From Chiloscyllium plagiosum (taxonomy: Eukaryota): 61,238 bases of DNA. Made by a program: the position numbers and the translations under genes. Each line of letters opens with the position of its first letter. Within the stretch, counting starts at the first letter, position 1. The DNA lies in NCBI RefSeq assembly GCF_004010195.1, contig NC_057718.1:98551184-98612421 (forward strand). Reading direction: 5' to 3'. Below are positions 1-61,238 of this stretch, one piece after another. The notes beneath the pieces are model-generated. The model was given only the letters and a program-made list of their open reading frames with translations, had not been told where the DNA came from and made no database searches.

Positions 1-378
1 GGATCTGATTGAGACATATAAGATGATTAAAGGATTGGACATTCTGGAGGCAGGAAACATGTTTCCGCTGATGGGTGAGTGCTGAACCAGAGGACACAGC
101 TTAAAAATATGGGGTAGACCATTTAGGTCAGAGATGAGGAGAAACGTCTTCACTCAGAGAGTGGTGGCTGTGTGGAATGCTCTGCCCCAGAGGGCAGTGA
201 AGTCCCAGTCTCTGGATTCATTTAAGAAAGAGTTGGATAGAGCTCTCAAGGATTGTGGAATCTAGGGTTATGGAGATAAGGCAGGAACAGGATACTGATT
301 AAGGATGATCAGCCATGATCATATTGAATGGTGGTATAGGCTCGAAGGGCAGAATGGCCTACTCTTGCACCTATTGTC
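1..378 (+). mobile_element. CR1 LINE 3' end (decayed)
   Basis: Typical CR1 C-terminal/3'UTR text (gatctgattgagacatataag...tggaatgctctgcc...ctcgaagggcagaatggcctactc); truncated by the window start. Confidence 0.85.
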
Positions 379-384
379 TATTAT

Positions 385-454
385 CATCTGATGAAGGAGC
401 AGCGCTCCAAAAGCTTGTGCTTCCAAATAAACCTGTTGTTGTGTGATTTTTAAC
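385..454 (+). mobile_element. Penelope-like terminal fragment with degenerate hammerhead motif
   Basis: CAT CTGATGA A GGAGC AGC GCTCC AAAA GC TT GTG (GAAA->AAAA); same family as 43139-44416. Confidence 0.75.
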
Positions 455-931
455 TATATAACAACAGTAAGTACAATTCAAAAGTATTTCTTTGACTGCA
501 AAGTGATTTGGGCTATCTATAGTCATGAAAGGTGCAATATAGATAGAAAAAAAACTAGATTTACATTTGATTATATTTTGCATAGGGGCCTATCTTATCC
601 CCTCCAACTGTAGAGTTACAGTTTATACAATGCATTGGCTGTTGCATAAGTTTAATTGTACTTCCTGCAGATTTTGTTAGCTGATTCAGTGGTAATCTAT
701 ACTATTTTAGCTGATTACTGTAATTGCACTAGGACAATGCCATTGTGTATAATTGTAAAACTATATTTGCATAGAAGTGCCAGCTATAAGCAGTGGTCAA
801 TGTTCATAATTTTATGCTATTTCCAGTTGACATTCTTCCCTCAAAAACCATACATGAGCAGGAGGAAGAATTGAAGCAACTTGACAATATCAAACAAGTT
901 CATTGACACAATAGATTAGGCAAATTGAATA

Positions 932-1141
932 AAAACCGAAGAAATGGAGTTGCTGTAAATCAGAAACAAAAACAGAAGTTGCTGGAAAAACTCAGCAGGT
1001 CTGGCAGCATCTGTGAAAAGAAATCAAAGTTAAGGTTTCAGGTCCAGTGTCCCTTCGAGTCACTGGACCTGAAACCTTAACTTTGATTTCTCTTCATAAA
1101 TGCTGCCAGACCTGCTGAGCTTTTCCAGAAATTTGTTTTTG
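932..1141. mobile_element. Fold-back Penelope-derived element
   Basis: Arms ~966-1050 and ~1058-1141 are reverse complements, with a one-sided tail at 932-965; degenerate 15-bp TSD taggcaaattgaata (917-931) / taagcaaatggaata (1142-1156); truncated hammerhead-like stem II+GAAA at the centre. Confidence 0.75.
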
Positions 1142-1278
1142 TAAGCAAATGGAATAGTCTAGGTTAAGAAAGCTTTCAGCATGGTCCAGAAGCTGCAATG
1201 AATGAAAATATACTTAGAGAAACTACTAATTATAAAGTCAGTTAGCTTTTTTTAAAATCTAATCTCTTTTTCTAATTA

Positions 1279-1508
1279 ACCTATTCAGAGATGTTATTAC
1301 ACACCTCTGGAGCAGGGGGGACTCGAAGTCAAGCATCTTGGTTCAGGGGTAGGGATGAGACCACTGCACCACGAGAGGACCCTCAAGGAATTTTTAGAAA
1401 AATAGATTAAATTTTTTAATCAGCCTGTTCAGAGATGTTATTACACCCCACTGGAGCAGGTGAGACTTTAACTCTGTCTCCTAGACCACTGAGCCACAAG
1501 AGGGCTCC
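1279..1508 (-). mobile_element. Two adjacent short tRNA-derived SINE copies (1279-1385, 1424-1508)
   Basis: Shared cct(a/g)ttcagagatgttattacac..ctggagcagg motif with B-box-like sequence on the minus strand; further copies near 23605, 26385 and 30795. Confidence 0.6.
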
Positions 1509-2357
1509 TACAAAGCAAACAAAGTAGTAACAGCTGTATTTATAGTATGGACTTCAGTACTGGTGGTACAATTAAGCAACTTATCTGTTTAATGGGATGG
1601 TAGATCTGCTGGCCCGTGGGGATTTCACAAGCGAACAGCAATCCAAAGTGAAAGCCAATCAATTTCCAAACAGTAGCAATTAGAAGAACCCATTTTGACC
1701 TGGTCTTACAAGCCAATAGTCTTTAAAAAGTCTACCAATTCTAATTTTGTGGTTGACGCTGGCTGTGTCAACCTCCTGTGTAGGTGCCAACAATAGCACG
1801 AAGCCCAATATTAAAGCAAATTTTAAGTGAAAAACAAAAATCATAAAAACCTTAATAAATCAGATAAGGAAAACAAATTAAATTTGTGAAAAATTCATGA
1901 CAGTAACCAATCTTTTCATTTTAAAATGGTTGGATATTCTCAACATCTGTCATTTTTATTTAAATTTTCATACAATGCACTGCAATAAATGCAATACACA
2001 AAAAGCTTCAAGTATTCACACGTGTCTTCATGTCATATCAGTTTACATCAAGATTGCTATTGAATTACTGAGGAACTCAATGGCACGTATTTACACAAAC
2101 AAGTTTTGACATCCCAAAGTAGTTTGCAAAAACTAAATGGAATGAATTAAGCCTGGAGCAATTGACCACTTGAATTCCAACTGTGCTAGAGACTTGTCTT
2201 AAAATATGTTAACTATGAAATTATCCTCATAACTGTTAAATACTCGGAGTCACTAGGCCTCGTACACATTACACTCACTACAGCACACTGCTGTAATATT
2301 AGAAATAATTTTTGTATATGTTTCTAATAAACATCCAGAGATACTATAGAATTAGCT

Positions 2358-2648
2358 AGTTTTGAGAAGATTTGTAGCTCAGGTTGAGGTTCTGGATGTA
2401 GGTTTGCTCGCTGAGCTGGAAGGTTCATTTTCAGACGCTTCGTCACCACACTAGGTAACATCAGTGATGCTCTGGATGAAGCACGAGTGGCATGGCCCAC
2501 TTTCTATTTGTGTTTAGGGTCCCTCGGGTCAGTGATGTCATTTCCTGTGGTGACATCATTTCCGATGGTGACATCATGATGCTACCTAGTATGGTGACAA
2601 AACGTGTGAAAATGAATGTTCCAGCTCAGTGAGCAATCCTATACCCAG
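2358..2648. mobile_element. Fold-back Penelope-derived element related to the 24.1-25.4 kb family
   Basis: 2395-2465 and 2577-2648 are inverted copies with decayed hammerhead motifs (..ctagtatggtgacaaaacg..); the gatttgtagctc tail is shared with 24131. Confidence 0.7.
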
Positions 2649-2705
2649 ACACTATACAATGTAATCAAATTTACATGAATGCAAGCAGAACCAGTGATAT
2701 GGACA

Positions 2706-4862
2706 GAGAGTCATAGAGTGTACAGCATTGAAATAGACCCTTCGGTCCAACCTGTCCATCCCGACCAGATATCCCAACCCAATCTAGTCCCACCTACCAA
2801 CACCTGGTCCATATCCCTCCAAACCCTTCCTAATCATATACCCATCCAAATACCTCTTAAATGTTGCAATTGTACCAGCCTCCACCATATCCTCTGGCAG
2901 CTCATTCCATACACGTACCACACTCTGCGTGAAAAGGTTGTCCCTTGGGTCTCTTTTATATCTTTACCTTCTCATCCTAAACCCTTTAGCTCTGGAATCC
3001 CCAACCCTAGGGAAAAGACTGTCTATTTATCCTATCCATGCACCTCAATTTTCTAAACCTCTATAGGGTCACCCCTTAGCCTCCGACGCTCCAGGGAAAA
3101 CAGCCCCAGACTGTTCAGCCTCTGCCTGTAGCTCAAATCCTCAAACCCTGGCAACATCCTTGTAAATCTTTTCTGAACCCTTAAGTTTCACAACATCTTT
3201 CTGATAGGAAGGAGACCAGAATTGCACACAATATTCCAACAGTGACTTAACCAATGTCCTGTACAGCCGCAACATGACCTCCCAACTCCTTTCGTACTCA
3301 ATACTCTGACCAATAAAGGACAGCATACCAAACACCTTCTTCAGTATCCTAGCTACCTGCGACTCCACTTTCAAGGAGCTATGAACCTGCACTCCAAGGT
3401 CTCTTTGCTCAGCAACACTCTCTAGGACCTTACCATTAAGTGTATAAGTCCTGCTAAGATTTGCTTTCCCAAAACGCAGCACCTCTCATTTATCTGAATT
3501 AAACTCCATCTGCCATTTCTCAGCCTATTGGCCCATCTGGTCCAGATCCTGTTGTAATCTGAGGTAACCCTCTTCGCTGTCCACTACACCTCCAAATTTG
3601 ATGTCATCTGCAAACTTACTAACTGTAGCTCTTATGCTCGCATCCAAATCATTTATGTAAATGACAAAAGTAGAGGACCCCACACTGATCCTTGTGGCAC
3701 TCCACTGGTCACAGATCTCCAGTCTGAAAAACAACCCTCCACAACCACCACCCTCTCTCTTCTACCTTTGAGCCAGTTCTGTATCCAAATAGCTAGTTCT
3801 CCCTGTATTCCGCGAGATCTGACCTTGCTAATCAGTCTCCCATGGGAAACCTTGTCGAACGCCTTACTGAAGTCCATATAGATCACATCTACTGCTCTGC
3901 CCTCAATCTTCTTTGTTACTTCTTCAAAAAACTCAATCAAAAAACTCTTCAAAAAACTCAATGTGAGACATGATTTCCCATGCACAAAGCCATGTTGACT
4001 ATCCCTAATCAGTCCTTGCCTTTCCAAATACATGTACATCCTTGTCCCTCAGGATTCCCTCCAACAACCTGCCCACCACCAATTCCCTGGCTTGTCTTTA
4101 CCACCCTTCTTAAACAGGGGCACCATGTTTGCCAACCTCCAGTCTTCCAGCACCTTACCTGTGACTATCGATGATACAAATACCACAGCAAGAGGCCCAG
4201 CAATCACTTCTCTTGCTTCCCAGAGTTCTCGAGTACACCTGATCAGGTCCTGGGGATTTATCCACTTTTAACCATTTCAAGACATCCAGTACTTCTTCCT
4301 CTGTAATCTGGACATTTTGCAAGATGTCACCTTCTATTTCCCTACAGTCTATATCTTCCATATCCTTTTCCACAGTAAATACTGATGCAAAATATTCATT
4401 TAGTATCCCCCCCATTTTCTGTGGCTCCACGCAAAGGCTGCCTTGCTGATCTTTGAGGGGCCCAATTCTCTCCCTAGTTACCCTTTTGTCCTTAATATAT
4501 TTGTAAAAACCTTTTGGGTTATCCTTAATTCTATTTGCCAAAGCTATCTCTTGTCCCCGTTTTGCCCTCCTGATTTCCCTCTTAAGTATACTCCTACTTT
4601 CTTTATACTCTAAGGATTCACTCGATCTATCCTGTCTATACATGACATATGCTTCCTTCTTTTGCTTAACCAAACCCTCAATTTCTTTAGTTATCCAGCA
4701 TTCCCTATACCTACCAGCCTTCCCTTTCACCCTGATAGGAATATACTTTCTCTGGATTCTCGTGATCTCATTTCTGAAGGCTTCCCATTTTCCAGCCGTC
4801 CCTTTACCTGTGAACATCTGCCTCCAATCAGCTTTCGAAAGTTCTTGCCTTATACCATCAAA
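2706..4862 (-). mobile_element. CR1 LINE, 5'-truncated, frameshifted ORF2 (reverse transcriptase)
   Basis: ORF fragments with [48 protein letters not shown]. Confidence 0.95.
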
Positions 4863-5429
4863 ACAGTTTTGTATTGATTTATCTGCTCACCAAACCTCTT
4901 GTTAAGCAAACTAAAACAATGCACTTTGCCCCAACTGACATCACTGAAATCTCCATGCTATTTATTATCAACAGACCCAAATTCATAAGGCCAATAGACA
5001 TTAGGATGGACTTCAGCTTAAAGTATGAAGAATAGCCGGATGGATAGGTAGATGCTATGATAGGGTTCAAAATCATGTGCTGTTTTCTAGGAGTAAGTAG
5101 TGAAAAACGCAGTGGAACGTAGTTGGACAAAAGGCCAAAAATAAGATGGACAGATACACATACAGACAAAAACACAAATAATTATAATTCTGGACACAAA
5201 ACAGATACTTAAGAGGTGTCTAGAGATGCACATCAAGTGCCATAAACTGCATGGCTATAGGTCAAAAGCGGGATTAATTTGAGTGGTTTGCTTTTCCAGA
5301 TGGTGCAAACATAATGGATAAGGTAATCTCTTCCTGTAATCTTTCTATAATGCTACATGGACAACACACAGATACAGGCATACACAAATATACCCAAGAA
5401 TAGCACAAAACTGCATGGTTGGTTTTCAG

Positions 5430-5700
5430 ACTTTAGATAGACATCGACAGGTACCCAAGAGTCAGTATTAGAGCCACTGCTTTGCCTGATCCATATTATT
5501 GATCTATAGTTGGTGTACAGAGTGCAATTTTAAAATTTGCATATGACAAAACTTATTGTAAACTGTGAGGAGGACAGTAACAGGCTTCAAAAGAACAGTG
5601 TTATACTGATGCAATAGGCAGACACATGGCAGTGAAAATTTAATGCAGAGAAGTGTGAAGTGATTCACTGTAAGGAAGAATGAGGAAAAGTAAAGGGTAC
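5430..5700 (+). mobile_element. Old CR1 RT fragment
   Basis: Decayed GVPQ/KFADD/W-F-N-KC region (aaatttgcatatgac, tttaatgcagagaagtgtgaagtg). Confidence 0.65.
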
Positions 5701-5984
5701 AAATTCATGCCGAGGTGCTTATAGCACAGTATTGTTGATAGGGTAAAGTGTACATACTCTTATAAAAGTTGAACATTTTAGATCATGTTTTTGGGTCAAA
5801 AGGCAAAGTGTCAACTTTTTGCAGTAATACTTTCGAAGGATTTATATGCATGCTTAATTTGGGCAAAAATAAATACTACTAGAATGATAAAGAGAAACTA
5901 GCAACACAAAAATTAATTCATTTATTACTTTTAACAGGACTATTTCATAAACACATACCTTTCAGCAGAAAACAACATAAATAC

Positions 5985-6510
5985 ATAGAATCATATAGTA
6001 CAGAAGAGGCCCTCTGACCCATCGAGTCTACATCAACAAATTTACTCTAAATGGACATTAGTCCCACTTTCCATAACCTTGAATTTTAAGACATTTCAAG
6101 GGTTCATCCAAGTACTTTCAAGGTTGAGGTTTCCCACCCCAAGTACCCTCCTAGGCATGCATTCCAAATTCTCACCACACTCTAGGTGAAAAGACTTTTC
6201 CTCAGATCCCTCATTATTAACCTTTTAACAAACAGGAATGCTTGCTTTCTGTCCATGGCCCTCATAATTTTGTACACCTCAATCCACTCCTCTCAGCCTT
6301 CTCTGCCTCGAAGGAAATAATCCAACTTATCCGCCCTCTCTTCATAGCTAAACCACTCCATCCCAGGCAATAACCTGGTAAATCGCCCCTGCACCAATTC
6401 CAATGCAATCACATCCTTCGTATAGGGCAGTGGATAGAACTGAATATAGCATTCCAACTGTGGCCTAATCAAAGTCCTGTAAAGCTTCAACATAACTTCT
6501 CTGAGCCATG
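5985..6510 (-). mobile_element. CR1 LINE 3' fragment
   Basis: ORF 6293-6547 with LYRTLIRPQLECYIQF and VQGRFTRLLPGM; CR1 tail near 5985. Confidence 0.85.
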
Positions 6511-7171
6511 CCTGATTATGATTGGGTGGTAAAAATCTAAGTTGCATGGAATATGAAGAATGACCGAGAGAGGGAGTTTAGAGTGCAACAGGACTGGGTC
6601 CAGGAAACCGTCCAAAACTGGAAGTCTGTCCGAGGAACAGAAAGATAATCCTGGTATAGAGGGAACAAGTGCCTTTCTGAATGGTCTTTAAAAGATAAAG
6701 ACTTTCAACCTTCATAATGCAACAGGGATGTCTACTTCCTGCCTGCTCTAACACGTGCCCCTTGCACATGCAAATGTAATAAGCTGAGGACTGCATAATG
6801 ACAGTAGAATAGCCAACCCAGTCCAAGCAAAAGTGACACATATTTCCATATCCGACAGAACTCCATAATAAAAGATTTTGCCCAAGGGGACTATGGGTTC
6901 TACAAACAGAAAAACTTGTAGAACTAAAACACACTCCTGAGGTGTGTGTTTTAGTGTGGTTTTGGCCAACAGGAAAACTGCAGGATACATGTGGTTAAGT
7001 AGGAATGCAGACGTGAATAAATTAATTGAAGAAATAGAAAAATGTTAATGATACAATTGAGTGAGCGATCTCAATACAGGTACCTGCGTTCATATGGAGT
7101 ATGACTATTTAATCTCTCAGTACATTTCTGGTAAAACAGGGGAAAAAACAGCGTGCCAGTTTCTTTGATCA

Positions 7172-7293
7172 TGTACTTGATGAAGGAGCAGTGCTCCAAA
7201 AGTTAGTATTTCCAAATAAGCATGTTGGACAATAACCTGGTGTTTGATTTTTAACTCTGTCCACCCAGTCTGACAGTGGCACCTGCATATTAT
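7172..7293 (+). mobile_element. Penelope-like terminal fragment, degenerate hammerhead
   Basis: ttgatgaaggagcagtgctccaaaagttag followed by the family tail ...ataacctggtg...tttttaac...cccagtc. Confidence 0.7.
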
Positions 7294-8840
7294 GTTCTAA
7301 CAAATGCAGTGTAGATCCTGACCTGGCCTTTTATCCTGTGAATACTTAACAATTGCATAAAATATAATTGTGTCATTTCTCATTTTAAGAAGTGTTTAAG
7401 ACTCTGAGTTAAAAAGAAAATTCAGAAGTTACAAAGGTGAAATTACTACCTTGGAATTTATCACGCCAAAAATCTCTATCTAACATAGTTGAAGAAAACA
7501 AGGAAACTTCCCCATTTCATCAGGTTGAGGCTGTATAAATTCTGACTTAGAAAGAGACAAAAGGTGAGCATAACATCTCTATGTTGTATTAACACAAAGG
7601 TCTGTGTTTTTATGGAGGTGATGGCAAGATCAAGTCAAGAAGCTTCCTGATCTGATAAATCCATCTCCTTTCAAAATACCTTCAGCAGCTATATTTTCTG
7701 GTCCAAGGAGATGAGGACAGTATGGAGTCAGCTGTCCAGAGGAATATTGTTGCCATATCTTGATGGTGCAGTTAGTGAGAAGTGAAACTAATGTCATTAA
7801 ATAATATTTAAGAAAACAAAGCGGGGGTAAATATTGAAAGAATTGTCCATTTTTAGTATGCAGTTGTCAAACTTCAATTAAAATGTAACTAACGACATTA
7901 AAATGAAAGAGACAGTTAACTATAAGGATTTAAGAGTGAAGGAAAGAGAAATATTACCTACTGCCTGGAAAAATGACAAAAGTACCTCATCAAACACATG
8001 CACAAAGACAATAAGCTCAAAAAGGAAAGGTATCCATTTAGACAGGAACATAAAGGGATTTGTAGTTTAAATGTCTTAGCATCATGGTGTTAAACTTTAA
8101 ACCACATAATTGATTATTCAGCTGTTTGCCACCGCTGAAGATACTGGACAAATTGGTAAATCCTGAGTTCAATAAACAATTGTTGTTCAAAGTTGCTTTT
8201 TCACAGCGAAGTGGCTTTTTGGGCTATAAAACAGAAGCAGGGAAATAAGAGTTTCTAGCAACCTTGCTATTATCCACCTTGTTTGTCCTCTCCTGAACAA
8301 AAGCAAGTTACTGAAATATGCATTATGTTTTTCAAGCTGAATGCTCCTTCGGTAAACTTTCGTCCCTAGATGTGTGAATATATCATCCAAGTGTGAGGAA
8401 ACAAGATATGCAAATTTCTTGATGTCAGAGTCTCAACACCTTTTAATTAAAACAGTAGTTTTGATGCAACCAGATCCACATGTTCCATGTGGATTACCTG
8501 GGCTTGTCGGGTAATCAGATCAGCCCTTTTTGCAGAACCATTTTTAGTTCATTAAAGTCAGATGATGAAAGTTGAATATTGACATCTCATTTTCACTACA
8601 ATCGTAACAAAATCTACAACAAAGGGCCCCAGTGTTTAAAATTTGTGCCCAATATCAGGCAGAGGCTACATGTCCTCGAATGTCTTCCTGAAGAAAGTGG
8701 AATTGCATTATTGGGTCAACTGAACATCAATCTCTATAGAAACATCTCCATTATCATTAGCAGGTCACTATGCCTTGAGTTTAGGACATCATGTGAAAGT
8801 CATTTCCAGTTTGAGGAAACAGAAGGAAATTTTGAATCAC

Positions 8841-9053
8841 TAAAAAAAAGGAAAACACAACAGGTCAGGCAGAATCCATGGAGAGAAAGCAAGCTTAATG
8901 TTAAGCCCAGATAAGTCTTCATCAGAGATGACAATCATCTAAAATCTAAACATTAGCTTGTTGTCTCTCCATAGATGCTGCCTGACCCACTGTGATCTCC
9001 AGTATTTTTTGTTTTCAATACAGGTTACAGCATTTGCAGTAATTTGCTGCTAC
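8841..9053. mobile_element. Old fold-back Penelope-derived element
   Basis: Inverted arms ~8862-8905 / ~8945-8990 plus tail; degenerate TSD aaattttgaatcac / aaacttttaatcac; cttcatcag (CTGATGAAG on minus) near the centre. Confidence 0.6.
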
Positions 9054-9687
9054 AAACTTTTAATCACAGTCAGTAGCTTCTGTTAATTAGAGGTTTGTGG
9101 TACAAGTACAGAAGCCATATTTAGGCTTAATTCTCTACTAGGAACTTTGGGTAACCCTTGGGGAAAAGTTAAAAATAATAGCTGTGTGTCACACTGTGGC
9201 AAGACCTGGTGGCATGCAAGATCATTGTGGCGTCCATTCCTGCTCTTGCTGGTTCTCTCATTTGCTAAGAATGAAAGTATAAACTCGGTTATCTCAAAAA
9301 TGTAAAGAATGTGAAATATGATGGCAGTCCACCTTTAAGAGAAAAGTACAGGCATCCCACCCTTGAGCAACTTGAATGACATTAATACACTGAACAGGTG
9401 ATGAGTTACCAAGGGAATACAGGGTGTTTCACTTTTAAAATTTGGCAAGCTGCTTTAGCATTTTAGTACTCAACAGGTCTGAAAAGAAAATGTGTAATTC
9501 CAAAAATGTGGGTAGTCATCAAAATACAATACCTCACAACTGACTACTATCATGTTTGCTGTCAGGGACATGTTCAATAATGACACAATTGTAATTAATA
9601 AGAAACAAAGTAATATGCAATGTAAAATTTTCAAACAATTAAATGTAGATTTTTGCTGTTACAGCACTCAATGTAAAAAGTTTTTTT

Positions 9688-9980
9688 TTAGATTAGATTA
9701 CTTACAGTGTGGAAACAGGCCCTTTGGCCAAACAAGTCCACATCGACCCTCCGAAGAGTAACCCACCCAGACCAATTCCCCTACATTTACCCCTTCACCT
9801 AACACTACGGGCAATTTAGCATGGCCAATTCACCTAACCTGCACATTTTTGGACTGCGGAGGAAACCCACGCAGACACGGGGAGAATGTGCAAACTCCAC
9901 ACAGACAGTTGCCTGAGGCAGGAACTGAACCCGGGTCTCTGGCGCCGTGAGGCAGCAGTGCTAACCACTGTGCCACCTTG
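9688..9980 (-). mobile_element. HE1-type V-SINE
   Basis: Minus strand: tRNA head ggtggcacagtggttagcactgctgcc, V-domain gtggagtttgcacattctccccgtgtctgcgtgggtttcctcc, CR1-derived tail ending in (taatc)n. Confidence 0.9.
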
Positions 9981-11014
9981 CTGTTATGGTTATGGTTAAC
10001 AGATGGAAAAGTAGTAACGCTGCCTAACTTTGCTGCAGGGCAAGTTTGATTTTATTTTGCTATTTGAAAGGACTTTGTCACACACATCAGCAAATTCAAT
10101 TCATAATGATCCCTGCTTTATTAGAAAACAATATGACAGTGAAAAAGACTCAAGCTCAGCAAAGATTAATGTTTTGTTCTGATTGTTCAGAACGTTAGTG
10201 GTTTTTGATATGTTTGTATTTGCTAATTATTATATCTTTCAGCAATATTTCAATAATATGCAGTGCATACTGTTTAGTACTTTAGAACTGTTTTTACATA
10301 GCTGAGATATCTCCATTTCTGATTCAAACAAATTTGATATGCCTTTGAAGTTAACAGCTGTTTAAAGCATAACAGATAAAACTTTGAAAGACTGCACTGC
10401 ACTTTCATTGAAACTATTCTAATTAGTACATGTCCAAGTAAATCATTATTCATAAGTCTGCATAATGGCTTACTAAATGTTCCATCTAAATCGAAGATCT
10501 AATTAAAGGTTGCACATTTATGTACATCTTTATATTCACTTATTTGTACAATTAAAATACTGTTTGTTGATTTTCTGGACCTAATTTCCCTAACAGTACT
10601 CCTGCAAATTCAAGAAATGGATTGATCAGTGCTATAACTTTCAACTGAACCATGTTAAACGAATATTAGATGATTCTCCATTCTCACTTGAGGGGTTGGC
10701 AAAACAATTCAAGCAAGTCTCCCTGGAGCTGCAATTGACCTTAAAAGACAATTTCAGTTTTCTCCAAACTTATTTTTTTTTTTAAGAGGTACATAAAATG
10801 CAAAGAAAATATTTAATGAGGGTCAACAAATATCTATACATTCTGCGAAGTTGTTCCTTCATTAAATCATGGGGAAGTTTTGTGAAATTGTACAATATTA
10901 AATAAATAATAGCAAATCAGGATCTGTATTACATGGCCCTGGTTTTTTACTTTCACGAACAGTTTTTCTATTCTCAGACAAAAATAATATGGAAATGTGA
11001 TACCAAATCTTTAT

Positions 11015-11395
11015 AATCGCAGATGTTTGGGGCCTTGGATGGTAAGGAGGAAGGAAGTAAACAGGCAGGTGTTATACATTCTGTGATTACAGGGTAAGTG
11101 CCATGGGGTTGTAGGGAAATGTTGGGAGTGAAGGAGAAGTGGACTTGAGTGTCCCAGTGGGAGCAGTCCCTGTGGAAGGTTGACAATGGAATAGAGGAGA
11201 ATAAATGTCTGGTGATGGCATCCCACTGGAGCTGGTGAAGCAGTGTCTAATGATACTAGTAGATGAGGACCATATTGCTGTTGTGGGAGGGAAGACGGAG
11301 TGAGGGCCGAAGTGTGCTGGATGGGTTGGACCCAGCAGAGGGCCCTGTCAATTATGGTTCTGGGGAACCCTTGGTATAAGGTGGTGATGGACATT
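11015..11395 (-). mobile_element. Old Penelope-like ORF fragment
   Basis: Decayed similarity to the region upstream of GIY-YIG in 28005-30356 (GFP..IIDRAL, ..IQGPK). Confidence 0.6.
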
Positions 11396-11399
11396 TTAA

Positions 11400-12400
11400 G
11401 TTTGTTGATGGAAAAGGGAAAATCTGATCCAAAAAGGGTTATAGTTTAGGGAGGGAAGATTTTATTAAAATCAGGCAATCTGGTCAATCTAAACTGGGAA
11501 TAGCTACTTCTAGGTAAGCCTACAGTTGACAGCGGTGTGGGCGGATTCAAAATGGAACTGGCGAGAGTGTAGACCCAACATGCTCCCTTTAGGCTGGAAT
11601 ATAGGAGCAACAAACCTAGAGAACCCTGAATTTCTAGGACTTTCAGAACTGGATAAGGAAGAAAGAGAGGCTTTTAATTGGTAGCAAATCAACAGAGTAT
11701 AGAAAGTGCAGTGGGGGGGCTTAAGAAAACAATTAGGAGAATAAGACGAGAAATGAAGAAACACTGGCAGATAAGAGCAGGAAGAATCCCAAGATATTCT
11801 ACAAGTAAATCAAGGGTAAGAGGATAACCTGGGAAAGGGTAGAACCCATTAGGAACTAAGGGAGCCAATCTGTATGTGAACCTGAAGAAAAGTGGTAGGG
11901 TATTAAACAAATACAAATACATCACATCTGTCTTCACTTTGGAAATGGAGAGTGTAGGTACAGAATTCAGAAAAGAAGAAATGTGAGGTTCTTAAGTATT
12001 TTGACAGAGGGAGTGAGGAGGTATTTGAGGTTTTGGCTGCCTTAATAGTGAACAAAACCCTGGTTCCAATGAGATATACATCTCTGAAGGGGATGAGGAA
12101 GGAAATTAAAGGGCTCTGACCCGAATTTTTAATTTCACTCTGGCCATAGGGGAGATATCAGAAGATTGAAGGACAGTTAATGTGGTTTCAAGAAGGGTGC
12201 CATAGATAAATCAGAGAATTAAAGACCAGTGGGACTTACATCATGATAGGGAAACCACTGAAAAAAATCCTGACAGACAGAAATAATCTCCACTCGGAGA
12301 GGCAAAGTTTGATTTGGGATCGTCAGCATGCTTTGTCAGCGGGAAGTGATGTCTAACAAATCTGATAGAATTTAGAGATGGTGACCAGGTGTGTACATGA
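11400..12400 (+). mobile_element. Old CR1 ORF2 fragment
   Basis: Decayed KENPK.FY, F.SVFT, PGP and QH.F motifs (cgtcagcatgctttgtc). Confidence 0.75.
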
Positions 12401-14840
12401 GAACAAAATAACTTCTGATTCTTCACACAGCTGTTGGTAAGCCTTTACTGTGCACAATTTGGCTAGTCTTTGCTTAGAACACAGCGACTGTTGCGAAAAT
12501 CTCATTCATGGTTCGTGTGCTTTGATTTAATGAATTAAACTTAGCAGCAGAAAATGGGACAAATGTAATTTAAGCACCTTGAAGTCACGTATGCTTAAAA
12601 GGTTGGGGTTTCGCGATGCATTACAAAGTTAACTAACAAAGTCAAGTAATTAAAATGCTGGGCTTTAATGATTGCCAGAACACTTAAATGTAGTATCAGA
12701 ATACCAGTGTTTGTTCAACAGAATCAGAAGGTATGGAACTAAACAGAAAACAGTAGGTAGCTTACTTAGTTACAGTAGTATAGTCCAAAGGGAGCTATGG
12801 CTAAACTAACTTAAAAACATTGAATAAAGCCTAAAGTTCAGATTAAGGACAGTCCTGTAAGGGCTACATTATATTCAAGCCGGGCTGAGCTTAGAAGGTT
12901 TCTCTATTTAGTAGTGTGTTTGTTAGGAGCTAATTTCAGCCTGAAGCTGGGCAACTGATGAAGTAAAGTCATGCAGCATAAATGCTGTTGTTAGCAGGCT
13001 CCAAACAATTAGAACAGAAGTTCCCATAAGCCACAAAGTTCAGTGCAGCTGAGTGGGGGTGGTTTGGTTAAAAAAAACGTCCACAAGCAGTATTTGCTTA
13101 AGAAAGTGAGAAAGATTGAAACATCAAAAATTCAGCTTTGGAAGTTGTTTGATAAAACTTTAAATTATGCTAGTAACTAAATGTTTAGGAGTCATCTCAG
13201 GAGTCCTGTGGCACGCTGTCTCAGGCGAAGAGATTGTTTTCATCTTGGTAATTCAGTCATTAAATGAGTTCAAGCTGCAAAGGCTTTTGAGGGACTTCCA
13301 AAACCAGCTCTTTCAAAGTGAAGAACTGGAAGCCTCTGTAAAGGAGACAATGTTTTAATGAGATTTAGTGACCCAAGCACGGGTAGGTCCTGTCTTGACA
13401 ATATTGAGCACTTAAAGTGCAATCCGCAGAGTGCTCAACCTGTTTGTCTATTAACTCAGTTATCTCATGCCAATTCTGTTAAGTTATACATTATCAATAG
13501 TTTAATACTATAACTACATTTAATTTCATTTGTTCAAAACAGTGACTTTATTTTCTTAATAAGTACTTGGATTTTAAACTGTTTATTTTCAAACAAGAAA
13601 TATTACTGGCCCCTAATTGGAACCATGTCATAAATTTAACAGTCTTGAGAGGAATCATAGGAACTATGCTTCAAAGAAAGTAATTGGCTTTGAAGCTCTC
13701 TTGGAAGACCTCAGACCATTAAGGCATTACATACCAAGGATCTACAGGTTGGGAATTTGAAAAAAAATGCAAAGAGGAATAATAGTTTTCAGTGGAATAG
13801 GATTGAGTCATTTTCATCCACCTCTTGGCGACTGACTAATTTCCACTACTCTGAGACCTGACCATGGTCATCCATCTTAGAAGGAGATCAACGTAAAAAA
13901 GCACTGTGAAAAAAACCCCTTAAAAACGTGTTTATATGGTCAAGTACTTTGCACAAGAGCAAACCAAATGGTGTGCAAAGACATAACAGTGGATAATCTA
14001 ATATGATGTTCCATAGAAGACAGAGCCCTTCTCAAATGCACACTTGTTACTTCGAAATTGAAGATGCATCAATGAGGTAGAAAACTTCCATTCTGCAATC
14101 TTTTCAAATGAACTGAACTTGAGGGATTGGTTTAAACTATAATAAGCAAAAATTAAGTATATTTTCCCAATAATTTTTAAATTATGATTTTCTAATCTAA
14201 TCATGTCTTAAAAAGTAGTCACTGTGAACAATCAACACCATTACCATCACAGCAAAGCTACAAGTAAATGACAAATTGTGGAATGCGTCATTGCAACAGC
14301 CTTGCTTAGATTTAAACCAGAAGATGAGTGTCATTTCGTTGATATTCATTTGAAGCAGCAGGGAATTCCTTTTCTGTTAATTGTTAATATATGCTCATAA
14401 AAGCAAATTTGAATTTTTGTGAACCACATGGGTATAACCAGATCAATTAACTCTGCTTAGTCCATTTTAACTTTATTATAGAAAACATATTTATATTAGA
14501 AATTTATTGCAAATGTCATCCTTCATAAATTTTTAGATCTTTACTTTTTTTTTAAAAAAGATACAGATTTCCTTAATCAGTTCTGGTTATTTAAGCACAT
14601 TCTCACATTTAAAACCTACAAATAAGACATTTTCCAGCAAAACTCCTTTTTGTCTTTTATATTGCAAATTTTGGTCAAGTACAGGAGTTAGTTTGTCAAT
14701 TTTGTTTTATAGTTATGATATTATTTGCCTTATATTTGTTAAATGTGTTTTGTTCTCACAATTTATACAATGTTCTCACACAGTTCAGTTAATTTTTTAT
14801 TTCAGTTCTAATCCTTGTAAACATTGTTCTTCTCAGGAAT

Positions 14841-15060
14841 GAAGCTGAAAATGTGTTGCTGGAAAAGTGCAGCAGGTCAGGCAGCATCCAAGGAGCAGGA
14901 GAATCGACGTTTCGGGCATGAGCCCTTCTTCAGAATTCCTGAAGGGCTCATGCCTGATACGTTGATTCTCCTGCTCCTTGGATGCTGTCTGACCTGCTGC
15001 GCTTTTCCAGCAACACATTTTCAGCTCTGATCTCCAGCATCTGCAGTCCTCACTTTCTCC
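14841..15060. mobile_element. Fold-back Penelope-derived element with 13-bp TSD
   Basis: Arms 14843-14933 / 14939-15026 inverted, tail 15027-15060; exact TSD tcttctcaggaat at 14828-14840 and 15061-15073. Confidence 0.9.
14901..14938 (-). ncRNA. Minimal type-I hammerhead ribozyme motif (intact core)
   Basis: GAAUU CUGAAGA A GGGC UCAU GCCC GAAA CG UC GAUUC: 5-bp stem I, 4-bp stem II, palindromic ACGU stem III, GUC cleavage triplet. Confidence 0.85.
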
Positions 15061-15819
15061 TCTTCTCAGGAATCCCCATGATCAGGTAACAGTTGGGTGC
15101 ATCATTGAGTGACTTGTATATATTTGTTTCCTTCTTCTCTAATGAAAATATGTAAATAAATCCAAAATCTCTCATCGCTAGAAGTTATTTTTAATAGCCT
15201 TGGTTCTTCAACCCTGTGAGCATGGACCTATAGTACAGCAACAGGAAACTGTGAAATTACAACTAAAACTACTGCTCAGCAACACATTGTTAATAATTGC
15301 TTTGAACCATGTCTTAATTGTACATACCTGAAATCAAAGTACATGCTAAATAATGTGACAAGAAAACGTATAATGCATGGTGAAATGAGTTATTCTCTGC
15401 AGGGTAATAAAAATTAGATAGTGTTTTGTTTTAGAGTTCTGTGTCCTTTGAGGTTAATGCTGAATCAGCAGGATGCTTCATCAGATTGAGGCTACACCAT
15501 TTACGCTTCTCTGTTTAGAGTTTACTGAATTGATTTAATTCATCTTAGCCAATATAAACTGAGCTGGCATGTCATTAAAATGGTAGTTGTGGGTACATTC
15601 TGTGCTTGCAATGACTTCTTGCCTGGCTGCATTTGAACTAAAAAATGGTCATGAAGAGAAGGGAGGCCTATTTACTATACAATATTTATGTCCAGTGATG
15701 CCACAACAAATTTTAACTGGTACAAGCTGCAGGCTTGCTCACATGGAAACACTTAAAATCCTAGCAGGATACTTGAATCAGAGTCACAGATGTTGCATAA
15801 AAGGGATGCAAATGGGAAG

Positions 15820-16155
15820 GTGATAGTCTAGTGGTGTTATGACTGGACCAATAATTCAGAGATTGAGGTAATGCTCTGGGTATCTGGGTTTGAATCCCAC
15901 CATGATAATTAGTTGAATTTGAATTCAATAAAAATCTAGAATTAAGTGTCTAATAATGACCACAAAATCATTGTTAATTATTGATAAAACCCATTTGGAG
16001 CATTAATGCCCTTTAGGAAAGGGAACAATGTCCTTACTTGTAACTACATGTGACTCCATACCCACAGCCAATGTAGTTGACTCAACTGCCCTCTGGGGAT
16101 GGACAATAATCTGGCATAGCCAGCAGCACATGCAATCTGTGCCTGAATAAAAGAA
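15820..16155 (+). mobile_element. tRNA-derived SINE
   Basis: A-box tagtctagtgg, B-box ggtttgaatcc; 3' end resembles the tail of the LINE at 55512-57345. Confidence 0.7.
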
Positions 16156-16689
16156 AGCTTGGGTCTCACACATTCAATTAAAGATGGCACTCTTTAAAAA
16201 GTGCCAGTTCTCAGATTGTTCCCTTGTGAAGACCTCTAGAACCGCAGGACACCGTTTATAAGTGAGGGGGCTCCCATTTAAGACTGAGATAAAAAATTTT
16301 TTTTTACTCAATTGGTTATTGCCTAGAATTGTCTGCTCAAGAGATTAGTGGATCATTGAATACATTCACCACTGAATTAGATATATACTTGAGCAGCAAG
16401 AGAGTGGATCAAGAACATGGAATTAAGATCATAATCAAATCAGTCACGATATTACCTAATGACGAAGCAAGTTTAAGGGGCTAAATAGCACGCACCTACT
16501 GCTAACATTTGTGTTCTTATAAAGTGAGGTTCAACCTGCCTCCTCAGATGCATACATGGCATTATCTGAAAGAGGAGTACGAGAGCTAAGCCTTAGTCTT
16601 GTCTAATATTATCCCTCAACTCCAACAGTAGATCCTCCCTCACTACTGTAAGATATAGCAAATTACAGAAAGATGAGAGACACCCAGGG

Positions 16690-19200
16690 TTTTAGTTGGA
16701 GGCAATTTCAACTTTGCTAACCATTAACTGTGATCACCTTAGTGTTAAAGGATTAGGCAAGGTGAAATTTTTTTAAAGTTGATCTAGCAAGGTTTTTTTC
16801 ACCCATATATAGAGAGTCCTTCTATAGATGGGCAGTGTTAGACCTAATACTAAGGAATGAAAGTGATCAAGTGTTTGATGTTTTAATGGGGATAGTGATC
16901 ATAACTCAGTTGGTTTCAAACACATTATGGAAAGGGATAAAGGATAGTGCAGATGTTAAGTGTATAAATTGGGGAAGGCTAATTTCAATAATTAAACAGA
17001 ATCAGGCAAAAATAGACTGGGTACAGCTACTTGCAATTAAGTCTACATTTGGAATGTAGAAGTCTTTACAAAATAGTATAGCAAGAATTCAAGGCCAGTG
17101 TGTTCCTCTAAGAGCAAAGGGCAGGGTAAGCAAGTCTGAGGAAATCCGTATGACAAGGGATAGAGAGTTTGATTTAAAAAATGGAAGCATTTGCCAGCTG
17201 AGCACTGAAAACAGAGGATATCCTTCAAAAGTACAGAGTATAGGGGTTTGCTTAAGAAATAAATTAGGAGGGCAAGAGGATGCACAAACTACACTTAGTA
17301 GATAGGGTCAGAAAAAACCCAAAGGCATTTCATATTTGTTTTAAGAATAAGAGGATCACCAGGAAAGTGTGAGTCTATTAGAGGCCAAAGAGACTATCTG
17401 CGTGTTGAACTAGTGGACATGGGTGAGGTCTTAAATGAATATTTCTCATCTATATTCACAGAGGAGAGAAACATTATAGTCCCAGGTATTGGAGTTGTGA
17501 TGGTGAGGTTCATGGACACGTTACAATTTAATAAAGGAGGTGGTAGAAGGCATTTTTGTGGGCTTAAAGATGCATAAATTCCAGGGCCTGATGAGATATA
17601 TCCCTGACTGTTATGCAAGACAAGGGAGGAGATTGTTGAGGTAGAGATATTTAAAACCTCCCTGGCCACAGGTGAAATGCCAAATGACTGCAGGCTAGAT
17701 AATAGCTATGAAAAAGCAATAATGGGGGACAAGATTAAATGTGAGACTAATCAAGCTAGTAATATAAAAGAAAATTGCAAAGGTATTTTTTTCAACATAA
17801 AAAGGTTAGAGTGGGCTAACAGTGGATATTGGACCACTGGAGTAGTAGTATGGGGAACAAAGAATTAGTGGAGGAACTGAATCGGTGCTTTAATCAGTTT
17901 TCACAGTGGAAGACACCAGTAGATCACCAGAACTTCAAGAGAGTCGGGACAGAAGGGAGTCTAGTGGCCGTGACTAAAGAGAAGGCATTGGGGAAGCTAT
18001 AAGTTCTGGAGGTGGATAAATCACCCAGCCCAGATAGACTACACCCAAAGTTCTGAAGGAGATAGCTGGGGAGATTGTAGGTGCATTAGTAGTGATTTTT
18101 CAGGAATCACTGGAGTTGATACTGAATATGGCTAACATAACACGCCTGTTTGGGAGGCAGGCAGAAGACAGGAAATTATAGCCAGTTAGACAAATCTTAC
18201 CAGTAAGATTTTAGAGTCCATTATGAAGGATGAGATTGCAGAGCACTTGGAAACACATGGTAAAATAGGACTGTGTCAGTACTGCTTCATCATGGAGACG
18301 TTATGCCTGACAAATCTGTTAGAATTCTTTGAGGTAATGAACAAGTTAGACAAAGGAGAGCCAGCGGATGTGATCTACTGGGATTTCCAGAAGCCTTTCG
18401 ACAAGGTGCAGCACAGAAGGCTGTGAAGTAAAACAAGTGCCCACAGTGTTGGGGCAAGGTACAGGCATGATTAGAGGATTGGCCCGCTGGTTGAAGTTAA
18501 AAATCACAACACCAGGTTATAGTCCAAGAGATTTGTTTGGAAGTGCAAGCTTTCAGAGTGCTGCTCCTTCATCAGATAGCTAATGGGGTAGGATCATTGG
18601 AGACAGAATTTAGAAATAAATATCAATATATAGAAACTGCTCCACTAGCTACCTGACAAAAGAGCAGCACTCCGAAAACTTGTACTTACAAATAAAGTAC
18701 AAGTTTTCGGAGTGCTGCTCTTTTGTCAGGTAGCTAGTGGAGCAGTTTATATATATATTAATATTTATTTCTAAATTCTGTCTCCAATGATCCTACCCCA
18801 TTAGCTATCTGACGAAGAAGCAGCACTCTGAAAGCTTGCACTTCCAAACAAACCTGTTGAACTATAACCTGGTGTTGTGGGATTTTTAACTTTGTCCACC
18901 CCAGTCCATCACCGGCACCTCCGTATCATCACTGGCAGAAGGCAGAGAGTAGAGATAAAGGGATCCTTTTCAAGATGGCAATTAGTGATTTGCAGAGTTC
19001 CACAGGGGGCAGTGTTGGGTACCAAAGCTATTCACATTATACATTAATGATCTGGACAAAGGTATTGATGCCATTGTTGTTTAGTTTGCAGATGACACAA
19101 AGATAGATGAAGGGATAGGTAACGTGGAGGGAGCAGGAAGGCTGCAGAAAGACTTGGACAGGCTGGGAGAGTGGGAGAAGAGGTGGCACATGGAATAACA
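16690..19200 (+). mobile_element. Composite decayed CR1 ORF2 (two copies, join near 17700), interrupted at 18494-18930
   Basis: G.FN, LDLIL, DKSPSPD, DVIYWDFQKPFDKV, VPQG, FADDT motifs. Confidence 0.85.
18494..18930. repeat. ~400-bp nested palindrome of Penelope terminal repeats with four hammerhead-like motifs
   Basis: 18494-18686 is the near-perfect reverse complement of 18696-18892; each arm itself holds an inverted pair of CTGAnnA..GAAA motifs. Confidence 0.9.
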
Positions 19201-22200
19201 GTCAGAGATTTACAGAATAAAAAACAGACCCTTCGGTCCAACTCATCCATGCCGACCAGATTTCCCAACCTAATCTAGTCTCACTTGCCAGCACCTGGCC
19301 CATATCCCTCCAAACCCTCCTATTCATGTACCCACCCAGATGCTTTTTAAATGTTGCAAGTGGATAGCCTCAGTCACTTCCTCTAACAGCTCATTCCATA
19401 CATGCACCACCTTCTGCATGAAAAAGTTGCCCCTTAGGTCCCTTTTATATCAAATCTTTCACAGTAAAATCTATGCCTTCTAGTTCTGGACTCACTCACC
19501 CACCCCAGGGAAAAGACTGTCTACTTATCCTATGCATGCTCCTCATGATTCTATAAACCTCTATAAGGTCACCCCTCAGCCTCTATGCTCCAAGGAAAAC
19601 ACTCCCAGCCTATTCAACCTCTCCCTACAGCTCAAATCCTCCAACCCTGGCAATATCCTTGTAAATCTTTTCTGAACCCTTTCAAGTTTCACAACATCCT
19701 TCCTGTCGGAAGGAGACCAGAAGTATATGCAATATTCCAAAAATGACCTAACCAACGTCCTGTAGCCTCAACGTGACCTCCCAACTTCTTTACTCAATAC
19801 TGTGACCATTAAAGGAAAACATACCAAACTCCACCTTTGCTATCTTATCTACCTGCGACTCCACTTTCAAGGACCTATGAACCTGCACTCCAAGGTCTCT
19901 TTGTTCAGCAACACTCCCTATGACTTTACCATTAAGGTGTATAAGTCCTGCTAAGATTTGCTTTCTCAAAATGCAGCACCTCGCATTTATCTAAATTAAA
20001 CTCCATCTGCCACTCCTCAGCTTATTGACCCATCTGATCAAGATCCAGTTGTAAACAGAGGTAACATTCTGTGCTGTCCATTACACCTCCAATTTTAGTG
20101 TCATCTGCAAACTTACTAACTATACCTCCTATGCTCACAACCAAATCATTTATTTAAATGACTAAAATGTATATGACCCAGCACAGATTCTTGTGGCACT
20201 TCACTGGTCACAGGTCTCCAGTCTGAAAAACAACCCTCCACCACTCTGTCTTCTACCTTTGAGCCAGTTCTGTATCTAAATGGCTAGTTCTCCCTATATT
20301 CCATGAGATCTAACCTTACCAACCAGTCTCCCACGGGGAACCTTGTCGAACGCCTTACTGAAGTCCATATAAATCACATCTACCACTCTGCCCTCATCAA
20401 TTCTGTTACTTCTTCAAAAAACCCAAGTTCGTGAGACAGGATTTCTCAAGCACAAAGTCATGTTGACTATCCCTAATCAGTCCTTGCCTTTCCAAATACA
20501 TGTATATTCTGTCCCCTAACATTCCCTCGAACAACTTGCCTACCACCGACGTCAGGCTCACTGGTCTATAGTTTCCTGGCTTGCCCTTAATACCTCAAAA
20601 AAAATGGCAGCACATTAGCCAACCTCCAGTCTTCTGGCACCTCACCTGTGACTATCAAGGATACAAATATCTCAGCAAGGGGCCCAGCAATCACTTCCCT
20701 CGTTTCCCAGAGTTCTAGGGTACACCTGATCAGGACCTGGAGATTTATCCACTTTTATGCATTTGAAGACATCCAGCTCTTCCTCCTCTGTAATATGAAC
20801 ATTTTTCAAGATGTCACCATCTATTTCCCCACATTCTATACCTTTCATGTCCTTTTCCACAGTAAACAGTGATGCAAAATACTCATTTAGTATCTCCCCC
20901 ATCTCCTGCAGCTCCACACAAAGGCTGCCTTGCTCATCTTTGAGGGGCCCTATTCTCTCCCTAGTTACCAGGTTGTCCTTAAATGTATTAGTAAAAACCC
21001 TTTGGATTTTCCTTAACCTTATTTGCCAAAGCTCTCTCATGTCCCCTTTTTGACCTCCTGATTTCCCTCAAGGATACTCCTACTACCTTTATACTCTAAG
21101 GATTCACTCAATCTATCCTGTCCATACCTGACATATACTTTCTTTTTCTTAACCATAACCTCAATTTCTCTAGTCATCCAGCATTTCCTACACCCACCAG
21201 CCTTTCCTTTCACCCCACCAAGAATAGAATGTGTCTGGACTCTCGTTATCTCATTTCTGAAGGTCCTCCATTTTCCAGCCATCCCTTTATCTGCGAACAT
21301 CTACCCCCAATCAGCTTTTGAAAGTTCTTGCCTAATACGGTCAAAATTAGCCTTCCTCCAATTTAGAACTTCAACTTTTAGATCTAGTCTATCTTTTTCC
21401 ATCACTATTTTAATCGTAATAGAATTATGGTCGCTGGCCCCAAAGTGCTCCCCCACTGACACCTCAGTCATCTGCCCTGCCTTATTTCCCAAGAGTAGGT
21501 CAAGCTTTGCATCTTCTCTAGTAGGTACTTCCACACACTGAATCAGAAAATTTTCTTGTATACACTTAGCAAATTCCTCTCCATCTAAATCCTTAACACT
21601 ATGGTAGTCCCAGTATATGTTTAGAAAATTAAAATCCCCTACTATAACCACCCTACTATTCTTGCAGATAACAGAGACCTCCTTACAAATTTGTTTCTCA
21701 ATTTCCAGCTATTAGGGAGATTATAATACAATCCCAATAAGGTGATCATCCCTTTCTTATTTCTCAGTTCCATGCAATTAACTTTCCGGGAGGTATTTCC
21801 AGGAATTTCCTCCCTCAGTACAGCTGAAATGCTATCCCTTATCAAAATCGCCACCCCCCATCCCCTCCTCTTTTGCCTCCATTTCTATCCTTGCTGTAGC
21901 ATTTGTATGCTGGAACATTAAGCTGCCAGTTCTGTCCATCCCTAGGCCACGTTTCTGTAATTGCTATGATATCCCAGTCCCATATTCCTAACCATGCCCT
22001 GAGTTCATCTGCCTTCCCTGTTAGGCCTCTTGTATTGAACTAAATGCAGTTTAATTTATCAGTCCTGCCTTGTTTTCTGCTTTGTCCCTGTCTGCCCTGA
22101 CTGTTTGACACTCTTCTGTTCTCAACTGTACCGTCTCAGATTGATCTCTTTCCTCATTATCTCCTCTGCTTACTAGTTTAAATACTCCCGAGCTGCTAGT

Positions 22201-22590
22201 ATATTAATCCCCTTCCAATGCAGGTGCAATCCTTCTTGTATAGTCACTTCTACCCAGAAGAGATTCCAATAATCCAAAAATGTAAATCCTTCTCCCATAC
22301 ACCAGCCTCTCAGGCATTGCATTCATCTGCCCTATCCTCCGATTCCTATCCTCACTAGCTCATAGCAACGGGAATAAGCCAAGTATTACTATTCGAGGAC
22401 TCCTTTTTAAATTCCTGCCTTCAGAATCTCATCCCTTTCTCTTCCTATGTCCTTGGTACCAATGTGTACAGTGACCTCCTGCTGGGCCCTCTCCCACTTA
22501 AGAACACTCTGCACCCTCTGAGACATCCTTGATCCTGGCACCAGGGAGGCAACACACCATTCTGATTTTTTGCTGCTGGCCACAGAAAAT
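19200..22590 (-). mobile_element. Long CR1 LINE: ORF1 esterase-like end, APE endonuclease and RT (decayed)
   Basis: RMVCCLPGARIKDVSE (ORF1), VIVGDFNF, LDLLL, GASDHNSI (APE), KSPGPD; same subfamily as 2706-4862. Confidence 0.95.
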
Positions 22591-22593
22591 CAA

Positions 22594-22685
22594 GAATTCC
22601 TGTTGAAGGGCTTTTGCCAGAAACGTCGATTTCCCTGCTCCGCGGATGCTACCTGACTTGCTGTGCTTTTCTAGCACCACACGCT
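22594..22685 (+). mobile_element. Penelope-like terminal fragment, degenerate hammerhead
   Basis: gaattc CTGTTGA A GGGC TTTT GCCA GAAA CG TC gatt followed by the family tail. Confidence 0.75.
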
Positions 22686-22862
22686 TGAAAACTTTATAAC
22701 ACACTGATCAGTCGACAGATGGAATACCATGTGCAGTTCTGGTTGCCACATTATCAGAAGGATGTGATTGCACTGGAGAGTATATTCAACAGAATGTTGC
22801 CTGGGATGAAAAGTCTCAGTTATGTGGAAAGACAGGATCGGTTGGGTTTGTATTCTTTGGAG

Positions 22863-22968
22863 GAGAAAGTGAGACTTCCTGAAGAAGGGCTTATGCCCGA
22901 AACGTCGATTCTCCTGTTCCTTGGATGCTGCCTGACCTGCTGCGCTTTTCCAGCAACATATTTTCAGC
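22863..22968 (+). mobile_element. ~106-bp Penelope remnant with 16-bp TSD
   Basis: Exact TSD tttgtattctttggag at 22847-22862 and 22969-22984; begins with the inverted tail gagaaagtgag. Confidence 0.9.
22871..22913 (+). ncRNA. Minimal type-I hammerhead ribozyme motif (intact core)
   Basis: UUC CUGAAGA A GGGC UUAU GCCC GAAA CG UC GAUUCUC; stem I imperfect. Confidence 0.75.
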
Positions 22969-24189
22969 TTTGTATTCTTTGGAGTAGAGGAGGCTAAAGG
23001 AAAGACCAGATTGAAGTGTACAAAATTATGACAGGCTTAGACAAAGAAGATTGTGAGAATCCTTTCCTCACAGCAGTTGTGTCTAAGACAAGATGGCATA
23101 AATGGCCTTACTTCCACTCCTATGTCTTATGGTCTTAAGATAAGGAGGAAGTGGTTTAGAGGAGGTATGAGGAAACATTTTTCACCCAGGTGGAGTTGGA
23201 AATATGGAACATACTGCCTGAGAGAGAGTGGTAGAGGCAGGTATTCTCAACATTTAGAAAGCATCTGGATAAGCATTTAAAATTTCAGGAATGATAGGCT
23301 GACCAAAGTGGAGATAAATGGGATTAGTGCAGTTTGGTATTTGTTGGCTGGCATAGTCATGGTCAGCCGAAGAATCTGTTTCTATGCTGTAAGACTCTAT
23401 GACTCTATCATAACAGTAAGTTCACTTTAAAAAGTACTTCTTTGACTGTAATGTTTTGAGACCTCCAATGGTTATGAAAGGATAAATTGAAGTTTTTCTT
23501 TTTATGTCTTTTCTGAAACTTGCAGGTTGGTAACATTTTCTGGTTTACAGTTATGTATGCATTATCTGAAACATCATTTATCCACAGAACACCCAACCAA
23601 CAGAAGCTGTGTTGATACTTTTAATCAAACTGCTCAGAGACATAACATTCTCCTTGAGCATGTGGGATCTAAATTTAGGTCTCTTGGTTCAGAGTTAGGG
23701 ACATTGTGCCACAAGAGACATACTATATGCTGTGTACTATGCAGTGTCTGACTTTTTTTAATAATCTGGGATCACTGCAGAACAAGATAAAATGACAGAC
23801 TATTGCAGGGAGTCTATTCTACAGTCTGTAAATTGCTTTCAGATTCAAATTTTGATCTACCCAAATCACCTGCAGCTCAACCATTTAAAAACTTTCTTGC
23901 CCTTCCTCTACTTATGTTCTCTGCCATTAAAATAGTCCAGAAAAAAATTAATGTATATCTCTCCCTGCGCAATATATAATTCTTCTTCCAATATTCACAA
24001 TCCACAGACATTTCTTTCTCAATGCTGTTACTTCTAAACTCATCCCGTGACAATTTCTCTCCAGCATTTCAACTATCTTTCCCCAGTTTAGCACAAACCA
24101 ATATAACTGTACATTCAAAGATTGTGCAAAGATTTGTAGCTCGGGTGCTCGTTGCTGTGGTTCTGTTCGCCGAGCTGGAAGTTTTTGTT

Positions 24190-24229
24190 GCAAACGTTTC
24201 GTCCCCTGGCTAGGCGACATCATCAGTGC
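24190..24229 (-). ncRNA. Minimal type-I hammerhead ribozyme motif (intact core)
   Basis: GCA CUGAUGA U GUCGCCU AGCC AGGGGAC GAAA CG UU UGC; the mirror copy at 25373-25412 has GAAA->AAAA. Confidence 0.8.
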
Positions 24230-24471
24230 TTGGGAGCCTCCTGTGAAGCGCTTCTTTGATGTTTCCTCCAGTGTTTATAGTGGTCTGTCCCTGCCACTTC
24301 CGGTTGTCAGTTTCAGCTGTCCGCTGTAGTGGTTGGTATATTGGGCCCAGGTCGATGTGTTTGTTGATGGAGTTTGTGGATGAATGCCATGCCTCTAGGA
24401 ATTCCCTGGCTGTTCTCTGTCTGGCTTGCCCTATGATAGTAGTGTTGTCCCAGTCGAATTCATGTTGCTAG

Positions 24472-24971
24472 NNNNNNNNNNNNNNNNNNNNNNNNNNNNN
24501 NNNNNNNNNNNNNNNNNNNNNNNNNNNNNNNNNNNNNNNNNNNNNNNNNNNNNNNNNNNNNNNNNNNNNNNNNNNNNNNNNNNNNNNNNNNNNNNNNNNN
24601 NNNNNNNNNNNNNNNNNNNNNNNNNNNNNNNNNNNNNNNNNNNNNNNNNNNNNNNNNNNNNNNNNNNNNNNNNNNNNNNNNNNNNNNNNNNNNNNNNNNN
24701 NNNNNNNNNNNNNNNNNNNNNNNNNNNNNNNNNNNNNNNNNNNNNNNNNNNNNNNNNNNNNNNNNNNNNNNNNNNNNNNNNNNNNNNNNNNNNNNNNNNN
24801 NNNNNNNNNNNNNNNNNNNNNNNNNNNNNNNNNNNNNNNNNNNNNNNNNNNNNNNNNNNNNNNNNNNNNNNNNNNNNNNNNNNNNNNNNNNNNNNNNNNN
24901 NNNNNNNNNNNNNNNNNNNNNNNNNNNNNNNNNNNNNNNNNNNNNNNNNNNNNNNNNNNNNNNNNNNNNNN
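24472..24971. other. Assembly gap (500 N)
   Basis: Run of N; ORFs crossing it are artefacts. Confidence 1.
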
Positions 24972-24972
24972 C

Positions 24973-25392
24973 ATGAGCAAAACTGATGTAGTGTACAAAA
25001 TACCATGCAAGGCCTGCACAAAACACTATATAGGACAAACAGGAAGACAGCTAACAATCCGCATCCATGAACATCAACTAGCCATGAAACGACACGACCA
25101 GCTATCCTTAGGAGCCACACACGCAGACAACACGGAACACAAATTTGACTGGGGCAACACTACTATCATAGGGCAAGCCAGACAGAGAACAGCCAGGGAA
25201 TTCCTAGAGGCATGGCATTCATCCACAAACTCCATCAACAAACACATCGACCTGGACCCAATATACCAAACACTACAGCGGACAGCTGAAACTGACAACC
25301 GGAAGCGGCAGGGACAGACCACTATAAACACCGGAGGAAACATCAAAGAAGCGCTTCGCAGGAGGCTCCCAAGCACTGATGATGTCGCCTAG
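24973..25392 (+). CDS. C-terminal GIY-YIG endonuclease region of a Penelope-like ORF (partial; 5' part lost in the gap)
   Basis: VVYKIPCKACTKHYIGQTGRQLTIRIHEH...REFLEAWHS...SIN: VY..C..C...YIGQT with conserved R, H, E, N. Confidence 0.9.
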   Translation: MSKTDVVYKIPCKACTKHYIGQTGRQLTIRIHEHQLAMKRHDQLSLGATHADNTEHKFDWGNTTIIGQARQRTAREFLEAWHSSTNSINKHIDLDPIYQTLQRTAETDNRKRQGQTTINTGGNIKEALRRRLPSTDDVA

Positions 25393-25783
25393 CCAGGGGA
25401 CAAAACGTTTGCAACAAAAACTTCCAGCTCGGCGAACAGAACCACAGCAATAACTGTACATAAAAACAAAAATCTCAAAAATGATGCGCAACTCTAACAG
25501 TGATATAAGTTAACTATACATTCACCAGCATTTTGTGTTCCTAAATGGAAAACAGATCAAACATGAATTCAATTGACTAAACCAGAATCATAATTTCCAT
25601 TTGTTTCAGCACTGCTAATTAAAAGATGGCAAAATAATTAGGCCAAATATCAAACACAGGTTATTTAAATTAATTCTGGAGAAAACTAAATTATAGAATA
25701 GTTTTTTGAATCAGTTACAAATCAAAATGAATTAATTATTGCTTCTGAAGACACTTTTGAAGCACACTGAGCCATGACCTTAC

Positions 25784-26004
25784 AAGTAATACCATATATG
25801 GATTGAAGTACTGAGAGCTCAGCCTCCCATCTGATAAAGGCCATCTGTAAACTTGTTTCAGGTAGTCGTCCAACACTTCCATGTTAAATGAACTCGATTT
25901 TCCTCATTCCTTATAATTAGCATACATCTTATTTCAATTTACATGATGTTTCAAAATAGCTCATATCTTTCCATGTAAATATTTAATTGGCAACATGGTG
26001 GTTT
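25784..26004 (-). other. Candidate second exon (5'UTR or first coding) of the host gene
   Basis: Strong acceptor ttgttttttttcccctttttcaacag|AAACCACCATG; candidate donor CTT|GTAAGG at 25784; non-repetitive; about 11 AUGs. Confidence 0.6.
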
Positions 26005-26780
26005 CTGTTGAAAAAGGGGAAAAAAAACAAGTTTGTGATTTTGGTGGTGGGAAAGCCGCTCAGTTGTGTGTAATAGCACTTCTGGCCATAAAAAAAACCA
26101 ATAGTTCAAAACTTAGAGAAAACAACATTTAAAATCCTAATTTAAACTTCTGTCTAATACTATCTAATCATTTTGCCATTAGCAGTGATCCTGCAATAGT
26201 AGCTTATCCAGGACCCTAAAAGCATTTGCAGAGAGAACAATACAAGATTCTGAATAGACCACGCTTCACCTCAAGCCTGCTGGGTCATTCAGTGAGATTA
26301 TGACTCATCTGCATCTTAACTACAATTACCAGAATCTCGTTATGCTTACTTTAAAAATAAAATCACTCAACTATGAAAATTGGGGACTCGTTTGGCATAG
26401 TGGTAATGTCCCTATCTCTGGGCTGGAATACCTGTGTTTCGGTTCCATCTGCTCCAGGGGTAAGCCAAAACACTGCAGTATGATGAAAATTTCAATTGAC
26501 ACAGCGTCATGTGGATAAAAAAAAATCCAGATCTGAACAATCCTTCTGTGAAAAAAAAATTCTAGTTCTTAAAACTACATTGTGTACATTGGCAGATAAA
26601 TCTGTTACCAACAACACAACATGAAGATATGATCTGATGGTTAATTTCAAGGCATTTGAGATTAAACAAATTATAAGCAATAACAATTCACATTAATATT
26701 GCATTTTCAAAATAAGTGCTTCATTGGAATACTCAAAAAACCAACACCAAGTGTCCAGATGTTCTGGCTGTCTTTATCTC

Positions 26781-26908
26781 AACCACCTGATGAAGGAGTG
26801 GCGCTCCAAAAGCTAGTGCTTCCAATTAAACCTGTAGGACTATAACCTGGTGTTGTGAGATTTTTAACTTTGTACACCCCAGTCCAACACCAGCATCTCC
26901 AAATCATG
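26781..26908 (+). mobile_element. Penelope-like terminal fragment, degenerate hammerhead
   Basis: CAC CTGATGA A GGAGT GGC GCTCC AAAA GC TA GTG plus the full tail to catctccaaatcat. Confidence 0.8.
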
Positions 26909-27281
26909 ACCCTTCAGTGGGAGGGAGTCCTACCTGAGAAAACTGAAGGCTAATCCGTTTGGCCTGCAGATCTTGGACAAAGATACCATAATAATGGACA
27001 TTATCTCAAGGAGAGCTGGCAGTCCAAGCAAAGACAGCCAGAACATCTGGATGCAGACAAGTCCAGGGTCATGCAAAGGGAGGGATTATGGAACAAAGGA
27101 GGTAGATTTTGCAGGCCACGCAAGGGCCAAAGATAGGAGAAATATCTGGTGGAGGGGCACCCCAAAGCATACAGAGTATCCAACAATTAATATTCCAGCA
27201 CTTCCTCTCTGCCTTTTCCATAAGTTGATATCAAAGTAACCTTTTCACTTCTGCTCAATTCCCTTGACAACTACATTATGG

Positions 27282-27378
27282 AGAAAGTGAGGTCTGCAGA
27301 GGGCCTGTGCCCGAAACGTCGAATCTCCTGTTCCCTGGATGCTGCCTGACCTGCTGTGCTGTTCCAGCAATAAAGTTT
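27282..27378 (+). mobile_element. ~97-bp Penelope remnant with 14-bp TSD
   Basis: Exact TSD caactacattatgg at 27268-27281 and 27379-27392; inverted tail fused to hammerhead stem II GGGC CTGT GCCC GAAA CG TC. Confidence 0.85.
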
Positions 27379-28004
27379 CAACTACATTATGGCACGGGCA
27401 GCATAATATTTGCACCAATTAGTTTGGTAACAACTGAACTGCCAATTATTTAAAATGATGAGCTGGCTACTGATTTCAGTACCCACTCACCTGCCATATT
27501 ACAGGACTGGATAGTGGATTGGCTTTTTATGTGCTTCCCATCAATACCATATTATATCAGGCCATCAGAAGGGATCATAAAATCTAGATCATTTGGGTTG
27601 ATAAAATTGCTTTCATTGAGCTTTTAGTTAAGAAGCATCAAAAAAGAGAAGGGGGGGGGGGGGGGATGAGCAGGTTTAGTAGGTAAATTCTATAGAAGAG
27701 AACCTTAGGCAACTGAAGGATGGTGAGTAGAGAAAACCAAGTACAACCCCAGAATTGGATGAGTACAAATATCCTGAAGAGTGATCAGGCAGGTGGAGAT
27801 TACAAACATAAGAAAGGGGGAGACCACCGATAGATTTGCAAAAAGGGATGAGTGTTTTAAAACTGTTTTGTCACTGCATCAAGGTGATTGGGGCAATTAC
27901 CTGGGTATAAGTTAGGACAGAGGAAACAGAGTTGTCATTATCTCAAGTTCATGGAGAAATGGTAGACTGGAATTATTGAGACTGGACATACCAAAGGTAT
28001 AGTC

Positions 28005-30356
28005 TAGATTAGAGTCGTGCTGGAAAAGCACAGGTCAGGCAGCATCCGAGGAGCAGGAAGTTCGACATTTCAGGCAAAAGTCCTTCATCAGGAATAGAGA
28101 CAGAGTGCCTGAAGGGTGGAGAGATAAATGAGAGGGGGGTTGGGGTGGGGAGAAAGTAGCGTAGAGTACAATAGGTGAATGGGGGTGGGGATGAAGGTGA
28201 TAGGTCAGACAGGAGGGCAGAATGGATAGGCAGAAAGGAAGATAGGCAGGTAGACAGGTCATGGGGACGGTGCTGAGCTGGAAGGTTGGAGCTAGGGTGA
28301 GGTGGGGGAAGGGGAAATGAGGAAACTGGTGAAATCCACATTGATGCCATGCGGTTGAAGTGTTCTGAGGCGGAAGATGAGGCGTTCTTCCTCCAGGCAT
28401 CAGGTGGTGAGGGAGCGGCGGTGAAGGCGGCCCAGGACCTGCATGCCCTCGGCAAAGTGAGAGGGGGAGTTGAAATGTTGGGCCACAGGGCAGTGGGGTT
28501 GATTGGTGCGGGTGTCCCGGAGATGTTCCCTAAAGCGCTCTGCTAGGAGGTGTCCAGTCTCCCCAATGTTGAGGAGACCGTGTTGGGAGCAACGGATACA
28601 ATAAATTATATTGGTGGATGTGGAAGACTCCTTTGGGGCTTTGGATGGAGGTGAGGGAGGTGTGGATGCAGGTTTTGCAATTCCTGCGGTGGCAGGGGAG
28701 GGTGTCAGGAAGGGAGGGTGGGTTGTTGGCGGGTGTGGACCTGACCAGATAGTCACAGAGGGAACGGTCTCTGCAGAAAGCGGAAACGGTTGGGGAGGGA
28801 AATATATCTCTGGTGGTGGGGGAAATGTCGTCGAATTATGTGGTTTATGCGAAGGTTGGTAGGGTGAAAGGTGAGCACCAGGGGGGTTCTGTCCTTGTTA
28901 CGGTTGGAGGGGTGGGGATGAGGACGAGATGCGTTGGAGGGCATCTTTAACCACATGGGAATGGAAATTGCAGTCTCTAAAGAAAGAGGCCATCTGGTGT
29001 GTTCTGTGCTGGAACTGGTCCTCCTGGGAGCAGGTACGGTGGAGATGGAGAAATTGGGAATACGGGATGGTACTTTTGCAGGAGGTAGCTGTGGGAATCA
29101 GTGGGTTTATAAAAAATATCAGTGTCAAGTCGGTCATCATTCATGGAGATGGAGGGGTCCGGGAAGGGGGAGGAAGGTGTCAGAGTTTGTCCAGGTGAAT
29201 TTAAGGTCAGGATGGAATGTGTTGGTGAAGTTCATGAATTGCTTAACCTCCTCGCAGGAGCACAAGGTGGCACCAATGCAATCATCAATGTAGCAGAGGA
29301 AGAGGTGGGGAGTGGAGTGGTGTCGGTGTAACTACGGAAGATGGACTGTTCTACGTAACCAAAGAGACAGGCATAGCTGGGGCCCATACGGGTGCCCATG
29401 GCTATCCCTTTGGTCTGGAGGAAGTGGGAGGACTCGAAGGAGAAATGGTTAAGGGTGAGGACCAGTTCAGCCAAACGAATGAGTGTGTCGGTGGAAGGGT
29501 ACTGTTGGGGACGTCGGGAAAGGAAGAAACGGAGGGTTTGGATGCCCTGGTCATGGCGGATGGAAGTATAGAGGGACTGGATATCCATGGTGAAGATGAG
29601 GCATTGGGGGCCGGGGAAACTGAAGTCTTGGAGGAGGTGGAGGGCGTGGGTGGTGTCTTGAATGTATGTGGGGAGTTCCTGGACTAGGAGGGATAGGAAA
29701 GTGTCGAGGTAGGTAGAGATGAGTTCGGTGGGGCAGGAGCAAGCTGAGACAATGGGTCAGCCAGGGTGGTCAGGCTTGTGGATCTTGGGAAGGAGGTAGA
29801 ATCGGGCGGTGCGGGGTTCCCAGACTATAAGGTTGGAAGCTGTGGGTGGGAGATCTTCTGAGGTGATGAGGTTCTGTATGGTCTGGGAGATGACGGTTTG
29901 GTGATGGGGGTTGGGGTCATGGTCAAGGGGGCGGTAGGAGGAAGTGTCTTCGAGTTGGCGTCTGGCTTCAGCGGTGTAGAGGTCAGTGCACCAAACTACC
30001 ACTGCAGCCCTTTATCCGCTGGCTTGATGGTGAGGTTGGGATTGGAGCAGAGGGAGTGGAGGGCTGTGCGTTGAGGGCGAGAGGTTGGAGTGGGGTAGAC
30101 AGGTTGAAGCGGTTAATGTCTTGGCGGCAGTTGGAAATGAAAAGATAGAGGGCAGGTAATAGGCTAGCACGGGGTGTCCAGGTGGATGGAGTGTGCTGGA
30201 GGCGGGCAAAGCGGTCCTCGGAAGGTGGGCGGGAGTCCCGATTGTAAAAGTAAGGTTGGAGGCGGCGGAAGAAGTGTTCAACATCAGGGTGTGTATTAAA
30301 TTCATTGATGCGTGGGTGGAGGGGGATAAAAGTGAGGCCTTTGCTGAGGACCAAAG
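28005..30356 (-). mobile_element. Penelope-like retroelement, 2.3 kb, frameshifted RT + GIY-YIG + terminal repeat
   Basis: VLSKGLTFIP, FYLLPKIHK, MDIQSLYTSI, QTKGIAMGTRMGPSYACLF, NIIYCIRCSQHGLLNIGETG; decayed hammerhead at 28061-28094. Confidence 0.95.
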
Positions 30357-30994
30357 GCATAGATGGGGGCTTCAATGAAAAATAAAGGGAATCTCTGGTC
30401 CAGATCCAGGTCCATACTCTCCCAATTGAACTCAATTCTTTGGAGTACATACATCGCATCAGGAGGCATTCTAAATTGGCCTTCAAAAATGCTGCGTTGA
30501 TGAGCTGAAATGTTAGTTTGCCTTTTGGAAGGTCATAACATGTGCATTCCTGCCATTGAGAGTATTTGTTGTGCACAGAAGCTTGCGTACATGTAGAAAT
30601 TCATTCAAATAAGAAATGTCAGATTTTTGGTACAAACAAGACTATTTAATGAAGATTAAGTGTGAAACCCAGTTTGATGCTGCGGAGAGTTATAATCTTT
30701 TATTTATTAAGAGTTTAGGATAACTTTGTTAAAGCTTCAGAAAAGGATCTGCCTTCAGAGCTTTAGGAAATAATTTTAGATATTTTCTAATTGACCTGTT
30801 CAGAGATGCTATTACATGCCCCGGGAGCAAGTGGGACTTAACCCAGGACTCCCATCCAAATTTGTCAAATGGGAAACCTAAGGATCAGGTGGGACACTAA
30901 TTTTACACACCAAGTTACTCAGACTTCAATGGAAGGTACAATCAGATGGGATGGAAACATCAATATTAAATGTCCATAATGTTAGCTACTCTAT

Positions 30995-31575
30995 TACTGT
31001 TGCAGGCAGTGCATTCCACATCCCTACTACTGAGTAAAGCAACCAACTCTGACATCTGTCCTATATCTATCATTCCTCAACTTAAAGCTATGTCCCCTCG
31101 TGCTCGCCATCACCAGAGGAAAGAGGCTGTCACTGTCCATCCTATCTAACTCTGATTATCTTGTATGTCTCATTAAGTCACCACTCAACCTTCTTCTCTC
31201 TAATGAAAAGAACCTCAAGTCCCTCATAAGACCTTCCTCCATGCCAGGCAACATCCTGGCAAATTTCCTCTGAATCCTTTCCAAAGCTTCCACATCCTTC
31301 CTATAATGCGGTGACCAGAACTGTATGCAATACTCCAAGTGCAGCCACACCAGAGTTTTGTACAACTGCAGTATGACCTCGTGGCTCAGAAACTCAATCC
31401 CGCTACCAATAAAAGCTAACACACTTTATGCCCTCTTAACAACTCTATAAACCTGGGTGGCAACTTTCAGGGATCTATGTACATGGACAGCGAGATCTCT
31501 CTGCTCATCTACATTACCAAGAATCTTGCCATTAGCCCAGTACTCTTTATTCCTGTTGCTCCTTCCAAATGGACA
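30995..31575 (-). mobile_element. CR1 3' fragment
   Basis: LYKTLVWLHLEYCIQFWSPHYRKDVEALE; a related small fragment lies at 32590-32720. Confidence 0.85.
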
Positions 31576-33254
31576 TCTCAGAGGTCTGTAGGACTGGACA
31601 AGATTAGAGATCCTTCTGATGGAAACAGACATACTATTTTGTTCTCTCCATTCAAGCTTATTTACATGAGAAATGACAGTTGCTCAAGTCAGCATCCCTG
31701 ATTGCTAGAAGTTAAAGCTGCTATAATTAAGTGCAACAACTGGCACTTATACACACCAGGAAGCATTATTGACATTGCATAGATGGCTAACTGCAATGAC
31801 AAGATTATGGATAAGTAGCAATGCAGTTTGATTTATTTATTTTTCCATATCTGCAGGAGATACAGATTGCTAGCCAGCAGCTGGGTTTCCTACTCTTGCC
31901 AGTTTATTACAACATGGACTTCAGATTTAAAATTAGGACATAGATCAGCTGTTGAAACATATACTGTACGGTTAAAGCCAGCAAATTCAGGGAATTCAGA
32001 ACTACGACATGAGTTAAAAATATCGAAAGCTTGCTGGCCCATTTGTATTGGCTAATGTGTTAACCTCAACTTTCCTGTTATTTTCTGAAATATTTTAGTT
32101 TTGCAGATTGTTGCAAATAACTAGTTCATGATTTATATTAATATTGCAGAGATAATTTTCAGTGCTGAAAAGATTAAAGTTAGGATTAGTTGTAAGGTTA
32201 TAAAGGTATTTAATATACAGGCCTTTCAAGATTGCCAAAACACCCGAAGAAATGTGGTTCAAAATGTGGATTGTATGTGTAAAAAGGTCAGAATAGAAGA
32301 GATAGAGCTATAAAACAGATGAGATTATTTACCAAAAGAACTGGAGGCACATCTGCAATCACTACTGTAATGGCATTGCACAGAGACGTTTGTATTTTGG
32401 GAGGTAGAACGCATTTACTTCGCCAGGTCAAAAAAAAATTGTAAATTAAGGATAATTATCCTAACAGTCAATGAGGACATTCCAGATCAGGCTATATGAG
32501 CGCAGAATTAGCTTTTCTGCTTTCAGATTATATGGGCTTTTGTTGAGAGTTTGTTGTAGCTTGTGCTTGATTTGTACATTTTGCAACTCACTATCATTCC
32601 TCAACTTAAAGCTATGTCCCCTCGTGCTAGCCATCACCAGAGGAAAGAGGCTCTCAATGTCCACCCTATCTAACCCTCTGATTATCTTGTATGTCTCATT
32701 AAGTCACCACTCAACCAAAGAAAATGGCAGTAATGCCAAGTCCTGTAAGTAGAATTTAAAAAAAATATTTCATTGCTCACCATTTTGAACTTGGACAAGG
32801 CTTAATCTCGGTTTAAACTCCGAGGGTACAGAAGATGAGAGAGTGTTTAAAATTAGTGGAAGAATCAACAATGATCCTCTACAGAGAATTTGTCCTGAAG
32901 AAAGCAACGGGTTAGAAGTATTGAAAAATAAACAGATCAAAGAACTAAAGCACCCGCAGTCAAGAGATGATAAATTGAAGTTTTATCTTTAAGATGTATC
33001 CTAACTACTACTACCTTGCCACTGCATACTTCCAGTAAGGTATGATGGAAAACATTTCAAGTTGATGGGTGTAAGAAAAAGTTTCCCTAATGACTATGAG
33101 ATGCCTATCTCTTGCAGAGTCGTAACTCCATAAAATAATAAAATAGAATTTTTATTGGCAGAGATTTTAAGATAGTTCATATCATTTTTATTACATCAAG
33201 TGTAAAAGTGTACACAGCACTAAGGAAACCAAAGGCACACCAGGAGATACAAAA

Positions 33255-35798
33255 GAAGTGTAGGAAAGGCAAAGTTACAGTGATTATGAGGGATTTCAAT
33301 ATGCAGGTGGACTGGAGAAAATCAGATAGGTAGTGATTCGCAAGAAAAGGAATTTGTGGAATATCTACAAGATGGCTTTTTGGAGCAGTTTGTGGAGGAG
33401 CTCACTAGGGAACAGGCAATACTAAATTTAGTGTTCTGCAATGAGGGAGATCTGATGAGGGAGCTAAGGTGAAGGAACCCTTAGGAGACAGTGATCATAT
33501 TATGATTGAATTTACTCTGCAATTTGAGAGGGAGAACATAGAATCAGAGGTAGCAGTATTACAGCTGAATAATGGCATGAGTGAGGAGCTGGGTAGAATT
33601 GACTGGGAGAGGAGCCTAGCAGGAAAGAGAGCAGAACAGCAATGGCAAGAGTTTCTGGGAGTAATTCAGGAGACAGAAAAGATTCATCCAGGGGAAAAAG
33701 ATGCATAGTACAGGGATACAGGGAGAATGAGGCAACCATGGTTGACGAGAGAAGTCAGAGACAGCATAAAAGCAAAATAGAAAGCATATAACGTGATGAA
33801 GGACAGTGGGAACCCAGAGGATTAGAAAGCTTACAAACAGAGGGCAACAAAAAAGAAATAAGGAGGAAGATGATTAAATATAGGGGAAAATTGCCAGTAA
33901 TGTAAAGGAAGACTGTAGCAGTTTCTTTAGATATATAAAGGGCAAAAGAGAGGCAGAAGTGGACACTGGACTGGAAAATGATGGAGAGATAATGGTGGGG
34001 AATAAGGAAATGGCTGAAGAACTGAATATTTATTTCACTTCAGTCTTCACGGTGGAAGACACAAGTAATATCTCAAAAATTCAAGAGAGTGAGGGAGCCA
34101 AGCTGAGTATGGCTGCCATCACCAAGGAGAAGGTGCTAGGATAACTAAATGGCCTGAAGGTGGATAAATCACCTGGACCAGATGGACTATACCCCAGAGT
34201 TCTAAGGGAGACAGCTGTAGAGATAGTGGAGGAGTTGGTAGTGAGCTTTCAAGAATTACTAGAGTCAGGGAGGTTCCGAGGACTGGAAAATTACAAATGT
34301 GACACTCCTGCTTAAAAAAGGGAGTAAGGCAAAAAAAAAAAGGAAAATTACAGACTGATTAGCCTAACCTTAGTTGTGGGTAAGATCCTAGAATCCATTG
34401 TGAAAGATTAGATTTCTGAATACTTGGAAGTGTATGGTAAAATAGGGCAAAGTCAGCATGGTTTCACCAAGGGGAGGTCATGCCTGATAAATCTGCTAGG
34501 ATTCTTCGAGGAAGTAACGAACATGTTGGACCAAGGAGAACCAATGGATGTTATCTATCTGGACTTCGAGAAGGCCTTTCATAAGGTGGCGCACAGGAGG
34601 CTGCTGAGTAAGATAAGGGCCATTCATGGTAGAGGCAAGGTGTCTGGCAGAAAGCAGGGAGTGGAGATAAAACGGTCTTTCTCAGGATAGCAGCTGGTGA
34701 GAAGTGGTGTTCTGCAAGGCTCAGTGTTGAGACCACAACTTTTCACTTTATACATTAATGATCTATATGAAGGAATTGAGGGCATTCTGACTAAGTTTGC
34801 AGATGATCCAAAAGATAGAAAGTGGGGCAGCATTGAGGTGGTGGGGAGGCTGCAGAAGGATTTGGTCAGGTTAGGACAGTAGGCAAAGAAGTGGAAGATG
34901 GAGTACAAAATGGGAAAATGTGAGGACTTCGGTAGGAAGACTAAAGACATGAAACATTTTCTAAATGGGGAGAAAATTCAGAAATCTGAAGTGCAAAAAT
35001 ACTTGGGAGTTCTCGTCCAGAATTCTCTCAAAGCAAACTTGCAGGTTGAGTCAGTAGTTAGAAAGGCAAATGCAACAATGACATTTATTTTGAGGGGACT
35101 TGAATATAAAAGCAGGGGTGCACTTCTGAGGCTCTAGTCAGACCATATTTGGAGTATTGTGTGCAGTTTTGGGCCCCATATCTTAGGAAGGATGTATTGG
35201 TCCTGGAGTGGGTTCACAGGAGGTTCACGAGAATGGGCCCAGGAGAAAAAAGCTTAACATAAGTGGAACCTTTAAGGATGCTGGGTCTATACTCTGAGTT
35301 TAGAAGGAATGGGGGGGGGGCAAAATATCTAATAGAAACTTACACAATTTTGAATGGCTTGGACAGAGTGAATGTTGGGAAGATGTTTCCTTTGGTAGGA
35401 AAGACTCGGACACAAGAGTACAGCCTTAGAATAAAGGGAAGACCTTTCAGAACAGAGATAACGAGAAAGTTCTTCAGCCAGAGAGTATGAATCTATGGAA
35501 TTCACTGCCACAGAAGGTTGTGGAGGTCACGTCATTAAGTATTTTAATATGGAGATAGATAGGTTCTTGAGTATCAAGGGGATCAAGAGTTACTGGGAGA
35601 ATGGGGTTGAGAAACTTATCAGAGTCAAAAAATATGGCACTGCAAAAGCACAGCAGGTCAGGCAACATCCGAGGAGAGTCGACATTTTGGATAAGTCCTT
35701 CAACAGGAATGTGGGCGGGGAAGGGGGCTGATTGAATGGCACAGCAGACTCAATGGACTGAATGGTTTAATTTCTACTCCTGTCTCTTATGGTCTTAT
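33255..35798 (+). mobile_element. CR1 LINE ORF2 (APE end, RT, 3' tail), decayed; PLE fragment inserted at ~35636-35730
   Basis: [39 protein letters not shown]; tail tcttatggtcttat. Confidence 0.95.
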
Positions 35799-36259
35799 AT
35801 ATACGTATATAAAGATGTGTAATTATAGAGTCTACAATTTTATTAATTATTTGAGAATTAAAATTACATTTGACAAACGCATTACTCAAGATTCTAAAAA
35901 TGTGCAATCATTGTCAGACAGAGTCATCGAAATCCATTTGAAAGCATTAATGCAGTGGGAGAGAAATGCTTACACTGCAAAAGAAAGTGTCTATATAAGG
36001 GACATTTCATTATTTGTCAAATCATCTCCACTGGTAACATAAACAAATATATTTTTGATTTAAAAAAAAACTAACAACAGCTTTTACAAAACACAGTTGC
36101 CTTTTAAACCACAGAGCAACAAAGTAATAAAAACAGTTCAGAATGGTACTCAGGTCTCTGGAGAAATAGTTCAATATTCAAATAATAAAACAGGCACTTG
36201 ACCTTCCACAGAGTTTCTTTGCATGCTGTTAACTTGAGTCACTCCAAGCAAGATTCTGC

Positions 36260-36900
36260 CCTGACTAGTGCTGAAGCATCCCTCAAAGTCACAAATGATA
36301 TCCAACATGAATGCAATTGGTAAATTATCCCTCCTCGACCTGTATGCAGCCTTCAACATGGCTGCTCTCTTTCAGCAACACCATCTGAAAAAGATCAGAT
36401 TCCACATGTGCCCTGATGATATCCAGCTTTACCTCGCCCCACCTCTTTCTACTCCACATGTTTTATAAATTGTCAGACTGATTATCAACATCCAGTATTA
36501 GATGAGCACAATTTTCCTTCAATTAAATATTGGGAAATTTGAAGCCACGACAATCTGTTCCGCCGCAAAATTCATTCCCTCACCACAAAATTGAATCCTT
36601 TCCATAGTAGTTCTGAGACAGGCTTGAACTGTCTCAATCTTGATGTTATGGTCGACCCCTACAGTGAGACTGACTAGTTTTCTGTGCCATTAACAAACTG
36701 TTTCCTTTCATATCTGTAACATCACCAGACTCCATTGCGGTTTAGTTCACCTGCTGCTGAAAACCTCATCTGACGTCGTCATCATAACCTCTCGATTTGA
36801 CTGTTCCAACACTCTCCTGGCTGGCTTCCCATATTTTGCTCTTCATAAACTTAAGAATAATGAAATACATCATAACTAGCACCAAATTCTGTTCACCCAT
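36260..36900 (+). mobile_element. Old L2-like LINE RT fragment
   Basis: LSLLDLYAAFNM, FHMCPDDIQLYL (decayed LDLSAAFD and YADD motifs). Confidence 0.7.
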
Positions 36901-36904
36901 TGCA

Positions 36905-37675
36905 GCAGAAGTCATCCCAATGAAGAAGAAACATACTAAGGGGAGGATTAGGCAACCATGACTGATAAGGGAAGTCAGGGACAGAATAAAAGCAAAAGAG
37001 AAAGCATACAATGTGTTGAAGATTAATGTGAAGCTAGAGAATTTGGAAGCCTTTAAAAACTAGAGGACAATTTTAAAAAAGCTATAAGGGGAAAATGTTG
37101 AAATATGAGAGTAAGCTAGCAAGTAACATATGAGCAAATTGCAAGAGTTTGTTTAGATTCATAAAAGGTAAGAGAGAGGCAAGAGTGGTAAATGACACAG
37201 GAGTAGTAGTAATTGGAAGCAAAAAAATGTTGGAGAAACTGAATACATACTTTGCATCAGTCTTCATGATGTCAGTATACCAGAACAGGAAGAGTGTTGT
37301 GGCCATCACTGAAAAGGTGGTCCTGGGGAAGCTTAAAGATCTAAAGGTAGATAAATCACCCGGATCAGATGGACTATACCCCAAGGTGTTGAAAGTAATA
37401 GAGGAGGAGATTGGTATTGAACATTGGAGTGACGGAAAAGGTTGGAAAATTGTTAGCAGCAGCACCTTATCAAAGGCCTCTAGGAATCCAAATAGAGCAA
37501 TCCAAACTAGTTATCCTTTGTCTAACTTGTCCAAAGGATTTTAACACATGACCTCCCTTGACAAAGCCATGCTGACTCAGTCCTATTGTACAATGCATTT
37601 CCAAGTACTCCTCAATCACAGACTCTAAATCTTACCAACAACCAAGGTTAAACTAACCAGCCTATAACTTCCCAA
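36905..37675. mobile_element. CR1 fragment with internal strand switch (+ to ~37420, then -)
   Basis: Plus strand YFASVF..KVDKSPGSDG; from ~37440 the downstream RT region (QHGF, catgacctcccttgacaaagccatgctgact) is on minus. Confidence 0.7.
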
Positions 37676-38839
37676 CTGTTGAGGGAGGGTGGGAAACAAA
37701 AAGGCCTCTTAATACCCTTTAATCTCTGTATCAATCCAGTCTAATCGGCACCGGGAGCATTAAAGACCCCTCTGAAAGGAACCAAGGACATAGTATCTTT
37801 GAGAAAAGGAATAGCTTTTAGAAAACAAAAGGAACCAGCTTTGTGACACTTCAAACCTCTATGGCTATTTTTAATTTCCAACTGCACTTTGTACCAAAGC
37901 ATTGGGAGCTTTACTCCCTATGAAATATTATGCTGGTGCTAACAATCAAGCACAATAAACCTCAGGCATGAATGTTGCACAACATATCTATTTAGAGTTT
38001 ACGCTCTATTATGCAACAATCATGGATAGCCTAATGAATGTACTGCAAAAACTCATGAATCATTTGTTCACATTTTGAACAAATAGAATATGACATTCCA
38101 CAGGGCTTAAATTGGGATACCACAATCACTGTCTTTCTGATTTTTTAAAATCTCATTGCTTACCAGTACTTTTCCTTGTTCTTAAGCTGGCCAGCTTCTC
38201 TGTGCTTTATGTTGTCTAATAGATTCTGAAGAAAATAGGAAAGGAAAACACTAACAGTCAAGGAGGACACTCATACTAGAATTGGCGGCACCACAAGCAT
38301 TAAGAAGAAAGTTAAACAGTCATTTGTACATTCTTGATTCACACACTTCTATTAAATGTACCTTTCAAACAGTTTATATTCCTCATAAGGCAAACTAACC
38401 GTTAACAATTTTGTTAGGCCTATTCTTAGAATGCCCTCATTTAATCTAAATTATTGGCCCCATTTTCTCCTCTGACCTCAAAAAAGGTATTTTATTTAAT
38501 TTTGAAAAATTACATGCATTATCCATGCAATTGTTGAAGTCAAAGGTCTTCATTTTTCTCACTTATGCTTTAAACACTGGGGCCTTTAATTATACACAAT
38601 AGTATCCAATTTCAAATAACTGATTGAAATCTGGCACACTTCAAAAATCAACAAGCAAGTATGGTAATTCAGTACAGCAATAGTACATTTTCCATAAAAT
38701 TAAAAAATGAGAAACCTAACATCACATTATTTCTTCACTGATGTCCCTAGCTAAACTTTATCAAAATATGCAAATAATTAATTGATAATTTGACCTGTTA
38801 ATCAGAAAAACCCCAAAGCTTGCAGAATAATTACACAAT

Positions 38840-39545
38840 AGAAGGATGTCTTTCAGCCTCTCATGTCAACTCTCCAAATGAGCAAATATCTTCGTGCCAT
38901 TCTCCCACCTTCTCTCCATAATGCTGCACATTCACCATTGTTCAGATAAGAGTCAATTTCCTTTTGAATATTTCAATTGAACCTGACTTCACCACACTTT
39001 CAGGCAGTTCACTCCATTTCACTGGATGAAATAAATCTTCCTCCAGCCACTTTTGCTTCTTTAGCTCAATTTTAAACCTGTGCCTTTTTATCCTGGGGAA
39101 CAGATTCTCCCTATTTACTCTTTCCATGTCTTTCATCAGTTTGAATACCTTCAAGTCTCCCCAAATATTTTTTCCTCAGAGAAAACAGTCCTTACTTCTC
39201 CAATTTATCTTCATAACTGAAATTTATCATCCCTAGAACCATTCCTTTTCTACATTCTTTCCAATGCTTTCACATCTTAGATAAAATGTATACTTAGATT
39301 GGACATAACATTTCAGCCAAGGCTGAACTAGTATCTTGTACAAGTTCAACATCGCCACTTTGCTATAGCATTCGATGCTTCTGTTTACAAAGCCCAGGAC
39401 ATTGTATGTATTATTAGCTGCCCTCTCAATTTATGTTGCCATCTTCACTGAGCTCCGCACATATCCGCTCAGACCATTCCATTCCAGCTGCTTCTTCAGA
39501 ACTGTGCCATTTATTTTATATCAGTTACCCACATTCTTCCTCGAA
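38840..39545 (-). mobile_element. Old CR1 3' fragment
   Basis: KVFKLMKDMERVNRENLFP..W.ELPESVV. Confidence 0.75.
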
Positions 39546-41404
39546 TAGTGAGCCATAAGATGTTGAAACAAGACTTTTGTTTTAGCTTGATATCAAAATT
39601 TGTTTTATGGAGTACAACATGTGCAATAAACATGGTTCAAGTATCTTTGATGCACATGTCAACATGAAGAATTATACTTAACTGAGTTATACTAGGCAGC
39701 AAACTTTACATTGCAATATTTAAAAATATGTATGCTAAATATACCTTCCATCATGCCAAACAATTCGATCATTATCTTCACCCCACTAAACATGAACATG
39801 TTTCCTACAGATAGCAACAATTCTTCAGAATTAATATCTTCCCATTTTTATTGAATTCACATTAAGCCTGACAGTGCATTTGACATTATATATGGCTTAC
39901 ACATAATATATTACAACTTATGTTTGGTTATCACATTTATGATAATAGATAAGGTTCAAGAACACTACACAGAAGAGATAAAAAAGAAAAATTTGATACC
40001 GAGTTGCACAAAGAGATATTCGGAGATGGCCAAAAGCTTGATCAAAAAGGTAGAAATTAAGGAATACATGAGAGGAAAGTAAGGTCAAGAGGTGGGAGGA
40101 TTTAAAGGAAGAAATTGCAGAGCTTTATGCCTACACATCAGAAGACAAGGACATCAATGGTTGAGCAACTAAATTCAAGAGGCTAGAATTACATGAGAAC
40201 AAATACATTGAATGATTAACATGCTGGATAATCTAACAATATTTAAATTTCAATAGATTTTGCTCTTGAAGTCATGTTGAATCATGAGGGGGATATATTA
40301 ATGAGTAATTACTGGCAATTATTATTCAAAATTAACACTTTGCAGCTTACTAAAAAGATGCTGTGATAAAATGCAAGAAGTGATCGTAAAACCAGTAGCA
40401 TAAAGTTGCCAACTGCCTTGGATCAGTTGGCAGCATGCTTTGCATCAGTCCAGACTCTTGAGCACAATCTCAGGTAAACATTCTGTGCAGTACTGAGAAG
40501 CTTCTGCATCGTCATATATGCTACTTTCCAATTACAGTTTAAACAGAGGTCCTGTCTATTCTCTCAGGGAAGCTCCCACTGCAATATTTGCAGAGCAAGG
40601 TTGTCCTCCCCAATACTGACTTCAAGAAACCAGAAATAAATGTGTCAGCATGGGGCCTCAGAGTGCAGCTTAGAGCAGACATTGATATCAAGGCAACAGA
40701 GTGCAGAAGGAGATTTGGGAGAATTCCTAGGTTGTGCAGTTCACTATTATGGGGAGACCAGAATGACTGGGTTTTTCTCCTTTGAGCAAAAAAGGAGAAG
40801 AGGAGATTTAAAGTGTTCAGTATTATGTAGCATTTTGAAAGAATATATATGGGGAAAATGTTTCCTGTAGTAGATGGTCAGTATTGTTGGGATAGAGTTC
40901 ATCTGAACTGTCTTATGTTTCAGCGATCATATCACCAGGGATTAGAGAGGGCTTTAAACGGAATAGAGTGGGGAAGAGAACGTGCAGGAAAACACTGAGT
41001 AAATTAAATGAAAAAGACAATGCAAGAGATCAAGGTAGCAAATAGGATAATGATCAAAGTACAACAGGAAGTATCACAGGCAGTGACTACAATCTTAACA
41101 GCATGCCGGCAGATAGAGCCAGTGTTCACAAAAGCAGCAAACAGTATACCTGATGGTAGAGATAAATCTCCTATGGAACGCTGAATAGTTGTTTTATATT
41201 TTACTTACTGAATGAACTTTTATTGTTCATCTTTTGTTATGATAGATTATGTAATTCACAGTCCTGGATCAGGGCTTCAGATTTGGTACTTTACACCCAT
41301 ATTTCAAACAGAACCAGAATTTCATTACCTCACTTAGAAATGTTCTCTGAACTAACTACCATCCTGCTGAAAAGTTCTTCAAAAACAGGTGTCGGTCTAA
41401 CTAC

Positions 41405-41556
41405 AAGGTCAGGAGTCACATAACGCCAGGTTATAGTCCAATTCTGTCAGTGCTCCAAAAGCTTGTGATTTCAAATAAACCTGTCGAACTATAACCTGAT
41501 GTGTGACTTCTGACCTCGTCTCCCCCCCACCCAGACCAACACCGGCACCTCTACAT
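41405..41556. mobile_element. Short fold-back Penelope remnant
   Basis: gtcacataacgccaggttatagtc / actataacctgatgtgtgac inverted arms around gctccaaaagcttg. Confidence 0.65.
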
Positions 41557-42060
41557 CTGCATCCAGGTCTGGTCGCCCTATTATAGGAAAGATGTGGATG
41601 CTTTGGAGGGGGTTCAGAGGAGGTTTACCAGGATGCTGCCTGGACAGGAGGGCTTATCTTATGACGAGAGGTTGACTGAGCTCGGAGTTTTTTCATTGGA
41701 GAAAAGGAGGAGGAGAGGGGACCTAATTGAGGTATACAAGATAATGAGAGGCATAGATAGAGTCGATAGCCAGAGACTATTTCCCATGGCAGAAATGACT
41801 AACATGAGGGGTCATAGTTTTAAGCTGGTTGGAGGAAAGTATAGAGGGGATGTCAGAGGTGGGTTCTTTACACAGAGTTGAGAGAGCATGGAATGCGTTG
41901 CCAGCAGTTGTGGAAGCAAGGTCATTGGGGACATTTAAGAGACTACTGGACATGCATATGGTCAAGAAATTTGAGGGTGCATACATGAGGATCAGTGGTC
42001 GGCACAACATCGTGGGCTGAAGGGCCTGTTCTGAGCTGTACTGTTCTATGTTCTATGTCC
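41557..42060 (+). mobile_element. CR1 3' fragment with (ttctatg)n tail
   Basis: DALEGVQRRFTRMLPG...RGDLIEVYKIMRGIDRVD. Confidence 0.9.
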
Positions 42061-43138
42061 TAGGTCTAATTATCTATTGAGTCATTGCTCTGGTCACCAC
42101 ACAAGATGGAAAAATACCTGGAACCTGTTTTGAAACTGTCTGATTTGTCTAACCTCCCATGCTCGAAGCTACAACTTCTACTCCAGCCAAGTTATAAACT
42201 GGGAATAAATCCACTCCATCCAAGGATAGTTTTATTACTATTACAATGACTGCTGTTACCACCACCACCTGAATGTCTGAATGTCATGTCAAACTCCAAT
42301 TATATTTTGGACAATAGAACCTGGGTATTCTTTCAATTTGTGTTATTAACACATGGGTTTTATCACATGCTCTGCAAAGAAAACTAAATAATTTTCTAGC
42401 ATAAGAATTTGAGTAGCTCCTGTGACCTTAAATATAGTTAGGGGTTTAGCTGCATCATTTGAAACAAAATTATCTCCCCTTGTGCAATTCTCCTTTACTC
42501 CATTCAACTCTCCAGTACTCATACCAATTTTTAACCTCCAGTTTCTTACTTATAATTTATGTCATAATTTGATCTGTGGTATTTTCATTTTGAGTTCTCT
42601 TTTTGGACTTGTTCTTACAAACCTGAATTAGTCCCATGAGTTTCCTTCACAACTTCCAGCATCCAGAACTAAACTGTCCCACTTTATTACAATGGAAACA
42701 CTGAGGCCTTCCATTTTAAACTCTACCCTCAGAACTTACTCTAATCCGATGGGGAAATCCTGTGGCATTCTCAGCTGTCCTCTCTTTGCCGTGCCTTTCT
42801 GACTCTCCCATCCTGACCTTCTAGAGTTTACAGGGATGATTAAAATGAGGTCTAGTTTTATGAATAAAGTCATAACCAGACAATACTGGTGCTGTCTGTG
42901 TAGCACTTGCAACTCTTTGATCTTCAAAATGGGTTTTTATTATAAAGGTTGAGAGTTTTTAAATTCTTGCCAGATCTCTAAGAACTTCATACAGGAGTTC
43001 AAATCCTAGTGTTTCCATCTACCTGTCAAAGTTATTTTGTTTAACTCTTTCAAATTCAGCATTGCCTCAGAAAACCTATTTCCTTAAGTTTTGAAATTTT
43101 TGTATGCTCCAAAGAATAACTCTAATCTGTTTTTTCAA

Positions 43139-44416
43139 GATTTGGAGATGCCGGTGTTGGACTGGGGTGTCCAAAGTTAAAAATCACAACACCAGGTTAT
43201 AGTCCAACAGGTTTAATTGGAAGCACACTAGCTTTCGGAGCATCGCTCCTTCATCAGGTGGTAGTGGAGGGCTCAATCCTAACAGACTTTAGAGCAAACA
43301 TTTACAGTGTGATGTAACTGAAATTATACATTGAAAATTTGATTGTCTGTTAAGCCTTTCACCTGTTAGAATACCATGGTAGTTTCACTTCTTTCATGTG
43401 TAAATCATAAAACCTTTTTTTAAAAAGTTGCATTCTCAGGTTAGCTGTTAACAGTGGGGATAGCTAGACAATATGTTGAAGGTGTTAGCCCCGTGTTCTC
43501 TGGTGCGCGTGCGCACACAGAGTGTCTTAAGTCCGTGAGGGGGTACATGTGAGAGTGTGGGAGTGTGTGTGTCTGTAAGGGTGTGTGTGCGCGTCTGTGT
43601 GCGTGTGCGTGTAGGAGTATCTGTGTGCACGTATAGTGCAACGGTGGTCACCTGTAATGTGACATGAACCCAACATCCGGTTGAGGCCCTCCTTATGGGT
43701 ACCGAACTTAGCTATCAGCCTCTGCTCGGCCACTTTTCTCTGCTGCCTGTCCCAATGTCCACCTTGGAGGATGGTCACCCGAAGGTCCGAGGTCAAATGT
43801 CCTGGACCACTGAAGTGTTCCCCAACTGGGAGGGAACACTCCTGTCTGTTGATTGTTGTGCATCGACGGATGAATGGGCACCGCACAAACACACACATAC
43901 ACTTTCTCACACTCTCAACCCCCAACCCAGACAGACACACACACTCAGACAAAGACCCACATGCACACATATTTTGTGGTGTGAATTTGTACTTGCAGGG
44001 TTACATTGTACTTTGCTCAAAAACTGCATGCATTCATGTAAAACTCCGTTATCTCACTTTTAAGATTAGAATCAATCTAAACATCATGGCATAGACAGAG
44101 AACATAGGGGGCTAATATTGTCTAGCTATCACCATTGTTAACAGCTAAACCGAGAATGCAACTTTTTAAAAAAGGTTTTGTGACTTACACATGAAAGAAG
44201 TGAAACTACCATGGTATTCTAACAGATGAAAGGCTTAACAGACAATCAAATTTTCAATGTATAATTTCAGTTACATCACACTGTAAATTTTTGCTCTAAC
44301 TTCTGTGTGTTAGGATTGAGCCCTCCACTACCACCTGATGGAGCGATGCTCCGAAAGCTAGTGTGCTTCCAATTAAATCTGTTGGACTATAACCTGGTGT
44401 TGTGTGATTTTTAACT
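43139..44416. mobile_element. Penelope-like element with ~300-bp inverted terminal arms and GIY-YIG C-terminal fragment
   Basis: 43175-43475 is inverted relative to 44115-44416; minus-strand RQECSLPVGEHFSGPGH...AEQRLIAKFGTHKEGLN at ~43660-43860. Confidence 0.9.
43226..43260 (-). ncRNA. Minimal type-I hammerhead ribozyme motif (intact core)
   Basis: CAC CUGAUGA A GGAGC GAU GCUCC GAAA GC UA GUG; the mirror copy at 44332-44363 lacks 3 nt of the core. Confidence 0.85.
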
Positions 44417-45343
44417 CTTTCTTGAAAAAAAGAGTCATAATCCCCAGAAGCCTCCTCAGACATTGAAGGATAAAATTTCCACTCTTTACCTCTCAGCTTG
44501 CGCTACATCTCTTGGTGAATTTTTGCAGTGCATTTTGTAGACAATACATACTGCTGCTACTGAGGGTCTGTGGTGGAGGGAATTGCTTGTGGATGTGGTA
44601 CCAATCAAGCCGGCTGCTTTGTTGTGGACGGCGTCAAGCGGCTTGAATGTTGTTGGAGCTGCATCCATCCAGGCAAACTAGGAATATTCCATCACATTCC
44701 TGACTTCTATGATTTCATTGATGAACTCTGATTCTCTGATCTACTTATCAACATGGATTTTATATTTGTTTAAAAGACGAGAGCAGTCACAGGATCAAAA
44801 AAGGAGTGTGATAACAGATTGGATTTATTAAATGGATGATTTTTGAATCTTTAATTTATTGAGAAAACTTCAGAAGGAAAACAAAAGGGTTACATTTATT
44901 CACTAATGTAAATAGGAAGGTAGCCAAAGTACTGTGTTTCAATTTAGACGATATAGGTATAACTGGAAGATTCTTCCCAGCCCTGGAAAGTCTGTCAATT
45001 GCAAGTCAGGTGGTAACACATAGTAGGAATGCAAAAATCAGATTCTCAATGTTGAGAAAGGGATTTCAATTTTCCACCCAAGATTTTAAAGGTGAGACGA
45101 GAATCATCTTTGAGTGGGAAGAGGCCTACTTGCATATATTAACATCTCATTATTACCTAGTCTCACCCCATGTACAAAATGTTTAGTATGTGCAATTGAA
45201 CAGAAGTACAGCTCCAATCAGCTTCACAAACAAGAATGATAATGATTTACAGCATAAGATAACAACCCTGGGATGTATTTCCAATTCTAATGAGAGGCTG
45301 TTCTTCATTTTGCTTTCAGTGACAGTTTATTCTTTTTAAGTAT

Positions 45344-45545
45344 CATAGAATCAAGAAATCCTTACAGTTGTGAAAGCAGACCATTTAGCCCATCAAATTC
45401 ACATTGACCCACCAAAGAGCATCCCAGCGAGACCTCACCCAACCTTAACCCTGTATTTCCTATTAGTAATCCATCTAGCCTGCACATCCCTGGACACTGA
45501 GCAATTTAGCATGGGCAATCCAGCTAACCTGCACATCTTTGGACT
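45344..45545 (-). mobile_element. HE1-related SINE 3' half
   Basis: gcaatttagcatgggcaatcc..taacctgcacatctttggact matches 9810-9855. Confidence 0.75.
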
Positions 45546-46289
45546 TTTTGTTTTTTTATTGGCCAAAGAGTAGGTAAGGGATTTCGCTCTGGATGTATCC
45601 AGTTGCTACCCATGGAAAAGCTAGTTAGTATTTACAGGTATTCAAAGCTACCATCTAGAACACCAGCAGGACATACAGAAAAAAGTATTCTTCATTTAAA
45701 AACCTTGTGCTTAAGTTGTTGACAAATACTTAATTTTTAACATTTAATTTGTAATTTAGAAGTCTGTATTGGTTCAAAAAATGACTGCAGAAATGTTAAA
45801 ATAGAAGTCCATCATATCCAAAACAAAAATTAATGTTGGGTAACAAGGGGAATTAGAGCAAAAGCAAAGCAAAACATAATCATGTTATATTGCCATCCAT
45901 GTAGAAAATTCTCAATGTCTCATTTTAGTATCAAGTTATTTTGGTATAAAATGCATCAAAAGTATTCCCTTACGTCTGACTACTTTCGAAAATGTTTCAC
46001 TTTTTGGTCTTTGTCATTCTCATATTATATCTTTTCCACTCACATTATACATTTGTTAAACCCCATTTCATCCTGCACAGCACCATGGTCCCACCATTAA
46101 TGTTCCTTTATGCTCTAGTACATTACTAGCATAGGGTGAAACAGATCAAAGTCAATAACAAAACGATTAAGGGGGAATATCAGATACTTCCAAGTTTATT
46201 ATTACTTCATAAACCAAGGAATACAATTCAAAACATTGTTACTTGCCTGCTGAACAATGGAAATGCAATTTCCAAACTGGAGACAAGCA

Positions 46290-46680
46290 TACAGACATCA
46301 GCCTTACTTCGGAGTCAGAAAGTCAGTGCTTCAAGCATACCGCAATATTGGAAATGCCAGTTTCAGATGAAGCATTAAACTGATCTCATCTAGTCTCTCG
46401 TGCAGAGTCAGAAGTTCAGAAGGGGTATACAGATAATAGGAGAGCTTTCTGGGAGTCCCAAATTGGAACCTAGAAGCACGGGTAGGCCTATTTATAGAGA
46501 ATTATATTTACTCCTCAACCAACATTTCAAAAACAGATTACCAACAGTAGATTTCCTTTGTTTTTAAGAAGATTGCAGCTACTTTTCCTACTTTGACTCT
46601 TGACTGCAGTTCAAAAGTATTTTGCTGTGAAATTGTGTGGAAGGTTGTCTGGTTGTGAAAAGCACTATAAAAATACAGTT
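46290..46680 (+). mobile_element. Ancient Deu-domain-like SINE (related relics near 40440, 47385 and 50160-50520)
   Basis: tttcagatgaagcattaaac...atttactcctcaaccaacat resembles the DeuSINE core; L2-like tail. Confidence 0.5.
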
Positions 46681-47935
46681 AATTCTTAACATCTCAGGAA
46701 TCAGATTCAAAACTTGATTCTGAAGCACACTGAAACCAAGAGCCTTGGCAAGAAGGGAGTCAAATATACATTCAATTCTCATTGGACATTATGATTCCAG
46801 TCTGTACAAAGCCACAATTTAAAAGTGCCCAATGAGTCCTGGGCACCTCTTCAACTTAGGACAGAATGTTTTCAATGGTAAGAAAGTAGCAGCTTTGCAG
46901 GTCAAATGTACCACTTTAAAATTAGCCACTCAGACACTGGATTTCTATATTTACCTCAAGGCACTACTGTGGTGCTCCTTTGGCTTTACATCTGTTCAAT
47001 TTGCACTAAAGCTGTTTCAGTGAGAGTTGCACACTATCTATATCATGCAGGAGTGGATCTGTAGCACTGAAAATGTGCAAACTATATGGTTCCATTTGAA
47101 ATAAAATTAGTTTGCATCATCCGGCTTTGCATCATGCTTTCAGATTATTAAAAAAAGTCAGTTTCAGTTCATTCAAAGGTGTCACACCAGATCCTATCCA
47201 TCACCAGGGATCATTTACTGCTGCCATATTAAAAATTTCCCTCTTGCTTCCATACCTAAGCCTCTCTGGCATCAAAACATTTCTGCTTTGTCAGTTCTAA
47301 ACTCAATTCCACCCTGATGTTTCATCATCCACCCTTCGTAAATTTCACCAAAACTTTGTTACTAATATCCTAATCGGGTTATTGGTTCAGTTTCAGAACT
47401 TCCCCCTCTGGACTGGAAAGTCATAAGTTTAATCCCCATTCAAGACATTTAAGACTTCAATGAAGACTGAACAAATGTTGCATTATTGGGCGAGATGGAA
47501 ATCAGAAGTCCAGCCTGCCTGTATGGGTAGCTACAAAAGATCCCACTGCACTAAAAGAAGTCAATGTCACATTTCTTGTTCCACATGTTTCTTTATTCCA
47601 ATTTTAAAATGTCTTAGGATGATTCTTTATGGAAATTCGCCAAAGTACTTCAAAAGAGTACTCATTGTTACTTTATATATCTACATATACAAATTATGAT
47701 TCCTTCTCAAGCTCTTCCCTTGGCTGAGGCATGGTGATCCTCAAGTTACCACCACAAAGTTGTCTCCCTCTAATGCGGGTGCAGCGCTATGATTGGTACA
47801 GATGTGGCAACTTCATTTAACTACAGTCATGTTCAAATGCATCAAAATCTGGACATTATCCAGGCTTGGGCTGATAAATGTCAAGTAAATTCACACCACA
47901 CAAATGGTAAGCAATAACAATTTCCAATAAGAGAC

Positions 47936-48580
47936 TGTAATGTTAACAGAATAAATTGGACTCTCTCTGGACATTAAAGGGTTAAACTGCACTGACTGAA
48001 CATCCTGGAAGTGGTGGGGATGACATTCATGCAGAAATGTGGATGACTCCCACTCCATTTAGACAGTCATTTGCACTACTCCCCTACTAATATCAAGTTA
48101 AACTCTCATTCAGTCTGTTCCATTCAGAAATGCTTTCATAGCCATCCCCCGAATCTAGATATGTCATACCTGCATTGTCCTGGGGAATCACGGAAACAGG
48201 AAATCATCTGCATAACAATTCCTTAGGATTAAGGCATTTAAAGTATCTCAGAGAATGATCTCATCCTACCATTGTACCTGAGGTTACATGTGGTTATGGG
48301 TGTGTGTGTGTATGTACCTATGGGTGATGGCTGGGGGGGGGGGGGGGGGGAGAGAAGAGAGAGGAGTGACCAGAGTATCTGTGAGCTTTACCAATTGACC
48401 TGTATTAAAGGAGACTTTTTTTTTGTTTGGGGCCTCTTTTGACTTGAGTTCACACACCTGCAAGGAGGATCAAAGGGGGTCAACAAGCTTGTACAGGCTT
48501 TAATAATCTTTAACTGTTTGCAGAAGTTGGTGTGTGCGAATTGCATCTAGTGTATGAAACTGCAGGAGAAGAACCTAACA
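47936..48580. mobile_element. Putative solo LTR inserted in a LINE
   Basis: 645 bp, TGT...ACA termini, flanks agac/aggc; the host LINE resumes on both sides (compare 56640-56710). Confidence 0.55.
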
Positions 48581-48664
48581 AGGCCATCTAATCACCTCCC
48601 CCTGACATTCAATGGTGCTGCCATCACTAAATCCCACACAATCAATATCCTGGGGTTGCTGAAC

Positions 48665-50438
48665 TGGCATTGTGGGGTACGTGGACTAACCAATAACAAA
48701 TGACATTTCAGATGAGACAGACAGCCTGTTTGCCCTTTTGGGTGAACAAATTATACTATTCTAAGGGGGAGCATGATTTTGTTCCCAATGTTATGAGCTG
48801 TATTAATCACCAAAAGGCATTGCTTAAAAAAAAAACAGGCCATTATCTCATTGAGGGAATGGTGTAGTAATAATCACCGATGATTTTGATTTACAGATGG
48901 ATTGAGTGAATCAAATTGGCAACATAGCCTGGAAGTCGAGTTCTTGCCAGGTTCTCAGGACACTTTCTTAACATGTAGGTCCAACGAGAGAGCAGACTTT
49001 TATAAATTAGGTCATGGACAATGCAACAGGATTAATTAATACCTTCATACTAGGGGCAATGAGGTCATAACATTGTGTGAAATTCAAACAAAGTTTGGGA
49101 GAGCGAGAAAAGGAGAGCGAGAAAAGGAGAGCGAGAAAAGGAGAGCGAGAAAAGGAGAGCGAGAAAAGGAGAGCGAGAAAAGGAGAGAAGAGTGGACTTA
49201 AGACAAGTGATTTAAACTTGAATGAGGGCAGTTGTGAAAGCATGAAGACAAGTTGGCAAATGAGAAAAGTTAAGGGATAGGAAGTAGAGATTCAGTGGCA
49301 GCCATTCAAGGAGATATTTCTTAACACTCAGCAAGATGCCATATTAAATTTACCATGTAAAATAAGAGCCCATAATGCAAAAGGTACTATTAACATAGCT
49401 AGATGATTGTTTACATTTGGCTAACCAGAGTGCAAGTTTAAATGATTGATTTTTACATTGTCAAAATGTAATGAGCAGTGTCACAGGGATCAGTCTTGTA
49501 TCCTTAATTATTTACTATCTATATTAATGATTTGGATGAAGGGACTGATTGCATGATTGGTAAGTATACTGATGACAGGTTTTTAAAATTAGCTTTTGGG
49601 ATGTGTCCTCGCTGGCTGACCAGCATTTCTTGCTTGTCCCTAGTTGCACTTGAGGCAGCAGTGAGCTGCCTTCCATGTGCTGTAGGTGGATCCTCAATGT
49701 CATTATGGAGGAAATGCCAAGACATTGACCCAGTGACATTGAAGGTATGGTGATATATTTTCAAGTTAGAATGGAAATTAGCTTGGAGGGGAGCTTGCAG
49801 GTTGTGGTGTTCCCATGTATCTGCTGCCTTCTCCTGAGGTTGAAGTGGTCATGGGTTTGGAACTTGTCTCAGAATCTTTGAATTTCTGCAGTGCTGTAGT
49901 TATGAGCAACAGTGTGGAGGGAACATTGGTAGTGGATATGATGCCAGTTAAGGAGCTGCTTTGTCCTGGATAGTGTCAGGATTCTTCAGTGTTGTTGCTG
50001 CTGCACTCCTCCAGGCAAGTGAGGAGTATTGCATCACATACCTGAATTGTGCTTTGTAGATGGTGGACAGACTCTGAGGAGTCAATAGGTGAGTTACTGG
50101 TTACAGTATTCCAAGCCTCTGACTTGCTCTTGTAGTGTCATATCCAGTTGAGTTTCTGAGAACCTGCCAAGAACTTATCTTCCAGGCTATGTTGCCAATC
50201 TGATTCACTCAACAATCAAAATCAGTGATTAATACTACACCATTCACACAATAAGATAATGGCCACTTATCTTTTAAACAGTGCCTTTAAGGTGATCAAT
50301 ACTGCTCACATTAGGAACAAAATCATGCTCCTCCTTAGAATAGCATCATTTGTTCACCCAAATTACTAATCCAAATAGGCTGTCAGTCTCATCTGAAATG
50401 TCAGTTGTGGTAGTGTAGTCCAAGTACTCCACAATGCC
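48665..50438. repeat. ~290-bp inverted duplication (48665-48958 / 50155-50438) bracketing an inverted segment
   Basis: Arms align in reverse complement over their full length, with indels. Confidence 0.85.
49098..49187. repeat. Perfect 14-bp tandem repeat (GGAGAGCGAGAAAA)x6.4
   Basis: Six exact units plus a partial unit. Confidence 0.95.
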
Positions 50439-53334
50439 GATCTAGATTTTACGTTCAAATCTTTGGAGTGGGAATTGAATCTGTAAGCTTGTGACGGAGA
50501 GTGCAGAGTGTGGCCAAATTAACTACTCTGTTATAAAATTGAAGCAGACCAAAAAAAAAAAATTCCCAGAGATCTTCAATGTTTTTTCTCCCCCCCAAAA
50601 AAGGGAGACACTTTTCTCTTTCATCTGAGCAATAACAACTTGTATTTTAATGTAGTAAGATATTCTAAGTCATTGGAGCATTTGTAAAGTTTGACATCAA
50701 GCAAAGGACAATATTAAGCACATGACAAAGTTTGATGTGTTCTCAGGCAAGGCAGCATGAGAGTTTTGTCACAAGGATTCGGGGGATGGCTATGAAGAAA
50801 AATGTTTTACAGAGCTGCAGAGATCCAAGCAAAGATCTTTTAACAAATTTTTGAAGCAGGGCCAGCTATTTAGGGGGAAGACATTTTTATTTATTTCTGT
50901 GACAGCAACCATCACAGCTCACGATCACTTCCAAAAATAAATTTTATGTTTCACGGAGGTACACCCTGAAGACAAGAAATAAGTTTTGTTAACTGATAGA
51001 CACATTCTGACTATTAGAAAATACTTTTAAACAACTGAGAGAAATGCTGCAATGCAACCAATGGACAAAATATGTATTGTGATTGTTGCATCTTGGCAAA
51101 TTACAACTGGCATCCTTCTCATGACCCACAAATTGGAACTTTTATTTCAAACCAATTATTCCATTTTTACATTGCAACATGCATTAAAAAAAGACTTTCA
51201 ATCGTGAAAAAGATTTTTAAAAATTACGGTTTTTTTAAGAAAGGTGATCCTGGGTATATAACAACTACATACAGGTCTATGCCAGCATTCATACTTCATG
51301 ACCACTTCTTTCTACTCTTCTTCACCTAACCACATCAGCATACTTCTCTATGCCCTTCTGCCTCAAATTTTTAATCAAGCTTCCCATTAAGTATTATTTA
51401 TAGTATTGGTCTTAATTATTCTCATGTTAACAAGCTCTACACTCTTACAAGTATTTGAATAGAAAATGTGCTTGGATTTGTTAATGACTATCTTAATTAT
51501 GATCTCTCATTTTGGACACACGCAGTAGTGGAAAACTTCATCTACCCTGACAAAAAACATACGTTCTTTATTGGAATACCCTCAGCCTTTTATCTTTTTT
51601 CTAGCCTCTTCAGCTTTTAGGTAAGTAAACCTTCTCAGTTCTGGTAATATTCTTGTGAATTTTTGTTTTTGCATCTTCTCCACTTTTTCTACAATGCAAA
51701 TAAAAAGGAAGGTCAATCAGGATCAGCAGGGAATATTCTTCCATGAATGGAATCATACCTTGCACAAAGGAGCTGGGTATTATTATGAAAATGTCTAAAA
51801 CTCAATTTGTATGATTTAACTAAAAATTTTAGTATAGGTACAGATTGTTAAATTTAAAATAAATGATAATCCCTGGTGAGAAACTGCTAAACAGACCTCA
51901 AGTAATTGTCATTCAACAGGAAGTTCATGTTATTTAATAAGGTCAAAGTTGGAAGTGGGAGAATACTAAATAGTGTATGGAGACAAGATGGCTACAGTCA
52001 TCTTCATAAAAGGTGTAAATTATTCATATGGTTCATAGAACTAGAGGAAGATTTGGAAAGTGTAAACAATTAGTTTGAATGTCAATGTGGGACATTTCAG
52101 GCATAACACATTGTTGTTCAGATGTATTCCTGAGAGGTTATTTTTTTGGTTTGGTTTTAACTGTGCAATTGTTCACAGAAGCAGTCAGTTAGATCCTGGC
52201 AACAGCATCAAGAGACAGAAAAAATTGCAAGGAGCTGTAGAGCAGAAACTAAGGACTATCAGAAGCCAGTGTGTTTTCTCATATTGGAATCTTAGTTAAA
52301 AAAAAATCAATGAAACATATACATGAGCTTAGGGTTAGCAGTCATGAAGGAGAATTGGAAAGTCATTTAAATAGATAGTCACAGAGAGACTGAGAAATTT
52401 CATAACTGGTGAACGGCTGAAAAATATTAGTGAATTCCTGAGAGCTGTAGCATACATTGGTTTAGTCCTGAGAAGTGAAGCAACCCCAAGATCCTATAAA
52501 ATATAAAACAAAAACCTAAATGTGGGGATACTACTGTAGAAATAACAGCAAAATGGGGATATCCTGTTGAGATTTTTAGTTTTAAAAATGAAATCTTACC
52601 AAATAAAGTGCTATTATACTTGCTTTAACTCTTCTACAGTCAAAGGTTTTATGTTTAATATGTGAAACTTTCCAATGTAATTCTCTGAGCTATGAACTGG
52701 AAGTTAGAGTTTCTTAAAATTTACTGGTTTCCCTCAAGATCATAACGTCATTAAAACCAATCATCTCAGCCTGGGACATAATTACAAGAATTCCTCTCAG
52801 CTACAGTCCAGGTCCAAGTACCTTCAGCTTCTTCATCAATAACTTTCCTTCAAGGTCAGAACTGGTACGGCATTTAAAGTCATGACTCACTGGGGTAGTG
52901 TACTGGAAATTAAGCCGCACAAGTGTGAACTTTTGATTAAAATACTAAATCGCCTAAATTTCTTATTTACCTCAGGTGAGATTAAGTAAACCATATTTTA
53001 TGATTAACAAGAAAATCACTTTGTTGTCATTAATTTTTTTAATGAATGGCAGAAATAAACATGACTAATTAAAATATATAATTTAAACTTTAACTATTTT
53101 TAAAATTCCCATACAAATACAAGCAAACACATGGAGACAAGCATTATGGGATGGAACGAAAAGAAAGGCAGACATAGCCAGGTCTACCAGCACTTGGGAT
53201 CACAAATTAATGATTTGTTTTCTTTCAGTTCATTTCGCCTGCCTTCGATTCTGATGAGAACACAAGGTTGTGGGTAGGCAAAAATCTCAGTTTTTCACTT
53301 ACTTGTTAAGGTTTTGCTCTGACTGAAGGTGACA

Positions 53335-53965
53335 TTTCGTGGCTGATCATCTGACTCAACAGCCTGTTCCAGCTTTTCCCCTGTATCCTTTGATCCTTTT
53401 AGATCTACGTGCAATATCTAACTCCTTCGTGAAACCATAGAATGTTTTGACTGCAACTGCTTTCAGTGGTACCAAAGTATACAGGCCCACCACTCTCTGG
53501 GTAAAGTAGTTTCTTCTCATCTCAGCCACAGCTGGAATACTGTATACAATTTGGTTACCTTACTATGTGAAGGATATGATTGCACTGGAGGGGGTGGACA
53601 GGAAATTCACCAAGATGTTATCGGGAATAGAACATTTTAGTTAAGAAGAGAGACTGGATTGCCTCAGGTTTTTTATAAAAAAAAAGAAAGCATATAGAAG
53701 GCTGAGGGAAATCCTTACTGAGGTGTATAAGATGGTGAGGCACATGGGCAGCGTAGAGAGGAATTTAAGAAGGGATTTTTACCTAAGGCGTGATGGGAAT
53801 CTAGAATACACTGCCTGGGACAGTATTAGAGGCAGAAAACCTCTCAACCTCTAAAAAGATACATGGACAAGCACTTGAAACATAATAACATTCAAGCCTA
53901 TGAGCCAAGAGCTGTTAGCATATACTCAATGGGCCAAACAGCCTCTGTATGGTATGACACTCTGA
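53335..53965. mobile_element. Two back-to-back CR1 3' fragments (- 53335-53530, + 53535-53965)
   Basis: CR1 3'UTR motifs on opposite strands. Confidence 0.65.
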
Positions 53966-55380
53966 TTCCAATAGCTCCAGTCACAATTCATCAGATAGTC
54001 CAAAAAGCAACAAGGAGAGTCAGAAGCTGGGTATACTGTTAGAAATGGGTCACTTTCCAACCTCTAGAAGGCACATCAAGGACTGTGAGAAAATATTATC
54101 CACATACTTAGTTGGGTACAACTCAAAGTTTGACACATTCAAGATTTCCTTTTTAAATGACATCTCATCATTGACAAATGTCCATTCTCTTTGCACTCTG
54201 TACATTGCTACAGTGTATCCTTTCCAAACGATGCACCACACGATTCACCCCCATCAGCAATGCCCTTCACCCATGAAGACAAAGGCAGCAGGTGCAAGAG
54301 AACACCAAAACCTCCAATTCACACACACCTCAACCGAACAAATACTGTCATTCTTCTGCATGACAATCATGGGACTTCCTCACGAACCACATTGCTGGAG
54401 CACTTTCACAGCATTGCCTGTAGTGGTTCCAGCAGTTCAACCATCAACACAATGTTATTCAAGATTGATGATAATGTCAGTCTTGCCAGTGAGATTCGCA
54501 TAGAGATATGGGAAAAAAGATCACTTACCTGTCAGCCTTAGAAACCAAGAGATTCTTGTATAATATTTAACAGATGATAATAATCATGCCTTTTCTTATT
54601 GCTGAGCAACATCCACATGTACAGATATTTTAGCAGAGATTATCTAAGGATTATACAGAGTGGGATCATGCCCAATTTTTTACTTTCTCAACTATTAGGA
54701 CATAACCAGCCATTTTATTAGTGAGATCATCTTCACTGCTACAGCTCAATTGCTTCTTCTTTCTTCCTAATGAGACAATAGCACTATGTTCCTCTGGGAC
54801 TATGGCGACTTTTCTTTAGCACAGGTACTCACTGGATCAAACCTCACACGAGTGTATGAATTTTGATGGATTAGTCAAGATGCCATGACAGGTTAAAAAT
54901 ATTTAAAATATTTAAAAATGGATCCATCTTTACATAGTTCCAATTTTACGCATGATGAATTATTTATTTATTTTTCCAAATGTTCATTAGAAAATGTGCC
55001 ATTCAGATCTCTTAATATTACGGTTACATGCAATTAAATAAAACATGTTCACAACTTGTAAAGGTTAGCTCCTCCATTAATTATATCAACTGATGATTTC
55101 ACAGTGCATTAAGTCAGTTTGTATGATATAGGGATTTTTTTTTCATTAATTCAGGTGATGGGAGCATTGCTGGCTCAGCCAGCCTTTATTGGCCATCTCT
55201 AATTGATATTGAAAGGTGCAGTGGACTGCCTTGTTGAACTGCTGCAGTCCATGTTGTGTAGGTACAGCCACAATGGGAGGGAGTTCCAATTCTTTATTCA
55301 CTGAAAGCTATTTCAAATGTTTACATTGTTCAATTTGGCATTTGTTGTTCAACGTATGGTACACTGTTACTTCAGGAACA

Positions 55381-55509
55381 CCTAGGAGAAAGTGAGGACT
55401 GCAGATGCTAGAGATCAGAACTGAAAATGTGTTGCTGGAAAAGCGCAGGTCAAGCAGCATCCAAGGAGCAGGAGAATCAACGTTTCGGGCATAAACCCTT
55501 CTTCAGGAA
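55381..55509 (-). mobile_element. Penelope remnant with 11-bp TSD, ending in a hammerhead
   Basis: TSD cttcaggaaca at 55370-55380 and 55501-55511; same family as 14841-15060. Confidence 0.85.
55474..55509 (-). ncRNA. Minimal type-I hammerhead ribozyme motif (intact core)
   Basis: UUC CUGAAGA A GGGU UUAU GCCC GAAA CG UU GAUUC. Confidence 0.7.
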
Positions 55510-55511
55510 CA

Positions 55512-57345
55512 TCGCCAGGCATATCCAAAAATGGGATGCGAATCTGGTGAAGCAACAAGTAACAGGCAGGGCAAAGTGATTTCAAAATGAACAGATCAGA
55601 TCTAATCTCTATAGCCTTGCATGGTGGTAGAAAATTAATGAACAGGACAGGGGAGGCTCCATAAATATCCCCATTCTCAATGATGGTGGAACCAGTACAT
55701 TAGGGCAAAAGATAAGGCTGAAGTATTTACAATTTTTAGTCTGACGTATTGAGTGATTTATCCATCTCTGCTTCCTCCAGAGGTCCACAGCACCATAGAT
55801 GCTAGTCTTCATAAAATTCTCCACGTGAGATCAAGAAACAGTCAAAAGAACTGGATACCTCAAAGTCTATTGGCCCTGATAATATTCCAGCAATAGTAAT
55901 AAATATTTGTGCTTCATTACTTGCAGTGCCCCCAGCCAAGCTTTTCCAGTGCAGCTCCAATATTAGAATCTCCATGACAATATGCCAAATTGCTCAGGTA
56001 TGGCCTGAACATCAAAGCAAGTCAAATCCAACCTAGTCAATTACCATCCTGTTAGTTTACTCTTGATCAGAAAAGAAATGGAAGGGGTCATCAACAGTAC
56101 AATCAAGTAGCACTTGCTGGGCAGTAACCTGCTTGCTGACACTCAATTTGCATTCCACGCAAGCCAATCAACCTCTGACCTCATTACAACCTAAACTCAA
56201 AACAGCTGAATTCCAGAGGGGACATGCATCTAACTGCCTTTGATATTAAGGCCAGGGTGACGAAGTGTGAGATCAGAGAGCCTGAGCAAAAGTCGATGGG
56301 AATCAGGAGGAAAATGCTTAGCTGGCTGGAGTCATAGTTAGCATAAAGATAATTGTGGTTATAGGCAGTCAGTTTAGTTCCAGGACATCTCTGCAGAGGT
56401 TCCTCAAGGTAGTGTCCCAGGCTCATTTATCTTTGGCTGTTTCAGAAATCATCTTTCTTCTCTGAAAAGGTAAGTAGTAGAGATTTTTGCTGGGGAGTAC
56501 ACAAGGTTCAGCACAATTTGTAACTCCTCAGCTACTGAAGCAGTCAAAATCCAAATGCAGTAAGACCCGATAATACCTAGGTTTTTGCTGACAAATGGAG
56601 AGTAACATTTGTATCACACAGGTGCCAAGCAATAAGCATCTCCAATAAGAGAAAGCCTAACCAATTCAATGACATTATCAGCACACAGTCCCCCACTATC
56701 AACATCCTGGCAGTCAGCATTGACTAGAAACTGAATTCGACTAGCCTTATAAATGTAATGAAGACAACAGCAGGTCAGAAGCTAGGAACATTATACCGAG
56801 TAACTCACCTGCTGACACCCAGAGCTTGTCCACCACCTACAAGGCACGAGTCAAGAGCATGATGGAATATTTCCCCTTGCCTGGATGAATGCATTCCAAC
56901 AACACTCAAGAAGCCTGACACCATCCAGGGCAAAGAAGCCTGCCAGACCAACACCACATCCACAAACATTCACTACCTCCATTATTGACACATAATACCA
57001 AGTGTGTACCATCTAAAAGATGCAGAAATTTACCAAGGCTCTTTAGACAGCATCTTCCAAACTCATGACCACTACCATCTAGAGAGACACTGATAATAAA
57101 TGCATGCAACACCACACCTGAAAATTCATTTCCAAGCTACAACCCAACCTGACTTGGATCAATACTGCTGTTCCTTTCTGGGTGAAATTCCTGGAAGTCC
57201 CTCCCTGACAGGATTAGTGGGGATAGCTGCACCAAATGGACTAACTGTTTAAGAAAACAGCTCAGCGCCATCTTCTCAAGGACAGCTAAGGATTACCAAT
57301 AAACACAGGTCTTGTCAGTGACGCCCACATCCAAGAATTAATTTG
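55512..57345 (+). mobile_element. Old CR1/L2-clade LINE ORF2 and tail (other pieces at 44490-44705, 47830-48660, 49580-50157, 55135-55300)
   Basis: Decayed GPD.IP, NY.P.SLL, ALDI, VPQGSV motifs (gaggttcctcaaggtagtgtc). Confidence 0.8.
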
Positions 57346-57499
57346 GAAACCTAAACTCCCATTCTATCTCAGATTGTGTAAGAGGATTAAAAATCTGGGA
57401 GAGATACTGACTGTCAATGAAATCCACCTGGCCCTCATTCCAATGAGCTCCTTTATTAGGGTTGTTAACCTAGGCCAATCCCAGCTGACAGATGTAAAA

Positions 57500-57938
57500 A
57501 ATAGAACATTACAGCGCAGTACAGACCCTTTGGCCCGCAATGTTGTCCCAACCTGTGAAACCAATCTGAAGCCCATCTAACCTAAACTATTCTATTATCA
57601 TCCATATGTTTATCCAATGACCACTTAAATGCCCTTGACGTTGACAAGTCTACTATCGTTGCAGGCAGGCGTTCCATGCCCTTACTACTGAGTAAAGAAC
57701 CTACCTCGACATCTGTCTCCTCTCAATTTAAAGCTTTGTCTCTTCATGTTAGCCATCACCATCCAAAGATAAAGGCTCTCACTGTTCACCCTATCTAATC
57801 CTCTGATCATCTTGTATGTCTGTATTAAGTCACCTCTCAAACTTCTTTTAACGAAAACAGTTAGAAGTCCCTCAGTCTTTCCTCATAAGACCTTCCCTCC
57901 ATACCAGGCAACATCCTGGAAAATCTCCTCTGCACTCT
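57500..57938 (-). mobile_element. CR1 3' fragment
   Basis: Matches 30995-31280; tail aatagaacattacagcgc. Confidence 0.8.
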
Positions 57939-57940
57939 TA

Positions 57941-58054
57941 AATGATCAGGAGATTCAAAGAGTCAGAGAGCTGAATGGTCAGAGCCCATGTATTGTGCAC
58001 ATGTAAATAAAGAGTGACTTGGTGAAGGGATAGCAGTCTCTGTGTAGTTATTTC
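57941..58054 (+). mobile_element. Possible LTR 3' fragment
   Basis: AATAAA followed ~45 bp later by ...gttatttCA, directly abutting a truncated CR1. Confidence 0.4.
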
Positions 58055-59723
58055 AGAGGCATGTTTGTTTTTTTCCTCTTTAAAGGATACACATGGAAAT
58101 GGTCTAACTTTGAGCTTCAAGAGTGTGTGGGCACTGTAGGTGTCACAGTTTTGAAAAAAACAGACATTACCTGCACAACAGGTAATGAAAGATAAATTCT
58201 GCCCCAATCCAAGTGCTACCAGCCAGCACAATTTTAAACAGGAACTAGGACAATTTTAATCAACCTGAAAAGCTAAAAACCTTGAAAACAAATGGTCCAA
58301 TTACCAACACTGATACTAGCAGTAACATTCATTGCAATGTTCTACTGGGCAGTCTTCATGAATGTCTCAGACTAACTTTTTTTGGATTCATTTCTTATTC
58401 CTGTGTATACACTGCATTGTTATTTCTTCTCAATTAATAAACTCACTCATCTATTAACTCAAGAAAGCAGTTTAAATTGGCTCCTTCTAAAACATACATT
58501 AATTTGTATCTACAAATATAGATAGATATCTACAAGAGAGTGGCTCCTTTGTAAATTAACCGTGTTGTAACCAACTAGCAGGGGCAAGTGAATAAAGGGG
58601 AGCCAGTTCATCTTTCCTTGCTCATGCACTCAATTTGGGGCATCCCATCCAAATGTATAATGACTTGAAGAACATCAGCCAGAACAGATTTGGACAGATA
58701 AAACCAATTTGCAACTGACAAAATTCAAAACATGAATGACAATCTTATGTATTTTGAGTTGTAAATATGTGTAATATATCCCACTATTCAAGACGCAAAT
58801 ATGGCCAATTCTGCAATAAGAGTACTGTATTTTAAAAGTGACCAAATTAGAGTTCTGTTAAAAATAAAATGCTATTAACTACAGATGGAAATACCAAAAT
58901 AAGATAAATTGTTTTGTACTTAGAACAAAAGCAAGAAACAGATATAGATAAACCCATCAACACAGATCTTTGCCAGAAACCGTAAGAAATGACATCTTTT
59001 ACAAGTCAGGTTCTTCAAAGATAACTCTCCAAATTTTTAAAGATACGTATTTCCCAATCTGTGAGGAAAACTTTCATAAACGGGCGTACGTGTCACCCTT
59101 CCCTGCAATGTTGACATAAACAAAACTTTTTTTTCCCCCACTTCAAAGCCTTGAACTTCAGCATTGTAGTACAGAATATGATGGACAAAGCTGGAGGGTA
59201 ACTGGATGAAGCGTATGCCAAAGAAAGGCAAACCCAGGATTCAAACGGTCATTCATTCAAGTGGAAGAACGAACGAGCCAGCAAACGTGTGACAACACTG
59301 ACATGACAAGGGGAAGGAGAGGAAGAGAGCGCCTTTTGTTTGTGATGGTACTCGGGGGGAGGGGGGGGGCGAACCCAAAGTGTCATTTAAATTGTAAGGG
59401 GAAAACAAAACTGACATTTCCTGCGAAGGAAAACGCTGGTTTCGAGAGGGTCGTGGGTTCTCCCCAACATTGCACCTGTTCCCAACCAGACAGGCAGATC
59501 CAAAGAAGGGGCATTATCCCGCTGGGGGGGTAATTTCAGCACCGCGCTCTTTGTCTGCGAGGGTGAGGAGGAAAGTTAATATCGCTGCCCGCTCTCAGAA
59601 TAAAACAAAGCTGCTGTCAGGCTGCGCTTGAACCGTTCCCTCACCACCAACCGTCAGATCGAAGCATCATCGACAAGATGTCACTGACATTTGCCTCATC
59701 CCCAATGTGAGAATCAAACGTAC

Positions 59724-59900
59724 CTCGTCCGAGCGTTCATCGATTACAGCTGTAAAAGGATAAAGACGTGTCTGCCTCTCCGCGGTGACGATGCCCGGCT
59801 TCCCTCCAAACCCCTCGCCCCGCCGTTACTCCACCGGCGACGCCATGTTTTTTTCCCCCATCCACAGCCGGCGGAGCGGCGGCCACATCCGGGCAGCGGG
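59724..59900 (-). other. Candidate first exon of an unidentified minus-strand gene (start site approximate)
   Basis: Donor GAG|GTACGT at 59724/59723 inside the CpG island; YY1/AUG motif oriented on minus. Confidence 0.65.
59826..59846 (-). CDS. Candidate upstream ORF MASPVE*
   Basis: AAAC ATG GCG TCG CCG GTG GAG TAA in strong Kozak context; in-frame AUG 15 nt upstream. Confidence 0.45.
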   Translation of the reverse strand: MASPVE

Positions 59901-60099
59901 AAGGGCGGGGCCAGGGCCCGGGAGGGTGGGGAATAGACACGCGGAGGGCGGGGCGATCCGTTCGAAGGGCGGGCTCGCCCTCTTGACGGGATTGGGATTG
60001 GGATGGGGAGGGGGCGGGCGGATGGAAAATCCGTGGGTGGCAGCCGTCAGCGCGTGGGGGGCGGGGCGGGGTAACAGGCGGGAGGCGTCCCATGCGCAA

Positions 60100-60350
60100 T
60101 GTGGGAGAGGCACGTGGAGGGAGGGTCCATGAGCGCGAGGTGGGACAGGCACGTGGAGGGAGGGTCCATGAGCGCGAGGTGGGACAGGCACGTGGAGGGA
60201 GGGTCCATGAGCGCGAGGTAGGAGAAGCACGTGGAGGGAGGGTCCATGAGCGCGAGGTGGGACAGGCACGTGGAGGCAAGGTGCATGTGCGCGTGGTAGG
60301 AGAAGCACGTGGAGGGAGCCGTCTTCGCGAGGTGAAGCAGGCACGTTGAG
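60100..60350. repeat. 39-bp minisatellite, ~6.5 units, one CACGTG E-box per unit
   Basis: Unit gcacgtggagggagggtccatgagcgcgaggtgggacag; CACGTG at 60111, 60150, 60189, 60228, 60267, 60306. Confidence 0.95.
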
Positions 60351-61067
60351 GGCGGGGCCGTCTGCGAGCCGGGGGGGTCACGTGGCCACAACGTCAGGCG
60401 GAGAGAGACACGAGAAAGTTTGGACCCTGAGGGAGTCTGGCGCCATCCGGTTGATAGATGGGGAGGTAGGCGGCGATAGTCGGCAGGATTACGGTGGGCG
60501 GGAAGGTGAGGCACGTGGTGCGGGGCGGGTCGGAGTCTGGTGGGCGGGGCGAGTTGTGCGCCGGGTCAAGTGTGAAGGGTGTGGGCCCTTGGATTGGTAC
60601 ATCGGGCGCGGTGGGCGGGGCCTGTGTGCAATTGGGCGGTCCATATGGTGTGGGGGCGTGGCTGACTGTCGTGGAATGGGCGGTGTCAGAATTGAGAGAA
60701 TGTTTCCCGGGAGCTGCAATGGGCACGTGGCTCAGTCAGATGGTGCATGGCGCCTTCTAGCAACGTCTCAGAGACACAGAGAACCTAGGGATTTTGAAGC
60801 TCCAGTCATCCTTGCGGGCGTGAAGACGATCTTCATCAATTCTTGTTAGGTTGCAAAGTGTTTCTTGTGCAACTAATTTCCTTACATGATCATAATGTAA
60901 ACTCATAATCAGCTCTTAATCATTCAGACACTTCCCAAATTTGGCAGTGTTGATAGTTTGAAATGCATTTTCCATGTATTGCAATTTACGCTGATGGGGT
61001 AGACATTGTTACAAACACTAGGAACACTGAGATGGTAGGTCTTACTTCTTCAAGAAACTGAGCTGTT

Positions 61068-61238
61068 CTTCCCTCCCCACCCTTTCAGTGTTCTGCAGAG
61101 ATTCCCACCCTACCCCTTTCAGCATTCCGCAGAGACACCACAGATAAATTTCCCTCTCTACCCCTTTCAGCATTCTGTAGAAAGGACCTCACCACCAGAG
61201 ATATATTTCCCACCCCACCCCTTTCAGCATCTACCCCA
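61068..61238 (+). repeat. Imperfect tandem repeat derived from Penelope coding sequence
   Basis: Four copies of ttccc.c.c.accc(c)tttcag..ttc; caccaccagagatatatttccc matches the reverse complement of 28797-28818. Confidence 0.75.

Follow-up and report, generated by a model that had tools for sequence, protein, structure and literature searches.

Minimal hammerhead ribozymes have been described from the terminal repeats (pLTRs) of metazoan Penelope-like retrotransposons (Cervera & De la Pena 2014, PMC4209133), where the monomer is inactive and the dimer only weakly active. The motifs that we analyzed in a 61,238-nucleotide stretch of the Chiloscyllium plagiosum genome (NC_057718.1, positions 98,551,184 to 98,612,421; hereafter the window) share with them the type-I core, the extra base after A9, the G10.1-C11.1 pair, a palindromic 15.2-16.2 without helix III, and a pLTR position 3' of RT-GIY-YIG. 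As in that study, there are several families per genome, mostly as single dispersed copies, with opposite-strand pairs 100 to 700 bp apart; its supplementary file 2 lists no such motif for a cartilaginous fish. The hammerhead of PAc, the Poseidon element of Anolis (Frangieh et al. 2024, PMC11167929), likewise lies upstream of an optional 30-40-nt tail; it cleaves only with protein, its cleavage is unnecessary for insertion, and, as in the window families, insertions arise from uncut RNA and no RNA-seq ends are found at the cut site. In contrast to PAc, a Neptune/Nematis-like CX4CxxC linker is present in families A and B, and only family C looks Penelope/Poseidon-like by this motif; in family C, the ORF terminates inside the hammerhead. 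With canonical endonuclease-positive (EN+) Penelope-like units (Craig et al. 2021, PMC8557442), the window copies share 5'-truncation, an adjacent inverted copy, a tail at one end, and trouble with short-read assembly; in the passages of that paper that we examined, we found no mention of 5' ends piling up at the upstream edge of the hammerhead, as seen in families A and B.

Non-LTR retrozymes (PMC7229834; bioRxiv 10.64898/2026.07.22.740005) also combine type-I hammerheads with very high copy number (126,247 in axolotl), a relationship to Penelope-like elements, and one chondrichthyan representative, but they consist of tandem units in head-to-tail order, with canonical hammerheads and circular RNAs, whereas those in the window are minimal hammerheads in single or inverted arrangement and not in tandem. 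No tandem array lies over any copy in the window, and we rejected a retrozyme identity. MITEs are hallmarked by symmetric terminal inverted repeats and a short transposase-type duplication; this identity was rejected as well, with unequal arms (a tail on one side) and duplications of 13-16 bp. Rfam gave no match over the copies to the tRNA-, 7SL-, or 5S-derived Pol III head of a SINE. A whale shark repeat paper lists Penelope among its LINEs, and no row of its repeat table is devoted to Penelope.

The five intact minimal cores that the first-pass annotation had placed in the window are found at exactly those positions (Table 1), and in each of them helices I and II enclose the type-I core CUGANGA ... 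GAAA-NN-UH. A descriptor combining the core with a stem II of at least 3 bp, a palindromic 15.2/16.2, and a stem I of at least 2 bp returned six matches in the window, i.e., these five and 28091(-), the latter with U-G at 15.2/16.2, compared to a mean of 0.01 (maximum 1) over 200 block-wise shuffles. With Rfam, no hammerhead family was matched at E<=5, and the only matches were to microRNAs, driven by hairpins and below the gathering score. The proposal of at least three families stood, but the accompanying count of about 20 motifs was too low: profile HMMs built from family copies elsewhere in the genome and then run on the window identified 27 copies in four families (A 8, B 11, C 4, D 4), 15 on the plus and 12 on the minus strand. 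The core region is reached in 25 of the 27, CUGAnGA and GAAA-nn-UH are both kept in 8, and 5 are fully canonical; no two intact cores in the window form a close same-strand pair.

Table 1. Hammerhead-bearing units and a candidate host exon in the window (strand "." where none is assigned).
Feature	Position	Strand	Details
Decayed family B copy (G12A)	380-454	+	
Family D fold-back pair, decayed	970-1140	.	
Older family C inverted pair, decayed	2360-2650	.	
Decayed family B copy	7175-7270	+	
Family D fold-back pair, decayed	8853-9007	.	
Family A fold-back insertion	14841-15060	.	Inverted short arm and tail-ended arm (core minus 3 nt), 13-bp target duplication
Family A minimal hammerhead, intact core	14901-14938	-	C3 14933 (GUC), H17 14906; short arm of fold-back unit
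Family B double fold-back, four hammerhead-derived copies	18495-18930	.	18575(-) and 18809(+) keep both boxes; 18648(+)/18734(-) broken
Decayed family A copy, first box broken	22593-22681	+	286 bp upstream of intact 22879 core, same strand
Family A minimal hammerhead, intact core	22871-22913	+	C3 22879 (GUC), H17 22906
Family C Penelope-like insertion	24116-25450	+	Inverted tail-bearing arm, 500-N gap (24472-24971), GIY-YIG ORF end (24973-25389)
Family C minimal hammerhead, intact core	24190-24229	-	C3 24226 (GUU), H17 24193; inverted pLTR arm
Decayed family B copy (G12A)	26778-26910	+	
Family A unit cut inside first box	27280-27378	+	Inverted tail stub, 14-bp target duplication
Family A long copy	28014-30351	-	Frameshifted RT, CX4CxxC linker, GIY-YIG, then hammerhead at 28091
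Decayed family A copy	35634-35714	-	
Exon-like piece, possible host gene	38164-38225	-	Exon prediction; in frame with second piece 59724-59749(-)
Family B fold-back fragments without first box	41404-41514	.	
Family B Penelope-like insertion	43135-44416	-	Tail and pLTR, endonuclease end (43551-43862), inverted pLTR arm
Family B minimal hammerhead, intact core	43226-43260	-	C3 43257 (CUA), H17 43229
Family A minimal hammerhead, intact core	55474-55509	-	C3 55506 (GUU), H17 55479

The extra nucleotide between A9 and 10.1 is invariant within families (A in 63/63 family A and 51/51 family B copies, U in 44/44 family C copies), and the 10.1-11.1 pair is G-C in 49/63, 46/51, and 40/44 copies, respectively, with mostly G-U in the remainder. 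Positions 15.2-16.2 read CG in families A and C and GC in family B; the remaining types derive from CpG decay, in a tally whose collecting pattern admitted only 2 nt there. With base pairs counted by anchors, compensatory changes link families A, B, C, and D in both stems (stem I pair 1 C-G/C-G/A-U/U-A and pair 2 U-A/A-U/C-G; stem II pair 2 G-C/G-C/U-A/A-U), while covariation inside families is slight. The claim that the stem II sequences of the families differ but still pair thus holds for this between-family covariation, but not throughout family C, where pair 4 is a G.G mismatch in 40/44 copies; the intact 24190-24229(-) core, too, has a G.G mismatch in stem II. Family A stems are very short, with 4 bp in stem II and a natural stem I of only 2 bp followed by a U.U mismatch (45/63 copies), and the longer stems I drawn earlier for 14901-14938 and 22871-22913 had been built with junction-derived bases. 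When the five motifs were folded in isolation, stem II had a probability of at least 0.96 in all of them and stem I of 0.6-0.98 in three, with 0.26 and 0.01 in the other two. The 14901-14938 core forms the short arm of a fold-back unit and so base-pairs with its complementary arm; in a 60- or 150-nt context, both of its stem probabilities drop to 0.

Families A, B, and C are each tied to a Penelope copy in the window, as the first-pass annotation had it: each hammerhead lies 3' of a GIY-YIG ORF (for family A also of an RT), and tblastn with natural family proteins matched 28301-30369, 43551-43862, and 24973-25389, each directly 5' of its hammerhead. This places the hammerheads of families A, B, and C in the pLTR, while family D has no ORF link in the window. 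An RT followed by a C-terminal GIY-YIG endonuclease is the order of EN+ Penelope-like elements, and the inverted 5'-truncated copy and 30-40-bp tail that also characterize them are both present. With Pfam, one frame of the L094 copy holds RVT_1 at 29.4 bits (cut-off 29.6) and GIY-YIG at E 0.049, and the L101 copy holds RVT_1 at 33 bits, above the cut-off; the GIY-YIG matches, in L094 and in the window, are weak and all below the cut-off, and the relatedness of the family B and C proteins was read from blastp. The CX4CxxC linker can be read in family A (28530-28835) and family B (L123 copy), with none seen before the family C endonuclease. Open frames of 1,000-2,400 aa given for other copies turned out to be assembly gaps. 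Such gaps interrupt the elements in this assembly, and for that reason no intact full-length master element was seen among the copies examined.

Across the window, the insertions display tails, inverted arms, and target duplications of 13-16 bp. The intact 22871-22913(+) core sits within a unit of ca. 110 bp with an inverted tail stub and a target duplication, and 55474-55509(-) heads a hammerhead-to-tail unit of 126 bp (55384-55509). Among the other copies, the family C ORF end (24973-25389) runs into a G12A-dead hammerhead at 25376, 28091(-) keeps both boxes with CpG-decayed pairs, 18575(-) and 18809(+) both carry G10.1-U11.1, and the inverted pLTR arm of 43135-44416 has a core lacking 3 nt.

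The supposition of a very large ribozyme load was borne out by the genome-wide descriptor search, which found 149,886 exact cores (42/Mb) compared to 56 for controls; 120,338 cores have a family-consensus stem II. Family A is the most numerous by far, with 92,148 intact and 9,645 G12A cores, and extrapolation from 0.42 Mb puts all hammerhead-derived copies in the genome on the order of 0.9 million. With the caveat that descriptors differ, the exact cores exceed the published counts that we found, i.e., about 4,000 in coelacanth and 9,000 in Xenopus (PMC4209133) and 126,247 in axolotl; our literature search found no published hammerhead count for a shark. The window itself is not the special dense array that it had been taken for: at the genome rate of 42/Mb, its five intact cores are within expectation (2.56 expected, P=0.12), and all copies together (25 in 60.7 kb) are about 1.6-fold above the 264/Mb of 44 random blocks (P=0.036). 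It is an ordinary, typical sample of a genome holding unusually many such motifs.

Copies of families A and B each end 3' in two classes ca. 35 nt apart (about +90 and +126 for A, +85 and +122 for B), and this spacing is the tail. Target duplications were called in 22 of 40 tail-ended family A units, two of them spurious. At the other end, 94 of 128 family A copies start at or before +0 and were therefore copied across the cut site. For seven of the 128, the start falls within +27..+30, adjacent to the +28 cut and slightly in excess of neighboring positions, and these may record some cleaved templates; it is at the hammerhead's 5' edge, however, and not at its cut that 5' ends accumulate. Insertion into targets resembling this edge, as hinted at by such duplications at two window copies, was rejected since no motif was found in 40 flanks.

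We are therefore largely confident that the copies are modules from the 3' terminus (pLTR) of EN+ Penelope-like elements belonging to three or four families, each with the known minimal type-I hammerhead, copied uncut, dead on arrival, and typically represented in the window. While the anatomy of the units is directly visible, the steps of insertion are modeled on PAc (PMC11167929). Reverse transcription would begin at or within the tail of 30-40 nt that follows the hammerhead, and the enzyme would pass through the uncut ribozyme, usually stop early, and often fold back, thus leaving one or two hammerhead copies per insertion between 13-16-bp target duplications. In a small number of masters that still transpose, selection would keep the hammerhead, whose cleavage there is probably weak and takes place as a dimer or with the aid of the element's protein. 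The scattered copies, including those in the window, would be passengers that decay neutrally and cut host pre-mRNA rarely if ever.

The idea of a load of working ribozymes fared poorly, as most copies decay neutrally, have no intact same-strand dimer partner nearby, and show no RNA cleavage ends. Among 86 family A copies, of which 26 are fully intact, non-CpG changes affect the core (28/855) like the flanks (132/3070; P=0.20) once six subfamily-diagnostic sites are dropped; if every flank site is retained, the core shows fewer changes than the flank (28/855 vs 248/3583, P=3e-5), and the case for neutral decay thus depends on the omission of these six sites. Subfamily differences sit on N7, loop II, and the flanks and spare the core bases. 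Catalytic G12 is lost by CpG mutation in 13/86 copies, as frequently as flanking CpG guanines (P=0.49), and most copies are probably decaying and inert.

A more specific reading, which we regard as possible but doubtful, is that the ca. 130-nt hammerhead-to-tail piece is a template of its own, a SINE-like non-autonomous Penelope unit whose RNA starts at the hammerhead 5' edge, with the hammerhead as a start, stop, or protein-binding signal and not a cutter. Indeed, 63 of 128 family A copies start at -9..+6 from C3 (peak at -4/-3) compared to 16 over the 95 nt upstream, and 29 of 73 family B copies at -9..+5 compared to 18 over 140 nt; fold-back centers coincide with the same edge, and family A, whose hammerhead 5' edge bears a TCATTC/TTATTC that we take to be initiator-like, dominates in numbers. 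An internal Inr/DPE promoter is described for the Penelope pLTR (PMC2377424). However, the same pile-up would be expected from enzyme stalling or snap-back at the structure or from target microhomology, it has no counterpart in family C (4/20), and RNA reads, covering repeats only, show no pile-up of read starts at the hammerhead. Moreover, about six or seven of the family A calls are old subfamilies whose upstream sequence is unlike the reference copies, which inflates the cluster, and the family B set was partly selected for an intact core. If this tentative scenario held, the hammerhead load of this genome, which at about 42 intact cores per Mb is the densest that we found on record, would stem mostly from such a SINE-like Penelope partner, its ribozyme serving as a template boundary that is copied uncut.

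It is quite improbable that the dispersed cores act collectively, with repeat RNAs pairing in trans via the palindromic ACGU/AGCU to cut host pre-mRNAs at a low rate and shape intron content. Their sheer number (about 150,000 intact cores) and plentiful family A RNA from both strands in a polyA library would allow it, but stem III has only 4 bp and stem I 2-3 bp, G12 decays neutrally, and cofolding of the five copies did not give a double hammerhead as the best fold, a weak result as such programs do not model the core. Around 450 RNA reads (covering repeats only) span the cut site with no ends there among those listed, though this, too, is weak given the fragmented library. A candidate host gene is suggested by a CpG island (59.5-60.8 kb) and by two minus-strand pieces that resemble exons but have no match in PDB, Pfam, protein representatives, or Atlas, and four of the five intact cores lie on its presumed sense strand, so there is no sign of purging in the window. 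A regulatory array selected by the host in the introns of such a gene is a barely credible reading of the copies despite their 1.6-fold excess, given an intact count at the genome rate, 22 degenerate copies out of 27, copies on both strands, and their nature as young family members with target duplications.

We thus retain the reading of the copies as pLTR modules of Penelope-like elements. Minimal type-I hammerheads in Penelope-like terminal repeats have been known since 2014, so their recognition in this DNA by the first-pass annotation was correct but not new. What is added is scale: a single vertebrate genome holds about 150,000 intact cores together with matched dead variants, and given such numbers, the in vivo cleavage and role of these ribozymes could be tested via intron strand bias alone. 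The accumulation of 5' ends at this edge of the hammerhead hints at what delimits Penelope templates and, if the hammerhead-headed piece truly were its own template, the 92,148 intact and 9,645 G12A cores would provide a built-in test of in vivo cutting by minimal hammerheads.

The hammerhead motifs in the window are real, were rightly recognised and are of a kind described in 2014. All five intact cores were confirmed at their first-pass positions (see table), and a descriptor search found six motifs, the sixth being 28091(-), where 200 shuffles yielded 0.01 on average. Some 20 motifs had been proposed; their presence stands but the number does not, as profile HMMs trained on family copies outside the window in the same genome found 27 family copies (A, 8; B, 11; C, 4; D, 4), 25 of which reach the core region, with both boxes and the UH kept in eight. 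Rfam has no hammerhead match in the window even at E<=5, and standard RNA annotation would therefore overlook these motifs. Family D is a fourth, older hammerhead family that shares its 3' flank with family A, with 33 copies in the 0.42 Mb sampled and no ORF tied to them.

Features of the window (positions of cores by C3, the core position used as zero for end offsets; L071 and L107 are other loci of the same genome)
Feature	Position	Description
Intact core	14933(-)	GUC
Intact core	22879(+)	GUC
Intact core	24226(-)	GUU
Intact core	43257(-)	CUA
Intact core	55506(-)	GUU
Family A ORF	28301-30369	RT + linker + endonuclease, frameshifted
Family B ORF	43551-43862	endonuclease end
Family C ORF	24973-25389	endonuclease
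Family D copies	970-1140, 8853-9007; L071:7708, L107:6666	
LINE-type fragments	3100-4900, 17300-21700, 31200-37500	RVT_1 + endonuclease matches
Exon-like pieces	59724-59749(-), 38164-38225(-)	compatible frames, strong splice signals
CpG island	59500-60800	CpG o/e 0.91; nine CACGTG E-boxes
Tandem repeat, 39 bp	60094-60318	six of the E-boxes

Between families, stem pairs change jointly (63, 51, 44, 2 and 7 copies, chosen by pattern): stem I pair 1 is C-G in A and B, A-U in C and U-A in D, pair 2 varies as U-A, A-U and C-G, stem II pair 2 as G-C, G-C, U-A and A-U, and the palindrome is CG or GC. Two stems need minor correction: the family C stem II contains a G.G mismatch in 40 of 44 copies, and the family A stem I is two pairs followed by U.U in 45 of 63; at 14.9 and 22.9 kb, the longer stems I include junction bases. 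Stem II forms in all five intact motifs when folded in isolation. In native context, the copy at 14933 is buried inside a fold-back hairpin, the fold at 24226 falls to ~0.08, and across the motifs stem I reaches 0.36 at most. The window holds no close same-strand pair of intact cores; the nearest same-strand neighbour of 22879 lies 286 bp off with its first box broken, and the B and C hammerhead pairs are inverted. A family B double fold-back (18495-18930) contains an inner perfect hairpin that matches several microRNA families below gathering score, a source of false microRNA calls.

The CpG island and two exon-like pieces suggest a candidate gene reading leftwards; with such a gene, four of the five intact cores would be sense-oriented. 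The exon-like pieces had no match in PDB, Pfam, representative proteins or Atlas. Upstream of this presumed gene, the E-box-bearing tandem repeat lies in an island that is possibly a bHLH-controlled promoter. LINE-type fragments account for much of what remains, and repeats occupy at least half of the window.

A very large genome-wide load was borne out by exact patterns, stems not required, over the 3.556-Gb assembly, in which the window belongs to contig C9: we counted 149,886 cores (118,949 CG-type and 30,937 GC-type; 48 and 8 in reversed-pattern controls), and family-consensus stem II accompanies 92,148 (A), 14,960 (B) and 13,230 (C), with none in controls. Assembly duplicates may inflate the exact-core count. 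Across 44 fixed-position blocks (419,732 bp), 19 cores correspond to 45/Mb, in agreement with 42/Mb genome-wide. The window, first described as a dense array, is genome background: five intact cores compare with 2.56 expected (P=0.12), an unremarkable count, and with decayed copies included its 25 are ~1.6-fold above the 264/Mb of the blocks (P=0.036). Extrapolating from 0.42 Mb, we infer ~0.9 million hammerhead-derived copies genome-wide. With descriptors differing from ours, PMC4209133 gives ~4,000 for coelacanth and 9,000 for Xenopus, and PMC7229834 reports canonical motifs, 126,247 for axolotl and >6,000 for Acropora. Our literature search found no shark hammerhead count; retrozymes are reported in one chondrichthyan (bioRxiv 10.64898/2026.07.22.740005).

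The link of families A, B and C to Penelope ORFs also holds, each ORF match lying just 5' of its own hammerhead when the window is queried with natural proteins from other copies. Pfam RVT_1 scores above cut-off at locus L101 and slightly below it at L094, and GIY-YIG matches are sub-threshold only. Families A and B, but not C, carry a CX4CxxC linker such as that of Neptune/Nematis elements (PMC8557442). No intact master, the presumed transposing element, was seen, the long open frames of other copies being N gaps. Copies have two 3' ends, at ~+90 and ~+126 from C3 in family A and +85 and +122 in family B; the ~35 nt between them are an optional tail, and many copies adjoin an inverted arm. 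Among 40 tail-ended A units, 22 received a call for a 13-16-bp target duplication, including two spurious calls. Two duplications (14828-14840 and 55370-55380/55505-55515) resemble the hammerhead 5' edge, suggesting microhomology joins; such sites as a general rule were rejected, not being general in 40 flanks. The family C ORF enters the hammerhead at 25376-25392, with its stop codon inside stem II. Around it, 24972-25449 matches L069:4114-4591 (contig C21) over 478 bp at 99.8% identity, edge of an N gap included; this may reflect a single collapsed piece of contig used in two places, or copies of very recent origin. Short frames at 10974-11445(-) resemble a decayed Penelope-like ORF, with no Pfam or tblastn match at the thresholds applied.

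Among the 86 of 128 family A copies that span the core together with its flank, 116 of 597 CpG sites carry a change, and non-CpG changes affect 28/855 core versus 248/3583 flank positions (P=3e-5); without six subfamily-diagnostic sites, the flank value is 132/3070 (P=0.20). G12 is lost in 13 of the 86, comparable to flanking CpG guanines (P=0.49), and 26 are fully intact; genome-wide, there are 9,645 family A cores with catalytic G12 mutated to A per 92,148 intact. We read this as a core kept in masters and decaying in inserted copies.

The 5' ends pile up at the hammerhead. In family A (n=128, including some old subfamilies with dissimilar upstream sequence), 63 lie at -9..+6 from C3, 16 at -104..-10, 22 beyond and seven at +27..+30, the cut being at +28; in family B (n=73, partly picked for intact cores), the figures are 29 at -9..+5, 18 at -149..-10, 17 beyond and none at the cut, and in family C four of 20 are close to the hammerhead edge. 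Transcripts beginning at the initiator-like sequence of the hammerhead edge would explain this pile-up; an internal promoter is known in Penelope (PMC2377424). Enzyme stalling and snap-back would explain it as well. In both A subfamilies (L094, L101), a lengthy polypyrimidine tract that terminates in AG, 17-27 nt upstream of the core, resembles a 3' splice site; an intron of Drosophila Penelope is reported to end at helix I (PMC4209133), and no family A 5'-end cluster lies at the tract.

Among the RNA runs listed, none contained unique DNA of the window. In polyA RNA run X5, 1,709 reads matched 49300-59950, nearly all from other repeat copies and with no depth on unique DNA; run X6 had none there. 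Family A reads in X5 derive from both strands, and the ~450 spanning the cut position list no start or end pile-up, a weak test. This agrees with Poseidon of Anolis, where cleavage is reported to require protein, to be dispensable for insertion and to leave no RNA-seq ends (PMC11167929). Two points merit following up, the magnitude of the load and the clustering of 5' ends at the hammerhead.
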